Counted from the first letter of the stretch, positions 1 through 64,000 are shown. The stretch is DNA of 64,000 nt from a virus (IMGVR_UViG_3300046457_000175:1-64000), one strand, 5' to 3'. Made by a program: numbers and translations. Notes: a model not told the origin generated them from the letters alone.

Positions 1-1
1 T

Positions 2-1453
2 TTGGGAGAACCCTACGTGACTGTTCAATATCTCCACGGCATCGAGACGATCGAGCTCGATAGCCCCTCCGGCCCGGTCGAGACCGTCAAGTCCAACGTG
101 ATCGGCCTCGTCGGCACGGCGCCGGATGCTGACCCGGATATCTTCCCGCTCAACACTCCGGTGCCGGTGTTCGCCGACGCACTGAAGGCGGGTCAGCTGA
201 AGTCGACCGGCACGCTGCTGGACGGCGTCGACGCGATCTACAGCCAGAAGTCGGCTGTCGTGGTCGTGGTCCGCGTCGCCGAAGGCGAGAGCCAGGAAGA
301 GACCTGGTCCAATGCCGTGGGCTCGCCCAGCGGCAAGACCGGCATCTGGTCCCTGCTCAAGTCCCGTCCGATGCTCGGCCTCGTGCCGAAGCTTCTGGTC
401 GCCCCCGGCCTCACCTCCGGCCGCCCGACCAACGGCGTGAAGGGCTTCGTCATCGGTACCCAGGGCGCCGGCTACGTGCTCTCCACCACGAGCGTGACCA
501 TCGCTGCTCCCCCGACCGGTGGTCGTCAGGCAACGGCTGTGCCCCAGGTTGTCGGCGGCAAGCTGACCGGCATCATCCTCACCGACCCGGGTTACGGCTA
601 CGACACCGTTCCGGCGATCACCATCACGGGCGCGGGCACGGGCGCTGCGGCGACCGCAACCCTCGGCCACGTTGCCAACCCCGTTGGCGTCGCCTTCGCC
701 TCGATCGTCGACCGCCTCCGCGCGGTGGCGTTCCTCGACGGCCCCGGCACCTCGTATGAGGACGCGGTCGAGTACCGCCAGGACTACGGCAGCCAGCGTA
801 TCTCGATCGTCGACCCCGGCGTTCTGAGCTGGGATACCGAGAACTCCATCTACACGACCAAGCCCGCCTCCGCTTACGCGGCCGGCATCCAGGCTCGGAT
901 CGATGAGGAGAAGGGCTTCTGGTACTCGTTCTCGAACGAGCTGATCCAGAACATCGGTGGCCCCGGCCGCCCGGTGGACTTCATGCCGAACGATCGCGAC
1001 TGCGAAGCCAACCAGCTGAACAGCCAGCAGATCACGACCATCATCCACGATGACGGTTTCCGGTTCTGGGGTCTGCGTGGCACCGGTACCGATCCGCTCT
1101 GGGCCCAGCTCTCCGTGCGCCGCACGGCGGACATGGTCTACGAGAGCTTGGAGCGCGCTGAGCGTTCGCGCCTCGACAAGCCGTTCAGCCTTCAGCTGCT
1201 GTCGGGCATCGAGGGCGACGTCAACAAGTACCTCCGCTTGCTCCGCGCTCGCGGCGCTCTGATCGGTGGCAAGGCCTGGATCGACCCGACCATCAACACC
1301 CCGGCGACGTTCGCTGCGGGCGAGTTGACCGTGGACTTCGATCTCGAGCCCCCGGCGTGCTTGGAGCACCTCCAGTTCCGCGCCTCGCGAAATCCGAACT
1401 ACTACACGGACTTCATCGAGGAGTTCAACCGCACGATCGCCAACAACGGCTAA
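2..1453 (+). CDS. Contractile tail sheath protein (P2 FI-like); start at or just before window edge
   Basis: N-terminal YLHGIETIE..VIGLVGTA, PKLLVAPG, GFRFWG and C-terminal DFDLEPPACLEHLQF motifs typical of sheaths; directly upstream of tube gene. Confidence 0.93.
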   Translation: MGEPYVTVQYLHGIETIELDSPSGPVETVKSNVIGLVGTAPDADPDIFPLNTPVPVFADALKAGQLKSTGTLLDGVDAIYSQKSAVVVVVRVAEGESQEETWSNAVGSPSGKTGIWSLLKSRPMLGLVPKLLVAPGLTSGRPTNGVKGFVIGTQGAGYVLSTTSVTIAAPPTGGRQATAVPQVVGGKLTGIILTDPGYGYDTVPAITITGAGTGAAATATLGHVANPVGVAFASIVDRLRAVAFLDGPGTSYEDAVEYRQDYGSQRISIVDPGVLSWDTENSIYTTKPASAYAAGIQARIDEEKGFWYSFSNELIQNIGGPGRPVDFMPNDRDCEANQLNSQQITTIIHDDGFRFWGLRGTGTDPLWAQLSVRRTADMVYESLERAERSRLDKPFSLQLLSGIEGDVNKYLRLLRARGALIGGKAWIDPTINTPATFAAGELTVDFDLEPPACLEHLQFRASRNPNYYTDFIEEFNRTIANNG

Positions 1454-1549
1454 GGCCGCGGCGCTCCACGGCATCCACAACAACAAAGCTAGTCATGAGC
1501 CGCCCGGTCCATATGGGTCGGGCGCGCTCTGGCTTGGCCGGAGACCTAC

Positions 1550-2074
1550 ATGGCAAACCTTCGCGACAGCAACATTTTCCAGGACTTCACGGTCTGGATC
1601 GACGACATCGGCAAGATCGGCGAAGCGCCGAACTTCCAGCCGCCCGAAATCAACATCCAGACGGAAGAGTTCCGCGGTGGTGGTATGGACGGCACGGCTG
1701 AGATCCCGATGGGGATCGACAAGATCGAGTTCGACTTCAGCCTTCACACCTGGGACGAGCAGATCTGGCAGAACCTCGGCTACGGCCCGGGCTCGCTCGA
1801 TGTGCCGATCACTTTCCGCGGCTATCTGCTCACCGCGAGCGGCGCCGAGAAGGGCGTCGTCATCGACACCCACTGCCTGATCAAGGCCATCAAGCCGAGC
1901 AAAGTCGAAGCCGGCAAGAAGGCTGACGTCACGGTCAGCCTGGTGGCGAACTATTACAAGCATACCATCGACGGCACCGTCGTCACCGAGATCGACGTGT
2001 TCAACAAGATCACGATCATCGGCGGTACGGACCAGAGCGCAAACGCTCGGCGGATCCTCGGCTTCACCTACTAA
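1550..2074 (+). CDS. Major tail tube protein (P2 FII-like)
   Basis: 174 aa; EEFRGGGMDG, YYKHTIDG..EID motifs; follows sheath. Confidence 0.92.
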   Translation: MANLRDSNIFQDFTVWIDDIGKIGEAPNFQPPEINIQTEEFRGGGMDGTAEIPMGIDKIEFDFSLHTWDEQIWQNLGYGPGSLDVPITFRGYLLTASGAEKGVVIDTHCLIKAIKPSKVEAGKKADVTVSLVANYYKHTIDGTVVTEIDVFNKITIIGGTDQSANARRILGFTY

Positions 2075-2104
2075 GGCGTAGCCGGAGAGATCATTCTACC
2101 CACT

Positions 2105-2138
2105 GGCCTCGCCCTAACCGGCGGGGCCTTTTTCTTTC
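2105..2138 (+). terminator. Rho-independent terminator after tube gene
   Basis: GGCCTCGCC-ctaacc-GGCGGGGCC stem followed by TTTTTCTTTCT. Confidence 0.75.
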
Positions 2139-2155
2139 TGTGCAAGATACAAGGC

Positions 2156-2449
2156 GTGCAAACCAAAATGGCTACCGAGAAAAAGAAGTTCGACCTCAAG
2201 TTCCCCTTCGAATACCGCGGCGCGACCTACGTCGAGTTCAATGCTCGTCGTCCGAAGGTCCGCGACATCCGCAACTTCATCAAGAACGTCGAGAAAGACG
2301 GCATGGGCGCGATGGAGAAGGCGCTGGCCGACCTGTTCGAGGTCGACAACGTCATCATCGCCGAGATCGACTCCGAAGACTTCGGCCCGATGAAGATCTG
2401 GTTCGAAAGTTTTTTGGAGAAAATGACGAACGGATCGGACGAATCCTAA
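2156..2449 (+). CDS. Tail assembly chaperone (P2 gpE / Mu gp41-like)
   Basis: 97 aa between tube and tape measure; LKFPFEY..RRPKVRD..ID.EDF pattern. Confidence 0.85.
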   Translation: MQTKMATEKKKFDLKFPFEYRGATYVEFNARRPKVRDIRNFIKNVEKDGMGAMEKALADLFEVDNVIIAEIDSEDFGPMKIWFESFLEKMTNGSDES

Positions 2450-2607
2450 TCGACAGCTTCCCGATCTTCGAGCGCTTCCACTGGACGCTCGAAGACGTGG
2501 AGCAGTTAGAATGGGACGACTTCGTCCTCATCGCTGAAGGCGTCAAGGCGCTCAACCAGCGAGACGCTGACGAAATAGCGCGGCTACGCGCGGCTCAGGG
2601 CAAATAG
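2156..2607 (+). CDS. Extended chaperone gpE+E' made by programmed -1 frameshift at TTTTTTG (2410-2416)
   Basis: Slippery heptamer T TTT TTG in frame at S-F-L; the -1 frame is open to 2607 (FHWTLEDVEQLEWDDF, E'-like). Confidence 0.8.
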
Positions 2608-2645
2608 CCCTGGGCCTTCTTTTTTTGTGACTCCGGGGAGCGGCA

Positions 2646-5600
2646 ATGTCCGACAACAATCTCGACATCAGGGCCCGCCTTACTGGCGAAGATCGGCTGT
2701 CCCCGACCGTCGTGAAGCTCATGGCCAAGATCAAGAGCCTCGAAGACCAGATGAAGCGGTTTGGTGACAAGGCGCGGGCCTCGATCACCGACATCCCTAT
2801 GGAAGGCTACGTCAAGAAGCTCACCAAGGCCGGGACCGAGCTGAATGGTCTGACGAAAAAGCACATGGAGTGGGCCAAGGCGAACGGCGTCGGCAACAAG
2901 GATGCCGCCCTGTCCTGGGGCAAGCTCACCAACGAAATCATCCGCCTGAAGGGCGAGCACGAGAAATTCACCAACTCTTCGGCGAAGGGCGCCAAGGCGC
3001 GAGCGGCGAACGCCGAGAAGGAGCTGAAGCTCCAGTACAAGAACGCGGTCGCGTTCAAGTATCTCTACAACAAGGTCGGCGACCAGCGCCTCGACATTGC
3101 CCGCCGCGTGACCGAGCAAGAGGGCAACCTCGAAGCGGCCCACCTGCGCAACCAGGAGCGCCGGCACCAGCGCTACCTTGGAAATGTCGCCAAGATGCGC
3201 CGCGATGCGATGCGCAGCTTTGGCATGATGTCCAACATCGGCAGTCGAGCCGGTCCATACGCGGCTGCCACAGCTGCTGCGACCGGATACGCCGGAGTCA
3301 GCGCCTTCAAGGCTCGTATGAAGGTCGACACGGCCGAGACGAACATGCGGATGTTCGCGGAAATGTCTCAGGACCAGGTCAAAGACCTGCGCAAGAACTG
3401 GGGCAACAAGGCCGCCATCAGGTACGGCATGGGTCCGGCTGAGACGCTCGACGCCTACACGGAAACCCGGAAGGCAGGCATCCCGGAGAAGTACGCCCAG
3501 AGCGTCACTGACACGATTATGAAGGCCGGTGCTGGCCTCGATCTGGATCTCAAGGAGACGACCCGCTTCGCCACCAGATTGGCGACCCTGACGCAGGATA
3601 TGACCAACCTCGATCCTGCAAAGCTGAAGTCGATGCTCAACTCGGTTGCCATCGCTGGTATCGCGACCGCTGCCGACCCGAACGAAATCATCGCCGCCAA
3701 CCGGCGCGCATCGGGCGCATTCTCATCTTCCAAGATGAACCCGAATGACCTGTCTGCGTTCACTGGCGCCGGCATCTCGGCCGGTTTGCCTTCGTCCAAA
3801 ACCGGCACCTTCATAGGCTTCCTCGTCAACGAATTGGTCGGCGGCAAGTTTGCCCGCGGCCAGCGAGCCCAAGACCTTGGCAAGGCTTCGAACATGCTCG
3901 GCCTCGGTGGTCGTCAGGCGATGTCTTCCAAGATGGCATCCAACCCGACCGAAACGCTGCTCCAAATCTTCGAAAAGATGGGCGGCATGTCTGAGGAGAA
4001 GAGGTCTCAGGTTGCGACGTTGCTCGGTATGAGGGAGTGGCGCGACGAGTTGCAAACCTTCGTTCAGGTCCGCGACGACGTGCGTCGCACGCTGACGGAG
4101 ATCCAAGACCCGAAGAATGCGAATAGGCTCGACGATATCAGCGACTCGAAGCTGAAGTCGCTGTCTGGCCGTTGGAAGTCGCTCGTTGCAGCTCTCACCA
4201 TCGTGTGGGAGTCGGTCGGCGCCGGCTTCGAGAAGGCGTTCGGTCAGATCACCGACTTCTTCACCGACTATCTCGGCAGGCTTGACACCAAAAAGATCAG
4301 CGACACCGTCGAGGCGTTCACGGACGGCCTGGTGGAAGGTCTCGGCTTCAACAATTGGACAGAGATGCTCAAGGCAGCCTTCGGTGACCCCTCGACAGTT
4401 AAGGGTGCTGCCAAGGAGGTCGGAGGCTTCACGAAGGGTTTCATGACCTCAATGAAGGACATGTGGACCACCTTCAAGATGATCTGGGAGGGTATGATGA
4501 AGGTCGCGGGCGTTGTGCCTGGCGACCCGGAGTCGATCGGCCGTTTCACCGGCAAGATGGTCGAGCTGGCTGTGGCAATGAAGGCGATCGGCACGTTGGC
4601 CGACTCGCTTGCAGGCATCGTGACCTTCGTAAAGGGTCTCGTTTCTGCTGTCATGGTTGCTCCGGAGTTCTTTGCTGCCATCTCTGGCGGCACTCTCGGA
4701 GCCTACCTCGGCAAGAAGGCCCGTGAGTACGTGGATGGCGGCGGCTCCGCTCCGGAGCGCAAGCCCGGCGAGCGCCATATGGGGAGCACTCCTCCCTCCA
4801 TGCAGAAAAGGATCGACGATTATACGCTCAAGCAGCTGTATCACCCGTCGAACTACACCGGGGCGACTGACTTCTCGGGTCGGCGCCGCACGGGCGATCT
4901 GTCTGACAGCCTGAACAAGTTCACCGGCAAGGTCGAGCTTGCTGCTTTCCGCAACGGAAGCGGCGGGCTGCAATACGCGGCGGTCGGCGGCGGCTCAGGA
5001 CGCGGTCTGTCCTCCTCTGGAGGCGGCGGCTTCAGCGGTGGCCTTCTCGGTGGTGTCCCGAGTTTGCTCAAGAGCACGCCGGGTTCGGCTCTCCCCGATT
5101 TCGGGGTGGGTCGAAGCGGCAGCATCATCGGTCGCGACAAGGTCGGCGCTCTCACGGGCGCGAACAAGTCCCCGTCCTTCGGAGCCTCTCCTGGCGGTGT
5201 TGCCGACATGAGCGTTGGGCAAGGACTCGCTGGAAATGCGTTCCTCGCTGCGCGTCGTGCCAAGTTTGCTGAGGAGATCAAGAACGATCCGACCTTGGCG
5301 ATGCACCTTGCTGCCATGCAGGCGACTGAGGGCGCGAGCAAGGGTGGGACGATCGAGAGTCTGATGAACCGTGCAGACATGCAGGGCAAGTCTCTCCGGC
5401 AAATGCTCGGCTACAGCGCTGATGGCGTAAGCAGCACGGACAGCAGGGGCCGGCAGAACAGCTTCTACGGTCCCATTCGTCGTCAAGAACTGCCGGCTGC
5501 GATCCGCAGACTGCAGAACAACCCGAAAGAGTTCGCGAAGTACAACGCGCTCACTCAGAGGGCTCTTGCTGGCGGTCACGTCATCGGTGGCTATACCGAC

Positions 5601-6011
5601 CAAGGCTTGCCCACCGATCCCAACGGATCGGCAAGGACCGGCATCGCGGGCTTCAAGATCAGCCCGAAGGATGGCAACGAGTTCACGGACTGGGTTGGTC
5701 CCGGATCGAAATTCGGTCGCGGACGCAACGGTGCGATGAACTATCGCAAGTTCATCGAGCAGGGCATTGCTGGAAGTAACAGCAGCCCGATCGGCAACGT
5801 TCCGACGCCGAGTCAGTCCATCCAGAACGTTCCATTGCCTTCGTCAGGTGCTGGAGCAGGGGCGGGCGACGTCAGGTCCTCCTCGGGACCGGTGGCGATC
5901 CACATCAATGGAAGCAGCCACGATCCGGAAGCACTGGCAACCCTGGTGCAGCGTCGGATCGACGAGAGCATGAACTGGCGCACTCACGACACCAGCAGCG
6001 AATACACCTAA
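2646..6011 (+). CDS. Tail tape measure protein with C-terminal Gly-rich linker and putative cell-wall hydrolase domain
   Basis: 1121 aa, helical and Ala/Gly-rich, canonical position after chaperone. Confidence 0.9.
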   Translation: MSDNNLDIRARLTGEDRLSPTVVKLMAKIKSLEDQMKRFGDKARASITDIPMEGYVKKLTKAGTELNGLTKKHMEWAKANGVGNKDAALSWGKLTNEIIRLKGEHEKFTNSSAKGAKARAANAEKELKLQYKNAVAFKYLYNKVGDQRLDIARRVTEQEGNLEAAHLRNQERRHQRYLGNVAKMRRDAMRSFGMMSNIGSRAGPYAAATAAATGYAGVSAFKARMKVDTAETNMRMFAEMSQDQVKDLRKNWGNKAAIRYGMGPAETLDAYTETRKAGIPEKYAQSVTDTIMKAGAGLDLDLKETTRFATRLATLTQDMTNLDPAKLKSMLNSVAIAGIATAADPNEIIAANRRASGAFSSSKMNPNDLSAFTGAGISAGLPSSKTGTFIGFLVNELVGGKFARGQRAQDLGKASNMLGLGGRQAMSSKMASNPTETLLQIFEKMGGMSEEKRSQVATLLGMREWRDELQTFVQVRDDVRRTLTEIQDPKNANRLDDISDSKLKSLSGRWKSLVAALTIVWESVGAGFEKAFGQITDFFTDYLGRLDTKKISDTVEAFTDGLVEGLGFNNWTEMLKAAFGDPSTVKGAAKEVGGFTKGFMTSMKDMWTTFKMIWEGMMKVAGVVPGDPESIGRFTGKMVELAVAMKAIGTLADSLAGIVTFVKGLVSAVMVAPEFFAAISGGTLGAYLGKKAREYVDGGGSAPERKPGERHMGSTPPSMQKRIDDYTLKQLYHPSNYTGATDFSGRRRTGDLSDSLNKFTGKVELAAFRNGSGGLQYAAVGGGSGRGLSSSGGGGFSGGLLGGVPSLLKSTPGSALPDFGVGRSGSIIGRDKVGALTGANKSPSFGASPGGVADMSVGQGLAGNAFLAARRAKFAEEIKNDPTLAMHLAAMQATEGASKGGTIESLMNRADMQGKSLRQMLGYSADGVSSTDSRGRQNSFYGPIRRQELPAAIRRLQNNPKEFAKYNALTQRALAGGHVIGGYTDQGLPTDPNGSARTGIAGFKISPKDGNEFTDWVGPGSKFGRGRNGAMNYRKFIEQGIAGSNSSPIGNVPTPSQSIQNVPLPSSGAGAGAGDVRSSSGPVAIHINGSSHDPEALATLVQRRIDESMNWRTHDTSSEYT

Positions 6012-6020
6012 CAAACTCAA

Positions 6021-6050
6021 CCCTGGCCCTACGGGGCCGGGGCTTCTTTC
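6021..6050 (+). terminator. Probable terminator after tape measure
   Basis: CCCTGGCCC-tac-GGGGCCGGGG stem followed by CTTCTTTC. Confidence 0.55.
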
Positions 6051-6070
6051 CCCAACATCAGAGGAAATCA

Positions 6071-6577
6071 ATGGCTGACGTTCTACTCGGGCTTGGCTCG
6101 CAAGACCCCAATGCGACTGACGAGACCGGTCTGATCCTCTTCTACGTGCCAGCGAAGGGCATCGACACCCCAAACTTCGAGTCAATTCAGCGCGACGCGC
6201 AATACACCTGGACCTCGGCCGATCGCCTCTCGCGCGATCCTGCGATGCAGTTCACCGGCCCGGGCGAAGATAACGTGGTCATCGATGGCCGCATGTTCCC
6301 CTACCACTTCGGTGGCCTCTCCACGCTGGAGCGACTGCGTGCGGCCGGCCGCGCCGGCAAGCCGATGCTCCTGGTGCGCTTCTATCCGCTGACCAATCCG
6401 GACGGGTACGGCTCCGAGGTCATCGGCAACTACGCGATCAAGCGGGTCCGCACCGTGGAGTCGAAGATCGGCAGGATCGGTATCGCTCACAAAGTCGAGT
6501 TCACCGTCGAGCTTCAGCGCTATGGCGATGATCTCTCCTCGACAACCGATCTGCTCCAGGAAGTGGTGAACAGCTAA
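6071..6577 (+). CDS. P2 gpU-like tail protein
   Basis: QFTGPGED...G..FP..FGGL..LERLR pattern; position after tape measure. Confidence 0.82.
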   Translation: MADVLLGLGSQDPNATDETGLILFYVPAKGIDTPNFESIQRDAQYTWTSADRLSRDPAMQFTGPGEDNVVIDGRMFPYHFGGLSTLERLRAAGRAGKPMLLVRFYPLTNPDGYGSEVIGNYAIKRVRTVESKIGRIGIAHKVEFTVELQRYGDDLSSTTDLLQEVVNS

Positions 6578-6798
6578 TGTCGACGTACATCACCAAGCTC
6601 TACGATCGGCTCGATAAGATCTGCTACGCCCGATACGGTTCCACCGACAACGACATTGTCGAGTGGGTCATCGAGCAGAATTACGGCATCGAACTGCGTG
6701 GGGTCCTGCTGCCAATTGGCATCACGATCAATCTGCCGGAAGCGCCGCGACAGCTGACGCAGGCTCCGGTCGTCCCACAGCTCTTCCTCTGGAAATAA
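6577..6798 (+). CDS. P2 gpX-like tail protein (LysM-like)
   Basis: 73 aa; DRLDKICYARYG...LPIGITINLP...LW. Confidence 0.85.
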   Translation: MSTYITKLYDRLDKICYARYGSTDNDIVEWVIEQNYGIELRGVLLPIGITINLPEAPRQLTQAPVVPQLFLWK

Positions 6799-6827
6799 TT
6801 CCCCCTGGCTCCGAGAGAGTCAGACAG

Positions 6828-6857
6828 GGCCGTCCTTCGGGGCGGCCTTTTGCTTTT
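6828..6857 (+). terminator. Rho-independent terminator with UUCG loop
   Basis: GGCCGTCC-TTCG-GGGCGGCC-TTTTGCTTTT. Confidence 0.75.
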
Positions 6858-6869
6858 TAGGAGGCATGC

Positions 6870-8045
6870 GTGACCACCGGCTACACCCCGATCTTCCGGG
6901 TCTTCAAGGGCGGAGAGGATATCACTGGTCGACTCAATGACCGGACGCTCCAGATCAAGGTCGACCTCCAGTCCGGCAATGGCAACGACGACCAATGCAC
7001 CATCCTCCTCGACGATCGCGACTGGCGCATCGCTCGGCCGCTGGTTGGTGAGGATCTTCAGATCTGGCTCGGCTACACCGAGGTCGGGCTCGCTTATATG
7101 GGGACGTTCGAGATTGACGACGTCACGTTCCTTGGGCCGCCCAGGAATATCAAGCTGGTCGGCAAATCGACCGGGTCCAGCAACATCCAGAAGGCTCCCG
7201 CGATCCGGGAGTTTGCCAACGCGACGGTTAGCCAGATCCTTGGTCACATGGCTGGGCAGACCGGACTCGGCACGGCGATCTCTGGCGGGCTCGGAGACAT
7301 CCAAATCCCGTTCAAGAACCAGATCACCAGCAACCTGCACATGATCCACGAGCTGGAGCGCCTCACGGGCGCGGTAGCCAAGGTCGTGGATGGCAAGCTG
7401 ATGTTCGTCAAGCGCGACGGTGCCGAGTCGGCAAGCGGAGTGGCCATGCCCACGCTCGTCCTGCACCCGGAACACTTCGGCACCTGGCAGGTCCGCTACA
7501 CCAGCAAGCCTGGTTACGGAGAGGTCAAGGCCGCGTGGTTCGACAAAGACGAGATGGTCCGGAAATGGGTCGGCTCGGCCGTGAGCAGCGGCGATGGTGG
7601 CGTCGGTCTGGCTAAGAAATTCGGCGGCGCATTCAACATTGGCCAGCTCTTCAACTCTGAAGCGGAGGCGAAGGCTGCTGCTGGATCACAGGCAGAGAAT
7701 TTCAAGCGTGCAGAAGTTCAGGCGACCTTTGATCTCGCCAAGGGAGACCCTTGGATCAGGGATCAGCAGACGCTGCTGGTGACCGGAATGCGCGACGGCA
7801 TCGACGGATCGTACGTCATCGACAAAGTCACCCACACCTACATCAAGAGCACCGGCATTAAATCCCAGATGGAATGCAAGGCGCCGGGTGACGGCTCGAA
7901 TTACGAGGAAGCGTCCAAGGAGTTCATGCGGCCAGGTCCGGGCGAGTTGCTCGGCGAATACCTCCGCACCCACCCCAACATCAACCCCGGCGATCTGTCG
8001 CAGAGCGACATCGATGCGATCAGCCAGGGCGGGTTCGCCCGATAA
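6870..8045 (+). CDS. P2 gpD-like baseplate hub / late control protein
   Basis: DITGRL.DR, LGY.E.GL.YMGTFEIDDV, GIDGSYVIDKVTH motifs. Confidence 0.88.
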   Translation: MTTGYTPIFRVFKGGEDITGRLNDRTLQIKVDLQSGNGNDDQCTILLDDRDWRIARPLVGEDLQIWLGYTEVGLAYMGTFEIDDVTFLGPPRNIKLVGKSTGSSNIQKAPAIREFANATVSQILGHMAGQTGLGTAISGGLGDIQIPFKNQITSNLHMIHELERLTGAVAKVVDGKLMFVKRDGAESASGVAMPTLVLHPEHFGTWQVRYTSKPGYGEVKAAWFDKDEMVRKWVGSAVSSGDGGVGLAKKFGGAFNIGQLFNSEAEAKAAAGSQAENFKRAEVQATFDLAKGDPWIRDQQTLLVTGMRDGIDGSYVIDKVTHTYIKSTGIKSQMECKAPGDGSNYEEASKEFMRPGPGELLGEYLRTHPNINPGDLSQSDIDAISQGGFAR

Positions 8046-8060
8046 ACCAACGAGTATCAC

Positions 8061-9233
8061 ATGTTCAGTCAAGAGATCATCGACGCCATCGTGCAGGCGG
8101 CGAAGGCCAAGGGTTGGCCTGCTTCTGCGCTGCTTGCGGTCGTGGAATGCGAGACGTCCGGCAAGCCGTTCGAGCAGGACAATCACACGCCCTCGCTGCT
8201 GTTCGAGCGCCATAAGTTCTATTCGGAACTCACGAAGCATCAGCCCAGCAAGCTGAAGGCCGCCATCATGGCAGGTCTCGCGATCCCGAAGTGGAGTCGC
8301 AACACCCAGTACAAGGACCAGGGCACGTCGGCTGGCCGCCTGAACGTCATCGCCAAAGCGCGAGCGATCGACGAGGAGGTCGCCAACCGCGCGGCATCCT
8401 GGGGCCTCGGTCAGACCATGGGCTTCAACGCCGAGAGTCTGCACTATCCCAACGCGACCGAAATGGTCGACGAGCTGTCGAAAGGCATCGCCGAGCAGGT
8501 CGACGCGCTGGTCCGGGAGATCTCGGTGAACCACCTGGACAAGTTCCTGGTGGCCAAGAACTTCGCCTCGTTTGCTCGCGGCTACAATGGCGCCGGCTAC
8601 AAGCAGAACAACTACGACACCCGCATGAAGACTGCAGATGAGCGCTGGCAGCGGCGCCTGGAGCAGATCGCGGGCGGCGAGTTCTATCCCAAGCCCGGCA
8701 AGACCATCACGCTGGTCTACCAGACCAAACTGAAGGAGCTGGGGTTCAGCATCGGCAAGGTCGATGGCGATTGGGGTGACCTGACCACGGGTGCTTGCTC
8801 CGCCTTCCAGCGGCGTGAGGGCCTGAAGATCACGGGCCATCCGAACGACGAGACCACTGCTGTCCTCGACAAGACCGAGGACAAGCGTGAGGTCTCCCCC
8901 GAGCGATCCTCGGCCACTGTCGATGACCTGCGCTCTGCGGGCTCGCAGACGGTCGCCACGGCCGACAAGGGTTCGCTGATGTCGAAGATCATGGTCGGCG
9001 CGGGCGCACTCGGCGGCGCGTCGCAAAGCGGCCTGCTCGATAAGGCGCAGGGTGTGGTCGACAAGGTCCAGCAGTTCCAGGGGATCATGGACAGCGTCCA
9101 CAACCTAGCAACTGCGCTGGCTCCCTACTGGTGGGTCGGAGTGATCGTGGTCGGCTTCGTCACCTGGAAGCTCTACGGCGACGTCATCAAGCATCGCCTG
9201 CAAGACCACCAAACCGGAGTTCATCTTGGATAA
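8061..9233 (+). CDS. Endolysin: N-acetylmuramidase (DUF3380-like) + peptidoglycan-binding domain + C-terminal hydrophobic helices
   Basis: AVVECET, LLFERHKF, SWGLGQTMGFN, FARGYNG.GY..N.YD motifs; GKVDGDWG..T..A..AFQ PG-binding motif. Confidence 0.9.
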   Translation: MFSQEIIDAIVQAAKAKGWPASALLAVVECETSGKPFEQDNHTPSLLFERHKFYSELTKHQPSKLKAAIMAGLAIPKWSRNTQYKDQGTSAGRLNVIAKARAIDEEVANRAASWGLGQTMGFNAESLHYPNATEMVDELSKGIAEQVDALVREISVNHLDKFLVAKNFASFARGYNGAGYKQNNYDTRMKTADERWQRRLEQIAGGEFYPKPGKTITLVYQTKLKELGFSIGKVDGDWGDLTTGACSAFQRREGLKITGHPNDETTAVLDKTEDKREVSPERSSATVDDLRSAGSQTVATADKGSLMSKIMVGAGALGGASQSGLLDKAQGVVDKVQQFQGIMDSVHNLATALAPYWWVGVIVVGFVTWKLYGDVIKHRLQDHQTGVHLG

Positions 9234-9717
9234 CGTAATGGAGAAAGCCGCAGCCCTCAGGGCAGCGGTCGGGTTCTATTGGGCAAAAGCCCAGGGACTG
9301 TTCATCGGCTGGAAGGGCAAGGCCATCGCGGCCTCGCTCGTTCTGGTCATCGTCGCTGGCTACGCTCACCATCTGGGCGCCGCCGGCAAGGCCGACCTGA
9401 AGGCTCAGGTCAGGCAGCTCAAAGAAGATCTCGCTCAAGCTGACGAGAGGGCGGCCAAACCGGCCCCGCAGCCCGAGATCCCGTACTGGCAGTGCAATGG
9501 TCCGAAAGAGACCCGCCACCCGAAGTGTCCGGACGACAGCGCAGCCGATCAGCGCGCAGTCGAGCTGAAAACCCAGCTCGCTGAGTCCGAAGAGGCGAAA
9601 GCCAATCTCGAAAAAAAGGTCAAGGACTATGAAACGCAGCTGGCTCACCGGCCTGCGAAGGGCGGCTCTCATAAGCTGTCTCCCGCTGACGCTCGCAGCC
9701 TGTCAAACATCCGGTAA
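9226..9717 (+). CDS. Probable inner-membrane spanin (Rz-like)
   Basis: N-terminal TM helix, coiled-coil body, overlapped at 3' end by a lipoprotein gene. Confidence 0.65.
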   Translation: MDNVMEKAAALRAAVGFYWAKAQGLFIGWKGKAIAASLVLVIVAGYAHHLGAAGKADLKAQVRQLKEDLAQADERAAKPAPQPEIPYWQCNGPKETRHPKCPDDSAADQRAVELKTQLAESEEAKANLEKKVKDYETQLAHRPAKGGSHKLSPADARSLSNIR

Positions 9718-9925
9718 CAAAGCTCCCATCGAGAGCCGGATGGACGTCACGCCCTGTCTGAGGGTCGCACAGACGGTCCCCATGCCACCCATCAAGGCCG
9801 GCATGGACTCCCGCGCTGTGCTCGCCCGGTATCGACAGGCGCTCATCAACGCAAACACAAACATCGACGACACGAAGGCCTGCATGGCCATGCTCGATCG
9901 AGCGGAACAGGAAGGCTACTTCTAA
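9629..9925 (+). CDS. Probable outer-membrane lipoprotein spanin (Rz1-like)
   Basis: Signal peptide with lipobox LAA-C; +1 frame overlap with Rz-like gene. Confidence 0.7.
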   Translation: MKRSWLTGLRRAALISCLPLTLAACQTSGNKAPIESRMDVTPCLRVAQTVPMPPIKAGMDSRAVLARYRQALINANTNIDDTKACMAMLDRAEQEGYF

Positions 9926-10260
9926 TGGACTTCACGCAAGCACTCCCTTACGTGATGCCCTTCGTGGGTCTATTCGGCCTCATCTCGGGCATCTGGTACC
10001 GGGTCGAGGGCAAGATCAACGCTGGCGTCGCTGACGCCAAGGCCGCAGGCCTCGCTGCTCAGAAGCGGGCAGAGGAGGCTGACAAGGCTCTCTCCAGCTT
10101 CAAGCTGGAAGTCGTGCGAGAGTACGCCTCCTGGGACACCGTCAAGGCGATCGAGTCCAGGTTGACCGAGCGCATGGACAATCTCTCGGAGCAGGTGATG
10201 AAGATGCCCGACCAGATCGTCAACCGAATGGTGGACATGATCAAGCTCTCCAACAAATAA
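9925..10260 (+). CDS. Single-TM coiled-coil protein, holin-like candidate
   Basis: N-terminal TM segment followed by coiled coil; last gene of lysis cassette. Confidence 0.45.
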   Translation: MDFTQALPYVMPFVGLFGLISGIWYRVEGKINAGVADAKAAGLAAQKRAEEADKALSSFKLEVVREYASWDTVKAIESRLTERMDNLSEQVMKMPDQIVNRMVDMIKLSNK

Positions 10261-10289
10261 GGCTTGACCGTCTCGTTTGCATTCTGATA

Positions 10290-10305
10290 TTTGCATGAAT
10301 GCAAA
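10290..10305 (+). promoter_or_regulatory. 16-bp operator-like motif, copy 1 (TTTGCATGAATGCAAA), with extra half-site at 10276-10284
   Basis: Member of genome-wide repeat family; intergenic, upstream of A1-like gene. Confidence 0.75.
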
Positions 10306-10386
10306 AGTTGTGCTATCCCCGAGGCCGAAATCTCGGGGGTAGGCACTCCCTCGTGGTTCCGGGTTCCCAACCAACCACAGGGCAAA

Positions 10387-12378
10387 ATGACTTTTCAACC
10401 GCTCGCCACCGAAGAACGCGCTCGCAGAAAGCAGGTCATCGAAGATCTGCTGAAGCAGGGCTATCATCCGCAGGGCTCGCGTGGAGGCATTGCCTCCGCG
10501 ACCAAGACTGCGGAGCGCGTCGAAGGCCTGAACTATCCGAACTGGGTCCGCGCCGAAGAGGCGCTGAAGCGCAAGCGCAAAGAGAACTTCGCGATCGACT
10601 GGTCGCTGTACGTTCCGCCTGTCCCGCAGGCTACCGTCACCTCAGGTGGCGAAGAACTGTCCGCCGAAGAAGTCGACCCGTTGATCCGGGCGAAGACGCT
10701 CTCGGCCGAGGTTACCCAACTCATCACCCGATCGAAATACCCCGTCATCAACCCGGAAGCCGTCATCGTCGACACGCCGATGCTGCGACGCTGGTCCACG
10801 AAGCATCGTCGCTACGAGGAGACCGAAGGCAAGCCGCGGACCTGGATGGTCGACACCCTGAAGGTCGAGGCCATTAAGGACTCGCGGAATCGGAACTTCA
10901 TCTTCACGGGCGCGCAGAACGATGCGCTCCTGCACGAGGAGTTCTGGGTCAATCTCCAGGCCTATGCCGCCTATATCGACGCCGAGATCATCGTCGGCCC
11001 CTGGACCTACGAGACCCAGTGGTGGTCCGAGAACGACCCGCAGGCGCGCGAGTATGCCCCTGAGCTGGCTGAGCACCTGTGCTTCGGCCAGATGAAGATC
11101 GGCACCAACTTCATGTTCTGCGGCGAGATGAACACGCTGCCGACCGCGTCGCAGCCGATCTCGGACCTGGTGACCTACAGCCGGGGCCGCTGGGCCGTGT
11201 TCCCGCACGCCAAGCGCCAGCTGAAGTCCGTCCCCTCGACCGATCCCAACATCCAGGCCCACCAGGTCATGACGTCGGGCGCCTGCACGCGGCCGAAGAT
11301 CATCCCCCGCAAGGCGGGCGTGAAGTCGATCTTCCATCAGATCATCGGCGCCACCGTGGTGCAGTTCGACGAGGATGGCGACATCTTCTGTCGGCAGATC
11401 ACGGCCAACGACGACGACGGCTCGTTCTACGACCTCGACGCCTATGTGGCGAACGCTGAGGTCACAACCGGTCACCGCGTCAAGGCGATCACCATGCCGG
11501 ACCTCCACGTCCGCAAGATGGACCAGACCAACTGCATGGCCATCTTCGGGTGGGATATGCGGGGCGGCCGGGCGCAGTACCGCAACAGCATCATGGATGT
11601 CCTCGATCCCGAGAACGTCATCGGTCACGACATCTTCGACAACGAAGCGCGGAACCACCATCACGTCCACGACAACGCCTACAGCTACGAGATGGCCATC
11701 CGTGGCCGCGACAGCGTGGAGGAGGAAGTCGACCAGTGCGGCCGATTCCTGCTGACGGCTGTCGGTCTGAGCGACCTTCTGCCGATGGTCACGGTCGGCG
11801 ACCGCACCTTCATCGTTGCGGAGGGCAACCACGATATCGCGCTTGAGAAGTACGCCCGAGAAGGCCGGTACCGGAACGACGGCCGGAACGTCCGCTTCGG
11901 TCTGCAGCTCGAAGACGCATACCTGGATCACGTCGAGCGTCGCTCATTCGCGATCGACAACGAGCTGCCGGTGCCGCGTTTCTCGCTGCTGGAGCACGCT
12001 ATCCGGATGAAATATCCGCAGCTCGGCGACAAGGTGGTCTGGTGCCATGACGGCTACAGCCACCTGCTCGACGGCATCGAGGTCGGAAACCACGGCTTCC
12101 GCGGCGCGAACGGCGCCAAGGGAACGGTGGCGGGCTTCGCGCGGGCAGGGCGCAAGATGTCGATCGGCGACAAGCACAGCCCCGAGATCATGGAGGGTGT
12201 GTACGTGGCCGGCGTTATCAACCTGCGCCACGGCTACAACAAGGGCCTGTCGGGTTGGGCGGTCACCGTGATCATCCAGTATCCGGACGGGAAGCGCTCG
12301 CTGTTGACCCTGCAGAAGGGCAAGTGGCGTCCGGGACGGCGGGTCATCCGCGTGCCGGCCCCGTCTTTGGCTGCCTGA
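10387..12378 (+). CDS. Calcineurin-like metallophosphoesterase, phage T5 A1-like
   Basis: MPDLH, GHDIFD, EGNHD, NHG..GANG, GDKHSP, YNKG.SGW motifs; ATG at 10387 preferred to ORF-track start. Confidence 0.7.
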   Translation: MTFQPLATEERARRKQVIEDLLKQGYHPQGSRGGIASATKTAERVEGLNYPNWVRAEEALKRKRKENFAIDWSLYVPPVPQATVTSGGEELSAEEVDPLIRAKTLSAEVTQLITRSKYPVINPEAVIVDTPMLRRWSTKHRRYEETEGKPRTWMVDTLKVEAIKDSRNRNFIFTGAQNDALLHEEFWVNLQAYAAYIDAEIIVGPWTYETQWWSENDPQAREYAPELAEHLCFGQMKIGTNFMFCGEMNTLPTASQPISDLVTYSRGRWAVFPHAKRQLKSVPSTDPNIQAHQVMTSGACTRPKIIPRKAGVKSIFHQIIGATVVQFDEDGDIFCRQITANDDDGSFYDLDAYVANAEVTTGHRVKAITMPDLHVRKMDQTNCMAIFGWDMRGGRAQYRNSIMDVLDPENVIGHDIFDNEARNHHHVHDNAYSYEMAIRGRDSVEEEVDQCGRFLLTAVGLSDLLPMVTVGDRTFIVAEGNHDIALEKYAREGRYRNDGRNVRFGLQLEDAYLDHVERRSFAIDNELPVPRFSLLEHAIRMKYPQLGDKVVWCHDGYSHLLDGIEVGNHGFRGANGAKGTVAGFARAGRKMSIGDKHSPEIMEGVYVAGVINLRHGYNKGLSGWAVTVIIQYPDGKRSLLTLQKGKWRPGRRVIRVPAPSLAA

Positions 12379-12381
12379 TCG

Positions 12382-12397
12382 CTTGCACGAATGCAAA
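12382..12397 (+). promoter_or_regulatory. Operator-like motif copy 2 (CTTGCACGAATGCAAA)
   Basis: Between stop at 12378 and RBS/ATG at 12409. Confidence 0.75.
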
Positions 12398-12408
12398 AGG
12401 AAGTTTCG

Positions 12409-12873
12409 ATGCTCGTCTATCTCGCAGGCCCGATCTCAGGCCTTAACTTCGAGGGCGCCACCGACTGGAGGGAGTACGCGAAAGCGGAACTCTCGCAGTT
12501 CGGGATCAAGGGGCTCTCGCCGCTGCGCGAGCAGGAGCACATGAAGGCGATCGGTGTGTTCACCGACGCCGCAAAGGAGACCGAGCGGCTGAAGTCGCCC
12601 ATGTCCACGCCGAAGGGCCTCACGGTCCGTGACCGCTGGGACGCGATGCGCTGCAACGTGCTGCTGGTCAACCTGCTGGGTGCCACGAAGGTCTCGATCG
12701 GCACGGTGCTGGAGCTGGCATGGGCCGACTCCCAGGGCATCCCGATCGTGGTGGCCATGGAGGACGACGGGTCGAACCCGCACGAGCACGCGATGGTCAA
12801 CCACATCATCGGCTACCGCGTCACCACGCTGTGGGACGCCATCGATCTGACGCGGCAGCTGCTTGCTGCCTGA
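12409..12873 (+). CDS. Nucleoside 2-deoxyribosyltransferase / nucleotide N-glycosidase family protein
   Basis: VYLAGPI, D..AMRCNVLLVNL, SIGTVLELAWA motifs. Confidence 0.8.
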   Translation: MLVYLAGPISGLNFEGATDWREYAKAELSQFGIKGLSPLREQEHMKAIGVFTDAAKETERLKSPMSTPKGLTVRDRWDAMRCNVLLVNLLGATKVSIGTVLELAWADSQGIPIVVAMEDDGSNPHEHAMVNHIIGYRVTTLWDAIDLTRQLLAA

Positions 12874-12876
12874 ACG

Positions 12877-12892
12877 CTTGTTTGAATGCAAA
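12877..12892 (+). promoter_or_regulatory. Operator-like motif copy 3 (CTTGTTTGAATGCAAA)
   Basis: Between stop at 12873 and RBS/ATG at 12907. Confidence 0.72.
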
Positions 12893-12906
12893 GGAAGGAA
12901 TTGCAA

Positions 12907-13587
12907 ATGACGGTTATCGGTCTCGCGGGTTTCGCACAGTCGGGCAAGACGACGGCGGCGCTGTACCTGGAGAAGAAGTATGGCGTGCGGCGCAAGCACA
13001 TCGCCGAGCCGCTGCGGGCCATGCTCGCGGTGCTGCTCCAGGCGAACGGCATGTCGTCGGACATGATCAGCCGGTACCTGGAAGGCGATCTGAAGGAGTC
13101 CGTGATCCCCGAGCTGGGCGTCACCTCGCGCTACGCGCAGATCACCATCGGCACCGAGTGGGGTCGTGAGTTGATCGGCGAGGATCTGTGGTCCAATACC
13201 TGGGCTCGCGGCGTCAAGGACGGCGAGTCCGTTATGAACGACTCCGTGCGCTTCCCGAACGAGGCGGCTGCGATCCGCGGTCTCGGCGGCGTGGTCATCA
13301 TGATCAAGCGCCCAGGCACGCGGCCGGCGAAGTTCAAGAACAAGCTGGGCGAGTTCCTGTTCGACAAGTTCGGCATCATGTGGGGGGTGCATCCGAGCGA
13401 GCGCATCGACCTGATCAAGCCGGACTTCATCATCCACAACGATGCGGACGTGGAGACGCTCTACGCTGACCTGGACAAGGCCATGGCCGCGCATTTCAGC
13501 CGCGTCCAGCAGACGAGCTTCGCCAACTCCAAGAAGGCCGTCGCAGCGGCCACGGGGCTGGCGCTGGCGGTGGGGCTCGGCCGCTGA
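12907..13587 (+). CDS. Deoxynucleoside monophosphate kinase (T4 gp1-like)
   Basis: IGLAGFAQSGKT P-loop; RYAQITIGTEWGR; DSVRFPNE; HPSE. Confidence 0.88.
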   Translation: MTVIGLAGFAQSGKTTAALYLEKKYGVRRKHIAEPLRAMLAVLLQANGMSSDMISRYLEGDLKESVIPELGVTSRYAQITIGTEWGRELIGEDLWSNTWARGVKDGESVMNDSVRFPNEAAAIRGLGGVVIMIKRPGTRPAKFKNKLGEFLFDKFGIMWGVHPSERIDLIKPDFIIHNDADVETLYADLDKAMAAHFSRVQQTSFANSKKAVAAATGLALAVGLGR

Positions 13588-13865
13588 TGGAGCTTCGCTG
13601 GAAGGACGACAAGCGGCCCCAGCGCTTCGGCTGGGCGCCAGGGGGATATCTGAACCACTGTCACGGCGCGGGGTGCAAGGAGCTGGAAGACAAGACCTTC
13701 ATCGGCGACAAGCGGGCGGTCATCTGCGCCGACTGTGCCTACGCGCTGCCGGACCCGGAGCCGGAGCCGCCATTCGAGGTGACCATGCGCGCGAAGGTCA
13801 GGGACATGCTCCGGCGCATCAGGGAGCTGGAGATCGAGCTGGAAAAGCACCAGGAGGGGAAATGA
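13587..13865 (+). CDS. Hypothetical protein with Cys pairs
   Basis: Abuts dNMP kinase stop; C..A.C and C.DC pairs. Confidence 0.6.
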   Translation: MELRWKDDKRPQRFGWAPGGYLNHCHGAGCKELEDKTFIGDKRAVICADCAYALPDPEPEPPFEVTMRAKVRDMLRRIRELEIELEKHQEGK

Positions 13866-14041
13866 GGCTGATCAACATGAAGCTGACCCGGGGTGACGCA
13901 GAGGTCATCACCCCGGAGCAGGTATGGGCGGAGATCGGCAAGATCTTCGTGCAGCGCGCGACCGGAGAGCTGAAGCCCACCGGTCCGGTCAGGACCAACC
14001 GGCCCCAGGTCAACGTGCGGGAGCTGTTGAAGGACCTGTAG
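13862..14041 (+). CDS. Hypothetical protein (59 aa)
   Basis: ATGA overlap and GGAGG RBS. Confidence 0.55.
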   Translation: MRLINMKLTRGDAEVITPEQVWAEIGKIFVQRATGELKPTGPVRTNRPQVNVRELLKDL

Positions 14042-14046
14042 GAAGA

Positions 14047-14310
14047 TCAGGCGTAGATGGAGGGGGCGGTGACCTGCGGCTTCACGGTCGTCCGCACCCC
14101 GGTCCGGACATGCCGGCCGCCGATTTCTTCAACGACAGCACGCACCTCCTTGCCGAACAGGCGGCGCATGCCGTGCGAGAGAACACCGAAACGGTCGGTG
14201 ATCAAGAGGTCAAGTTCACGCAACGGCGAGCGATTCTGCCGGCGAGATGCCTCGATGATCGTGAGGCAAGCGGTCTCATGGAGGAAGGCGCGAATTTGCA
14301 GAGACTTCAT
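14047..14310 (-). CDS. Hypothetical protein (87 aa)
   Basis: AAGGA RBS; converges with the rightward operon. Confidence 0.5.
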   Translation of the reverse strand: MKSLQIRAFLHETACLTIIEASRRQNRSPLRELDLLITDRFGVLSHGMRRLFGKEVRAVVEEIGGRHVRTGVRTTVKPQVTAPSIYA

Positions 14311-14360
14311 GGGGGATTCCTTGTGGCGGGGACGCTCACATACCCCTTTTCAAGATGCGT

Positions 14361-14396
14361 AAAAGGGGGTCCTCCAACTATTTCGACTAGACCCCC
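14361..14396 (-). terminator. Leftward intrinsic terminator with an overlapping alternative hairpin
   Basis: Minus-strand GGGGGTC...GACCCCC-TTTT. Confidence 0.55.
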
Positions 14397-14417
14397 TAGC
14401 GTTTGCCGCGGCGCAAC

Positions 14418-14660
14418 CTAAAGCGCTGTCACTTCAAGGCCCTTTTCCAGCATCTCGATGGCATATTTCCGGTCGCGGGTGTGAGCGCCGCTCGCCTCGC
14501 TGTCCTTGAAGGTCTTGACCACGGTCTCGACCCACCAGCGGAGTCCGCCGTGCCGGGTTCGCGAGACCTCGTAGCCGTGATCCCCCAGGATCTTGATCAC
14601 GTCGACCAGCGGGTAACCGTAGACGGTCTTGCGGTGCTCTCCGTTTCGCTCGGTGCTCAT
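14418..14660 (-). CDS. Hypothetical protein
   Basis: ATGA overlap with upstream gene. Confidence 0.55.
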   Translation of the reverse strand: MSTERNGEHRKTVYGYPLVDVIKILGDHGYEVSRTRHGGLRWWVETVVKTFKDSEASGAHTRDRKYAIEMLEKGLEVTAL

Positions 14661-14905
14661 GCTGCTAGGTTCCATTTTTCGATTGCGGTGATGTGTCGGT
14701 GGTAATAGTCGTCGGGCCCCCGCGTCCTTGAGAGCGGACCATCGGCGCCGCAGGCCAGACAGGTGACGTGCGGGTGCGGCCCCATGTAGAGTCCGACGTG
14801 GGACGTTTTGCAGAACGGACACCATTTGATCTTCTGACCAAACCGGTGCAGGACCTCCTCGGGTCTCATGACGTTGCGGTCGTCGTATTGGGTCCAGCTG
14901 CTCAT
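14657..14905 (-). CDS. Lar (restriction alleviation)-family zinc-ribbon protein
   Basis: KWCPFC...HVTCLACGADGP...AIEKWN. Confidence 0.7.
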   Translation of the reverse strand: MSSWTQYDDRNVMRPEEVLHRFGQKIKWCPFCKTSHVGLYMGPHPHVTCLACGADGPLSRTRGPDDYYHRHITAIEKWNLAA

Positions 14906-15078
14906 GACAGTTTCAAAATCCCCATCTCGTAAAGCTCGCGACGGTCCATGCTGTTGTGGACCAGAACGTCAATCCAATCGGTCGGATGGCACCAGCACGG
15001 CTTGTCGGAGTCCGTGCTGTGCGGTTTCAGGTCGTCGATCGGGACGATGTGGCATTTGTCCGACTCCCAGCCGATCAA
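14902..15078 (-). CDS. Small His/Cys-rich phage protein
   Basis: HIVP.DDL..H...CWC.P...VHNS.DRRE; TTG start with AAGGAG RBS. Confidence 0.55.
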   Translation of the reverse strand: MIGWESDKCHIVPIDDLKPHSTDSDKPCWCHPTDWIDVLVHNSMDRRELYEMGILKLS

Positions 15079-15452
15079 GCTGCGCGCTCCTTGAACCAGG
15101 CCTTGATGAAGGCATCGAGCTTCGGAGCCCGGCGCGGCAGCTGAGCCAGGCCGGTCCCTATCCCGTCTTCCGGGACCACGACGGTGTGGCCAACTGCGAG
15201 AAGCAGGTCGATCTTCCCCAGATCGAATCCGACATGAGCCCAACAGTCGGGCTCGTCGTCGAGAAAGAAGGCGCTGTTGTCATTGCTCGGCGCCCATTTG
15301 GTCACGACGCCGATCGCGTTCGGCTCCCCCCGCATTTCTCGAGCCTGGCCGCCGTAGCCGACGCGCTGCATGTTGTCGCCGAAGACGTAGAATTGATCGC
15401 GGTTGTTGCGCAGGTCCTGCCTGCGGATGAACTTCTGGTAACGAATGCCCAT
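15075..15452 (-). CDS. Conserved phage protein (YVFGDN..R.G.GGQA family)
   Basis: YVFGDNMQRVGYGGQAREMRGEPNAIGV..K motif. Confidence 0.7.
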   Translation of the reverse strand: MGIRYQKFIRRQDLRNNRDQFYVFGDNMQRVGYGGQAREMRGEPNAIGVVTKWAPSNDNSAFFLDDEPDCWAHVGFDLGKIDLLLAVGHTVVVPEDGIGTGLAQLPRRAPKLDAFIKAWFKERAA

Positions 15453-16087
15453 CACGCCTCCGCTGTCGTGTGGTTGCGCTCGACGCTGCGGGGCACGTAC
15501 TTCCAACTCGGGAAGGCGTGATTGATCGAGTTGCCTTCGAGGTTGTAGCGGGACTCGGAAATCGAGATCTTCACGAAGGTGCGGACACCCGGCGTCTGCT
15601 CGGCGACGCGATGGATGACAGCCTCGTCCAGGCGCAGCAGGTGCTTGTCGGGGTAGGTCACGATCGGCCCGCTGGATGCGACTTCCATCTCAGCCAGGGA
15701 AGCGTGATGGTCCTGCGTGAACTCGATCAGATCAGCCGGCTGCCAGAACTCGGTGCCGTTGCGGTCAGACCAGACGTAGTTGAGGTCTTCGGTCATGAAG
15801 CCATCAGAGTGCCAGCCCGGGCGATTGCCGGGGCTCTCCTTGCAGACCCACAGCGTCTTGGCCGTGACGTAGACGTAGCTGTCCAGCCACAGCGAGACGT
15901 TGCCAGCAATGTTCTGCAGGTCGCGGAACACAGCCTCGACAATCGGCTGAAACTGCCGGAGGTTGCTCGGGATCCTCTCTCCGTACTGTCCCGGCTCCTT
16001 GATCGGGCAGTACATCCAGAACATCATCTCCTTCGGAGACAGGTCGACGAGTCCGAGATCGACGGGTGGGGTGCCGTAAAGCGTCAT
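15452..16087 (-). CDS. Putative 2OG-Fe(II) dioxygenase-like protein
   Basis: GWHSDG (HxD), VIHR and RTFVKIS in the expected DSBH order. Confidence 0.6.
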   Translation of the reverse strand: MTLYGTPPVDLGLVDLSPKEMMFWMYCPIKEPGQYGERIPSNLRQFQPIVEAVFRDLQNIAGNVSLWLDSYVYVTAKTLWVCKESPGNRPGWHSDGFMTEDLNYVWSDRNGTEFWQPADLIEFTQDHHASLAEMEVASSGPIVTYPDKHLLRLDEAVIHRVAEQTPGVRTFVKISISESRYNLEGNSINHAFPSWKYVPRSVERNHTTAEA

Positions 16088-16644
16088 CGGACGATCTCCT
16101 CGAAGATGTAGAGGCCCAGCTCCTGCTGGACGAACACGGCGCAGAAGCCGACGTACGTGAGGTTCAGGTCGTCGGGAATCTTGCCGCCGCACTTGAAGGC
16201 ATAGAACTTGCGCTCCTCGTCCGGCACGTCGGTCCGCACCATGGCCCACATCCAGAACATGCCGCCCTGGTCCTGCACGCGGAGGATCTCGGCGCCCTTC
16301 GGCAGCTTCATCGTGAAGCTCTCCAGCACCGGCATCTGGTATTTGAAGATCACGCGGCCCGTTGCGTCGGACATCTTCTTGCCGCGGGTCTTTTCGTCCC
16401 ACTGGTCGACCTGAACGGTCTCGCGTCGGGCCGATCCATCGAGATTTTCGCCGCGCTGTCGCGCCTGAGCGTCCATCGTCAGAAGCTGCTCCTTGCAACG
16501 CCGACACTTGCCGCAGCCGCTGCCGATGCTCATGTCGCCCTTGCACATTGCTGTGCCCTCTTCGAGGCTGTCCTTGCGGACTTCCCCGGTCAGCCCGTAT
16601 CCCGACTTGTCCCGCAGGTCATCGTGATCCCAGCTCGCCATCAT
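16084..16644 (-). CDS. Hypothetical protein with C-terminal IFKY..P...MWA.V domain
   Basis: GGAGG RBS; coupled to upstream stop. Confidence 0.55.
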   Translation of the reverse strand: MMASWDHDDLRDKSGYGLTGEVRKDSLEEGTAMCKGDMSIGSGCGKCRRCKEQLLTMDAQARQRGENLDGSARRETVQVDQWDEKTRGKKMSDATGRVIFKYQMPVLESFTMKLPKGAEILRVQDQGGMFWMWAMVRTDVPDEERKFYAFKCGGKIPDDLNLTYVGFCAVFVQQELGLYIFEEIVR

Positions 16645-16874
16645 CACCCTCCAAATTCGTCTTTGAGTTTCTCTCTGGCCACGTCCCGGAAAGCCTCTGC
16701 TGCCGACAGCGCCTCTCTGCTGGTGCGGTAGCAGTGCTCTTCTTCTTCCGAGAGTTGGCAGATCATCCCGCCGATCGAGGGCAGGAACTTTGTCCGCCCC
16801 TCGAAGCTGCGTGCCACAGAGCGAACTTTGCCCTGTGACACGATCCGCAAGCGTGCTTCTCGCGAGTCCGTCAC
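16644..16874 (-). CDS. Hypothetical protein
   Basis: ATGA coupling. Confidence 0.55.
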   Translation of the reverse strand: MTDSREARLRIVSQGKVRSVARSFEGRTKFLPSIGGMICQLSEEEEHCYRTSREALSAAEAFRDVAREKLKDEFGG

Positions 16875-17374
16875 GTCGGCGACAGCCAGGCGCGAATGCG
16901 GGAGCGCGGATAGACGCTCTCGGCCACACGGTGACCGTGGTTGCCGCTGATCACGATCGGGTCGCCCTTGGCGGTGAAGCCAGAGACGACGCCGACATGT
17001 CCGCCACCGCGACGACCCATGGTCACAACTGCGCCGACCTGCGGAGCAATGTGCTGATGCTTCTCCCAGGAGAGGGCACGGTCATCGACGTCCTGAGCAC
17101 CTGTGACCTTGCGCAGGAATGCGGAGCACCACAGGGTCGAACGCACACCGACCTGGTGCGCCGACTCTCCAACGAATTGGCGAGCGCGACCGACGACGTC
17201 GCTGCTGGCGCTCCGGAAGCTGCCGAAGAACGACTGCTCCTGGGGCTCGGTGACGTTGATCTTGGCCACGCGGGCGTGGTGGTGATGATGGTGGTGCCTC
17301 GGTCGGGCCTCAGCAGCCGAAAAGGACAAAGCGAGGATCGCGGCGCCAATGAGCGCCGTGTTCAGGTTCTTCAA
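16871..17374 (-). CDS. Secreted CHAP/NlpC-P60-like peptidoglycan hydrolase with poly-His linker
   Basis: Signal peptide (AEA), H7 tract, LWCSAF and GGHVG catalytic motifs, SGN; TTG start with AGGAG. Confidence 0.72.
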   Translation of the reverse strand: MKNLNTALIGAAILALSFSAAEARPRHHHHHHHARVAKINVTEPQEQSFFGSFRSASSDVVGRARQFVGESAHQVGVRSTLWCSAFLRKVTGAQDVDDRALSWEKHQHIAPQVGAVVTMGRRGGGHVGVVSGFTAKGDPIVISGNHGHRVAESVYPRSRIRAWLSPT

Positions 17375-17387
17375 GATACTTCTCCTG

Positions 17388-17708
17388 TTATGCGAGGTGG
17401 TCGGGCCAGCCGGCCTGCGATGCCGCCTCGTTGGATTGGCGCCGTGCAGCGACGGCGCGACGATCAGCCTCGACGGCTGCGTAGGTCGGCAGACGGGTCC
17501 ACTCGTCGTCGTATTCGCGAGCGAGGGTCTGCTGGACCTGGGAGGCAAAGAAGCGCGCGGCTTCTTCACCCATGTCAGCGAGGACGGTGTCCCCGAAGAC
17601 CATTCGGAATTTGATGTTGGTCTGCTCGCCCTCGTTCTCGATCTTCGTGGCGGCGAAGGCGATCGGACCCGCGCGGACGACGGTGAGGTTCGTAATCTTC
17701 TGGGTCAT
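17388..17708 (-). CDS. Hypothetical protein
   Basis: GGAG RBS, ATGA overlap. Confidence 0.55.
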   Translation of the reverse strand: MTQKITNLTVVRAGPIAFAATKIENEGEQTNIKFRMVFGDTVLADMGEEAARFFASQVQQTLAREYDDEWTRLPTYAAVEADRRAVAARRQSNEAASQAGWPDHLA

Positions 17709-18340
17709 GCTGCGATCTCCGTGGCTTGGACGTTGTCGTTGTCGAACTTGCTTATCTCGTTGCCCCAGGCGTCCCAGCCGGGGCGCTGCACGCGGGCGAA
17801 GATGTCGGCCTTCGGATATGGCCCAGCCATCTTCGCGGCATCGACGTAGCCTTGCTCGGGCTTGCGCGAGTGCTCGCGGCGCGTCTCAAGGATCGCGGAG
17901 CGGATGTTGCGAGAGTGAATGCGGGGCTTGCCGATCTTCCCGATCAGGAAAGGCTCATGGCAGTTGCGCAGGACGTAGCCCGTGCCGAAGGTCGGCCGGC
18001 TCATATCCTTGACCATCTTCACCCACACGCCCTGGGTCACGTAGGTGACGTTCCACTGGCGGAAGCACTCGCGAGCGGCGTCGTACATCGGCGCGGTGGC
18101 GTAGAGCCAAACCCACATGCCATCGCGATGGGCGAGGCGATCAACGTCGAGCGCGAAGATGTCGTCGAGCGTCATGCAGTCGTAGTGCTGCTCAGCCGAC
18201 TTGCCCTTGCCGGCGTCGGAGTAGGTCTTGAAGGTCCACGGCGGGTCGATCTTCGCGAGGCCGTAATGGTTCTCCTTCAGCGGAGCGAGATTGAATGTCG
18301 GTGCCGGGATGATCGGCATGGGGCTGACGAGCATTTGCAT
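17705..18340 (-). CDS. MT-A70-family adenine methyltransferase (start may be 18334 or 18319)
   Basis: DPPW, Y.CM.LDDI, W.K, G.GY.LR...E, HSRKP, IFAR..RPGWDAWGNE. Confidence 0.9.
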   Translation of the reverse strand: MQMLVSPMPIIPAPTFNLAPLKENHYGLAKIDPPWTFKTYSDAGKGKSAEQHYDCMTLDDIFALDVDRLAHRDGMWVWLYATAPMYDAARECFRQWNVTYVTQGVWVKMVKDMSRPTFGTGYVLRNCHEPFLIGKIGKPRIHSRNIRSAILETRREHSRKPEQGYVDAAKMAGPYPKADIFARVQRPGWDAWGNEISKFDNDNVQATEIAA

Positions 18341-18349
18341 TCAAGCAAG
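18334..18349 (-). promoter_or_regulatory. Operator-like motif copy 4 (top strand TTTGCATTCAAGCAAG)
   Basis: At the junction of upstream stop and MTase start. Confidence 0.75.
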
Positions 18350-18592
18350 CCTCCGGGTACGACTCGACTTCACCTCGTCCTTCGTGGCTTCGAGGTAAGC
18401 GGCCATGCCGGACTCGGTGATCTTGAATTGGTCGCCGTAGGAGGGGTGCTTCTCCTTCACGAAGAGGCCTTGCTCCGCCAGCTTCTCGGTCGTCTTGCGC
18501 ATGAAGAGGCCCCAACCACCGGGGCGGGTTGCCGCATCTCTCAGCGCGTCGATCTCTCTCTTCTTCATCACTTCCCCGATTTCTCTTTCCAC
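18341..18592 (-). CDS. Hypothetical protein (winged-helix-like)
   Basis: KLAEQGL...FKITESG pattern. Confidence 0.5.
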   Translation of the reverse strand: MEREIGEVMKKREIDALRDAATRPGGWGLFMRKTTEKLAEQGLFVKEKHPSYGDQFKITESGMAAYLEATKDEVKSSRTRRLA

Positions 18593-18867
18593 TCGCGGGC
18601 CTCAGCCAGCAGTCGTTGGTCGATCACCTTGGTCTCGTCCGTCTCCATGATCGCCTGCACCAGCAGGGCGTCAGGCAGGATGGACATGCACGGCTGCTTC
18701 TTGTCCGGCCGCTTGCACGAGGTCTCGGTCAGCTTCTCGCGGACGACGAACATCTCGCGATCGGCGCCGAAGCGCTCAATCAGGCCGTCGATCTTCAGAC
18801 GGCCCTCTCGATCACAGTTGCCGCACTTCACGCGCACATAGGGCAGGGGCCATTCAGCGAGCCGCAT
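18568..18867 (-). CDS. Hypothetical zinc-ribbon protein
   Basis: VKCGNCDREG...LIERFG...C...C. Confidence 0.55.
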   Translation of the reverse strand: MRLAEWPLPYVRVKCGNCDREGRLKIDGLIERFGADREMFVVREKLTETSCKRPDKKQPCMSILPDALLVQAIMETDETKVIDQRLLAEAREWKEKSGK

Positions 18868-19337
18868 CAGACCTCGGCCGGCTTGGTCGTATCGATCAGG
18901 TCGCAGGTCACGCCAACCTCGGCGTAGACAGCCTGAGCCTCAGCAAGCGAGTCCTTCCATCTCTCCTTCAGCTCCTCGGGCAGCTCCGGCGCGACCACGC
19001 GGGTGATGCCGGTCTGGATGACGTGGAGAGAGCAGCGCTTGCAGGTCAGGAACGGCCAGGTGTAGAGCGTGTAGCCATGCAGGGGCTCGCGAGCGGTCAG
19101 GATCGCGTTGATCTCGCCGTGGATCACGAGGTCGTACTTGATCTCGCGGGTCGTCAGGCGGTGCTCCGTGTCCGCAATGCCGCGGGGAAAGCCGTTGTAG
19201 CCGAGCGACGCCACTGTGCGGTCCGGCCGGGTGATGACGGCGCCGACCTTGGTGCTCGGGTCCTTGGAGGCCGCTGCGGTCGACTTCGCCAGACCCAGGA
19301 AATACTGGTCCCACCAGAGCTGAGAACGCTTCGTCAT
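18867..19337 (-). CDS. dCMP deaminase
   Basis: SKDPSTKVGAVI, GYNGFPRG, HGEINAI, T...C..C motifs. Confidence 0.93.
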   Translation of the reverse strand: MTKRSQLWWDQYFLGLAKSTAAASKDPSTKVGAVITRPDRTVASLGYNGFPRGIADTEHRLTTREIKYDLVIHGEINAILTAREPLHGYTLYTWPFLTCKRCSLHVIQTGITRVVAPELPEELKERWKDSLAEAQAVYAEVGVTCDLIDTTKPAEV

Positions 19338-19600
19338 GCGATCACCTTCAGGCTGAGGATGCAGTAGCCGGGCGACAGGACTGCGCTGGAGAACGCGCAC
19401 GGCACGGTGCGATTGGTGATGTAGGTGACTTCCACGTTGATCTCCTCGCCCGTGTAGAGGCCGTTGATGTTGTCGTATTCCTGGAGCACCAGGACGTCGC
19501 CGATCTGGAAGCCTTCATCCTCGCGCACGTCGTGGAGCTTGCGGCCGGCCTTGATCGCCTGGAAGAAATGGGTCCAGGACTTCTTGCGGTGGACCGCCAT
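19334..19600 (-). CDS. ASCH/DUF3850-domain protein
   Basis: HRKKSW..FF..I..G.K...VR...GFQIGD.L.LQEY...YTG. Confidence 0.82.
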   Translation of the reverse strand: MAVHRKKSWTHFFQAIKAGRKLHDVREDEGFQIGDVLVLQEYDNINGLYTGEEINVEVTYITNRTVPCAFSSAVLSPGYCILSLKVIA

Positions 19601-20283
19601 TACTTGGCGTCCTCCTGCGTAAAGTGGTTGAAGCCATCAGCGCCGACGAAGGGCTCGCACTTGGTGACCTTGCCCTCCTTCACCGCGCGCTCGACCAGAT
19701 CGAGCATCTCGGAGGTGACCACGCCCTGATGCCCCTTGGCGCGGTAGCTCGAAACAGCACGAGCCCGGAGCTGGATGCGGGGCGAGAGCGTCTCGATCAG
19801 GTTGTCGGTCTTGACGGGCTGAACCTCGACCTTGCGCTCGACGTAGATCTTCTTGGGCTGCTGCGGCGCGGAGACTGCGACGCCACGGGCTGCCGCTGCC
19901 TGCTCGATGGAGAGACCGGCCTCGATCTCCGCAGGCGTGCGACGGAACCGCTTCGCCTTAATCTCGACGGGTTTCTCCGCTTTCACGGTCCTCGGCCGAC
20001 CGCGGGCCCTCTTCACCTTCTGTGGCAAGCTGGCACGAGCTGCCATGGCCTGCTCGATGGTGAGGCCGAGTTCGATCTCCTGCATGTTCCGCTTGAACCG
20101 CTTCGTGGCGGCCTGCGGAGCAATGATCGTTGCGAGTTCGTTAACAACTTGGGTTGTCACGACCGGGGCCGTCATGGCGATCGGCGCAGCGGTATCCTTT
20201 GCCGGAAAAACAGGCAAAACCCTCTTAAAAAAAGCTCTCAGGCTCGATCCAAGCACGTTCGGAAATCCCTTCCTCGTTTGCAT
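19600..20283 (-). CDS. Basic protein with two KRF.R...EIE.GL.IEQA repeats flanking an AT-hook (RGRPR); start uncertain
   Basis: Internal repeats read directly from the translation. Confidence 0.55.
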   Translation of the reverse strand: MQTRKGFPNVLGSSLRAFFKRVLPVFPAKDTAAPIAMTAPVVTTQVVNELATIIAPQAATKRFKRNMQEIELGLTIEQAMAARASLPQKVKRARGRPRTVKAEKPVEIKAKRFRRTPAEIEAGLSIEQAAAARGVAVSAPQQPKKIYVERKVEVQPVKTDNLIETLSPRIQLRARAVSSYRAKGHQGVVTSEMLDLVERAVKEGKVTKCEPFVGADGFNHFTQEDAK

Positions 20284-20289
20284 TCTGTA

Positions 20290-20305
20290 TTTGCATTAAA
20301 GCAAA
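20290..20305 (-). promoter_or_regulatory. Operator-like motif copy 5 (top strand TTTGCATTAAAGCAAA), with extra half-site at 20277-20285
   Basis: In the divergent intergenic region. Confidence 0.7.
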
Positions 20306-20511
20306 TAGAGAGGAAAAGCAAGAAGTAGGAGGGGAGCCAACTCCGTTCCATTTTGAACGGTTGTTCAGGCGCCAACCCTGCGCGGAATAGAAGGTTTTGC
20401 TATCTGGTTAATCCAATTGCCGTATTTCTACGGAACCGAAATCGGGCTTGCATTTTGATGCAAATAGCGTTAGCTCACGGTCAAGAGGCGCCTGGCGGCA
20501 GGCTGCAGGGA

Positions 20512-20832
20512 ATGAGAACAATAATGAACACGTCCTTCGAGTATCGGTCCTATCAAGTCAGCCACGACGGCGTCGCTTTCACCGCCGAACCCCAGGACGG
20601 GGAACCCTTCCAGCTCAGATCGAAGAACATGCTTCGCGTCACTCGGGCGATCGATACCCTTTGGAATGCCCTCGAAGGAACCGTTGCCGCCCCGGCCTGG
20701 CTGTTTGAAGAGACCAGTTCCGTCGATCTCGATGCGGCCTCGGAGGCTATGCTGATCGTTGACCGTCCGAAGTCGGTGACCTACTTCCCTTTAGGGCCCA
20801 TGGCTGGGATGCCCGCCCGCGCCGCAGCCTGA
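20512..20832 (+). CDS. Moron gene 1, unknown domain paralogous to the N-terminus of the next gene
   Basis: YRSY.V....F.A.....AID.LW..LE....PAW......DLD; start 20512 or 20524. Confidence 0.6.
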   Translation: MRTIMNTSFEYRSYQVSHDGVAFTAEPQDGEPFQLRSKNMLRVTRAIDTLWNALEGTVAAPAWLFEETSSVDLDAASEAMLIVDRPKSVTYFPLGPMAGMPARAAA

Positions 20833-20840
20833 GGCTCGTG

Positions 20841-21449
20841 ATGACGACGATCTACCGGAACTACGTTGTCGCTCGTGTGGGCGACAAGTTCGTTGCTAAG
20901 TCGCCGGATGATGAATGCCTGCTGGTGTCATCACAGCAGCAACGCCTTCACGCAGCGATCGACGACCTCTGGGATTCTTTGGAGAAGGGGGCCGAGCCTG
21001 CGTGGTTCTCCGGCAGCTCTGCCATCGATCTCGACACATTCGGGCCGGAAGCGGTGCCGTCGAGTTCTGACCCCCCTGAGTCGACGCCGAGGCCGGTTCT
21101 GAGGATCAGCTACGTCGCCTTCGTCGCCACGGCGGTAGCTGTGTCTGCGCCGGTATCCTATTTCATGGAGACGATGTGCTGGCCGATGCGGGTCGACGTC
21201 CTGTTGACCCTCGGGGTTTGTGCGGTCGCGGTGGCCTTCGGTAGGCGCTACGCACTGATCGCGGCCGGGATCGCAGCAGTCGTATTCAACTTTTGCGCCG
21301 TGGAGCCTCTATTGGCGTTCACGGTTCCTACGACGAGTGAGATTGTCCTGATGGCGTTCAATCTCATCGCCGCTCTCGGCATTCCCGAGTTGCTCAAACT
21401 GCGATGTCTTCAGGCCGCACAAGGGAAAGGCCGAACTCGGCGCATCTGA
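20841..21449 (+). CDS. Moron gene 2: same unknown domain fused to a DUF4118/KdpD-like membrane domain
   Basis: Four hydrophobic helices with AVAFG..YAL.AA...A..FNF..VEP...F. Confidence 0.65.
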   Translation: MTTIYRNYVVARVGDKFVAKSPDDECLLVSSQQQRLHAAIDDLWDSLEKGAEPAWFSGSSAIDLDTFGPEAVPSSSDPPESTPRPVLRISYVAFVATAVAVSAPVSYFMETMCWPMRVDVLLTLGVCAVAVAFGRRYALIAAGIAAVVFNFCAVEPLLAFTVPTTSEIVLMAFNLIAALGIPELLKLRCLQAAQGKGRTRRI

Positions 21450-22047
21450 TCATCATGTCTTGTGTCCCTGTCCCGCCAGGACACGCGACAGCAAGCTGCG
21501 GGCGACCTTCGCGCAGCATTTGTTCATTTCGTACGTGGCCGGCAAGCACATCGTAGAGCTTGCCATATTTGTTCTTTTTCACCACGGCGCCCGGCCGATC
21601 GATGTTATCCCAGTCGGCCGGGTAGGGATCAAACGCGACACCACGATCCTCAGCCCATTTGCGAGCCAGCCTGTCAGCTCCAGACGCCTCCCCCTCAACG
21701 ATGCATGTGATCCGCCTACGCGCATCGAGCGCGTCCAGACCGCGATACAGCGTATCTCTGTCGGCGTAGTTGCGGCCACCGAACACGACCACGCGGAAGT
21801 TCGCCTTCAGCAGGATCGAGTCACCGTGGCAGCGGTGCGGCGCGCAGTAGCACTTCAGGTTACTGCCGGTCAGCGCCGAGACATCCATGTCCGGCAGCTG
21901 CTCGCAGTCGAACATATTGCAGACCTGGTCGCGGTCGCCGTGCGCCCCGATGACGAACCGGTTGCCATAGGGCGAGCCGCGGCCGATGTAGACCGCGTCT
22001 GCTGGGGCGTCCTGGTGGTGGACGTTGTAGACTCGTGGCGCCGGCAT
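21394..22047 (-). CDS. DUF4326 domain fused to a YspA-like SLOG (DUF2493) domain
   Basis: VYIGRGSPYGNRF..L.CYCAP..CHGD then VVFGGRNY..GEASGAD..A..WA..YPADW..RNEQML. Confidence 0.82.
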   Translation of the reverse strand: MPAPRVYNVHHQDAPADAVYIGRGSPYGNRFVIGAHGDRDQVCNMFDCEQLPDMDVSALTGSNLKCYCAPHRCHGDSILLKANFRVVVFGGRNYADRDTLYRGLDALDARRRITCIVEGEASGADRLARKWAEDRGVAFDPYPADWDNIDRPGAVVKKNKYGKLYDVLAGHVRNEQMLREGRPQLAVACPGGTGTQDMMIRCAEFGLSLVRPEDIAV

Positions 22048-22400
22048 CAGTTCATACCCTTTGGTCCGATCCCGATCGCGGTCAGCCTTGCCTTGAGCTG
22101 CTCATCGGTCTCGCCATCCTGCCGCTCCGTGAGGTAGCACTTCGCGGCATAGTTCAGCTTCTCGTCACGCAACGGTTCGAGCTGCCCCTGAATAGTCTCG
22201 GGCTTGATCTGTTGCAAAAGCTGCTCCGCCGGGATGGTGCGGGTCAGGCTTGCCATGCCTGGATTGGTGCAGACTGCCTTCAGTTGGCCTGGACCTTCGA
22301 CGGAGGTGATCTTGAAGTACACCCCGTGAGCAAACCCCACCCCGTTGAACTGGGTCATCGCAATGCCGGCAATCCGGCCGATCAGATCATCATCGTTCAT
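22047..22400 (-). CDS. Hypothetical protein
   Basis: AAGGAAAG RBS; coupled. Confidence 0.5.
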   Translation of the reverse strand: MNDDDLIGRIAGIAMTQFNGVGFAHGVYFKITSVEGPGQLKAVCTNPGMASLTRTIPAEQLLQQIKPETIQGQLEPLRDEKLNYAAKCYLTERQDGETDEQLKARLTAIGIGPKGMN

Positions 22401-22816
22401 GTCGTCTTTCCTTTCATCCAGCTCAGCTGCTGGCCCATCATCAGACCTTCCATAGGCACCTCGACATCCCCGAACAAGAGTCTGAAGGTCGGCATCAGGA
22501 ACTCGCGATAGCTGACGCCTGCGAGCACGATCGCCTTCGTGCCCATGATGCGTTGGCGCTCCAGTTGTTCCTGGACCATGGCCGTCCAGTCCTTTCGGAG
22601 TTTGACGCCGAGGCCATTGAGTGTGAGATCGTACGGGTCCGTGACACGGTACGGATGGAGTAGGCCAGCGCTGGCCGACAGGATGAACCACCGGTCGGCG
22701 TTGCGGCGGGCGTACTCCTTCGCCATCTGGAACCACGGGGAGATGTAGAGGTCCTGCGCCGGAAGCGGTCGGTCCGCCTTGGTCTTCACGCAGGATACGA
22801 ATGCGACTCGGGTCAT
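22397..22816 (-). CDS. DUF6884-like protein (YaaA/TGT-C-terminal-like fold)
   Basis: VSCVKTK..P.PA.DLY.SPWF, ILSA..GL, PYD.TL, LAG..Y, GLMMGQQLSW. Confidence 0.7.
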   Translation of the reverse strand: MTRVAFVSCVKTKADRPLPAQDLYISPWFQMAKEYARRNADRWFILSASAGLLHPYRVTDPYDLTLNGLGVKLRKDWTAMVQEQLERQRIMGTKAIVLAGVSYREFLMPTFRLLFGDVEVPMEGLMMGQQLSWMKGKTT

Positions 22817-23199
22817 GATGCCAATCCTGCCCAGTGAAGTTGATGGGTGTCGTCGAAGATCCAGCCGGAGATGCGGCCGACCTGCGATGGCGACGCGCGG
22901 TTCTGACGCATCCAGGCGTAGGCGCCGTTCTCGGCCGCGTGCGTGACCTTCACATGGTAGCCGCTCGACCTGATCTCGCCCGGCGAGCCCAACATGAACT
23001 TCCGCAGAGGCGAGAGCCCGCTCCAGGCGCCTGCAACACGGCTGCACATCAGGTCGAAGGTTTCGTCGGTCATGAACGACTGGTCGTGGCGATAGTAGAG
23101 CAGGGACGCGACGACGATCTGCCGAGCACAGAGGTCGAGCGATGGCCCAGCCTCCTTCGCGGGCGGCAGGCCGGCAAACAGATCCAGCGTCTCGCTCAT
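22813..23199 (-). CDS. Stand-alone NAD-dependent DNA ligase domain Ia-like protein
   Basis: LYYRHDQSFMTDETFD resembles LigA YY..D.P.ISD.EYD. Confidence 0.6.
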   Translation of the reverse strand: MSETLDLFAGLPPAKEAGPSLDLCARQIVVASLLYYRHDQSFMTDETFDLMCSRVAGAWSGLSPLRKFMLGSPGEIRSSGYHVKVTHAAENGAYAWMRQNRASPSQVGRISGWIFDDTHQLHWAGLAS

Positions 23200-23501
23200 T
23201 GTGACCTCTTCGGCGGTGCCGGCCGGCGCATCCAGTGCGTCGCCTTAACCTCTGGGGATAGCGCGTAGCCGGGAGGCAGACCTCCGGACGGGTACCAGCC
23301 CGGTCGGTTCGGCGGGAAGTGCCGCCACCGCACGTCTGTCACCCGGCCCTGGAGCATCGGCTGACCACGCTTCACCTGGTAGGCACCGGGGCAGTAGAAC
23401 TTGACCATGCTGTGGTCGACGTCCGGGCCGGCGCTCTCGATCCAGAGATCCACCACTGACCCATCTGTCGGCGCGCTGTCGATCGCCTCCCACTCGCTCA
23501 T
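23196..23501 (-). CDS. DUF551-like phage protein
   Basis: EWEAIDSAPTDG..VDLW...THWMRRPAPP. Confidence 0.75.
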   Translation of the reverse strand: MSEWEAIDSAPTDGSVVDLWIESAGPDVDHSMVKFYCPGAYQVKRGQPMLQGRVTDVRWRHFPPNRPGWYPSGGLPPGYALSPEVKATHWMRRPAPPKRSQ

Positions 23502-23752
23502 CGGAACGCCTTGCATGCGTCGCCGCTCCGGAATGTGCCGGAGGGGCAGGCCGTGCCGGGGATGTACGGGTATGCGCGCGGGGTGTCCTTGTGGAGCGCC
23601 TCGCACTTGTCGCCGAGTCCGACGTAACCCGTGGGGCACGTTCCAGTGCGCTGGATGCGCTCCCTGCCATCTGGAGTCGGTGTGGGATATTTGGTCTCGG
23701 CGAGCGCAGGGGCTGCCAGGGTAAGCAAGACGAGGGCGATGATCTTCTTCAT
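23498..23752 (-). CDS. Small secreted Cys-rich protein
   Basis: Signal peptide (PALA); two repeats CP.G....GD.C. Confidence 0.65.
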   Translation of the reverse strand: MKKIIALVLLTLAAPALAETKYPTPTPDGRERIQRTGTCPTGYVGLGDKCEALHKDTPRAYPYIPGTACPSGTFRSGDACKAFR

Positions 23753-25002
23753 GGCTGATCTCCAATGATCTTTTTCAGTTCCTGACTGAGCAGTATTGAA
23801 ACCGCCCGCTTCTCGGGCAGCATGTCGTATTTGTCGTAGACGGCGGTGACGTCGCCATCGATGTGGTCGAGCATTGCCTTGACGTCCGGTCGCGGGGCGC
23901 CGCAGCGCCGGGCAAGAGTGGCCGCGGTGCGCCGGAGGTCGTGCGGGGTGAAGTGTTCCATCTTGAGGAATGACCGAATGCCGACCCGGTTCGAGCGCTC
24001 CTTGTCGTTCAAAGCCTGAGACAAAGAGCTGCGCTTGATCTCGACCTTCTCCCCGTACTTGGATGGGAAAAGACAGACCTGCTTCTCGTCCTTGATGGCG
24101 GCCTTGATGACCTCCGTTGCCAGCGGCGAGACAGGCACGATCACCTCGCGCCGGCCCTTCACCCTGATAGGAGGCATCTGGTACTGGGCATGCTCCGTGC
24201 CGAGCCCGCTGATCTCCGACAGGAGGGCGCCGGCCGCCTGGTATGGTCGGACCATGGTGGCCAGAACCATCTTCAGCGCGAGCGCCACCTGGCGATCACA
24301 GGGCACGTCCGGATGCTCCAGACCCCACCAGAGCGTCCTAATCTCGTCGTCGGATAGGACCCTGTTCCGAGCCTTCTCCGATCCGCCGCGGCGCTCCATG
24401 CCGGTGATCGGATTGGAGGGCACGTATTTCCGGCCGGGCTGCCTGGCCCATTCGAACATCTTGTGGATAACCGACTGCGTCCGGTTGGCGCTGATCGGGG
24501 CATCCTCGGCGATCTCGTCAAGGACATCGGCAATGTCGTCGTCCGTCACCGTGTGCGCTGGCATGTGCCCCAGGGCGACCTTGGGGCGTTTCAGGTAGCC
24601 CTCGTCGTTCTTCCAGGAGGACTTGTTCGGCTTTGCGTACTCCTCCATGTAGGCGTCGCAGAGAGCTTCGAACGAGAGATCCTCTGCACGGGCCGCAGCG
24701 CGCCGCTCGCGCCGCTGTTCGGATCGGGGGTCCTTGTCGTCGCCGATCTTCTTGCGCTGCTCGGCGGCCTTCTCTCGGGCCAACGCGAGGGAAATGTCCG
24801 GATACCGACCGAGCGATATCCGGACCGCCCGCGAGAGCAGGGGCGACCAATAGGTGAGCGCGAAGGACTTGGCGCCGGACTTGAACACCCGGACCTTGAG
24901 CCCGGGGCAGGCATCGTCCGCGACGTCGATCTGCTCTTTTTCTTGGGGGCATTTGAGCCCTGTGATATGCTTGTCAGTGAGCCTTGGCACCCTAGTCTCC
25001 AA
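23749..25002 (-). CDS. int: Tyrosine integrase with N-terminal arm-binding domain (P4-like)
   Basis: GLKVRV..SG.KSF..LG.YP.ISLA.AR; catalytic R, K, HDLRRT, LDH, Y; adjacent to attP. Confidence 0.95.
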   Translation of the reverse strand: METRVPRLTDKHITGLKCPQEKEQIDVADDACPGLKVRVFKSGAKSFALTYWSPLLSRAVRISLGRYPDISLALAREKAAEQRKKIGDDKDPRSEQRRERRAAARAEDLSFEALCDAYMEEYAKPNKSSWKNDEGYLKRPKVALGHMPAHTVTDDDIADVLDEIAEDAPISANRTQSVIHKMFEWARQPGRKYVPSNPITGMERRGGSEKARNRVLSDDEIRTLWWGLEHPDVPCDRQVALALKMVLATMVRPYQAAGALLSEISGLGTEHAQYQMPPIRVKGRREVIVPVSPLATEVIKAAIKDEKQVCLFPSKYGEKVEIKRSSLSQALNDKERSNRVGIRSFLKMEHFTPHDLRRTAATLARRCGAPRPDVKAMLDHIDGDVTAVYDKYDMLPEKRAVSILLSQELKKIIGDQP

Positions 25003-25066
25003 CTTCGAAAATCCAGCAGTTTGCCTTACCTACAGTGAAGGAAAGCCTGATGCTTGGTGGACCATA

Positions 25067-25082
25067 TTTGCATCCGTGCAAG
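25067..25082 (-). promoter_or_regulatory. Operator-like motif copy 6 (top strand TTTGCATCCGTGCAAG)
   Basis: Between attP core and int start. Confidence 0.72.
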
Positions 25083-25157
25083 CGTGCAAGTAGAAAGATC
25101 AATGACTTGACCTCACTCATGCGGTCCACTTGCACCATAAAGCAAATGCAAATCAGC

Positions 25158-25202
25158 CTGGGAGACTAGGGGTCGGAGGTTCAAATCCTCTCGCTCCGAC
25201 CA
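25158..25202 (+). mobile_element. attP core = 3' half of tRNA-Pro(GGG), anticodon loop to CCA
   Basis: CTGGGAG-ACTAG-GGGTC-GGAGGTTCAAATCCTCT-CGCTCCG-ACCA includes T-arm and acceptor 3' strand; no 5' half upstream; between int and xis. Confidence 0.88.
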
Positions 25203-25379
25203 AAATAACCAAGTAATAACAGATACTTGGCAACTCGGTCAGAAACCCAATCTTCTCCCAAGCCGATCAAAGGTAAGGTATAGGTAAGGAAATCTCAAGA
25301 CCCAGGTGAGAACGCCTGACATCGTCTGCTCCTGCCTCAACGAAAAATCGCCGGCTCTGAGGCCGACGATCCTTCAGTT

Positions 25380-25592
25380 CTAAGCAGCATCACTGAGCTG
25401 CTTCTGCCATTCGATCACCTCGTCCAGGTACCAGGCGATCCTCCCATCGGTAATCTTCTTGGCCTTGGGGAAGGAGCCGTCGCCCGCCTTACGCAGCAGG
25501 GTGGCTTTGCTGAACGGGACCTTCCCCAGCACCTCCTTGATGCTGATCATCTGTCTCAGCTCGTTGTCCTGGGTCGTCGTCTCGGTGGTCAT
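25380..25592 (-). CDS. AlpA-family HTH, probable excisionase/recombination directionality factor
   Basis: ISIKEVLGKVPFSKATLLR...GSFPK..KI...IAW...EV.EW. Confidence 0.82.
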   Translation of the reverse strand: MTTETTTQDNELRQMISIKEVLGKVPFSKATLLRKAGDGSFPKAKKITDGRIAWYLDEVIEWQKQLSDAA

Positions 25593-25869
25593 TCTGGTCG
25601 TCCTCAAAGAGTGGGTCTCGGGTCAGCTTGCAGGTCCGCCGGACCTCCTCAGCCTCGTCATTTTCGCCATAGTCGCAGTCGCCGCAGCGGGTGCATGTGT
25701 TGACCGGGATGGAGCAGCTGCAGAGGCCGCGCTCGCCATCGCAGCTGGCGCTACACCCGCCGATGGACTTCATGTCGCAGCCCAGCTCTCGGCAGGTAGC
25801 GGTGGCCGCGATCCTCTCCAGGTGGGCGACATGCGCCCGGGCTGTCTCCAGTTGATCAGTCAGATTCAC
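25489..25869 (-). CDS. Hypothetical Cys-rich protein (3' end overlaps xis)
   Basis: Multiple Cys pairs; ATGA coupling. Confidence 0.5.
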   Translation of the reverse strand: MNLTDQLETARAHVAHLERIAATATCRELGCDMKSIGGCSASCDGERGLCSCSIPVNTCTRCGDCDYGENDEAEEVRRTCKLTRDPLFEDDQNDHRDDDPGQRAETDDQHQGGAGEGPVQQSHPAA

Positions 25870-26242
25870 GGCCGGTCCCCGGGATCATCCAGATGCTGAA
25901 CGACGGATCGCCGCAGCCGGCGCCCGATCCCTTCCGTCCATAGATGACGATGTCGCCATCCTCGGGATCGCCCAGCCTCGGGTGATTGGGATAGAAATCA
26001 GTCTTCCAGATATTCGTCCGGTGCGGACCGTTCGGCGGTCGTCCCGGCCTCCAGGCCGCAGTCAGGCCCATCATGCTGAGGGGGCGGTGGCGGTACGAGC
26101 TTTCCTTACTCATGTCGCCGCGAACATCCAGTTCCACATCCCAGCTGTCGTGGACCGTGGTCACGTCGATCCACTCCCTGTCGTCATCGAAGTCTCGACT
26201 CGGCGCGGGTCGGCGGAGGATCATCATCGTGTCCGGTCTCAT
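25856..26242 (-). CDS. Hypothetical protein
   Basis: GGAG RBS; ATGA coupling. Confidence 0.5.
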   Translation of the reverse strand: MRPDTMMILRRPAPSRDFDDDREWIDVTTVHDSWDVELDVRGDMSKESSYRHRPLSMMGLTAAWRPGRPPNGPHRTNIWKTDFYPNHPRLGDPEDGDIVIYGRKGSGAGCGDPSFSIWMIPGTGRESD

Positions 26243-26421
26243 GCCGCTGCTCCAATCAGGATGCGGCTCTCGTCGCGGGTGTTGCCGATCCAGCAGTTCG
26301 TGATGCCGGTGTAGCTCTTGATGTCCTTGTGATGCAGCTCGGCCTCGGCCTGAGACTGATACGGACCAGCCTGGTAGTCCTTGCCCATGACGGTGTAGTT
26401 GACGAAGTGCTGTCTGCTCAT
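26239..26421 (-). CDS. Hypothetical protein
   Basis: Coupled overlaps at both ends. Confidence 0.55.
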   Translation of the reverse strand: MSRQHFVNYTVMGKDYQAGPYQSQAEAELHHKDIKSYTGITNCWIGNTRDESRILIGAAA

Positions 26422-26741
26422 TGCTTTTTCCCAAAGACGCTGTCGACGGTCGGCGCCCGCTCATCGCTGGGGGCTATCCAGACCCTCGTCTGTCGGTTGC
26501 CGTGATTGTTGCCCTTGACGTGAAAGTCCTGCTCGTGTCGGGCTCGGTTCAGTTTTGAAACCATGACACGGAAGCCGGCGAGCATCGCTTGATCGTGATC
26601 TCGAAATGTCTCCGGCTTCCCGTCCTTGCCATTCACCCACTCTGGCGAAGATCCCGGGATGCCGTAGGTCGCGTGGTAGAGACCATCGATTTCCTTGTGG
26701 GGTACAACTGCCGAATAGTAGGAGTTGGCAATCTTGGTCAT
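26418..26741 (-). CDS. Hypothetical protein
   Basis: ATGA overlap with thyX stop. Confidence 0.6.
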   Translation of the reverse strand: MTKIANSYYSAVVPHKEIDGLYHATYGIPGSSPEWVNGKDGKPETFRDHDQAMLAGFRVMVSKLNRARHEQDFHVKGNNHGNRQTRVWIAPSDERAPTVDSVFGKKQ

Positions 26742-27715
26742 GCAGCTTTCCTTAAGACGTCTAGCTCGATGAATTTGCGGTTCTGGCTCCAGCCGCGGAA
26801 ATTTCCGTGAAGGTGCGACTGCTGCCAGTATCCGACGCGGAACTCGCCATACGGCCCGATCTGACCCGGCACTCGGACGTCTGGCGTGGCCTGATGCTCA
26901 GCCGGTGAGGCGTGAAGCGGCCGGGCACCGACGAGGTCGTTGAACAGCGCGAGATCCTTGTGGACCTGCGGCTGCTTGCCTTCGTGGGTCAGGTAGGAGG
27001 TGCGAGCGCAACGGGCGACGGAGATTTTCTTCTGCGTATCCAGGTCGAGCCACTCCTGCTCGAACTCCGAGACGAACGGCAAATGCCATTGGCCCGGCTG
27101 CAACAGCTGTGGCTTGCTGTCGGCAAACGCTGCCTTGATCGCGATAGCCAGCGCCTGGATCTCCGGCTGCGCATCCTTGTGGTCACGCAGCTCGAAGAAG
27201 TTGTCCCAATCGGTCGCTGTGATCAGGACGTTGATGTGGGCGTAGGGCTCGAGAATGCGGTTGACGACCTGTTTGTGATAGCCGGCCTGGTCGTAGGCTC
27301 GTGCGAATGCGATGGCGTGGTCACGAGCCTCGCACCACATCTGCTGCGGCGACAGCAGCGATCCCATGAGGACGTTGTCGTTCGCGAAGGGATTCTTGAT
27401 GTAGTCGGTCAGCTCGATGTCGGCCTGCATGCCCTTCTGGTTTTTGCCCCAGTGGATCGGCATGGCCGTGTCGCGGATGATGTCGTCGATCAGACGCTGA
27501 ACCGGGATCGCGCGGGAACTGGAAGCGTTCCGAGACAAATTGCGGTCGTACATCAGGCCATCGTTGATCTCGATGATCATGTCGGGCGTCGAGCTGAGGA
27601 CGCGATGGGTCAGCTCTTCAGCGTGGATGAAGCGCGGGTAACGCGCGAGCACCGTCTTCAGTTCGATTTGCTGAGGTGAAACCGAATGCAAAACTTTAGT
27701 TGCAGAGACCGTCAT
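26738..27715 (-). CDS. thyX: Flavin-dependent thymidylate synthase
   Basis: YPRFIHAEELTHR, SRNASSSRAIP, NRILEPY, LR...DAQPEI, HASPAEHQA. Confidence 0.9.
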   Translation of the reverse strand: MTVSATKVLHSVSPQQIELKTVLARYPRFIHAEELTHRVLSSTPDMIIEINDGLMYDRNLSRNASSSRAIPVQRLIDDIIRDTAMPIHWGKNQKGMQADIELTDYIKNPFANDNVLMGSLLSPQQMWCEARDHAIAFARAYDQAGYHKQVVNRILEPYAHINVLITATDWDNFFELRDHKDAQPEIQALAIAIKAAFADSKPQLLQPGQWHLPFVSEFEQEWLDLDTQKKISVARCARTSYLTHEGKQPQVHKDLALFNDLVGARPLHASPAEHQATPDVRVPGQIGPYGEFRVGYWQQSHLHGNFRGWSQNRKFIELDVLRKAA

Positions 27716-27921
27716 AGGCTTGCATTCCCTTCAAGGTTGCGGTTAGCTTCTTCTTTGCTGTCGTATGGGCCAATGGCGTCCCAGCTGTAGCCTTCGCCGT
27801 CTGGCCCCATGTCGCCGTCGTCACGCGGCTCCATGCACAAGATCCACCAGCCAGACTGATCTTCACCGACATCCTCCGGCGGGAGGAACTTCACGATGGT
27901 TCTGGATAGCTCTACCGACAT
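27712..27921 (-). CDS. Hypothetical protein
   Basis: IGPYDSKEEA motif; coupled. Confidence 0.55.
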   Translation of the reverse strand: MSVELSRTIVKFLPPEDVGEDQSGWWILCMEPRDDGDMGPDGEGYSWDAIGPYDSKEEANRNLEGNASL

Positions 27922-27922
27922 G

Positions 27923-28411
27923 TCACGAGTCCTCAGGCGGGATCGGCACTGCCTTCAGGAGCAGATCGACCTGAGCCTTGAGCTGGCGGATCACATCGCG
28001 CTGAGCCCGGTTTTCAAAAAGCTTCTCGTTGTTGGACGAGATCAACTCCTTGATGCGGTCCTCCGCGAACGCCTCGCGGACGAACGACTCTTCGATCGCT
28101 TCGAGCAGGCGCGGCATTGAACGCATCAACCCGGTCAGGAAACGGGCGCGCTCGGCCGCATCAGGCGTGTTGCCTGTCATGGCCAGCACAAGGCCGGTCT
28201 TGCCGTTACGCACTGAGTGCATGACCGTCTTCTCGGGAAGCAAGGTCCGATCGCGCGTCTTCGAGAGATGGACCTGCATCTCGCCGATCTGTTCGTCATC
28301 GGTCAGCTCGGCTGAACCGACCCACTCCGGGTCTTCGACGAACCGAAGGAATTTCCTCGCCTCTCGAACGAACGAGAGCAGCTCTTGATCTGTGTTCTGC
28401 TTGTCTGACAT
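27923..28411 (-). CDS. Hypothetical protein with C-terminal coiled coil
   Basis: GGAG RBS before ATG at 28411. Confidence 0.6.
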   Translation of the reverse strand: MSDKQNTDQELLSFVREARKFLRFVEDPEWVGSAELTDDEQIGEMQVHLSKTRDRTLLPEKTVMHSVRNGKTGLVLAMTGNTPDAAERARFLTGLMRSMPRLLEAIEESFVREAFAEDRIKELISSNNEKLFENRAQRDVIRQLKAQVDLLLKAVPIPPEDS

Positions 28412-28533
28412 GGTCACTCCAAAAATTGACAAATAGAAAAGACGTCTATCGGAACCGCCCCGGTCACCCAATCGAGTGCCGGGGCTTTGCATGGAGGCAA
28501 TCCATGCAATCCGTTGTGTTGTCGCGGAGGTCG

Positions 28534-29421
28534 TTACTTCGGCTGAACGAGCTTCGCGATGTCGGGCTTGGCGTTGGCGAAACCGTCGACGATCTTCTCG
28601 AAGTCGTTACTGTGAGCTGAGATCCAGTCGCGGTTGGCAACGAACACGGCATCGACCTGGATCGTGTCGACCGCCTTCGAACCACCGAACATGCCGGTGG
28701 GCTGGATGCCCTTGTAGGTGTTGGCCGGGATCTCGCCGTAGGTGTAGACGGGCTGACCGCGGCTATCCTTGGCGTTCTTGGTCATGTCGCGGTCGTCGGT
28801 GGCAACCAAGCCAACGCTGTCTGCATACTTCGGCGCTTCGTTCTTGAGGAACGGGGCGTTCAAAGCCGTGACGATCAGGGCACACTGCACTTCCGAACCG
28901 TCGTTGACGGCACTGAGCGCGAGGGTGCCGGCGAGGTCAGAGGTGCGAACCTTGCCGTAGCGAGCCTTGTCCGCCGCGACGAATGCGGCCCAGGTCGTGT
29001 TGGCGCCCGAACCTTCGGGACCGATGGCGACCGTGAAGTTGGAGTTCAGGTCGACCATGCGGGCGGAGGTGTATGCCTTGCGGTTGCAGATCAGGTTCGC
29101 TTGCTCCTGGTAGAGCACGCCGGCACGCTGCAGCGCCGAGATCGCCTTGGCGTTGCGACCCGAGTAGACGAGCAGGGCGTCGGACTGAACGAACGCGCCG
29201 TCGCATTCGCCCGCCGTGACCTTGTCGAGGTTGTCCAGCGAACCCTTGGTCTCGATGACCTCGACCGCGGTGGCGTGGCGCTTCAGGTGCTGGCCGGCAG
29301 CGAAGTAGTTGAGCTTCTGGTTGCCGGTGCAAAGGCGGAACTTGGTCGGCGCATCAGCAGCGATGGTGGGTGCGGTCATCGCACCGAGAGCGAGAGCTGC
29401 GATCAGGAAAAGCTTCTTCAT
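28534..29421 (-). CDS. TAXI-family TRAP substrate-binding-like protein
   Basis: Signal peptide; TG...NY, ET.GS.DN, VQSDA, LYQE, IGPEGSG...T, DTIQVDAVFV. Confidence 0.85.
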   Translation of the reverse strand: MKKLFLIAALALGAMTAPTIAADAPTKFRLCTGNQKLNYFAAGQHLKRHATAVEVIETKGSLDNLDKVTAGECDGAFVQSDALLVYSGRNAKAISALQRAGVLYQEQANLICNRKAYTSARMVDLNSNFTVAIGPEGSGANTTWAAFVAADKARYGKVRTSDLAGTLALSAVNDGSEVQCALIVTALNAPFLKNEAPKYADSVGLVATDDRDMTKNAKDSRGQPVYTYGEIPANTYKGIQPTGMFGGSKAVDTIQVDAVFVANRDWISAHSNDFEKIVDGFANAKPDIAKLVQPK

Positions 29422-29454
29422 GTAGTGCTCCTTGAAAACCCGTTTGCAGGGTCA

Positions 29455-29470
29455 GTTGCATTCAAACAAA
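29455..29470 (-). promoter_or_regulatory. Operator-like motif copy 7 (top strand GTTGCATTCAAACAAA)
   Basis: Upstream of TAXI gene. Confidence 0.65.
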
Positions 29471-29480
29471 CGCGAGGGGA

Positions 29481-29594
29481 CTAAAAAAACCAGCGGAGGA
29501 GGGGGTACCTACGGGCCGCCTTGAAGACGATGGTGCCGAAGTAGATCACTCCCAGGCCGCCGAGGGCGTGGTTCAAGAGAAGTGCGACGATCAT
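29481..29594 (-). CDS. 37-aa membrane microprotein (MIVALLLNHALGGLGVIYFGTIVFKAARRYPLLRWFF), absent from ORF track
   Basis: Manual translation; begins 2 nt after upstream stop. Confidence 0.5.
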   Translation of the reverse strand: MIVALLLNHALGGLGVIYFGTIVFKAARRYPLLRWFF

Positions 29595-29596
29595 GA

Positions 29597-29986
29597 TCAG
29601 GACTCGATGGTCTTGGGCAGACCCGTTGCCTCGTTGTAGGTCTGGTCGGGGCGACGCGCGAGGCGGGTCGGGTCCTCACCGTTCATCAGAAGCCGCTTGA
29701 TCTCCTGGATCAGGAAGGTCACGCCGACAACGATGTTGGGGATATCGCCTCCGTAGCTGCGGAAACCGCTCCAGTCCTGCGGATAGCAGTCCGGGACCTC
29801 GTTGAAGGCGCCCGGATATTCGAAGCGCCGATCGAAGGTGGCTTCGAGCTGTGCGAAACCGCCAGCGAAGAGTTGGCCGTTCTGGATGTCGGTTCTGTTG
29901 GAGGCGTCGCCCCACATCCCGTTCTGCAGACCCAGCTCACCCATGACGAGTTCGAGGGCCTTCTTCTCAGCTTCATTTGCGTTCAA
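29597..29986 (-). CDS. Hypothetical protein
   Basis: AAGGAG RBS near start. Confidence 0.6.
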   Translation of the reverse strand: MNANEAEKKALELVMGELGLQNGMWGDASNRTDIQNGQLFAGGFAQLEATFDRRFEYPGAFNEVPDCYPQDWSGFRSYGGDIPNIVVGVTFLIQEIKRLLMNGEDPTRLARRPDQTYNEATGLPKTIES

Positions 29987-30010
29987 AGTCAGTCTCCTTT
30001 GCAGTTGTTA

Positions 30011-30026
30011 TTTGCATTCAAGCGCG
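30011..30026 (-). promoter_or_regulatory. Operator-like motif copy 8 (top strand TTTGCATTCAAGCGCG)
   Basis: Intergenic. Confidence 0.65.
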
Positions 30027-30052
30027 TAAGAAAGCAAGCGAAAACTTGCGGC

Positions 30053-30466
30053 TCAGTACTTCTTTCCGCCTTTTTTGACGCGGTTCTCGGCCTTGTGGTC
30101 GGGCCGCACCAGGTTGAAGGCAGACTTCTCACGGGCTGCGGCGCCGAGACTGAGCGTCAGGGCTCCGCCGAGGTCACCGATCCGGATCAGCGCGTCCGCC
30201 AGCTCCACCTCTATCCCCTTGCGGTGGGGCAGCTTGTCGTCCATCTCGTCCTTGCGGTCGGCTTCCATCGCCTCGCAAAGCTCGCTGACGGTCAGCATCA
30301 GCTTGGTCGGAACGATCAGATCCTTGCCGCGGAGGTCTTCTCCGGTGATCGGATCGATCCACCAGTGCTTGTTCATCTTGTGGCAGATAGCCACAAGGGC
30401 GTTGACCGATCTCTCCAGTTCGATCAGGTCGGCCTCTGTAAAGTTGTCGTTCGCTACGGTCGTCAT
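30053..30466 (-). CDS. MazG-like / all-alpha NTP pyrophosphohydrolase
   Basis: KLML.VSELCEAMEA.RK...ELADALIRIGDL. Confidence 0.85.
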   Translation of the reverse strand: MTTVANDNFTEADLIELERSVNALVAICHKMNKHWWIDPITGEDLRGKDLIVPTKLMLTVSELCEAMEADRKDEMDDKLPHRKGIEVELADALIRIGDLGGALTLSLGAAAREKSAFNLVRPDHKAENRVKKGGKKY

Positions 30467-30792
30467 GACGCCTCCTTAAAACGGAACTCGTCAGCAAGGT
30501 CCTCGAACATCCGGACGACCTCTTTCTGGTTGCGCCCGGTCTGATCGTTCCAATCGAATGGGTGCTTGCCCAGCTGACCTTTGATCAGGGGGACGAAGCG
30601 CGCATACGCGCCTCGATCTTCTTCGCCAGCTGCTCTTCTGATGCAGCCCTCGATGTCGAAGGCCTTGGCTTGGCGGCTGAATACCGGGACCGGCTTGCCT
30701 TGCCGATCCCTCGCAAGTGTCTTCTGAGTCCAGCGACCGGGCTTGGAGAACATCAGGAGACAGCGCTCAATGACCTCCAGCTCGGTGAACAT
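30463..30792 (-). CDS. Hypothetical phage protein
   Basis: RWTQKTLARD..G...FD.EG...WND..GR...EV pattern. Confidence 0.6.
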   Translation of the reverse strand: MFTELEVIERCLLMFSKPGRWTQKTLARDRQGKPVPVFSRQAKAFDIEGCIRRAAGEEDRGAYARFVPLIKGQLGKHPFDWNDQTGRNQKEVVRMFEDLADEFRFKEAS

Positions 30793-30876
30793 CAATGACC
30801 TGCCAGACCGCGGGCTATCCCGTAGAAACATAGAATCCAAACGAGCAGCACCGCAGTCCATTTCAGTTGATCGGCG

Positions 30877-31536
30877 TCAGGCAGCCGCATCAGCAACTAC
30901 AGCCTGTTTCCAGCGCCAGAACAGGCCTACGAACAGCACCAGCACCATGCCAGCCAGCGATGTCGAGTAGTGGTGACCGAAGGACAACGGGTCCGCGGCG
31001 ATGATGCCACCAGCAACCCAACCCAGCAGGGCTGCACCAGCCCAGGTGAGGATCGGGAAGCGGCCGATGACCGTCGAGATGATGGCGCTGCCAGCGATCA
31101 CAAGCGGGATCGAGAGCAGGACACCGAGGGCCATCAGGAGCGTCTGGCCGTGAGAGAGCGCGGCGATTGCCATGACGTTGTCGAGGCTCATGCTCGCGTC
31201 TGCCACCGAGATGGTCCAGATCGCAGCAGCGAGGCTGATGACCTTCTTGGCCGGGCCGGCTTCGTCGTCACCGCCCATGAGCAGCTTGGCAGCCACCCAG
31301 AGCAGGAAGATGCCGCCCGCGATGCTCAATCCCGGAACGCCGAGGAGGAAGGAAGCGAAGAACGACATGATGACGCGCAGGCCAATGGCCGCCGCGGTGC
31401 CGCCGATGATGCCCCACTTCCGTTGGTTCTGCGGAAGCTGGTTACTGACGAGGGCGATGACGACTGCGTTGTCGCCGGAGAGGAGAAGGTCGATCCAAAC
31501 GATGCCGGCGAGTGCGGCCCAGAAGAGGCTGTCCAT
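30877..31536 (-). CDS. terC: TerC/YjbE-family integral membrane protein
   Basis: IDLLLSGDNAVVIAL, GLRV, ADASMSLDNVMAIAA, SIPL, AALLGWVAG. Confidence 0.92.
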   Translation of the reverse strand: MDSLFWAALAGIVWIDLLLSGDNAVVIALVSNQLPQNQRKWGIIGGTAAAIGLRVIMSFFASFLLGVPGLSIAGGIFLLWVAAKLLMGGDDEAGPAKKVISLAAAIWTISVADASMSLDNVMAIAALSHGQTLLMALGVLLSIPLVIAGSAIISTVIGRFPILTWAGAALLGWVAGGIIAADPLSFGHHYSTSLAGMVLVLFVGLFWRWKQAVVADAAA

Positions 31537-31597
31537 TGAAAACTCCGAATTGGGAAAGGGGCGGGCGGCCCGAAGACCGCCCGTAGTTCTCGTTCGC

Positions 31598-32035
31598 TTA
31601 GGCGGCGAGCAGTTTCTCGCTGTCGAGGCTGAGCAGCTTGCCGATGTCGGCGAGTACGACCTTCTCCTGGTCGCCGATGCCACCCTGATCCGCCGTGTCA
31701 GCAGCGATCATGAAGATGTCCTGGCGGACGGACACGTCGCGGGTCACGAGCGCCTCGATGAAGCGCTTGTTCTCCAGGCGGCCGGCGCGGGTCTTGGCGC
31801 GGCTGAGCGCGGCGGTGAGAGCCTCCTCGATCTGCGAGGAGTTGTAGGACGCCGAGACAATCGGGTTGGCCTGCATGCCGGACAGAGCGGCATCGATCTC
31901 GTTGTCGTCGATCGAGCCATCCGCAGCGGTCACGTTGGCGGCAGCCGAAGCCACGCCATTGAGGAACGCCTTGTCGCCGGCATAGCTGGTGATGGTCTTC
32001 TGCGCGCTCGCCATGAAGTTCTTGAAAAAGCTCAT
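31598..32035 (-). CDS. terB: TerB-family protein
   Basis: AADGSIDDNE...ADQGGIGDQEK.VL..I..LL. Confidence 0.85.
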   Translation of the reverse strand: MSFFKNFMASAQKTITSYAGDKAFLNGVASAAANVTAADGSIDDNEIDAALSGMQANPIVSASYNSSQIEEALTAALSRAKTRAGRLENKRFIEALVTRDVSVRQDIFMIAADTADQGGIGDQEKVVLADIGKLLSLDSEKLLAA

Positions 32036-32074
32036 CTGATTTCCTTTCGATTTGCAGGCTTCCGGCCTGCACGG

Positions 32075-32090
32075 TTTGCATTCATGCGCC
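32075..32090 (-). promoter_or_regulatory. Operator-like motif copy 9 (top strand TTTGCATTCATGCGCC)
   Basis: Upstream of terB. Confidence 0.65.
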
Positions 32091-32150
32091 GCACAGCGCA
32101 TGGGTAGTCGGCCGGACCCGTAGATCCGGCTGTCTCGTTGACTGCGACGA

Positions 32151-32275
32151 TCACATGTCGTGGATGCCGTAGTCGTTCTTGCCGCAGCGCGGGCAGGTCC
32201 AGCCATACCCGCCCCAGCTGTCGTCGCCGATCCGCTTGTGATCAAAGACGATGCAGAGCAAACGCCTGAGCCACC

Positions 32276-32279
<4 letters not shown>
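32151..32279 (-). CDS. 42-aa zinc-finger-like microprotein ([15 protein letters not shown]...CPRCG), absent from ORF track
   Basis: ATGA overlap with nrdJ stop; C...H and C..C pairs. Confidence 0.6.
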
Positions 32280-35707
<3,428 letters not shown>

Positions 35708-35710
35708 TCG

Positions 35711-35995
35711 TCACTCGTCTTTCGGGAGGAAAACACAGTACGGCCAGTCAGCCGGGATCGGGTCGTACTCGGACGTCGGCCGTGAAGGCGGCGCCCAATC
35801 ATTGATGCGGTAGATGTTGCCGGTCGCGGTCCGGAAGACGTTCGGCTCGATCTCCTCCACCACCTTCGCGGTGTAGATGAACCAGCCGTCGCTATACTGG
35901 CTCTTGATGTCGCCCCAGATCGTGCCGCGCAGCGAGAAGCCGCCGCCCGGAATGGAGACGCGCTGGGCCTTCTTCAGCGTGCCGCGGACCTGCAT
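35711..35995 (-). CDS. Hypothetical protein
   Basis: G.IWGD.K..YSDG..I.T..V motif. Confidence 0.6.
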   Translation of the reverse strand: MQVRGTLKKAQRVSIPGGGFSLRGTIWGDIKSQYSDGWFIYTAKVVEEIEPNVFRTATGNIYRINDWAPPSRPTSEYDPIPADWPYCVFLPKDE

Positions 35996-36337
35996 TTACC
36001 CGCCCCGCTTCTTGGATCGGTAGGGATAGGTCTTCGAGTACTCGACGCGCTGCTCGCGCTTCCTCGGGACGAACTTGATCGGATGCTTGGCCAGCTCCTT
36101 GAAGAGGGCTTCGATCTCGACCTTGTTGTTCTCGTCGCGGGGGTCGATCGCATTGAGCTTGCCAACGATGGTGTCGACGGCAGCCGCCTCGGCCTTGCGC
36201 AGGCAGCGACTGGTGTGGATAGCGTTGCCGATCGAGCTGTAGGTCCGCTTCCGCTTGACCTGACTGCCCTTCGACTGCTGCTGCACGAGCAAGCCGAACG
36301 CTCGCAAAATCCCGTCCTCGGTGCTTCTGACTTCCAT
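35996..36337 (-). CDS. Hypothetical basic protein
   Basis: GGA RBS. Confidence 0.55.
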   Translation of the reverse strand: MEVRSTEDGILRAFGLLVQQQSKGSQVKRKRTYSSIGNAIHTSRCLRKAEAAAVDTIVGKLNAIDPRDENNKVEIEALFKELAKHPIKFVPRKREQRVEYSKTYPYRSKKRGG

Positions 36338-36354
36338 GGTCCTATCTTCTCCGG

Positions 36355-36370
36355 TTTGCATTCAAGCAAG
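36355..36370 (-). promoter_or_regulatory. Operator-like motif copy 10 (top strand TTTGCATTCAAGCAAG)
   Basis: Between stop at 36373 and next start. Confidence 0.75.
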
Positions 36371-36372
36371 CT

Positions 36373-36594
36373 TCACGACATGTCTCGAATGCGGCGTCTA
36401 ATCTGTTGTCGTGCGTAGTTGGACGAGTACGGGGTCCGTGGGGACACGGCGACTGGCACCGACATCCAAATTCCCCTGACTCGAAACTCTATGAGGTGGT
36501 GCTTTTTGTCGCGGCCGAATGTGAAGGCGTCGATCTCCCCCGCATCCTTCAGCTCCTCAGCTACCTTCTTCACCTCTCGAACGTGATTTCGCAT
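36373..36594 (-). CDS. Hypothetical protein, possible HicA-like dsRBD fold
   Basis: GRDKKHHLIEF...VPVAVSP pattern. Confidence 0.4.
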   Translation of the reverse strand: MRNHVREVKKVAEELKDAGEIDAFTFGRDKKHHLIEFRVRGIWMSVPVAVSPRTPYSSNYARQQIRRRIRDMS

Positions 36595-37048
36595 CTTGCT
36601 TGCCCCGCTTTGGAAATGGCCTTGATTGCCACTTCTTCTTGCGCCGAGGCTGCTCAGGCGCCTCCGCTTCGGGGTCACCTTTGGCCAGCATTCGACGTCG
36701 AAAATCTTCGGTGTCTCTCGCTATCCGCTTGGTGCGGGCGATCTCCTGCACGTCACCGCGCGTCAGCTCCTCGCGGGAGCCGAACGTTTTCTTCGCGTGA
36801 CAATCTGTGTGCTTGGCAAAGATGAACTCCGGATCGTTGGACCGCGGAGTGACGTCCTTGGCTTCAGCGTCCCAGCACCTCAGCTGGATTGCGGGGACGT
36901 GGTCGAATTGGGTGTCGTCGAGCTTGCCCAGTCGCTGACCGCATTGGGTGCAGAGGCTGTGCTGTCTGATCACCACCTCAAGCTTCACGGTGACCGGGAT
37001 GGCCTTCCGGAAGCCTGTAGGAGGGGCAAGGTCGAGGACGCTGGGCAT
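36557..37048 (-). CDS. HNH-like nuclease
   Basis: CTQCG...QFDH.PAI...N....HTDCHAKKT. Confidence 0.72.
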   Translation of the reverse strand: MPSVLDLAPPTGFRKAIPVTVKLEVVIRQHSLCTQCGQRLGKLDDTQFDHVPAIQLRCWDAEAKDVTPRSNDPEFIFAKHTDCHAKKTFGSREELTRGDVQEIARTKRIARDTEDFRRRMLAKGDPEAEAPEQPRRKKKWQSRPFPKRGKQDAKSRSRGEEGS

Positions 37049-37060
37049 TTGCTTTTCCTA

Positions 37061-37076
37061 TTTGCATTCGAGCAAA
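37061..37076 (-). promoter_or_regulatory. Operator-like motif copy 11 (top strand TTTGCATTCGAGCAAA)
   Basis: 12 nt upstream of HNH start. Confidence 0.75.
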
Positions 37077-37091
37077 AGGTCAAGCAAATGT

Positions 37092-37343
37092 TTAGCCCTT
37101 CTTCAGTGCGGCTATCCGAGGATGGACTTTCGCCCCGTTCCGCCTGGCGACCTTCACCGCTGTCTCAAACGGCTCGGGCAGGGGGAGCGGAACTCTGCCG
37201 AGGCAGCCGTCCGGCGTCGGCTGATCTTGCTCCCAGCCTTTCTCGCGAGCACAGCCGTAGCTTTTCGGGCAGCCCTCGGGAGGGCAGTGCTTGCTGCCGT
37301 CCCTGTGGCAGAGCCATATGGTCCAATCATCTGCCTCAGCCAT
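37092..37343 (-). CDS. Hypothetical Cys-containing protein
   Basis: Coupled overlap. Confidence 0.5.
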   Translation of the reverse strand: MAEADDWTIWLCHRDGSKHCPPEGCPKSYGCAREKGWEQDQPTPDGCLGRVPLPLPEPFETAVKVARRNGAKVHPRIAALKKG

Positions 37344-37779
37344 CGCGGCGCTCCGGATCGATATAGAGCCGGTACTCCAGACCTTCGCGGTGCCACTGGC
37401 CGTCGCACACGGCGATGACCTTGTTGGCAGCGAGGAAATCCTCGTCGGTCATATCGTCGTATTCGTACAGCTCGCGCAGCTCCTTGGCCGGAACCAGGTC
37501 GCTGGTCCATTCCAGCTCAGCGTTACCGACCTTGATCCTGGCCATGTCGGTCAGGCTGTTCTCGACCTGCGAGATCGCGTGACGCAAGTCTGCAATCTCC
37601 GACAGGAGCAGAGCCGCATTGTTCGCGCCACCATTGGGATGGGCACTCAGGAAGCCGAAGCGGTCGACCTTACCCTTGGCTCTCAGGACTCTGCCGATGA
37701 CCTCGACAACCTCGCCGGCTTCTTCACCGAGGCGGTCGACCTTGCCTTGAGGCGTGGTGGGTAGGAGGTGCGGGTTCAA
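37336..37779 (-). CDS. Hypothetical protein with MazG-like N-terminal helices
   Basis: LGEEAGEVV...SEIADL. Confidence 0.5.
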   Translation of the reverse strand: MNPHLLPTTPQGKVDRLGEEAGEVVEVIGRVLRAKGKVDRFGFLSAHPNGGANNAALLLSEIADLRHAISQVENSLTDMARIKVGNAELEWTSDLVPAKELRELYEYDDMTDEDFLAANKVIAVCDGQWHREGLEYRLYIDPERRDG

Positions 37780-37997
37780 CGGACTTTCCTTTCCTTAATG
37801 CGAACAGAGATCGGCCAGCGAACATTGATCCGCCATTCGTGGCGCCAGCAGCGCCAATCGCCGAGCGGCTTGCACTCACCCCAATTCCACGTCACCCCCC
37901 AATCCCGATGGCTGATGTCTGGACCGATGATCACGACCCAGCCATCTCCATAGAACAGGTGGTGTGTGGCTCGATGCCATAGCAATTTCCAGTTCAT
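37776..37997 (-). CDS. Trp-rich hypothetical protein
   Basis: ATGA coupling both ends. Confidence 0.5.
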   Translation of the reverse strand: MNWKLLWHRATHHLFYGDGWVVIIGPDISHRDWGVTWNWGECKPLGDWRCWRHEWRINVRWPISVRIKERKVR

Positions 37998-38539
37998 GCC
38001 CGTGCCACCTTCAGTGCGGTTTCGAGCGCCACATGGACGCGCCGGTCGATCTCGTCGTTGGTGATGGAGTTGATCTTGCGGTTGATACGCTCGTCGATGT
38101 TGGCCAGAGCTTTCTCTTGGATGCGCTCGAAGGCGGCCTGTGCTGCCGCTGCTACCATCTGCTCGCCCGTGATGGCATATTCCTTCATGAGGGCACTGGT
38201 CTGCGCGCTCAGAGCTTCGTCCAGTTTCTTCTTTGCCTCGGGCTTGAGGGTGTAGGAGTCGCCGCGCCAGGCGTCTTTCTTGACGTTGACCAGGGCGTTC
38301 TCGAACATCTTCTCGAAGCGAGCCTTGAAGGCCTCGTTCTCCTTGACCAGGTCGATCAGGGTGTTGGCCTCGCCGCCGAAGACGGCCTGAATGACCTTCA
38401 GCACGTCCTTGTTGATGTAATTCTCGAACAGGCGACGGCAGATCTCCGCAATGACAGCCTGCTGCAGGTCCAGCTTGGCTTCCTCGGAGGCGAACAGCGC
38501 AGAGACGGCGCCGGCATCAAGTTTCAGTGCAACGGTCAT
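37994..38539 (-). CDS. Hypothetical helical protein
   Basis: AAGGA RBS; ATGA coupling. Confidence 0.6.
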   Translation of the reverse strand: MTVALKLDAGAVSALFASEEAKLDLQQAVIAEICRRLFENYINKDVLKVIQAVFGGEANTLIDLVKENEAFKARFEKMFENALVNVKKDAWRGDSYTLKPEAKKKLDEALSAQTSALMKEYAITGEQMVAAAAQAAFERIQEKALANIDERINRKINSITNDEIDRRVHVALETALKVARA

Positions 38540-38790
38540 TTCAGTTCCTTCATTTCGATGTCGACGAGTCCGTTGCCGGCGAGCCAAGCAAGGACGTTCA
38601 TGGCATTGAAGTGCCAGACCCTGGTGCCGTCTGGCTTGACGACGTTGAGCCTGCCTCGCGGAAATCGGGGAGGCGGCTTCCAGCCCTTCGGCGTGGTGAG
38701 CAAGATGCCAGCCTCCTTAGCCGGCATCTTGTTGGTGGTGTAGAAGTTGATGTTGTCGGCGCACTGCTTGGCGAGATCAGCGGGGTTCAT
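38536..38790 (-). CDS. Hypothetical protein
   Basis: Coupled. Confidence 0.55.
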   Translation of the reverse strand: MNPADLAKQCADNINFYTTNKMPAKEAGILLTTPKGWKPPPRFPRGRLNVVKPDGTRVWHFNAMNVLAWLAGNGLVDIEMKELK

Positions 38791-39242
38791 GCCGCGTCCT
38801 GCTTTGGAAAGCGCACCGCCAGCTCCGCCTTGACCCGGTCGATGACGCGGCCGGAGAAGTTGTCGGGATGGCGCGGATCGGTGATGAAGCCATCCGTCAG
38901 CTCGGCATCCTCAGCCTCGGTGTGCGGATTGTTCGCATGCCACATGCCGTAGTAGTTCCGGATCGACATCGGGGAGAACAGCAGACATCCGGCGTTCTCT
39001 GGAACATCGACCTTCGGCGCGAACGGCATCTGGCGATCCCCGATCGGCGGGAAGCGCCAGCTCCACGGATCGAGCCAGTTCCTCACGGCGACTGGATCGG
39101 CTGTGACGCGCTTGAGCACGTCGGCAACGATGCCGTCCTCGTCGAGGTACGAGCCGAACCACGGCTCTTTCTGCGGTTTTTCTTTCTTCCCGAGACCCCG
39201 CATCAGGTTCGAGAGCTTCAGAAGGGTGGCCAATACCATCAC
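38787..39242 (-). CDS. Hypothetical protein
   Basis: SIRNYYGMWH..NP..HPD..S motif. Confidence 0.6.
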   Translation of the reverse strand: MMVLATLLKLSNLMRGLGKKEKPQKEPWFGSYLDEDGIVADVLKRVTADPVAVRNWLDPWSWRFPPIGDRQMPFAPKVDVPENAGCLLFSPMSIRNYYGMWHANNPHTEAEDAELTDGFITDPRHPDNFSGRVIDRVKAELAVRFPKQDAA

Positions 39243-39736
39243 GCTACCTCTTTGTTCTGCCGCTCGTCGTTGTCGTTGGCGGCGTCCTTGTAGTTGGACT
39301 GGGCCCGGGCTTCCTTGAGCAGCTCGTCGAGATCGAGCCCGGGGATGATGACCGACGCGACGATTTCCATCGCCCGATCGAAGTAGATCTTGAACTCCTC
39401 CTCCGGCATCGCGTCGAACGCGGTGGAGGAGGGGACGTAGATGAACTCGCCCTCGGTCGTGAGGATGGGCTCAGTCACGTTGCAGGCCAGCAGCAGCGTT
39501 TTGTGGAGCGCGTCCTCGGTCGAGAACTTGTCGGTGTTGTTGACGATGATCCGCAGCGTCACCCGATACAGGCGATGCCGCGGGCCGCTGCGTGGCTGGG
39601 CGAGCTGGATCCGGAGGGGGACGTTCTCCGGGTAGCGCTCGAACATCTCGACGTCGAACGGTGCGTGAGGGATCAGCGAGCCCTCGACCTTTCTGACGAG
39701 AATCCACTGGCTCTTGGACTTGTTGGTCTTGCTCAT
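39239..39736 (-). CDS. DUF1367/NinB-like recombination-associated protein
   Basis: HRLY...EDALH...PSSTAFDAM.EEEFKIYF. Confidence 0.65.
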   Translation of the reverse strand: MSKTNKSKSQWILVRKVEGSLIPHAPFDVEMFERYPENVPLRIQLAQPRSGPRHRLYRVTLRIIVNNTDKFSTEDALHKTLLLACNVTEPILTTEGEFIYVPSSTAFDAMPEEEFKIYFDRAMEIVASVIIPGLDLDELLKEARAQSNYKDAANDNDERQNKEVA

Positions 39737-39742
39737 GACACC

Positions 39743-40045
39743 TCAGATCAGGGCTAATTGCCGCGGCGGCTTCTTCTTCGGCTGCGGCTGCTGGGGAGCT
39801 TCCTTGGCAAGTTCGCCGAGGCTCCGGACGTGATCGCGGCAGGCGTTAGCCAGCATGTCGATCTGCTCCTGAGACAGCTCGTACTGTTCCCGGTGGGCGG
39901 ATTCCTCCACCCACCAGGCACGGAGACTGCCGGCGCTGCCTGCGATTTTGATCCCAAACAGCGCCAGCTCGCAGTACGCCTCAGCTGGGGTCATGCCACT
40001 TGCCGAGGAATCTGGCGGCACCCTCGTAAAACTCCATCCAGTCAC
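39743..40045 (-). CDS. Hypothetical protein (start uncertain)
   Basis: In recombination operon. Confidence 0.45.
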   Translation of the reverse strand: MTGWSFTRVPPDSSASGMTPAEAYCELALFGIKIAGSAGSLRAWWVEESAHREQYELSQEQIDMLANACRDHVRSLGELAKEAPQQPQPKKKPPRQLALI

Positions 40046-40131
40046 CCTTGAACGTCGTGTTCTGGTTGGCCTTCAGGAAGTTGCGATGGAGCTTTTTCGC
40101 CAGCTCCACCGCCTCGGGGTTGAACGTCGTA

Positions 40132-40974
40132 TCAGCCACTCGCGGCCTCCTTGTCCTGCCTGGCCGGCTTGCTCCAGCCCAGCTTCTTCAGGCAATCCGT
40201 GGCAAAGCCGCGGAGGTCGGCGACCGCGTCTTTCGACATCTCGCCCATCATCTCCTTCACGTCCTTGCTGTTCATGAACTCCGTGACTTCCTTGATCGAC
40301 TTGCAGTTCCGGAGGTCCGTCTCTGCCTTGATGATCATGTCGTCGTGCCGGTTGCCGCCGCGCTTGTCGCCACCGTCATTGTCACGACGGTTGTCGTTAT
40401 CCTGGCGGTTGTCGTTGCTGGCCTGATCGCGACTATCGTCACGGCGATCATCGCCACGGTTGTCACGGTCGTCGCTCCGGGGTGCGGTCTTGAAGTCGTC
40501 GGCCTCCTCGGACGAGTAGGCATCGCCGTGCAGGTCGGCGAGCTTGAGGATCACGCGATCCTTGGCGCGCTTCTCAGCCATGGCGTACGGGTAGGCAGCC
40601 TGGGAGCCGCTGACGATGTAGTTGCCGAAGCAGCCATCCTTCGGCTCCTTGATCTCCTTGCCCCAGTTGTTCTTCTTGCCGGTGCCGACCAGCTGAGTGA
40701 TCTTGGCTTCGCCGATCGACCACTCCATTTTGTCGCCGACGCTGCCGAACACGATGATCACGGCCTCATCCGCCTCAGCGCGGATGATCTGGGGCTTGTC
40801 GTAGCGGATGCCCATAGCAGCACCGAGACGCTCGACGTCCTTGTGCTTGACGACTGGAGTCCCTTGGACCTCCCAGATCGCATCTTTGTCGATGTCGACC
40901 TTGTGCTTGTCGAAGACGTCGTAGATCTTGTCGAGCCGGGCGCGATTGTTGCCGTTGTTGTTCTGGCGAGCCAT
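40132..40974 (-). CDS. Probable ssDNA-annealing recombinase (Sak3/Rad52-like)
   Basis: SIGEA...YPYAMAEKRAKDRVILKL...YSSEEADDF; next to exonuclease. Confidence 0.68.
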   Translation of the reverse strand: MARQNNNGNNRARLDKIYDVFDKHKVDIDKDAIWEVQGTPVVKHKDVERLGAAMGIRYDKPQIIRAEADEAVIIVFGSVGDKMEWSIGEAKITQLVGTGKKNNWGKEIKEPKDGCFGNYIVSGSQAAYPYAMAEKRAKDRVILKLADLHGDAYSSEEADDFKTAPRSDDRDNRGDDRRDDSRDQASNDNRQDNDNRRDNDGGDKRGGNRHDDMIIKAETDLRNCKSIKEVTEFMNSKDVKEMMGEMSKDAVADLRGFATDCLKKLGWSKPARQDKEAASG

Positions 40975-40986
40975 TTTTGCCTCCGA

Positions 40987-41934
40987 TTATGCCGCTTCTT
41001 CAGCGGCGGGTTTGTCGTTGCTATTCGCGGGTTTCTTGCGCGGCGCCCGGGTCTTCGTTGCCGCTTCTTTTGCCGGTTCCTCTGCCGGTGCCGGCGGCCG
41101 GTTGGCTGCCTCTGCGACAGCCTCCTTGATGGCCTCCTCGTCGAACTTGATCAGCTGCTTGCCGTCCTTCGACAGGTTGATGGCGATACCCTTGCCGGCA
41201 GCGGATTTGGCATCCGCGGGGAACAGCTTCTTGATCGCCTTCTTGGCCTTGTCGTGCTTCTCGACAGCCGGCTTGGTGCTGAGCAGCGTGAAGGCCAGAT
41301 CGCACCACTCGTTGTTGGTGCTCATGTCGTGGATCTTGATGCGCTCTGCGATCGGGATGTCGATCTTCGGAGCACCAGGCACGCGGCCGGTCTCGACGCA
41401 GTCCCAGAAGTCCTTCTCCGCTTCGAGCAGGGCGATCTGGTAGAACAGGTCCGCCTCGACATCGAGGATGACGTGCTGAGCTGCACCAGTCAGAATCGAC
41501 AGGTAGCCCTTCGGCAAATCCGTCACCATCATGTTGTGCTGGACCTGCGGGTAATACTTCTCGTACGCCTCCTGCTTGTTGAAGCCGAAGGGGAACATGA
41601 ACTTGAACTCGACGATCGCGATCGGGTCCGACTCCGGTGTCCTGCGCACCAGACCGTCGAGTGTGGTGTGAGCCAGCTCCCAGGCGTAGTAGTGGACCTT
41701 CTTCTGCTCGTCGGTGACGACCAGATCCATCTCGTCCTCGAACAGGTCTGCGTTCAGAGGTTCGGTCAGGTTGCCGAGATTGATCAGGATCACCTCGTCG
41801 AGGTTCTCCGGAACAGCCTCGCCACGCTTCTCCAACCACAGGCGCTCGATCGCCTCTTGATCGCCGGACATGATGATCTTGGCGTCAGATCCGCCGATAG
41901 ACTTCATGCGGGCGGCACGAGCCTCTTCGCTCAT
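40987..41934 (-). CDS. YqaJ/lambda-exonuclease-family nuclease
   Basis: R..SIGGSDA, TLDG, EFK, YYPQVQHNM. Confidence 0.9.
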   Translation of the reverse strand: MSEEARAARMKSIGGSDAKIIMSGDQEAIERLWLEKRGEAVPENLDEVILINLGNLTEPLNADLFEDEMDLVVTDEQKKVHYYAWELAHTTLDGLVRRTPESDPIAIVEFKFMFPFGFNKQEAYEKYYPQVQHNMMVTDLPKGYLSILTGAAQHVILDVEADLFYQIALLEAEKDFWDCVETGRVPGAPKIDIPIAERIKIHDMSTNNEWCDLAFTLLSTKPAVEKHDKAKKAIKKLFPADAKSAAGKGIAINLSKDGKQLIKFDEEAIKEAVAEAANRPPAPAEEPAKEAATKTRAPRKKPANSNDKPAAEEAA

Positions 41935-41971
41935 GCCAATGTGTCCAGTTCGCTTCCTCATTGTGCAAATC

Positions 41972-41987
41972 CTTGCATTCAAACAAA
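41972..41987 (-). promoter_or_regulatory. Operator-like motif copy 12 (top strand CTTGCATTCAAACAAA)
   Basis: Immediately after dnaQ stop. Confidence 0.7.
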
Positions 41988-41990
41988 TGG

Positions 41991-42665
41991 TTAGACGTAC
42001 TGACGCCAGATGGCCTTGTCGCCGAGGGTCTCGACGAAGGCTCTGTGGGCCGCACGATCCTCATTGGTGATGGGGCTCGGCAGCGGCGTTGGCCGCTGCA
42101 GAGTCTTTGGTGCGTCGAAGACTTCCTGCACGGCCTCGGAGGCCAGCGACATGCCGAACTGCCGGCCGCCGCACAGCTCCACGTAGACCTGAGCCAGAAG
42201 CTCGGAGTCGAGAAGGGCTCCGTGCGTTATTCGTCTCGACGAGTCGATGTCGTAGAGCGAGCAGAGTGCATCCAGGGTGTGCCGGCGACGCGGATGGACC
42301 GCCTTCGCCAGCTCCAGGGTGTCGACCACTTCGTTCTCAAGCGGGTTGATGCCGAGCCGGTCCAGCTCCTCATTGATCATGCCCATATCGAAAGCTGCGT
42401 TGTGGATGACCAGACGGGCTCCTTCGATGAAGTTCAGGAACCGGTTATGAATCCGCTTGAACGTCGGCTTCGTGCGGAGAAACACGTCGCTCAGACCGTG
42501 GACCTTGTAGGCTTCCCTGTGAACAGGATGCAGCGGGTTGCAGTACTGATGGTACGTGTTCCCTGTGGGGATCATGTCGATCATCTCGACACAGCCGATC
42601 TCACAGATCCGATCGACTTTGCGATCGAGCCCGGTCGTCTCCGTGTCGAGAATGATCTCACGCAT
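41991..42665 (-). CDS. dnaQ: DNA polymerase III epsilon-like DEDDh exonuclease
   Basis: ILDTETTG, EIGCVE, VHGL, HNAAFD, LDALC, HGALLDS, GGRQ. Confidence 0.92.
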   Translation of the reverse strand: MREIILDTETTGLDRKVDRICEIGCVEMIDMIPTGNTYHQYCNPLHPVHREAYKVHGLSDVFLRTKPTFKRIHNRFLNFIEGARLVIHNAAFDMGMINEELDRLGINPLENEVVDTLELAKAVHPRRRHTLDALCSLYDIDSSRRITHGALLDSELLAQVYVELCGGRQFGMSLASEAVQEVFDAPKTLQRPTPLPSPITNEDRAAHRAFVETLGDKAIWRQYV

Positions 42666-43632
42666 TCGTCAGTTCTTCCATAAGTGGCTCGGTCACCGTC
42701 TGGTACCGCTGCATCCGGGTGATTGCCTTGACCTCATCGACGGAGATCTCGAACTCGGCTGCGATGTTGCGCAGACCATCGTCCGGGATGAAGTCTTTCC
42801 AACCACGGCTCAGCTTCCAGTAGCGCTTGAACACGCCTGGCACATAATCAGGTGCTGAGGGCTTGGACGTGGATGCTGCCGGCGTCATCGTGATTGCCGT
42901 ATCGACGTCGATACGCTTGGTGGCAACGGGGGCCGGAGCGGTCGCAACGGGAGCCGGGGCTGGCTTGGTCGCCGCGATATACGGCTTCCTACGGCCCGGC
43001 TTGGGCTTCCACTTGCGCAAGCACTTCGCGTTTTCGCCTGATCCGAACGCCTGTTCCCACAGATCGTCCAACTTCCAGTCACCACGCACGCTATCCTTGA
43101 ACAGCGAGACGTACGGATACGGCCCGTTCGTGTTGACCTTCAGCTCCTGACCTGCTTGCCGGCGGCCTTCCTCCGTGTCCTTGCGTTCCACCACACGATC
43201 GAGACTGCGCACCCGACGATCCGAGGAAATCTCGTAGAAGCCTCGATATAGACGGATTGGCTTCCACTTCACGACCTCGCCCCGAGCGTCGCTCTCAACC
43301 TTTTCCGTTTTCGCCGGGTTGCGCTCATTCTTCCAGAGAGGGATCGCCATCGCGCCGCCCCCGAACTCCTGCTCCATCAGGTCATCGACAGTGAAGCACA
43401 TCTCCTCGCGAAGCCGGAAAAGCGTGACGCGCTCTTCACCTGACGCGGTGATCCTCTTCTGCTTGATGCGCTCGGGGACTGTCGTCATATCGCCTCGGCT
43501 CCCCATTCGCGGGACGAAGCGCTCGACGCCCTTGATTCTGCGCAAGCTCGAGATCTGGTAGTCACCGTTGAAGCCCTGGATATCTTTCCAGTCCTCGGTC
43601 TGATTGATCGGTAGTTCGTGCTGCTCGTTCAT
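42658..43632 (-). CDS. Tandem NUMOD4-domain protein with C-terminal HTH, no HNH core seen
   Basis: Two W..I....G.Y.ISS..R motifs. Confidence 0.7.
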   Translation of the reverse strand: MNEQHELPINQTEDWKDIQGFNGDYQISSLRRIKGVERFVPRMGSRGDMTTVPERIKQKRITASGEERVTLFRLREEMCFTVDDLMEQEFGGGAMAIPLWKNERNPAKTEKVESDARGEVVKWKPIRLYRGFYEISSDRRVRSLDRVVERKDTEEGRRQAGQELKVNTNGPYPYVSLFKDSVRGDWKLDDLWEQAFGSGENAKCLRKWKPKPGRRKPYIAATKPAPAPVATAPAPVATKRIDVDTAITMTPAASTSKPSAPDYVPGVFKRYWKLSRGWKDFIPDDGLRNIAAEFEISVDEVKAITRMQRYQTVTEPLMEELTNA

Positions 43633-43838
43633 CGCCGTATCGGTCTCCTGGTAAATGGGTCGATGCCGTCTTCACGGATCTGGATGTTGAGTTGTTCGTG
43701 CGCCCGGTCCAGGACGGCCTCGGACGCAGAGTGGTAGGCGGACCTCGCGAGATCGATTTCGTGCGGCGATGCCCCCGAAAGGATTGCCGCCCGAAACCGC
43801 TCCAGCGTCGAGAGCTGAACATGCAGGGCTGAGTGCAT
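43629..43838 (-). CDS. Hypothetical protein (start uncertain)
   Basis: ATGA overlap at 3' end. Confidence 0.4.
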   Translation of the reverse strand: MHSALHVQLSTLERFRAAILSGASPHEIDLARSAYHSASEAVLDRAHEQLNIQIREDGIDPFTRRPIRR

Positions 43839-43866
43839 GTTCAGGTGAGCCTCAGCCCCTTCTTGG

Positions 43867-44499
43867 CTACGCCGCGTCACGGAGCCAGGTCTTCCGGAAG
43901 GTGATGCCGGTGCGTTCCTCGAACCGGCGCAGCAAGGCGACCACTTCGTCGGCATTGAACTTGGTGTAGAGACCATCGAGCGACGGCGCGGCGTCCTTGA
44001 AGAAGGTCGAAGTCGGCTTCTCGATCGGGTAGATGTCCTCGAACTGCTGCAGCATCAGGACGGTCTCGTTGCCAGCGATGCGGATGGTGTGCAGGTCGTC
44101 AGCCTGCATGTAGTAGGACTCGCCATTGGTGAACCGACTGCGGTTCGCCTCGAACAGCATCTCCTCACCAGCGAAAGTGAAACCGTCGCCGCCGTTCATC
44201 GGCGTCCGATACTCGAACCAGTTGTAGATCTTGCCCAGCTCGTCATTCATGGTGCGACGGAACCAGACGTTCTCGACAGCGCCGGCTGCGACGAAGGTCT
44301 CGAAGTCGTAGCGGTGGTCGTGAGGCGCAACGACCTCGGGCAGCTTGTTGACGTCGCCGTCGAAGAAGTGCAGCCGAACCGTCTCCGTCTCCGAGCGCTT
44401 CAGGCAGAGATAATGGAAACCCTTGACGTGCATGTCCTTGAACGAGTGCTCAACGATCTGGTCGATGTCGAGTCTGGCCGGCAGCGGAAGGCTATTCAT
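43867..44499 (-). CDS. Cupin-like hypothetical protein
   Basis: PHDHRYDF...DDLHTI metal-site pattern. Confidence 0.55.
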   Translation of the reverse strand: MNSLPLPARLDIDQIVEHSFKDMHVKGFHYLCLKRSETETVRLHFFDGDVNKLPEVVAPHDHRYDFETFVAAGAVENVWFRRTMNDELGKIYNWFEYRTPMNGGDGFTFAGEEMLFEANRSRFTNGESYYMQADDLHTIRIAGNETVLMLQQFEDIYPIEKPTSTFFKDAAPSLDGLYTKFNADEVVALLRRFEERTGITFRKTWLRDAA

Positions 44500-45089
44500 T
44501 GGGTGTAAACCTCTTTGAAGGTGATGCCGTCTCCCGGGATGATGCCCAGGGTTCGCTTGAGACCGGTCGAGATGAAGCCGACCGTCCTCGTTCGGATGTC
44601 GTAAGCGACCTGCCGATCCCGGCTGCGCGGGGAGGTGGGCAGGTAAATTTTGTGAACCAGTTCGGAGTCACCGCCGCGTGCGAGTGCGACTGCTGCCTTG
44701 GTCAGCCGATCTGGAATGCGAGCGCTCACGCAAAACCGCATCCACGCCAGGACACCGAGAGCGCGATCGACGTCATCCCGTTGGGGCATGACCTTGGTGT
44801 TGCCGTCGAATGGCTTCATGGCGCTGAGCAGGCGGATCTTCTCGATCACAACCAGCTCGGCGCGGGTCATGCCGACCATGTTCCAGCCGCCGGATCTATG
44901 ACCGGACGTGAGCCAGCGGCGCTCCTGGTCAGGTGTCTTTTCGATGACCTCGACGGCCTCGACGAGCAGCTGCCAGATAACATCTGAGTGGCGGGCCTGA
45001 TTGCCTCGGAGGGCCACGGCCAGCTCGCCACCATGGGCGAGCCAGCCGAGAGCCTTCGTACGGTCCTCAAGCGGTGACGAGATTGTCAT
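44496..45089 (-). CDS. Hypothetical protein
   Basis: Phage-like codon usage; ATGA overlap. Confidence 0.6.
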   Translation of the reverse strand: MTISSPLEDRTKALGWLAHGGELAVALRGNQARHSDVIWQLLVEAVEVIEKTPDQERRWLTSGHRSGGWNMVGMTRAELVVIEKIRLLSAMKPFDGNTKVMPQRDDVDRALGVLAWMRFCVSARIPDRLTKAAVALARGGDSELVHKIYLPTSPRSRDRQVAYDIRTRTVGFISTGLKRTLGIIPGDGITFKEVYTQ

Positions 45090-45417
45090 TCCGGATACCT
45101 GAGACCGTGGGTTGGCCGCCGGAGATCCGGCGACGGGTTGCGCGGTATTCGAAGAGGTTCTCGCCGATACGGAGCTGCGTCAGGTGAAGCAGTCCGTGCT
45201 TGGTGTCCTGAAGGACACGGCTGGCGACGAAGTTAAGCGCTTCGATGCGAGAGCGCTCGGACGACCGGAGCACGTCATCGACCGGCACTTTGATCTGGCG
45301 GTCGTACTGGAGGTCACCCTGCCAGTAGACCAGGACGTCGCCATTGGCGGCATCCTTGATCCAGTCGTAGTACTCAGCGATAGCGCCCGGGCCGATCTCC
45401 AGGACGGTTCTTGCCAT
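45067..45417 (-). CDS. Hypothetical protein
   Basis: GDVLVYWQG...LHLTQ...FEY.A. Confidence 0.55.
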   Translation of the reverse strand: MARTVLEIGPGAIAEYYDWIKDAANGDVLVYWQGDLQYDRQIKVPVDDVLRSSERSRIEALNFVASRVLQDTKHGLLHLTQLRIGENLFEYRATRRRISGGQPTVSGIRNDNLVTA

Positions 45418-45418
45418 A

Positions 45419-45871
45419 TTAGGCCACCAGATCCTGCAGAAGCTTCGCATGGATCTCAACGACGGTCGTGAGACCCTCGATGATGCGACCGAGTTGAGCG
45501 ACAGCCTCGACCTTGTCTTCCATGGGCAGCTCGTCGGACAGTTCGAAATCCGGATCGAACACGACCTCGAAGTCGTCGTCGTTGTCGTCCTCGTCCTCTT
45601 CGTCCGGATCATTCTCGTCACCGCCGTCGCTGGCGAGGTCGAGACCGAAGACGGCGTTCACGAGGGCGTCGAGGGAGTTGTACTCGCCGAGCGCCTTGGA
45701 GAACTCGTCCTGCGGACCGAGGCAGATGCCGGGCGGGCAGTCGCAGAGCGCAGCCGGCGGCTCGCCGATGGAGCCCAGTACAGTCAGCATGGCGATCAGG
45801 TCGATCGGCAGCCCGGTCTGCATCAGGGCCTCGCCGATCTCGCGATCGTCCAGGGAAACTTTGGATGTCAT
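45419..45871 (-). CDS. Highly acidic hypothetical protein
   Basis: D/E tract; GGAG RBS. Confidence 0.6.
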   Translation of the reverse strand: MTSKVSLDDREIGEALMQTGLPIDLIAMLTVLGSIGEPPAALCDCPPGICLGPQDEFSKALGEYNSLDALVNAVFGLDLASDGGDENDPDEEDEDDNDDDFEVVFDPDFELSDELPMEDKVEAVAQLGRIIEGLTTVVEIHAKLLQDLVA

Positions 45872-45881
45872 TCTAGCTCCG

Positions 45882-45897
45882 TTTGCAATCGTGCAAA
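45882..45897 (-). promoter_or_regulatory. Operator-like motif copy 13 (top strand TTTGCAATCGTGCAAA)
   Basis: 10 nt upstream of ATG at 45871. Confidence 0.75.
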
Positions 45898-45911
45898 TGA
45901 TAAGATGTGAA

Positions 45912-46024
45912 AAGGGGCGCCCCAGCACGCACAACCAATGGAGCGCCCCTCGATTTCCCCGCTCAACGGGGAAGCTCAGATAAACTCACCGCACCTCATG
46001 CGGGTGAGGACGTCAGTCGGACGA
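45912..46024 (-). ncRNA. Candidate multi-hairpin RNA / terminator downstream of ssb
   Basis: Three consecutive stems, the last followed by TTTT on the minus strand. Confidence 0.3.
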
Positions 46025-46681
46025 TCAAAACGGAATGTCGTCATCCATGTCGTTGTTGCGACCGCCGCCGTTGTTGGCGTTGCCGCCGCGGCTGCTGCCA
46101 CGGTCATTGCCACCACGGTCATCGCGATCGTCACGGCCACGGTTGCCACCACGGCTTGCGCCACGATCATCGCCGCCGCGGTCGTCGTCGCGAGAGTTTC
46201 CACGGCTCGACGAGCTACGGCTTCCGCGGTCATCGTTGCCACCGCGATCGTCACGGTCGCGGCTGTTGCCGCTGCTGCGGGAGCTGCCACGGCTATCGCT
46301 GCCACGGTCGTTCTTGTTGTCGTTGTCGAACGACAGCTTCATCAGCGCATCGATCGGAGCGAAGGCGGGGATGACGATCTCGGTCGAGTAGCGATCGACG
46401 CCGTCCTTGTCTTCCCACTTGCGGGTCTGGATCTTGCCTTCCAGACGGACCAAGTCGCCCTTATGGACGTAGTCCTCGACGAACTTGATCGTGTTCTCGT
46501 TCCAGACGACGATATTGTGCCACTCGGTCTTCTCCTGCTTCTCGCCGGAGCGCTTGTCCTTCCAGGTCTCACTGGTAGCGACGCTGAAGTTCGCGACCTT
46601 GGAACCGTTGGACAGGGATTTCACTTCGGGGTCTTTACCGAGCCGCCCGATCAGCTCAACTTTGTTCAGACTTGATGCCAT
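46025..46681 (-). CDS. ssb: Single-stranded DNA-binding protein
   Basis: LNKVELIGRLGKDPE, TEWHNIV, KIQTRKW, DDDIPF tail. Confidence 0.96.
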   Translation of the reverse strand: MASSLNKVELIGRLGKDPEVKSLSNGSKVANFSVATSETWKDKRSGEKQEKTEWHNIVVWNENTIKFVEDYVHKGDLVRLEGKIQTRKWEDKDGVDRYSTEIVIPAFAPIDALMKLSFDNDNKNDRGSDSRGSSRSSGNSRDRDDRGGNDDRGSRSSSSRGNSRDDDRGGDDRGASRGGNRGRDDRDDRGGNDRGSSRGGNANNGGGRNNDMDDDIPF

Positions 46682-46715
46682 TGGTCTCTCCTTCTGTGTT
46701 TGCATTAGCATTTCG

Positions 46716-46731
46716 TTTGCATTCAAGCAAG
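46716..46731 (-). promoter_or_regulatory. Operator-like motif copy 14 (top strand TTTGCATTCAAGCAAG), with half-site at 46699
   Basis: Between helicase stop and ssb start. Confidence 0.75.
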
Positions 46732-46738
46732 CGAAAAG

Positions 46739-48292
46739 TTACGTGAAAGGCGCAACAAATAGTCCGGTCCGCTCGTCGAAGGACAGGATCGAGATGCCGG
46801 TGTTGCCGGCGAGCCGCTTGAGGCGGACCTTTGCGATGTTGATCTCGCGATCGTTGGGGCTGTCTTCATTGCCGCCGTGAACCAGAATGCCGAGGTCGGC
46901 CTTGTTCGCCCAGTGCGCGGAGTCCGAGATGTTGTAGAGCCCCGGCTTCTGCCCAGCATCCAGCTTCGTCGGGTGAGCCACCACGATGACGCAGACACCA
47001 AACTGCTTCGCGAACCGCTTGAGCATCTTGATCGCCTTTCCAACGTACTCCGTCAGCGACATGTTGGCCGGACGGTTGTGCTCCAGCTCGTTCCAGGGGT
47101 CGACGACCATGCACTTCACGCCATCGCGGAACACCGCGACCATTGCCGTGTCGATCAGGAACTTGACGTCGATCTCAAAGTCTTTGCCTTCATCGTAGTC
47201 GATGAACTGGAAGTATCTCTGGACGAACGCCTCGGCTTTCTTCTTCTCCTCGAACGTCCATGTCTTGCGCTCCTTTTCCAGGAAGGCGGTCATCAGCTCG
47301 TGTGCGAGGAACGGCTTGACGTCCTTCTCACCCGAGAAGATGGCGATCGGCCACTTGTGCTTCTTCGCCAGCAGCACTGCGACCTGGTTGATCAGCGTCG
47401 ACTTGCCGACGTTGGGCGTGCCGGTGCAGACCACGAACTGGCCGGGGTAGAACTTCATCAGGCCGTCCAGCTCCGCGGACAGACCGATCTCGCACATAGC
47501 CGGCACTTCCAGCTCCGGATAGTCGGAGAGGCGGAACAGACCCTTGACCGGCCATGGCTTGGCCGCCTGGATCATATCCGTCACCGCCTTGGCGCCGAGA
47601 TATTGCCTGACCTCGTTGAGATCCTTGGGGGCTCTGAGTTTGTTCCTGTTCTTCTTGTCCGGAACGACCTCGTCCGTGGGGTACTCGACCCAGAAACACT
47701 TGGCCGCACCGAGACGTCTGACCAACTCCTTGGCCAGGCGCTGGCCTGGCTCGTCAGCGTCGGTGCAGATGATGTGGTGCTTGACCTCCATGATCTGGTG
47801 CATCAGCCGGCCCATGAACGCGAACTTGTCGTCGTCCTCGGGGTCGATATCGCTGTCGTCGTCGGGCACATCGATCAGCCGACCCTTGGCGTCGCGGGCT
47901 GGCGGCGCACCATCGGGGACCGAGACGATGGTCTCGTAGCTGCACTCCTTGCCGGCGAGCACGTCGAACTCGCCCTCGACCCAGATCAGCGACTCATCGC
48001 CCTGGCGAAGTGCGTCCATCAGTGCCGGGTGGAATAGCACTTCCGCATTGTACAGCGTCTTGACCGCGTCCTTGCGCTGCATGAAGCGGCGCTGTCCGTC
48101 CTGCGACCACCGGTATTTGGTGTTCACCTCGACGCCATGCTCGAAGTAGGGGAAGCAGAGGATGTTGCCACGCTCGTCAGCTTCGATTGACCCATCGTGC
48201 GAGCGACGCCCGCTGTAGAGCCCCATAGCCGCCGCCGTTTCGACGCTCAGGCCGCGGTCCTCGATCCCCCGTGCGTGCTTCTCGTTTAGCAT
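46739..48292 (-). CDS. Twinkle/T7 gp4-like primase (TOPRIM)-SF4 helicase lacking the zinc-binding domain
   Basis: KYR, EGEFD, SVPDGA, D.DEPG, KDLNE, GTPNVGKST, VVDPWN, VAHPTK, ISDSAHW. Confidence 0.9.
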   Translation of the reverse strand: MLNEKHARGIEDRGLSVETAAAMGLYSGRRSHDGSIEADERGNILCFPYFEHGVEVNTKYRWSQDGQRRFMQRKDAVKTLYNAEVLFHPALMDALRQGDESLIWVEGEFDVLAGKECSYETIVSVPDGAPPARDAKGRLIDVPDDDSDIDPEDDDKFAFMGRLMHQIMEVKHHIICTDADEPGQRLAKELVRRLGAAKCFWVEYPTDEVVPDKKNRNKLRAPKDLNEVRQYLGAKAVTDMIQAAKPWPVKGLFRLSDYPELEVPAMCEIGLSAELDGLMKFYPGQFVVCTGTPNVGKSTLINQVAVLLAKKHKWPIAIFSGEKDVKPFLAHELMTAFLEKERKTWTFEEKKKAEAFVQRYFQFIDYDEGKDFEIDVKFLIDTAMVAVFRDGVKCMVVDPWNELEHNRPANMSLTEYVGKAIKMLKRFAKQFGVCVIVVAHPTKLDAGQKPGLYNISDSAHWANKADLGILVHGGNEDSPNDREINIAKVRLKRLAGNTGISILSFDERTGLFVAPFT

Positions 48293-48497
48293 TCTCTGAT
48301 CCAACCCATCCACAGTTCTTGCAATTCCAGACGACCCCGCTGACATCGATCTTCACCGATAGGCAGCGGATTTTCTTGTGAGCGCCCTTCCGCTTGTGCG
48401 AACACTGCGGACAGGTCGAATACTGATTTCCGAATTTGATGGACCGCAGCTTGATCCCCTCTTCGGACAGGACCTTCTCGATATCCACACTGGCCAT
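48177..48497 (-). CDS. Stand-alone primase zinc-binding domain
   Basis: STCPQCS..RK...CLSVKI...WNCKNCGW.G. Confidence 0.8.
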   Translation of the reverse strand: MASVDIEKVLSEEGIKLRSIKFGNQYSTCPQCSHKRKGAHKKIRCLSVKIDVSGVVWNCKNCGWVGSENAKREARTGDRGPRPERRNGGGYGALQRASLARWVNRS

Positions 48498-48498
48498 G

Positions 48499-49326
48499 TC
48501 AGATCGCCACCTTCATCTTTCCCGGCATGCCTCGGGGCTTGATCGGCGCCTCCTCGGTCTCCCACCTGGCGTTGTTGATCCAGACGCTGGCTGCCGCGAT
48601 GAACTTGACGTTCCTCGGATCAGCCTTCACGTCGGCGTTCATGCGCTCGGCGTAGAAGCCAAGACCTTTCAGGATGTCCTCGAACTCGACCTCGTCGTCG
48701 CGCTCCAGCTTCTCCAGCTTGGTGTAGGCTGCCTTGCGGCTGTCACCCGGCTTCTTCGGATAGAGGGCCCAGAACTGCTTCCGGTAATCATCCGGCCAAG
48801 CCTTCGTCTTGCGGGGCTTGCTGGTTCTAGCTTTCGGTTCAGGTGATGGTTTTAAGTGATGGTTTAAGGTGTCATCCTGGTTGACACCCCTATGTCGCTT
48901 CGGTTGACGCCCGGTGTCGTCCAGGGTCTCACCAGCGTCGTCCTGGTTGCCACCCCTGTCATCCTGGTTGACACCCCCCGTGTCATCCTCGTTGACACCC
49001 TCTTCCTCGGCCGGGACCGGGCCGTCGTAGAGGTTGAGGACGTCCATGTGGATCGTGTACTCGGATGACCGGGTGCTGCCGTCAGGACGGACGCGAGCCT
49101 CGGCGGTGAGGATGCCGATCTCTTCCATCAGCTTGAGGTTCTTGTTCACGCAAGCCCTGCTCAAGCCGGTGATCCGGGCAATGGTGTTCTGGCGCGGATA
49201 GGCGCTGTCCTCGTCGCCGGCAAAATTGGCCAGGATCGTTAGGATGTGCCGCATGGTGGGGGTGACCCGCTTCGGACTGACGTCGACGAAGGACTCGATC
49301 ACCCAGTTGATCGCTCTGATGCTCAT
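48499..49326 (-). CDS. Replication initiator-like protein (N-terminal HTH, C-terminal FWALYPKK domain)
   Basis: IL..LAN.A...AYP....IARITGLSR..V...L..ME..G; FW..YP.K...AS.WIN..RW. Confidence 0.8.
   Translation of the reverse strand: MSIRAINWVIESFVDVSPKRVTPTMRHILTILANFAGDEDSAYPRQNTIARITGLSRACVNKNLKLMEEIGILTAEARVRPDGSTRSSEYTIHMDVLNLYDGPVPAEEEGVNEDDTGGVNQDDRGGNQDDAGETLDDTGRQPKRHRGVNQDDTLNHHLKPSPEPKARTSKPRKTKAWPDDYRKQFWALYPKKPGDSRKAAYTKLEKLERDDEVEFEDILKGLGFYAERMNADVKADPRNVKFIAAASVWINNARWETEEAPIKPRGMPGKMKVAI
48870..49001. repeat. Iteron-like repeats (TGTCA-TCCTGGT-TGACA-CCCC), probable origin of replication
   Basis: Near-perfect copies at 48870, 48957, 48981; degenerate copies at about 48894, 48915, 48936; adjacent AT-richer GTGATGGTTT(T)AAG x2. 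Confidence 0.72.
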
Positions 49327-49378
49327 GATGTTCCGTTGAATTTGCCCGCCGGTTTGACACCGTCGCGCGGCCGGTGTA

Positions 49379-49394
49379 TTTGCACGAATGCAAA
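49379..49394 (+). promoter_or_regulatory. Operator-like motif copy 15 (TTTGCACGAATGCAAA)
   Basis: In the divergent rep/ruvC spacer. Confidence 0.75.
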
Positions 49395-49452
49395 CTAAAA
49401 TGCAAGCCACGAGATGTGGTTGCTGCGACTTTCGAGTCACACCAGGGAACTC

Positions 49453-50064
49453 ATGAGCAAAATCCTCGTCGCCGGCCTCGATCCGGCTTTCGCCGCCTTT
49501 GGCATCAGCAGATTCTGGCTCGACCTGAACACCCTGGAGTTCACGTTCGACCGGTTCCGGACCATCTGGACCGAGAAACTGGCCGGCAAGAAGAAGGTTG
49601 TGCGCCAGAACTCCGACGACCTGCGCCGGGCCACTGAGCTGCATGACGCGCTCCACGAGGAGCTGGAAGGCTGCATGGTAGCCTTCGGTGAGATCCCGTC
49701 AGGATCCCAGCGCGCCCGGGCCGCCTTTGCTTTCGGCGCCGCGGTTGGCATCCTCGCATCGGTCAAGATCCCGTTGATCCAGGTTATGCCCCTGGAGACG
49801 AAGCTGGCGTCCGTGGGGAGCAAGACGGCCGAGAAGCCAGAGATCATCGCCTGGGCCGCCGAGCGCTTCCCTGAGGCTCCCTGGCAGCGCTACGAGGCCG
49901 ATACGAAGAACAAGAAGGGCGAGATCATCAACCGGGCAGGGGGTTTGCACGTTGACAATGAGCACGTCGCGGACGCCTGCGCGGTGCCGTACGCCGGCAT
50001 TCGAACTCCCGAGTTCAAGTCACTGCTTGCACTCTGGAAGGCGACCCAAATAAATCATCGTTGA
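49453..50064 (+). CDS. ruvC: RuvC-like Holliday junction resolvase
   Basis: VAGLDP...FG, FGE.P, V.P.E.K, A.K..II.WA, EHVADA. Confidence 0.82.
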   Translation: MSKILVAGLDPAFAAFGISRFWLDLNTLEFTFDRFRTIWTEKLAGKKKVVRQNSDDLRRATELHDALHEELEGCMVAFGEIPSGSQRARAAFAFGAAVGILASVKIPLIQVMPLETKLASVGSKTAEKPEIIAWAAERFPEAPWQRYEADTKNKKGEIINRAGGLHVDNEHVADACAVPYAGIRTPEFKSLLALWKATQINHR

Positions 50065-50149
50065 TATAGAGGGGCCCAGCGCCCCTCGTAAGCCATTGTT
50101 TCTGCTTCATTTCGCGATACTTCCGGGACGAAACCGGAACAAAAAAACA

Positions 50150-50165
50150 TTTGCAATCACGCGAA
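50150..50165 (-). promoter_or_regulatory. Operator-like motif copy 16, degenerate (top strand TTTGCAATCACGCGAA)
   Basis: Upstream of repressor gene. Confidence 0.5.
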
Positions 50166-50340
50166 ACCTATCGTATTTGCCGTTGTTAGCATCCACGCAA
50201 ACGGATGGACATGGGCAACGATGACTGCAAACACTTTACCCCTTTTCAGAATTTGCTGACTGTTCAGTATTGCACACAAGGGCCCCGCCTGGGGCTCACT
50301 AAGAACTTGTTATGCGAACCATGATAATGGAGGATCGCAA

Positions 50341-51054
50341 ATGGCATTGGCAGCGAGTCAAATGAAGAAGCAGACCCCGAAGGAGATCGTGATCGAATGG
50401 ATCGATCACATCCTCGATCGAAAGAAGTGGACTGGAACCGACCTCGCGCGGCACGCCGAGCTGGCTCCGTCAACGATTCTGCGTCTCCTCAACAACCCGA
50501 AGCATCCCTTCATCCCTACAGTCTCTACCCTGCGGAAGATCGCCGATGGCTCGGGTTACCCGATCCCGAAGAAGGTGATGGCCGCGCTCGGAGCTGAGGG
50601 TGAGATGGCGTCGTCCGCTGAGATGGAGCCCGATAACGTTCGTCGCCTCCACGTTCGTACGGCTCGGTCCGCCACGGTCGAGCTGCGCCATGTGTCGTCG
50701 CTGCCGGCCGCTCTGCAGTCCGCGGCGAACCCGCAGCGTGAGGGCTACGTGCCGGCTCCGCCCCAGCTTGAGGGGGACGAGACTGCCTTCGCCTTCCACA
50801 TGCCCGACAACTCGTTCGGCATGTGGTTCAAGACCGGCGGCCTGATGTACGCGACCAAGCGGCGCGATCCTCTGCCTGGCGACATGGTGATGGTCACGGA
50901 CAAGAACGGGAAGACCCGGGTTCGTCTGCTGATGGATATCACAGAGAACGGCCTGAAACTGACGAAGTCGATGCCGGAGAAGGAAGACGAAATCCTGACC
51001 TTTGACCAGGTCGCCGAGATCGCCATCGTCATCGTGACGGTTCGGCAGATATAA
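50341..51054 (+). CDS. cI-like repressor: Cro/C1-type HTH + S24-peptidase-like C-terminal domain
   Basis: TDLARHAELAPSTILR...P.VSTLRKIA; FAFHMPDNSF...GDMV. Confidence 0.8.
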   Translation: MALAASQMKKQTPKEIVIEWIDHILDRKKWTGTDLARHAELAPSTILRLLNNPKHPFIPTVSTLRKIADGSGYPIPKKVMAALGAEGEMASSAEMEPDNVRRLHVRTARSATVELRHVSSLPAALQSAANPQREGYVPAPPQLEGDETAFAFHMPDNSFGMWFKTGGLMYATKRRDPLPGDMVMVTDKNGKTRVRLLMDITENGLKLTKSMPEKEDEILTFDQVAEIAIVIVTVRQI

Positions 51055-51056
51055 TC

Positions 51057-51080
51057 GGGGGTCGCCTGTCGGCGGCCCTC
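51057..51080. terminator. Hairpin between convergent genes
   Basis: GGGGGTCGCC-tgtc-GGCGGCCCTC. Confidence 0.45.
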
Positions 51081-51456
51081 ACACCTCGAACAACTTCTCG
51101 ACCCGCTTTAGCATCATCCGGATCGTCTGCGGTGGCGATGTCATAACATCGACATTGAAGTCTTCTTCCAGCTGAGTGAGCTGCTTCAGCCATTCTTCAG
51201 CTTCCCGAACAGCGGGGAGATCGACCTGCGGCTCCCACCGCAGCCTCTGGATCTCAAGCGCTGTCTTCTGGATTTCGAAGTCCAGATAGTCGAGAAACTC
51301 TCGCAGCTGAACAGTCAGTCGTTCAACCGCCGGCTCTATCACCATCAAGGACTCGCAGATGTCCGACATGATGCCAGGAAGGCGATCCTTGAACTTTGGG
51401 TTAATTGGACGCGGCACCGTTTCCGGCATCGCCGCAACACTGTTCTTCATCGTCAT
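51079..51456 (-). CDS. Hypothetical helical protein
   Basis: ATGA coupling to cro-like gene. Confidence 0.55.
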   Translation of the reverse strand: MTMKNSVAAMPETVPRPINPKFKDRLPGIMSDICESLMVIEPAVERLTVQLREFLDYLDFEIQKTALEIQRLRWEPQVDLPAVREAEEWLKQLTQLEEDFNVDVMTSPPQTIRMMLKRVEKLFEV

Positions 51457-51734
51457 GCGTCCACCTTATTACGCAGTTTTTTGCGACGCTCCCGGCCCTC
51501 GACAGCATTGAGGTCAGACTTCGTCGGCTTGAACGGCTGCAATCCTCGATCGATTGCCGACAGCGCGAGCGCCGTGGCTTTCGTTACGCCACGTTGCTCG
51601 TACATGCCGACCGCCTGAGTCGTCAGACCAAGCCAGTCAGCCAGGTCTGATTGCGTGAGACTTCGCGAAATCCGGAACGCTTTTACTTCCTCGCCAGTGA
51701 GGTACTTCTTCGATGCGTTGCGACTGAGCGCCAT
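51453..51734 (-). CDS. Small Cro/XRE-family HTH regulator
   Basis: VKAFRISRSLTQSDLADWLGLTTQAVGMYE. Confidence 0.82.
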   Translation of the reverse strand: MALSRNASKKYLTGEEVKAFRISRSLTQSDLADWLGLTTQAVGMYEQRGVTKATALALSAIDRGLQPFKPTKSDLNAVEGRERRKKLRNKVDA

Positions 51735-51793
51735 TGCTGACCTCTTCCTAAAAGGCACGACAAAATTGCATTCCTACCGGACAGGCCGGGTAC

Positions 51794-52081
51794 TCACTCC
51801 ACACACACTGGCAGCGGCCGAATGCCTACTCCGCAGGCGGGACACCATCTCCTGGCGCTTCCCCTGTTTTTCAGCTTTCGTTCGAAGGTTCTCGACGCTC
51901 CCGGGAAAAATGTGGCGACATGCACGCGGCTGCCAGCTGCTACAGCAGCCTTTACCAGCGGCGAGCCGCGCCCCGCGAGATGCTGCTGAAGTCTTCGTTC
52001 AGGCGTTTCATCCTCGCAGAATCCGATGTAGTGTCCAGCATGCTGATAGCTGGGATCGAAGTGCAGTAGATAGACACTCAT
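51794..52081 (-). CDS. GIY-YIG-like nuclease
   Basis: VYLLHF...HYIG...RRLQQH..G.GS. Confidence 0.75.
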   Translation of the reverse strand: MSVYLLHFDPSYQHAGHYIGFCEDETPERRLQQHLAGRGSPLVKAAVAAGSRVHVATFFPGASRTFERKLKNRGSARRWCPACGVGIRPLPVCVE

Positions 52082-52284
52082 TTGCTTTCTCGCAACGTCG
52101 GCGTGGGCAGTGTCTCTGCCTTTGGCGCAGGCCTGATCCGCGCCAGATGCTTCAATTTCCACTGATCGCGAACAATTAGGACCAGTTCGGACCGAGGTGC
52201 TGGCTCAGATACCGCTCGCCACCGCGGGCCAGGACTTGTGAGCGCCCAGACGACGTACAGCGCGGGCATCGGCTTCGGCTTCAT
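52078..52284 (-). CDS. Hypothetical protein
   Basis: GGAGG RBS. Confidence 0.55.
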   Translation of the reverse strand: MKPKPMPALYVVWALTSPGPRWRAVSEPAPRSELVLIVRDQWKLKHLARIRPAPKAETLPTPTLRESK

Positions 52285-52577
52285 GTTGCCTCCTTTATTT
52301 TGATGAAGTTGGTGATTGGGCCGTCGCCCTCGTCGAACACATTGACGATGCCGCGACCCTCCAACTCGTTGATGGGAATCCACATCGTGAAGGTGAGGCC
52401 CTGAGGCGGGGCTACGTGCTCGATGCACTCGATGAGTCCGTCAGCACCGGGGAGGGTGGTCTGCTCGTTGTCATCGTGATCGGCGCCTGTGCAGGCACCG
52501 AGCATCGTCACACGCTGGCCGACCTTGAAGCCCTCGGCTTCCGGCAGACCATGGCGGTGGTCGAGCTGCCTATCCAT
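52281..52577 (-). CDS. Hypothetical protein (SH3/KOW-like)
   Basis: FKVGQRV..L pattern. Confidence 0.5.
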   Translation of the reverse strand: MDRQLDHRHGLPEAEGFKVGQRVTMLGACTGADHDDNEQTTLPGADGLIECIEHVAPPQGLTFTMWIPINELEGRGIVNVFDEGDGPITNFIKIKEAT

Positions 52578-52953
52578 AGACGATGTCCCCGAGCACGCAG
52601 GCCTGGAGGAAGACGTCTGCTGTCTCGGCGTCGCCGGTCTCCTTGACGATCTCCTCGATGCGATCGAGGTGATTGTCGGCGAGCCACTGCAAGCCCTTCT
52701 GCAGAGACTCCGGCGTGAAGAAGAGCTTCGTGCCGTCCTCTGCATCAGCGACCTCGATCCTGAAGTCGCCAGCCCAGATCGTCTCGTCGTCGTACCAGGG
52801 GCTGACCTTGGTCTTGATCTTCCTTCCGTCCGCTGGCTTGAAGCTACCGCACCAGTAGCCGGAGCCGCCCTCGATCGCCGTCACGATCTGGTCGGTGATC
52901 TTGCGCCAGGTGAGCCCGTTGATGGTCAGCGGGATTGTCGTTGTGTCAGTCAT
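52570..52953 (-). CDS. Conserved phage hypothetical protein
   Basis: AIEGGSGYW...DAETADVFLQ..VLGDIVYG. Confidence 0.72.
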   Translation of the reverse strand: MTDTTTIPLTINGLTWRKITDQIVTAIEGGSGYWCGSFKPADGRKIKTKVSPWYDDETIWAGDFRIEVADAEDGTKLFFTPESLQKGLQWLADNHLDRIEEIVKETGDAETADVFLQACVLGDIVYG

Positions 52954-52962
52954 GTGTACCTC

Positions 52963-53160
52963 TCAGGCGAAGTCGAGTTCGCCGTATCCATCTTCTGTGA
53001 AACGGTTGGATCGTCGGTGCTCCCCGGATCGTCGGGGCGAAGATCTCCGCTCACCTCTGCTGGTGGTGATGACCTCGGAGACACTCGCCTCGTCGAACTC
53101 CTCGTCGAGGAGCGTGACGGTGTCCCAGCTGAAGTCGCCTGGGCGTCGGGGGTTTTTCAT
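52963..53160 (-). CDS. Hypothetical protein
   Basis: AAGGAGG RBS with ATGA overlap. Confidence 0.45.
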   Translation of the reverse strand: MKNPRRPGDFSWDTVTLLDEEFDEASVSEVITTSRGERRSSPRRSGEHRRSNRFTEDGYGELDFA

Positions 53161-53915
53161 GCTGCCTCCTTGGCGCGCTCGAAGTTCTTCGCGCCGACGC
53201 CGTGTGCGATGATGGTGATGTCCGATTTGGCCTTGGTCCGAGCGCCCCCGCAGAGGAGGCACTGCGCGCACTGCGTCGCCTTGCCCATCTCCTTGCTCGC
53301 CGGGCAGTGGCCTTCGCCGCTCAGCTTCGGTTCGTCCTTGCCGCGGACACGAAAGGTCCGGAAGCCGAGAGCCTTGGCTTCTTCGCGATCCTGCTCGCTG
53401 TCGCAGGACGCCATGCAGAATGCCGACAGCGTCGGATACTGGCGCCACAGATGCGTGTAGCCAGACAGCTCGGTCACGAGATCGAGGGACTGCTCCCAGA
53501 CGTGGAAGGGGACAGCGCCGGGATCGCCATAGGCGCCCAGCCGAACCCGCCTGTGAGCCAGCAGCTTGCGTGCCTTGGCCAGGGGGACATCGGGATAGAT
53601 GCCACGGGAGAACGCATCCCAGACCACGCGCGGGCCCTGGAATAGGGTCACGTAGCAGGACCGGCCGACGTTCTTGCGCTCGCCAGTCTTCAGGTCGGTG
53701 ACGATCTTGCCGCGATGGCCGCAGCCGCCGCAGATCGACACATCGTCGCCAGTCTGCACCGCCTTGAGCGGGCTCTGGTCAGCCCGCATGATGTAGACCT
53801 GGATCATGTGGCCGGTTTTGGAATTGTTGCCACCGGTCATCAGGCCGGTTGCGATCACGATGATCGGCTGCTCGTCGATCACTGATGGGCCACGGTAAAG
53901 AACGAAACCGTTCAT
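53157..53915 (-). CDS. Cys-rich conserved phage protein, possibly Fe-S / radical-SAM-like
   Basis: N.KTG.M.Q, ICGGCGHR..CYV, VRLG.YGDP, GYTH.W, MAS.DS, CPAS..QCAQCLLC. Confidence 0.6.
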   Translation of the reverse strand: MNGFVLYRGPSVIDEQPIIVIATGLMTGGNNSKTGHMIQVYIMRADQSPLKAVQTGDDVSICGGCGHRGKIVTDLKTGERKNVGRSCYVTLFQGPRVVWDAFSRGIYPDVPLAKARKLLAHRRVRLGAYGDPGAVPFHVWEQSLDLVTELSGYTHLWRQYPTLSAFCMASCDSEQDREEAKALGFRTFRVRGKDEPKLSGEGHCPASKEMGKATQCAQCLLCGGARTKAKSDITIIAHGVGAKNFERAKEAA

Positions 53916-53928
53916 GGGTCTCTCCTCG

Positions 53929-53944
53929 TTTGTATTCATGCAAA
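53929..53944 (-). promoter_or_regulatory. Operator-like motif copy 17 (top strand TTTGTATTCATGCAAA)
   Basis: Overlaps upstream stop; precedes GAGGAG RBS. Confidence 0.7.
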
Positions 53945-54307
53945 GCTCGGGACAAGCCGATCCAGCGGATGCGGCTCAGTGAGCGACAGCTCAATCTGCG
54001 CTCGGCGGAGCTGGTTGGTGACGATGCGGATTTGCTTGCGCTTGCGGGCCTTGAAGTCGTTGATCGCGTCTTCTTCGGTCTCCGAAAACTTTTTCTTGAA
54101 TGCGGTGAGCAGTTGGAACTCACCGCACACCCAGGCGCCTTTCGGCGTCCGGCGATCGACGGGGTACCACCGCAACTCCAGGCGCGGGGCGGTGAACCCG
54201 TACTGCTCGCGATCGGCATCGATGATGTAGGAGTAGCTCTGGGCCTCGCACCGCCAGAGAGCGTCGACTCCCTCTGGCGGTTTGCCGTGCGGATGGTGCA
54301 GCCTCAC
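53936..54307 (-). CDS. Hypothetical protein
   Basis: GTGA overlap with helicase stop; PV.RRTPKGAW motif. Confidence 0.55.
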   Translation of the reverse strand: MRLHHPHGKPPEGVDALWRCEAQSYSYIIDADREQYGFTAPRLELRWYPVDRRTPKGAWVCGEFQLLTAFKKKFSETEEDAINDFKARKRKQIRIVTNQLRRAQIELSLTEPHPLDRLVPSFA

Positions 54308-55890
54308 GCTGCCTTCTCCTTCGGCTGCTTCACGTTGTCGTTGACAGCCTTCTGCTTCGGCATCGGCGGCAGCAGGTCGATCAGCTCGCCCATGGAGCGG
54401 GTGGCTGCGACATACTGAAGGTGCTTCTCCTGCTCCATTTCCCAGTCCATCGAGGCATACTTCGAAGGGCAGGTGTTGAACCGATCGAGCCAGAAGACCC
54501 GCTTCCATTCACGTCCCTTGGCTCGATGGATGGTCGACAGCGTCAGGATGCCGGTCACGTTGTCGGCGAAGATGTTGTCGATGTAGGCGACGACATCCGT
54601 GATCCTGTGGAGCTTGGCCTCACGGCAGGCATCCATCACGACCTTGAGCGTCTCGACCTTGTCCTCGGCCTCCTGGACCTTGGACATTTTCTTCTTGGGC
54701 AGCCACTTCGCCCGCTCTTTCTCCAGCCATTCCTCGAGTTTTTCTTCGAGGGCCGAGATGTTGGCGATCGACTTCCATCGGGTAGCCAGCTTCTTCAGCT
54801 GCTCGCCGATGTCCCGGCCTTCGATCCGGCAGGGGATCTTGGCGCGGATCAGTGCGAATGCCGCGGTGACCAACGGTCGAGTGTTACGGCAGAGGATCGA
54901 GGAGTCGCCGTCCAGGCGGGCCGGATTGAGCATCATCTGCTCGAAGCCCTCCAGAGTGACTGACCCCTCCGGCGCGGACTCGTGAGCCTGGATGTGGTTG
55001 ACCCACGTCTGAGCCATCTTGACCACCGCCTTGGGGCACCGGTAGGTGACCGTCAGCGGCATCTCCTTGGCATTGAAGTCCTGCTTGATGATCTCGATGC
55101 TGTCGTTGTCGGCGCCCGTGAAGCCGTAGATGGCCTGATGGGGATCACCGACCGCGAACAGTCGAGCGCGGGGCTTCATCAGGGCCTTCGCCAGCAGCCG
55201 GCGCACCGTGTTGGTGTCCTGCGCCTCGTCGATCCAGACGTTGTCGTATTGGAAGAACCTGATCTGGTAGATCAGGGGCAAGTAGATCATGTCGTCGAAG
55301 TCGATGATCTCCGGCTCGGAGTTCGATGCCTTCAACACCTCGATCGACAGGTCGATGAGAGCGTCGGCCTTCTTTGCCAGCTCCTCGCTGTCGAACAGAT
55401 CGAAGTGCTCGACGATGTCCTCCCAGATGGAGGTGTCGTCGATGTGGCCGTAACCCTGGATACCGACGCCGCTCTGCTTGGCGAGCGAGACCAGATGGCA
55501 GACGACGGAAGCGTGGAACGCCAGGTCGGAGCCGATCTTGCCGGACTCGATCCAGCCCTCGGTGATGTTGGCGACCTTCTCCTTCACCGTGCGGACCTTG
55601 GGGAACGCCTTGCGGTAGTTCCGGAAGCCGATGGAGTGTACGGTTGCGGCCTCGGCCTTCTTCCAGTCGATGCCGGCCTGCTGAAGCTTGCCCTTGATCT
55701 CCTCGGCAATCTTCTTGTTGAAGGACAGGATGATGGAGGAGCCCCGCATGCGCTCCACCGTCTTGATGATGGTGGTGGTCTTGCCGGCGCCGGCCACGGC
55801 GATCAGCACCAGGGAGCTGGTACCGTTCCAGGCTTCGTGCTGGAACGCCGCCTGCTGCGGGGATGGAACCCAAATTGATGGAGCTTGCAT
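54304..55890 (-). CDS. UvrD/Rep-like SF1 helicase
   Basis: AVAGAGKTT, SFNK, T.HS.G, IDEAQD, VGDPHQAIYGF.GA, TYRCP, STIHRAKGREW, YVAATR. Confidence 0.93.
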   Translation of the reverse strand: MQAPSIWVPSPQQAAFQHEAWNGTSSLVLIAVAGAGKTTTIIKTVERMRGSSIILSFNKKIAEEIKGKLQQAGIDWKKAEAATVHSIGFRNYRKAFPKVRTVKEKVANITEGWIESGKIGSDLAFHASVVCHLVSLAKQSGVGIQGYGHIDDTSIWEDIVEHFDLFDSEELAKKADALIDLSIEVLKASNSEPEIIDFDDMIYLPLIYQIRFFQYDNVWIDEAQDTNTVRRLLAKALMKPRARLFAVGDPHQAIYGFTGADNDSIEIIKQDFNAKEMPLTVTYRCPKAVVKMAQTWVNHIQAHESAPEGSVTLEGFEQMMLNPARLDGDSSILCRNTRPLVTAAFALIRAKIPCRIEGRDIGEQLKKLATRWKSIANISALEEKLEEWLEKERAKWLPKKKMSKVQEAEDKVETLKVVMDACREAKLHRITDVVAYIDNIFADNVTGILTLSTIHRAKGREWKRVFWLDRFNTCPSKYASMDWEMEQEKHLQYVAATRSMGELIDLLPPMPKQKAVNDNVKQPKEKAA

Positions 55891-55932
55891 GGTCCTCGTC
55901 TCGGTCTTTGGTGGGGGACGGTTAGCATTGCG

Positions 55933-55948
55933 TTTGCATTCAAGCAAA
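55933..55948 (-). promoter_or_regulatory. Operator-like motif copy 18 (top strand TTTGCATTCAAGCAAA)
   Basis: Intergenic, upstream of helicase. Confidence 0.78.
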
Positions 55949-55955
55949 CAAAAAA

Positions 55956-56375
55956 TCAAACGTCGACGGTCTCATTGGTCAGGGCGACGTCTAGCTGTGC
56001 CGGCGACAGGCTGGCGACCATGCCGGGCATCTCGATCGCCCGGAGAGCCTTCAGAGCCTTGACGATGCGGTTGGCCTTCTCCTCGGAGCGAGGCTTGGCG
56101 ATCAGCTCGCGGCCCTCGAAGATCAGCCAGCAGTTGTCGTAGATGTCCTGGATCGCGAACACCTCGTCGTTCTCGCCGAAGAAGATGGTCTTGATCTCCG
56201 GAGTGAGGTACTGCGACTGGACCATCGACGCATAGCAGTGCTTGTCGAGCAGCCCTTTGTTGATCAGGCTTTTCGCCGAATTGACGTAGCCCTTGGACAG
56301 ATACAGCGTGTTCATTGGCTCGGCGATCACACGAGCGATGATGCGCTCTTGCAGCTTAGTGAGGGTCTTGGCCAT
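55956..56375 (-). CDS. Hypothetical protein
   Basis: GGAGG RBS. Confidence 0.6.
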   Translation of the reverse strand: MAKTLTKLQERIIARVIAEPMNTLYLSKGYVNSAKSLINKGLLDKHCYASMVQSQYLTPEIKTIFFGENDEVFAIQDIYDNCWLIFEGRELIAKPRSEEKANRIVKALKALRAIEMPGMVASLSPAQLDVALTNETVDV

Positions 56376-56391
56376 TTCAATCCTCCTTGTC

Positions 56392-56407
56392 TTTGCATGC
56401 ATGCAAG
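56392..56407 (-). promoter_or_regulatory. Operator-like motif copy 19 (top strand TTTGCATGCATGCAAG)
   Basis: Directly upstream of RBS. Confidence 0.7.
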
Positions 56408-56442
56408 TGGCCGGGCAGCGTGAGCCACCCGGCCAGATGCGA

Positions 56443-56850
56443 TTACAGCTCGGCGGCGAGCTTGCGGAGTTCCTCCAGGGACGACCCGCCCAGCTTCTCG
56501 GCCTCCTTGGCGGCGATCAGCGCCAGGATCTGCTGCTTCTTCTCGCGGTTCGACGCGGTCTCGGCAGCCTTCTCGGCCTCGCCCTGCTTCGTCTCGACGA
56601 CGTACTTGACGATGTCGAAGGCGAGCTGCGTCTCGTTGTCGGCTTTGCGGCCGGAGCTGAGGAACGGCAGATCGTCGTCGCTGCTGTCCTTCAGCCGGCG
56701 GTTCAGCTCACGCGCGATGCTGGCAAGATCATTGCCGGCCTTCGCCTTGGTGGTGATGGGCAGATCCCACAGCTGCTCCGCCGTGATGCCGCCGACCGCC
56801 GCCGGGAAACGGATCTTGAGGCGCGCGGCCTTCTCGAACAAGTCTGACAT
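56443..56850 (-). CDS. Conserved phage protein (FEKA.RLK.RF...EQLWDLP), partner of upstream large gene
   Basis: Motif recognition; C-terminal coiled coil. Confidence 0.7.
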   Translation of the reverse strand: MSDLFEKAARLKIRFPAAVGGITAEQLWDLPITTKAKAGNDLASIARELNRRLKDSSDDDLPFLSSGRKADNETQLAFDIVKYVVETKQGEAEKAAETASNREKKQQILALIAAKEAEKLGGSSLEELRKLAAEL

Positions 56851-56864
56851 TTTAGTCCTTTCGC

Positions 56865-58928
56865 TTAGAAGATGACCTTGACGGTCCGGTTGAAACTGCC
56901 CTTCACTTTGACCAGGAGTTCGTTCCGCTGTGTGCTGGAGAACCCGAGACCGCTGATCTGGTCGGCCGACGACTCGGCCTTCATCTTCGAGCCGACCAGC
57001 TCGATGACCTTCCGATGCTTGTCGAGTTCTGCCCTGAGAAACTCATTGTAGAACCCGCGCGCCTGCCCGTCGTTGAGGCAGCCGTCCAGCATGAAGAAGT
57101 AGTGCTTGTTGCCGACGCCGTGCCCGTTCCAGAAGTTCGGGGACAGCATCATCATGTCGACCTTGTGGAATGCCTGCGTCTGCAGACCCCAGCTGGTCTT
57201 GGTTGTCTGCGAAGTCGGGAGCATCTCCAGGACCTTGAACTGGCCCTTCTTCAGCTCGATCTTCGCGACCGTGACCCACTCCTTTTGCTTGAGCGCGGCG
57301 GGGTACTCGAACTCGTAGAGGTTACCGCCGCACTCGATCTCGGCGCTGAACCCGGAATCCGTGGGAGGGCGCCGCGACCAGTTGTGGATCTTGAAGGTGT
57401 AGACACCCTCAGGCATTTTGCTCAGGCTCGGGAACGTGATGTTCTCGACCGGGACATAGCCCGCCGGCGCCGCATCGACGTAGTCGACGTCCTGGATGCC
57501 GCCAGAGATATGGTCCTTGCGGTTATTCCATCCCACTCGGCGTCCGGCCGGATAGCGGTCGCTGCATCCGCCGGCATGCTCTGACGAGCCCGGCATGAAC
57601 ACATGCAGGTCCATCAGGCTGGCGTTGCGGCCGATGTGGTTCCACATGTGGGTGAACCGCAGCACGCCATCGACGCGGCCACCACGCTGCTGCACCTTCT
57701 GCCGCATCGAGTCCGCGATGTCGCCGTTGTAGGACCACGAGAAGTTGTTGTCCCACTTGAACAGCGGAGCTGCTGTCGGATCGACCGGAGCAACCAGGCT
57801 GACCAGGTTGTTGATGTGCTGGTTCTCCAGCATCACCTCGATCGACTCGGCGTTCGGAACGATCTGCGAGATGAACTTCTCGATCGGCACTTCCTCGACC
57901 TTGTCGAGCTTGCGGGTCGAGGGCTTCTTGGTCGGGATCGTATCGAACACGTCGCCGGTCATGACCTTGCGGACTGCGCCATCGACGAACAGGATGTTCT
58001 CGACCGAGATGTCCGTCTTCGCTGCGTACCGGCGCTCCAGGGCGGACGTCAGCCCCAGCTCGACGATGGTCTCCTTGGCCTTGGCGACCATGGCCGGCGT
58101 GACCAGGGCGGTGCTGCGCTTGTAGTTCTCCGGGGCAACGACAGCCTCGAACTTGCCGACAGCCTTCTCGAGTTCCATGCCCTCCGACAGGTCGACCAGC
58201 AGGGTGCCGATCGCGGTGTTGCGGATCTTGGAGACGGCGCCCGGCAGCGTCTTGATCTGAGACCACACGAACGCATCGCGGTCGGCGACCGGCAGCTCGT
58301 CGAAGGCCGCCTTGACCTTACGGAAGGTGTCGACTGCGAACTTCTGCTCGGTGCCGCGGTACAGCGAGTTCTGAGCGATCAGGTCCAGGACCGTATCGAC
58401 AGCATCCATCGCCAGCTCGTTGCAGCTGCGCAGCAGAACGTCGTGGAGCGCACGGGTGTCGCCATGACGAGGCCCGATCTTGTCGCCAGCGAGGACACTG
58501 GCGGGCGGGATGCGGACGAAGAAGTGGTCCCAGGTCTTGACCTGGCCGAGGACGTCCTCGAAGTTCTTGTCGGTGCCTGCGGTGGCCTCGGTGTAGAGGA
58601 ACTCGTTGTCGATCGGCTTCGATTTGACCAGCGCGGCCATGGCATCGGACACGATCTGGTAGTTCGGGTCGCCGACCTTGCCGTCCCAGATCGTTACGAT
58701 CTTGCCCTCGACGATCGACACGACGTTGCCGACCGCGCGGATGAACTGGCGGCAGCAGCTGCAATCATGCTCGGCGCGCTCGCGGTAGGTCTGGTTGGTG
58801 CCTTCGGGAAAGCTGCCGAGGTAGGCGGCATAGAGGTCATCCTTCTCGACGGTGGTGCAGAACAGCGCACCCTTGCTCATCTTGGCGAACTGCTTCGCGA
58901 CGGCGTTCTTGAACAGACAGAAGTCCAT
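56865..58928 (-). CDS. Large conserved phage protein (about 687 aa) with C-terminal YfaP/TerD-like beta domain
   Basis: YLGSFP..R.EHDCSCCR.FI; DLH..P...DVDY...VENI.F; GNKHYFFML. Confidence 0.7.
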   Translation of the reverse strand: MDFCLFKNAVAKQFAKMSKGALFCTTVEKDDLYAAYLGSFPEGTNQTYRERAEHDCSCCRQFIRAVGNVVSIVEGKIVTIWDGKVGDPNYQIVSDAMAALVKSKPIDNEFLYTEATAGTDKNFEDVLGQVKTWDHFFVRIPPASVLAGDKIGPRHGDTRALHDVLLRSCNELAMDAVDTVLDLIAQNSLYRGTEQKFAVDTFRKVKAAFDELPVADRDAFVWSQIKTLPGAVSKIRNTAIGTLLVDLSEGMELEKAVGKFEAVVAPENYKRSTALVTPAMVAKAKETIVELGLTSALERRYAAKTDISVENILFVDGAVRKVMTGDVFDTIPTKKPSTRKLDKVEEVPIEKFISQIVPNAESIEVMLENQHINNLVSLVAPVDPTAAPLFKWDNNFSWSYNGDIADSMRQKVQQRGGRVDGVLRFTHMWNHIGRNASLMDLHVFMPGSSEHAGGCSDRYPAGRRVGWNNRKDHISGGIQDVDYVDAAPAGYVPVENITFPSLSKMPEGVYTFKIHNWSRRPPTDSGFSAEIECGGNLYEFEYPAALKQKEWVTVAKIELKKGQFKVLEMLPTSQTTKTSWGLQTQAFHKVDMMMLSPNFWNGHGVGNKHYFFMLDGCLNDGQARGFYNEFLRAELDKHRKVIELVGSKMKAESSADQISGLGFSSTQRNELLVKVKGSFNRTVKVIF

Positions 58929-58935
58929 GGTGGCT

Positions 58936-59400
58936 TTAATCCTTGATGATTTCTTTGATGGAGGTGTTGGCGACGAAGCCGAAGAAGCCTTCCTCGGACT
59001 CGACCATGATCGTCTTGTCGGTATCCTCACGGTCGGAGTCGCCGACCACATAGATGCCGTCCGGAGCGTCCTCGTCTCCCTCGACACGGACCTTGTCGCC
59101 GGGATTGACGACAAGAACCCGCATCGCATCGGGAGTTGATGCAGCCTTGTCGTGCCAGACCGAAGACAGCTGCTCGCCGTCCAGGAACAGGCCATCCTCG
59201 CTGAGGACGGCCCGCCCATCGGTGGCGTCGTTCACCGCCACGCGAACGTCCGTGAGGCGGACGACCTCATCTTCATCCTCGCACCCAGCAGCAAGGCGAG
59301 TTTTCACCAGGTCGAAAGCCGGGTGATCCACCGCCAAGGTCCAGGGACGGCCCTTGGCGATGAAGAAGATTGACGTGTCGGTGATGACGCTGGCGATCAT
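58936..59400 (-). CDS. rIIB: Short rIIB-like protein (N-terminal part only)
   Basis: SI.F...G....L..DHPAF..V..RL; directly downstream of rIIA-like gene. Confidence 0.5.
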   Translation of the reverse strand: MIASVITDTSIFFIAKGRPWTLAVDHPAFDLVKTRLAAGCEDEDEVVRLTDVRVAVNDATDGRAVLSEDGLFLDGEQLSSVWHDKAASTPDAMRVLVVNPGDKVRVEGDEDAPDGIYVVGDSDREDTDKTIMVESEEGFFGFVANTSIKEIIKD

Positions 59401-59417
59401 GTTGAGCTCCGGTTGGA

Positions 59418-61544
59418 TCAGGCGGCGAGGTCGAAGTCTTCGACGAGGTCTTCGACGCAGCCGTCCTCGTCGTTGTCGTTCGCGGCTTCGGGTCGGGCGA
59501 GAAGCGAGAAGTAGTGCTTCAGCTTCGCCGCCTTCTCCTGACCACGGTGGCTGTACTCGTACGCTTCGACGATCGTCTTCAGCAGCAGGTATTCATTGCA
59601 GAGAAGATTGAAGCGCGCTTCGATCGCCTGGATCGGACACGTCACTTCCGGCGTGTCGATCTGAACGCCGATCTTTTTCAGTGCCGAATAGGCCTTGTCG
59701 CTCTCGGTTGCTGCGGTCGAGTTGTTTTGCAACGAGCGATAGAGGGTCTTGAGATCACGCATGAATGCGAGAACGTCCTCCGGAGCCTGACGGATCCGGA
59801 TCGTCGCCACTTGCTGAAGGTTGGAGTTCAGGTTGTGGATCGTCTTCTTGTGCAGACCCGTGAACTCAGCGACGTTCACTCGCCCCTTCAGTTCCTCGAC
59901 CATGTCGTTGGCCAGCATGGTCCAGTCGCCCGGAACGTCCTGGTCGCTCGACTTGACGAGGATGACGGTGCCGACCTCGATCAGCTCGAACTCCACCATC
60001 GACCTGATGAAGCTCTCGGTTGAGTTGAAGTCCATCGAGCCGGCCTGGGCATCGTGTAGCCGGTACCAGTCACTCCCGCCGCGACGGCGACGGTACGTCC
60101 CCGGCATGCTCTCGACCATCACGCCGCCCTCGGCCAGGTCAACGTCTTGGGTGAGACGTTGCAGACCGTGGTTGGTGACGACCAAGGTCTTGCGCTTGCG
60201 GATCGTCTTGCTGACCCGTTTGGCGACTGGCACCTTGAAGGTGTCGAGATCGATGACCTCGGGATTGCCGAGCGCATTGAGCACTTCGTCGCGAAACACA
60301 CGCTTGCAGCGCACCCAGAGCACCTTCTGACCGACCAGCTCAGCCATGTGGAAGCGGCTGAGCGAGTAGCTCGGATTGTGCTCGATCACGATCTTGGCGT
60401 CGGCGGCCCACTTCGTGCGGACGCCCTTGTCCTCGAACTTCTCGAACTGTTGCCAGCCTTCCTGGAGCATGTCCGTCTTGAAGTTTGCCTTGACCAGCAT
60501 CGCCGGGATGTAGGCGTCGCGCCACCTCACCACGTCGCGAAGCCGGCCTTGCCGGGTGGCGCCCAGCATGTCGGTCTCGTCGTCGAAGATTTCGGCGGCT
60601 TCGAACAGGGTCTCGGCGGCATCCAGCTTGTCGCGGAGCTGGTCGAGGAAGCTGTCCTCGTACTGCTTGACCAGGTTCTTCAGCGTGGTCCGGGTCGTGT
60701 CATCATAGGCCAGTTCCTCGCGGGACAGCGTGACCTTGAGCGAGCCGATGGGAGCGTCGAACAGAACCTCGTCGCTGACATCGAGGAAGCCGCTGTTCTC
60801 GATCTGGCGCAGGTCGAAGGGATACATGACGCAGCCCATGCGAACGCGCGGACCTTGGAACGGCACGGTGCCGGTCTTGAACTTGGTCCAGTTATCGCCC
60901 TCGCTTTCGACGACCGGCTCCTTCCAGGTGATCGCGTCCCGGGGGAAAATCTTCGGGCGCGGATGGAAGGACCACAGGATGGAGCGAGCGCCACCGACGA
61001 AGTGGTCAATGTCTTCGCGGCGGACGGCGAACGAGACGTCCAGCCCGTTCCGCTCCTCGGTTGGGACGGTGGCCATCAGGCGCATGACCGGAGCGCCGTC
61101 CTGAGCCAGCGAGAGCACATAGGAGCGCATCACGCCGTCATGGTAGGACGTCACGTAGTAGGAGCCGGCGCCGCTGTCCCCGATCAGATAGGCGAACGGG
61201 CTCTTGGAGCCGAGGCCCCAGCCGCCGACCTGCTCGTTGGTGCCGCGCTTGGTCGAGGCGTAGAGACGAGCATAGACGTTGACCATCTGGTCGTGGCTCA
61301 TGCCGGAGCCGTAGTCGCGAACCCGGAACACCGGGTTGAGTCGGGTCGGAAGATGGACCTCGAAGTCGCCGCGGGAAGCGTCCCAGGCGTTGGTGGACAG
61401 CTCCCGGATCGGATACTTGATCTTGTCCTTGGCGAGACCGGAGATCTGGGCGTAGAACGCCACACTGTTCGCCTCGAAGGCGATCTTGATCTCGTCCTGC
61501 ACGCCGGTTGCGACGTCAACGTGGTCCTTCATTCCGAGCTGCAT
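59418..61544 (-). CDS. rIIA: rIIA-like protein with N-terminal GHKL ATPase
   Basis: IRELSTNAWDA, VRDYGSGM, STK..N.QVGG.GLGSKSPFAY, SREEL.YD. Confidence 0.85.
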   Translation of the reverse strand: MQLGMKDHVDVATGVQDEIKIAFEANSVAFYAQISGLAKDKIKYPIRELSTNAWDASRGDFEVHLPTRLNPVFRVRDYGSGMSHDQMVNVYARLYASTKRGTNEQVGGWGLGSKSPFAYLIGDSGAGSYYVTSYHDGVMRSYVLSLAQDGAPVMRLMATVPTEERNGLDVSFAVRREDIDHFVGGARSILWSFHPRPKIFPRDAITWKEPVVESEGDNWTKFKTGTVPFQGPRVRMGCVMYPFDLRQIENSGFLDVSDEVLFDAPIGSLKVTLSREELAYDDTTRTTLKNLVKQYEDSFLDQLRDKLDAAETLFEAAEIFDDETDMLGATRQGRLRDVVRWRDAYIPAMLVKANFKTDMLQEGWQQFEKFEDKGVRTKWAADAKIVIEHNPSYSLSRFHMAELVGQKVLWVRCKRVFRDEVLNALGNPEVIDLDTFKVPVAKRVSKTIRKRKTLVVTNHGLQRLTQDVDLAEGGVMVESMPGTYRRRRGGSDWYRLHDAQAGSMDFNSTESFIRSMVEFELIEVGTVILVKSSDQDVPGDWTMLANDMVEELKGRVNVAEFTGLHKKTIHNLNSNLQQVATIRIRQAPEDVLAFMRDLKTLYRSLQNNSTAATESDKAYSALKKIGVQIDTPEVTCPIQAIEARFNLLCNEYLLLKTIVEAYEYSHRGQEKAAKLKHYFSLLARPEAANDNDEDGCVEDLVEDFDLAA

Positions 61545-61580
61545 TGTCAGTTCCTTCTTGAATGTCTGTGTTGGTTGTGA

Positions 61581-62558
61581 TCAGGAGGCGGCGCTGAACA
61601 GATCGTCGATGTCATCGAAGATGCTGGGCCGGTTGGGTTGCTTCTGCGACTCGGCTTTGCCGTGGACTGCGTCGTGGAGCTGGTCGAAGGTGACGCCGCT
61701 ATTCTCCAGGAAGGCGGCAACCTTGTCGGCGTGGTGCCAGACGATGTCACGAAGGGTCTCCTCGCGACGGTAGCGAAGGCCGCCGAACGAAGCTCCAGAA
61801 CCCTTCGTCGCCTTGAACTTCGGCTTGGCAAAAGGGTCGCGTTCGATCACCAGCTTTGACTGGTCGATCTTGACCATCCAGTTGCGCAGCTCGATCAGGT
61901 GGCCGACATCGAGCGCCTCCTGGGGGCGATGCTCGTTGTAGTAGCCGACCGAAATGTTGGTGCATTCCGCAACCAGGTTTCGGTACTGTTTGGTGTCGGT
62001 CAGCACCCCGGTGTCGTCCAGCTTGAAGCGTGACGGCAGCTGAGCCACCATTGAGTTGCCGAACGTGTCGGAGCAGGTGCGCTGCCCCTGGTGGGTGATG
62101 ACAGAGCCGGTGCCCTTGCGATCGAATGCGATGGCAGCCTGAATGCCGGCGAGCAGCTCGGGCTCCTTCTCGACGATGGCCCGCGATCCCACGCAACCGA
62201 TCTCCTCGGCGAAGTGGAACAAGTAGAGGCCAGGCACCTTCGCCTTGATCATTTCCGCCATGATCCAGACGCCTGCAGCGCAGTCCGCGCCGAGGCAGTT
62301 CGACTTCGAATTGACGGGCAGGGAGATGTACTTCCCGTCATAGTCGACCTTCTGGTAGCCCTCCTTGGAGTGGACGCTGTCGGTGTGCGACGACCACAGG
62401 ACAGCAGGAGCTTCCCCGATCTTCAGTCGCCAGTTGCCGTGCTTGTCCATCTTCGCGCCGAGCGGGATGATGAACCTCTTGATGAACTCCATCTCACTGG
62501 CCGAGCCAGCCGGACGGCGATAAGAGAGCATCGAGATGATGGTTTCGAGATCAGACAT
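61581..62558 (-). CDS. M28/M20-like zinc peptidase
   Basis: SSHTDSVH, LGADCAAG, AEEIG, AFDR, NISVGYYNEH. Confidence 0.82.
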   Translation of the reverse strand: MSDLETIISMLSYRRPAGSASEMEFIKRFIIPLGAKMDKHGNWRLKIGEAPAVLWSSHTDSVHSKEGYQKVDYDGKYISLPVNSKSNCLGADCAAGVWIMAEMIKAKVPGLYLFHFAEEIGCVGSRAIVEKEPELLAGIQAAIAFDRKGTGSVITHQGQRTCSDTFGNSMVAQLPSRFKLDDTGVLTDTKQYRNLVAECTNISVGYYNEHRPQEALDVGHLIELRNWMVKIDQSKLVIERDPFAKPKFKATKGSGASFGGLRYRREETLRDIVWHHADKVAAFLENSGVTFDQLHDAVHGKAESQKQPNRPSIFDDIDDLFSAAS

Positions 62559-62567
62559 GAGGTTTCC

Positions 62568-63848
62568 TTAAGCAACCCGGCGGTGGCGAGTGAGGATGAG
62601 TTCGTTGATGTTGGGGTGACCAGGGCGATCGATGTCATCGACGATGAACATGTCTGCACTCTTGCCGCTGATCTTTGAGAGGACGGTCATGTCGTCCGAG
62701 CCGACGTCGAAGCCGGTGAAAGCCTTGCGACGACCGCGAGGCTTCTTCTGGGGCTGGATCTCCGTGAACTCGTTGCCGTCCTCGTCGTAGAGATCGGCGA
62801 CGCTACGATGCATCCGCTTGTCGCCCTTCTGGACCATCTCGCTCTTGGGCCAGTTCCGTCCCGTGAAGATGCAGTGCTCGCCATGCTCTGCGAACCACTC
62901 CTTGGACCACTGCACTTGGCGGTTCTGAGAGCCGTGACCCAGGAGCACCCTGCAATCGCGGTCCCAAAGCTTTCCGCTGCCAGCGCAGGTGAAGGCGTAC
63001 TGGTCGATCGCATGGGTAGACCACAGTTGATCGGCGCCGTGGACGTACCGCATGTTGCTGACCGGATAGGCGGAGCCGATCTTTGGGCAGCGAGCCTGTA
63101 GGACCGAATGGCCGGACGACGAGCTGGTGACGTACTTCGGGCCAGCCTCTGTCGGAGCGGCAGCAGCCGTCACGAAGTGGTCGCCCATGTCGATGCCGAC
63201 GCCGATGTCGTCGAAGTAAGGCATGACGAACTCGTGTTCGTCGTCTTCGGTCGGGATCTTCAGGAGTCGAGCACCGACGAACGTGTCCTGCTTGTTGCCT
63301 GTCCCCTTGCGGAGATCGTCGTAGCCTTCGTTGGCGAGGGCAGACCGCATCGCTTCGACCGCGCCATAGCATCGGCCATGAAGCTTCTTCTCCGGCCAGC
63401 AGAGCGCGCGTGACTGGATGCGGCCCTTGCTGTTCTTGGTGTAGGCGACTGCCAGGTCGCCAGCGCCGTAAGGAGCGACCGGCCATTCCGGGAGATCGTG
63501 GAAGTCGTGAGCGCCATCCATGCACGACGACGGGCCGTGCTTGTAGACGTAGACGATCTCCTCCGGCGTCGTCGCATAGAAGACCTCGCCGCTCGGATCG
63601 ATGGCAGCGATCAGCTCGCGACGGCGCTTGTCGACCATCTTCCTGTCGTCGGTCTCGTAGAACCGGCTGATGTAGCGGCCCGGAGTGAGGGCGGTCAGCT
63701 TCTGGATGATCCCGTGATCCTCGCTCTCGATGAACGCGATCTTGCTGATGTCGGGAGCCCACAGATGGGCGAAGTGATCTTTGATCGGTTCCAGGTCCCA
63801 CTTCTTTGGCAGCAGTGTCAGCTCGCCCGAATCCAGGCGCTTCTGCAT
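62568..63848 (-). CDS. Conserved phage hypothetical protein
   Basis: PGRYI, SSCM, RAL.W, R.YG, MPY.D motifs; phage-like codon usage. Confidence 0.65.
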   Translation of the reverse strand: MQKRLDSGELTLLPKKWDLEPIKDHFAHLWAPDISKIAFIESEDHGIIQKLTALTPGRYISRFYETDDRKMVDKRRRELIAAIDPSGEVFYATTPEEIVYVYKHGPSSCMDGAHDFHDLPEWPVAPYGAGDLAVAYTKNSKGRIQSRALCWPEKKLHGRCYGAVEAMRSALANEGYDDLRKGTGNKQDTFVGARLLKIPTEDDEHEFVMPYFDDIGVGIDMGDHFVTAAAAPTEAGPKYVTSSSSGHSVLQARCPKIGSAYPVSNMRYVHGADQLWSTHAIDQYAFTCAGSGKLWDRDCRVLLGHGSQNRQVQWSKEWFAEHGEHCIFTGRNWPKSEMVQKGDKRMHRSVADLYDEDGNEFTEIQPQKKPRGRRKAFTGFDVGSDDMTVLSKISGKSADMFIVDDIDRPGHPNINELILTRHRRVA

Positions 63849-64000
63849 CGCAGCTCGCCAGTCGCCTGCCTGAGCAATGCGTCGGCACTGGACCTTGAGG
63901 CCGCTCGAAGCAGCTACTGTTTTGGAAGCCTTTGCTGCATCGGCTCCCTTGTCGAACGTTCCGCAGTCCGGCAGAGGCGTCTCAACGAGATTGCCGTCTG

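Follow-up and report, generated by a model that had tools for sequence, protein, structure and literature searches.

An oriented array of near-palindromic sites in a temperate Bradyrhizobium phage family, a candidate operator network for a CI-like repressor

Our analysis of a 64,000-nucleotide stretch of viral DNA (hereafter the window) uncovered an array of a 16-base near-palindrome, YTTGCWYGAATGCAAA, that recurs at gene junctions, points in the direction of transcription and is conserved throughout a family of large phages. With moderate confidence, we interpret it as a distributed operator network for a CI-like lysogeny repressor, most likely the 237-aa protein encoded at 50341..51054 on the plus strand.

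Counted on both strands, the window has 28 matches to the motif against an expectation of about 1.6 (100 dinucleotide shuffles of the window gave 1.56 ± 1.37, with a maximum of 5), and all 19 coordinates given by an earlier sequence-only reading of this DNA match it with zero to three mismatches and on the strand claimed there. That reading had reported no copy in the virion and lysis module (1–10260), and we too find no good copy in that region; a match with two mismatches at 3785 on the minus strand, within the tape-measure gene, is probably due to chance. The longer sequence contexts shared between 46705 and 55922 and between 10272 and 20273 are also present as described. The whole phage genome (G000) is 119,289 bp long and has 31 good copies at a PWM score of at least 18, with the array extending beyond the window to position 107002. 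The consensus, TTTGC(T/A)TG followed by AATGCAAA, has a TTGC-N6-GCAA geometry with one strongly conserved half, which, judged from the sequence, is that of an operator for a dimer of the 434/lambda type. A conserved G at index 7, in the center of the motif, breaks the dyad; a symmetric homodimer alone does not explain it, and it counts against the operator reading.

The array is shared by the Bradyrhizobium phage BDU-MI-1 and five IMG/VR proviruses (115–128 kb), which have 16–34 copies each. When up to one mismatch is allowed, these phages show 16–26 matches per 120 kb, versus 0–9 per genome in 301 bacterial genomes of 1.3–8.9 Mb, these being from the order of the Methylobacterium genome used as the search center, which was taken as the host's order. 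A scan of genome contigs likewise recovered only scattered single chance matches. The motif, whose possible abundance in host DNA had been raised earlier as a counter-argument, thus occurs at background frequency in the bacterial genomes searched, and we rejected a host regulon on this basis. The same figures bear on the idea that a host global regulator (e.g., of the CRP/FNR-FixK type) binds the motif and thereby ties phage expression to host physiology: the TTGC-N6-GCAA spacing is what we take to be that of FNR/FixK-type boxes, TTG(A/C)-N6-(T/G)CAA, but the full motif is at background in the bacterial genomes, and the invariant GAATGCAAA half and strict orientation are foreign to such boxes, so that we give this explanation very little credence. 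That the phage is temperate, as proposed earlier, is borne out by its tyrosine integrase with Arm-DNA-bind_3 and Phage_integrase domains (23749..24990, minus strand), by the classification of its relatives as proviruses and by the presence of repressor homologues in Bradyrhizobium chromosomes of 8–9 Mb. A literature search returned nothing on the biology of BDU-MI-1 or on TTGC-N6-GCAA.

To describe placement, we pooled 142 sites from five related genomes. The motif is co-oriented with the next gene at 133 of these (binomial p = 2e-29), and it overlaps coding sequence by more than 8 nt at merely 13, although coding sequence makes up 85.5% of the DNA (p = 6e-92); the other 129 are essentially non-coding. 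The upstream gene is also co-oriented at 105 sites. Orientation tracks transcription and not replication, because it flips locally at the rightward islands at 49379 and 67999 within the leftward arm, which rules out a replication-strand bias. In about 40% of the sites the start codon lies merely 9–17 nt past the motif, with a Shine-Dalgarno sequence between them, and the distance from motif end to start codon has a sharp mode at 10–14 nt, cGGAG immediately following GCAAA; about one-third of the sites are more than 45 nt from any start codon. Within large intergenic regions, 28 sites are at most 20 nt from the start versus 4 at most 20 nt from the upstream gene, a disparity partly inflated by uncalled upstream coding sequence. 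This hugging of the downstream ribosome-binding site is not needed by a pure roadblock and counts against the operator reading. Terminator–promoter pairs were considered and rejected, with terminators found upstream of 6 of the 142 sites versus 42 of 849 other gene starts.

The individual copies in the window illustrate these layouts. On the plus strand, the copy at 10290..10305, TTTGCATGAATGCAAA, lies 81 nt upstream of a T5-A1-like gene and has an additional inverted half-site, TTTGCATTC, 5 nt upstream of it; those at 12382..12397 and 12877..12892 each begin 3 nt after a stop codon and are followed by an ATG 11 and 14 nt later, respectively; and a further weak copy is found at 28486. Minus-strand copies are similarly fitted into junctions: at 18334..18349 the TGA of the motif is the stop codon of the upstream gene and its ATG the start of an MT-A70 methylase gene; at 53929..53944 the TGA of a GAATACAAA variant ends the upstream gene, with the next ATG 13 nt downstream; and the copy at 41972..41987 lies 3 nt past the stop codon of a DnaQ-like gene. 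Also on the minus strand, the variant TTTGCTTTAATGCAAA at 20290..20305 heads a leftward unit and is followed by a second GAATGCAAA, whereas the copies at 25067..25082, 46716..46731 and 55933..55948 precede, by 76, 34 and 42 nt, the genes for the integrase, ssb (with a second AATGCTAA/TGCAAA repeat downstream of the motif) and a UvrD-like helicase. Start codons follow the minus-strand copies at 29455..29470, 30011..30026, 32075..32090 and 36355..36370 after 33, 24, 39 and 17 nt; the left half is degenerate in the second and third of these, and the 150 nt preceding the fourth are non-coding. Hairpins come before two more on this strand: a terminator-like one 12 nt before the GATT variant at 45882..45897, which has an ATG 10 nt after it, and a GC-rich one immediately before the perfect palindrome TTGCATGCATGCAA at 56392..56407, with an ATG 16 nt after.

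Several sites are associated with promoter-like elements. TTGAC occurs upstream of 25 of the 142 sites, versus 2.6% of motif-less gene starts, and does so at four discrete registers (-31/-30, -26/-25, -11 and -7/-6); the position of the motif relative to the promoter-like elements therefore varies, falling in the spacer in the 37061 group, over -10/+1 in the 49379 group and at about +1 to +16 in the 105261 group, and each of these three layouts is kept in four to five genomes. Thus, at 37061..37076 (minus strand) the motif takes up the 17 bp that separate a conserved CTTGAC from a TAnnnA hexamer, with an ATG 6 nt past the latter, in a leaderless-type layout kept in five genomes. At 49379..49394 (plus strand), the copy heading the rightward island of a RuvC-like gene and the candidate repressor gene has its 5′ end overlapped by TTGACA-N17-TATTTG in four genomes. 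Promoter-overlapping copies show variants particular to their group, for example TAAT (20290 group) and GCTAA (86187 group). The occurrence of TTGAC at several registers is as expected of an operator and not of a promoter element, and, with several sites lying over or just past -35/-10-like elements, part of the array therefore resembles ordinary promoter operators of the P1-like kind and not stoperators. Because the -10-like hexamers are non-canonical (TAnnnA/G) and promoters containing them are not flagged by strict sigma-70 scans, the argument for operators lying across promoters relies mainly on the conserved TTGAC. The upstream element TGCCTT (index -10 to -5), present at about 60% of the sites and even within coding ends, is unexplained by the operator reading and counts against it. 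Among the established promoter types, a canonical sigma-70 promoter at a fixed register was rejected, being seen at no more than 2 of the 142 sites at any offset, as was, by inspection, a sigma-54 promoter, for which the upstream TGCC-TTGC spacing is one base too long and the GG is missing.

These associations also invite the alternative of a promoter element or an activator site peculiar to the phage, at or near which early and middle transcripts would start once the host RNA polymerase is redirected by an unrecognised phage factor (cf. T4 MotA/AsiA and gp55). Consistent with this, the approximately 30 oriented copies head all divergent units and precede genes called highly expressed, namely those for the major capsid protein and ssb; a -35-like TGCC/TTGAC is found at index -11 in about 60% of the sites; the left half, TTTGCTTGA, bears what we take to be a resemblance to the T4 MotA box; the motif adjoins the gene start even in long intergenic regions; and it is absent from a counter-oriented two-gene “moron” (20524–21449), an absence that suits the operator reading as well. 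However, a transcription start 20–35 nt downstream would miss the gene at the roughly 40% of sites where the start codon closely follows the motif; the pooled sites have no -10-like element at a fixed register to the motif; and the position of the motif relative to TTGAC varies, including the spacer and about +1 to +16, which are not normal binding positions for activators. The protein complement likewise argues against a dedicated transcription factor: no known activator, including a MotA/AsiA-like factor, was detected among the approximately 60 proteins scanned; Sigma70_r2 is absent from the phage genome, and the one weak match to Sigma70_r4_2 (E = 0.013) falls in the likely small-terminase gene. 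A T7-like RNA polymerase was sought through PF00940, which is absent both from a six-frame search, for which the controls were uninformative, and from the large proteins scanned, and no unassigned ORF of more than 800 aa able to encode a phage RNA polymerase is left. With no such polymerase or sigma factor found, a phage-polymerase promoter was rejected, and we consider the broader promoter or activator explanation rather unlikely. An RfaH/NusG-type “ops” loading site was also discarded, the genome being without an NGN domain.

The proximity to start codons raises another possibility, namely that the motif is an mRNA leader element beside the ribosome-binding site, through which a phage RNA-binding protein, a small RNA or a nuclease controls translation, processing or stability. 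The distance mode and the cGGAG following GCAAA fit such an element, as do the orientation of the motif, which on this account is strictly sense, its standing out as an AU-rich island in a genome of 61% G+C and the index 4 C>T variant, which would retain a G-U pair. Yet the hairpin that it forms is marginal (-1.5 to -3.6 kcal/mol only) and its arms lack compensatory changes, the one-half variants (index 11 G>A/T, index 13 A>T and index 2 T>A/C) never being compensated in the other half; together with an Rfam search of the motif that returned no family, this led us to reject a hairpin of RNA or of a single strand, the RNA-level form of which the sequence-only reading had offered as an alternative. 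Moreover, the third of the sites far from any start codon, the 37061-group copies that sit in a promoter spacer upstream of the likely start site and the conserved antisense copies (50150 and 85477 groups) are hard to accommodate in a leader. The ATG internal to the motif is no commoner as a start than by chance (18 of 97 share the reading frame of the gene), which also disposes of a coding explanation in terms of a TGA-ATG stop/start junction or a mini-ORF. Hence, we regard control at the mRNA level as improbable.

The operator interpretation draws further on the nature of the candidate protein. The product of the gene at 50341 combines an N-terminal Cro/C1-type HTH (Pfam matches HTH_26/HTH_3) with a C-terminal domain of predicted LexA/lambda-CI fold: its AlphaFold model matches LexA (3jsp/1jhf), lambda CI (3bdn) and 186 CI with a probability of 1.00 and E = 6e-4, and there is no sequence-level PDB match. 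The earlier description of it as an HTH-S24 protein stands as regards the HTH and the predicted fold, but Pfam finds no S24 domain in the G000 protein; two of its homologues have a precomputed PF00717 match. The recognition helix (PSTxLR) does not vary among 29 homologues, whose identity goes as low as 48%, and a DxSF motif is conserved, whereas in our reading of the alignment, as opposed to a structural superposition, the position expected for the LexA catalytic lysine, part of the Ser-Lys dyad used in RecA-stimulated self-cleavage, appears to be an invariant R195. The protein is present in all five genomes, and the IMG/VR loci encoding it also carry the motif in 28 of 28 cases, a co-occurrence confounded by the membership of every carrier in a single phage family. 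Its gene lies on the strand opposite to the surrounding lytic genes and has two weak reversed sites upstream of it on the minus strand, at 50150..50165 and 50186..50201; the former, which is degenerate, had been singled out as the exception to the orientation rule, and its reversal is indeed kept in relatives. The gene is convergent with, and not divergent from, that for a 93-aa Cro-like HTH_3 protein (51453..51734, minus strand). The latter had been put forward as an alternative binder, which is unlikely because it has no homologue in a relative (G003) that nevertheless has 34 sites. Pfam scans of 30 unknown core proteins and the larger proteins revealed no other clear regulator, and the 50341 protein is the only clear conserved one among those scanned.

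Under the operator interpretation, we infer that this repressor would bind as a dimer contacting the TTGC(A)/(T)GCAA arms, which are separated by one turn of the helix, with the 3′ half GAATGCAAA as the high-affinity “consensus” half and the 5′ half (YTTGCWYG) as the tunable one, as in lambda operators; nearby extra ATGCAAA half-sites may contribute cooperativity. In lysogens, some 30 sites of the early and middle arm would be filled by the repressor, as would a small number of key positions in the late arm. For sites heading transcription units, which lie across the -35/-10 spacer, the -10 or the initial transcribed bases, binding would presumably repress by blocking initiation. Operon-internal sites, squeezed in after a stop codon and before the ribosome-binding site that follows, could act as roadblocks that halt stray elongating polymerase in an orientation-dependent manner, or could shut weak internal promoters. 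More tentatively, stoperator-type silencing might have evolved independently here, in a phage of proteobacteria and with a CI/LexA-like repressor that is an ordinary dimer, such that the asymmetric near-palindrome makes the dimer a one-way roadblock at about 30 gene junctions and so silences a 120-kb prophage widespread in soybean-nodulating Bradyrhizobium; we see this as possible but doubtful.

To our knowledge, actinobacteriophages (the L5 type) and, in another form, P1 are the only phages for which oriented repressor sites across the genome are well documented. If the operator interpretation is true, the present array would be a third, independently built version that uses a lambda-like repressor in an alphaproteobacterial phage family common as a Bradyrhizobium prophage, and it would reveal whether a classical dimer can make polar roadblocks or a special monomeric repressor is required. 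It would also provide a simple sequence tag by which to recognize this prophage family and its immunity group, and a compact orientation-dependent transcriptional insulator for rhizobial genetics. Should the motif be a promoter instead, it would define the transcription map of an unstudied phage group.

The array can be set against several known systems. Like the T7-class and T4 MotA-box middle promoters, it comprises dozens of oriented conserved motifs (of 9–23 bp in those phages) just upstream of genes; unlike them, its register relative to a -10 element or start codon is not constant, and a phage polymerase, sigma factor or MotA/AsiA-like factor was not found among the scanned proteins. As in lambda and 434, the candidate repressor has an N-terminal Cro/C1 HTH and a LexA-like C-terminal predicted fold, and the site resembles their 14–17 bp operators with 4–5 bp arms one helical turn apart (ACAA-N6-TTGT in 434) and one half better conserved. 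However, the six operators of lambdoid phages form two clusters at divergent promoters, whereas here approximately 30 single sites are spread over 100 kb, co-oriented with transcription, and the candidate gene is convergent with the Cro-like gene and its product lacks a Pfam S24 match. P1, also a large temperate myovirus, has a C1 network of many dispersed operators of about 17 bp over the promoters of early functions, whose positions vary, much as the TTGAC registers vary here. Over its first 11 bases, the P1 consensus ATTGCTCTAATAAATTT (from the annotated operators of NC_005856) resembles TTTGCTCTAAT/TTTGCTTGAAT of the present motif, which is probably chance or convergence; tblastn and phmmer recovered no C1 homologue in the five genomes (best E values 0.67–5), and homology with P1 C1 was rejected. 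Moreover, P1 operators are individually not palindromic, unlike the near-palindromic motif here, and P1 persists as a plasmid in its prophage state, whereas the phage studied here integrates.

The stoperators of cluster A mycobacteriophages (bound by L5 gp71, Bxb1 gp69 and the TipsytheTRex repressor) comprise at least 20 sites at promoters and in short intergenic gaps, with a striking correlation between site orientation and transcription direction (PMC9283540). The Bradyrhizobium phage likewise is temperate and has at least 20 dispersed copies of one motif (31 in this genome and 22–34 in relatives), located in short gaps between genes and pointing along transcription. The L5-type repressor is a monomer that combines an HTH with a “stirrup” domain, and its sites, of 13–14 bp, are fully asymmetric (PMC9283540); in contrast, the site here is a 16-bp near-palindrome, and the candidate repressor, unrelated to the monomeric L5-type one, is CI/LexA-like by predicted fold and presumably a dimer. 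The hosts also differ, being Actinobacteria for the L5 type and Alphaproteobacteria here, and, unlike in the L5 type, the sites are nearly absent from the virion genes. The likeness of this array to L5 stoperators and P1 C1 operators is one of analogy, not homology.

The 16-bp near-palindrome YTTGCWYGAATGCAAA is matched 28 times at ≤3 mismatches in the window, against 1.56 matches expected and a shuffle maximum of 5; every copy located by the sequence-only reading is among these, and the motif is enriched over shuffled sequence, as that reading supposed. A weight matrix made from these matches and then applied to the whole genome and its relatives yielded 31 sites genome-wide, spanning 10290 to 107002, 30 in Bradyrhizobium phage BDU-MI-1 and 22-34 in each of three further relatives. 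A pattern search of five proviruses gave 16-26 matches each and none with a reversed-pattern control. The 301 bacterial genomes sampled (1.3-8.9 Mb), from the order of a Methylobacterium genome (the search centre) taken as the host's order, hold just 0-9 matches each, a density about a thousand-fold below that of the phage, which rules out a host regulon. The virion block (1-10260) was likewise correctly described as free of good copies; a match at 3785 sits within the tape-measure gene and is probably due to chance.

The source record (IMG/VR, 119,289 bp, 98% complete, with the window as its first 64 kb) has BDU-MI-1 (121 kb) as its sole isolated relative, at ~75-77% nucleotide identity over ~60% of the genome. 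It combines P2/Mu-like tail genes and an SPP1-like capsid with a T5-A1-like protein, rIIA and a class II ribonucleotide reductase. A tyrosine integrase, the provirus class assigned to five more IMG/VR records (115-128 kb) and homologues of the repressor-like protein on Bradyrhizobium chromosomes of 8-9 Mb indicate that the phage family is temperate, as initially surmised. In the relative G003 (L252, L258), also classed as a provirus, two sites repeat with identical flanks at 4400/5871 and 121711/123182, 117,311 bp apart; its first and last 10.3 kb are ~75% identical at that offset, and this end repeat reflects either terminal duplication or faulty assembly.

Pooling five genomes, 133 of the 142 sites are co-oriented with the next gene (p = 2e-29), and only 13 overlap coding sequence by >8 nt, while 85.5% of the DNA is coding, which bears out the proposed intergenic placement and alignment with transcription. 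The orientation reverses at the small rightward islands at 49379 and 67999 within the leftward arm; hence, it tracks transcription and not replication, ruling out a replication-strand bias. A counter-oriented two-gene "moron" (20524-21449, +) contrasts with these islands in having no upstream copy. Separately, an antisense copy is conserved between two leftward genes (genome 85477 (+), BDU-MI-1 100713 (-), G003 63597 (-)), with another TGCAAA and then GC-rich hairpins after it; this copy may belong to a small antisense transcript or be an operator in reverse. Sites preceded by a co-oriented gene (105) are internal to operons; the other 37 head a unit. In long intergenic regions 28 sites lie ≤20 nt from the start versus 4 near the upstream gene, some of the upstream "non-coding" stretches in this comparison being actually coding. 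The motif is not associated with terminators, and a coding explanation was rejected, with a motif-internal ATG in frame with the gene in just 18 of 97 cases.

The consensus dyad reads TTTGC(T/A)TG in its 5′ half and AATGCAAA in its 3′ half. The latter is near-invariant (93-100% at each position); the former varies at indices 0, 4, 5 and 6, and index 7 is a conserved G where dyad symmetry would call for T. About 60% of sites carry TGCCTT at indices -10 to -5, kept even where this stretch is the 3′ end of the preceding gene (GCTGCCTGA). Additional ATGCAAA half-sites, about ten-fold enriched in non-coding sequence, often follow a full site at a distance of 6-10 nt. The spacing between motif end and start codon peaks sharply at 10-14 nt, with a Shine-Dalgarno sequence (cGGAG) directly 3′ of the motif; it does not fall below 9-10 nt for credible starts, and minor groups occur at 21-26 and 33-43 nt. 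Such proximity would suit an mRNA-level element adjoining the ribosome-binding site, a reading that we consider improbable. The RNA-level hairpin first offered as an alternative fails as a selected structure: no variant is compensated in the opposite arm, the fold energy is just -1.5 to -3.6 kcal/mol, and Rfam holds no family matching the motif.

Promoter-like elements do accompany the motif. Of the 142 sites, 25 are preceded by TTGAC, the alphaproteobacterial -35 core, versus 2.6% of gene starts without a motif; it is confined to four discrete registers, each orthologous group retaining its own layout in 4-5 genomes. In the 37061 group (37048-37085, -), the order is CTTGACTG, motif, TAnnnA, 6 nt, ATG; in five genomes the 17-bp spacer between CTTGAC and TAnnnA consists of the motif, and the ATG stands exactly 6 nt past TAnnnA, a leaderless-type layout. 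The G002 orthologue has no Shine-Dalgarno sequence, pointing to a leaderless start. In the 49379 group, TTGACA, 17 nt and TATTTG are arranged so that the -10 overlaps the first motif bases; in the 105261 group, TTGACA, 16/17 nt, CTTAAT and ca precede the motif, placing it at ~+1 to +16. Promoter-overlapping copies bear group-conserved variants, TAAT (20290 group) and GCTAA (86187 group), which read like operator/-10 compromises. The variable placement points to operator behavior, unlike that of promoter or activator elements. That the motif is itself a phage-specific promoter or activator site is a minority reading, albeit likelier than the mRNA-level one. A promoter for a phage polymerase was rejected, as neither a T7-like polymerase nor sigma region 2 was found in the phage; a NusG/RfaH-like factor was not found either. 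A fixed-register promoter element was also rejected, with no -10-like column between -45 and +60 and no favored offset of canonical sigma-70 pairs. We infer the operator-over-promoter step from conserved sequence, since the -10 hexamers depart from the canonical form and none of these promoters is called by strict scans.

The likely binder is a 237-aa protein (50341-51054, +), initially described as HTH-S24: its Cro/C1 HTH stands and its AlphaFold model comes closest to the solved structures of LexA, lambda CI and 186 CI, but Pfam detects no S24 domain and the PDB no sequence-level match. The mean pLDDT of the model is 71.5; its two domains reach 80-94 and are joined by a disordered linker. 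Like the motif, the recognition helix is invariant, being unchanged in 29 homologues whose identity falls as low as 48%. The protein is encoded in 5/5 genomes, and 28/28 viral loci encoding it carry the motif; its gene runs against the lytic genes, on the other strand, and is preceded by two weak reversed copies. As every carrier belongs to one phage family, the case for this protein is circumstantial. The other proposed binder, the Cro-like protein (51453, -), is disfavored, as G003 has 34 sites and no homologue of it. Among 30 core proteins of unknown function and the larger proteins, Pfam revealed no other clear regulator. As the most coherent reading, we favor, with some reserve, a distributed operator network of a CI-like lysogeny repressor, which would act at promoters overlapped by the motif, the gene-junction copies possibly serving as polar roadblocks. 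Such a network would not by itself account for the TGCCTT upstream of the motif, the G that breaks the dyad or the closeness of the motif to the downstream ribosome-binding site. The repressor-like family conserves a DxSF motif, and the position of the LexA catalytic lysine seems to be an invariant arginine (R195); self-cleavage may hence be absent and induction follow another route.

Several structures and further copies neighbor the array. Just past the 10290 site, in the A1-like gene leader, a hairpin with a 12-bp stem (GCTATCCCCGAG...CTCGGGGGTAGG; 10312-10344, +) is kept in BDU-MI-1 and G003 with compensatory changes (ACCCCCGGG/CCAGGGGGT), and thus looks selected. GC-rich hairpins without a T-run adjoin the motif 5′ end before the major capsid gene (genome 106975-107001, +) and gene 55956-56375 (window 56408-56436, -), their stems covarying across relatives. 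In four relatives (BDU-MI-1 ~9240, G001 ~24780, G002 ~25930, G003 ~89915), a second palindrome, TTTGCATTTTTTGCAAA, with the motif's arms and a T-run center, precedes the helicase-gene site by 6-7 nt; the present genome lacks it. The Cro-like gene is preceded by a 550-bp gap that holds an uncalled ORF (MSVYLLHFDPSYQHAGHYIGF...; ~51790-52081, -), whose ATG is overlapped by a degenerate copy, GTTGCGAGAAAGCAAA (52096-52081); the G002 counterpart has a full copy over its ATG. A weak copy, ATAGCACAAATGCAAA (genome 79336), lies ~39 nt upstream of a tRNA-Ser (anticodon AGA, 96 nt) called by ARAGORN (genome 79201-79296, -; L005 15201-15296).

Among known systems, lambda and 434 share the protein type and dyad geometry and differ from this array in site number, dispersal and orientation. 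Phage P1 also has a dispersed operator network, read by C1, whose consensus has 9-10 of its first 11 bases in common with the motif, and no C1 homologue was found in our phage. The L5-type stoperators offer the same genomic pattern of many sites in short intergenic gaps with orientation tied to transcription (PMC9283540). However, their site type and protein differ from the motif and the 237-aa protein; hence, the likeness is one of analogy and not of membership.
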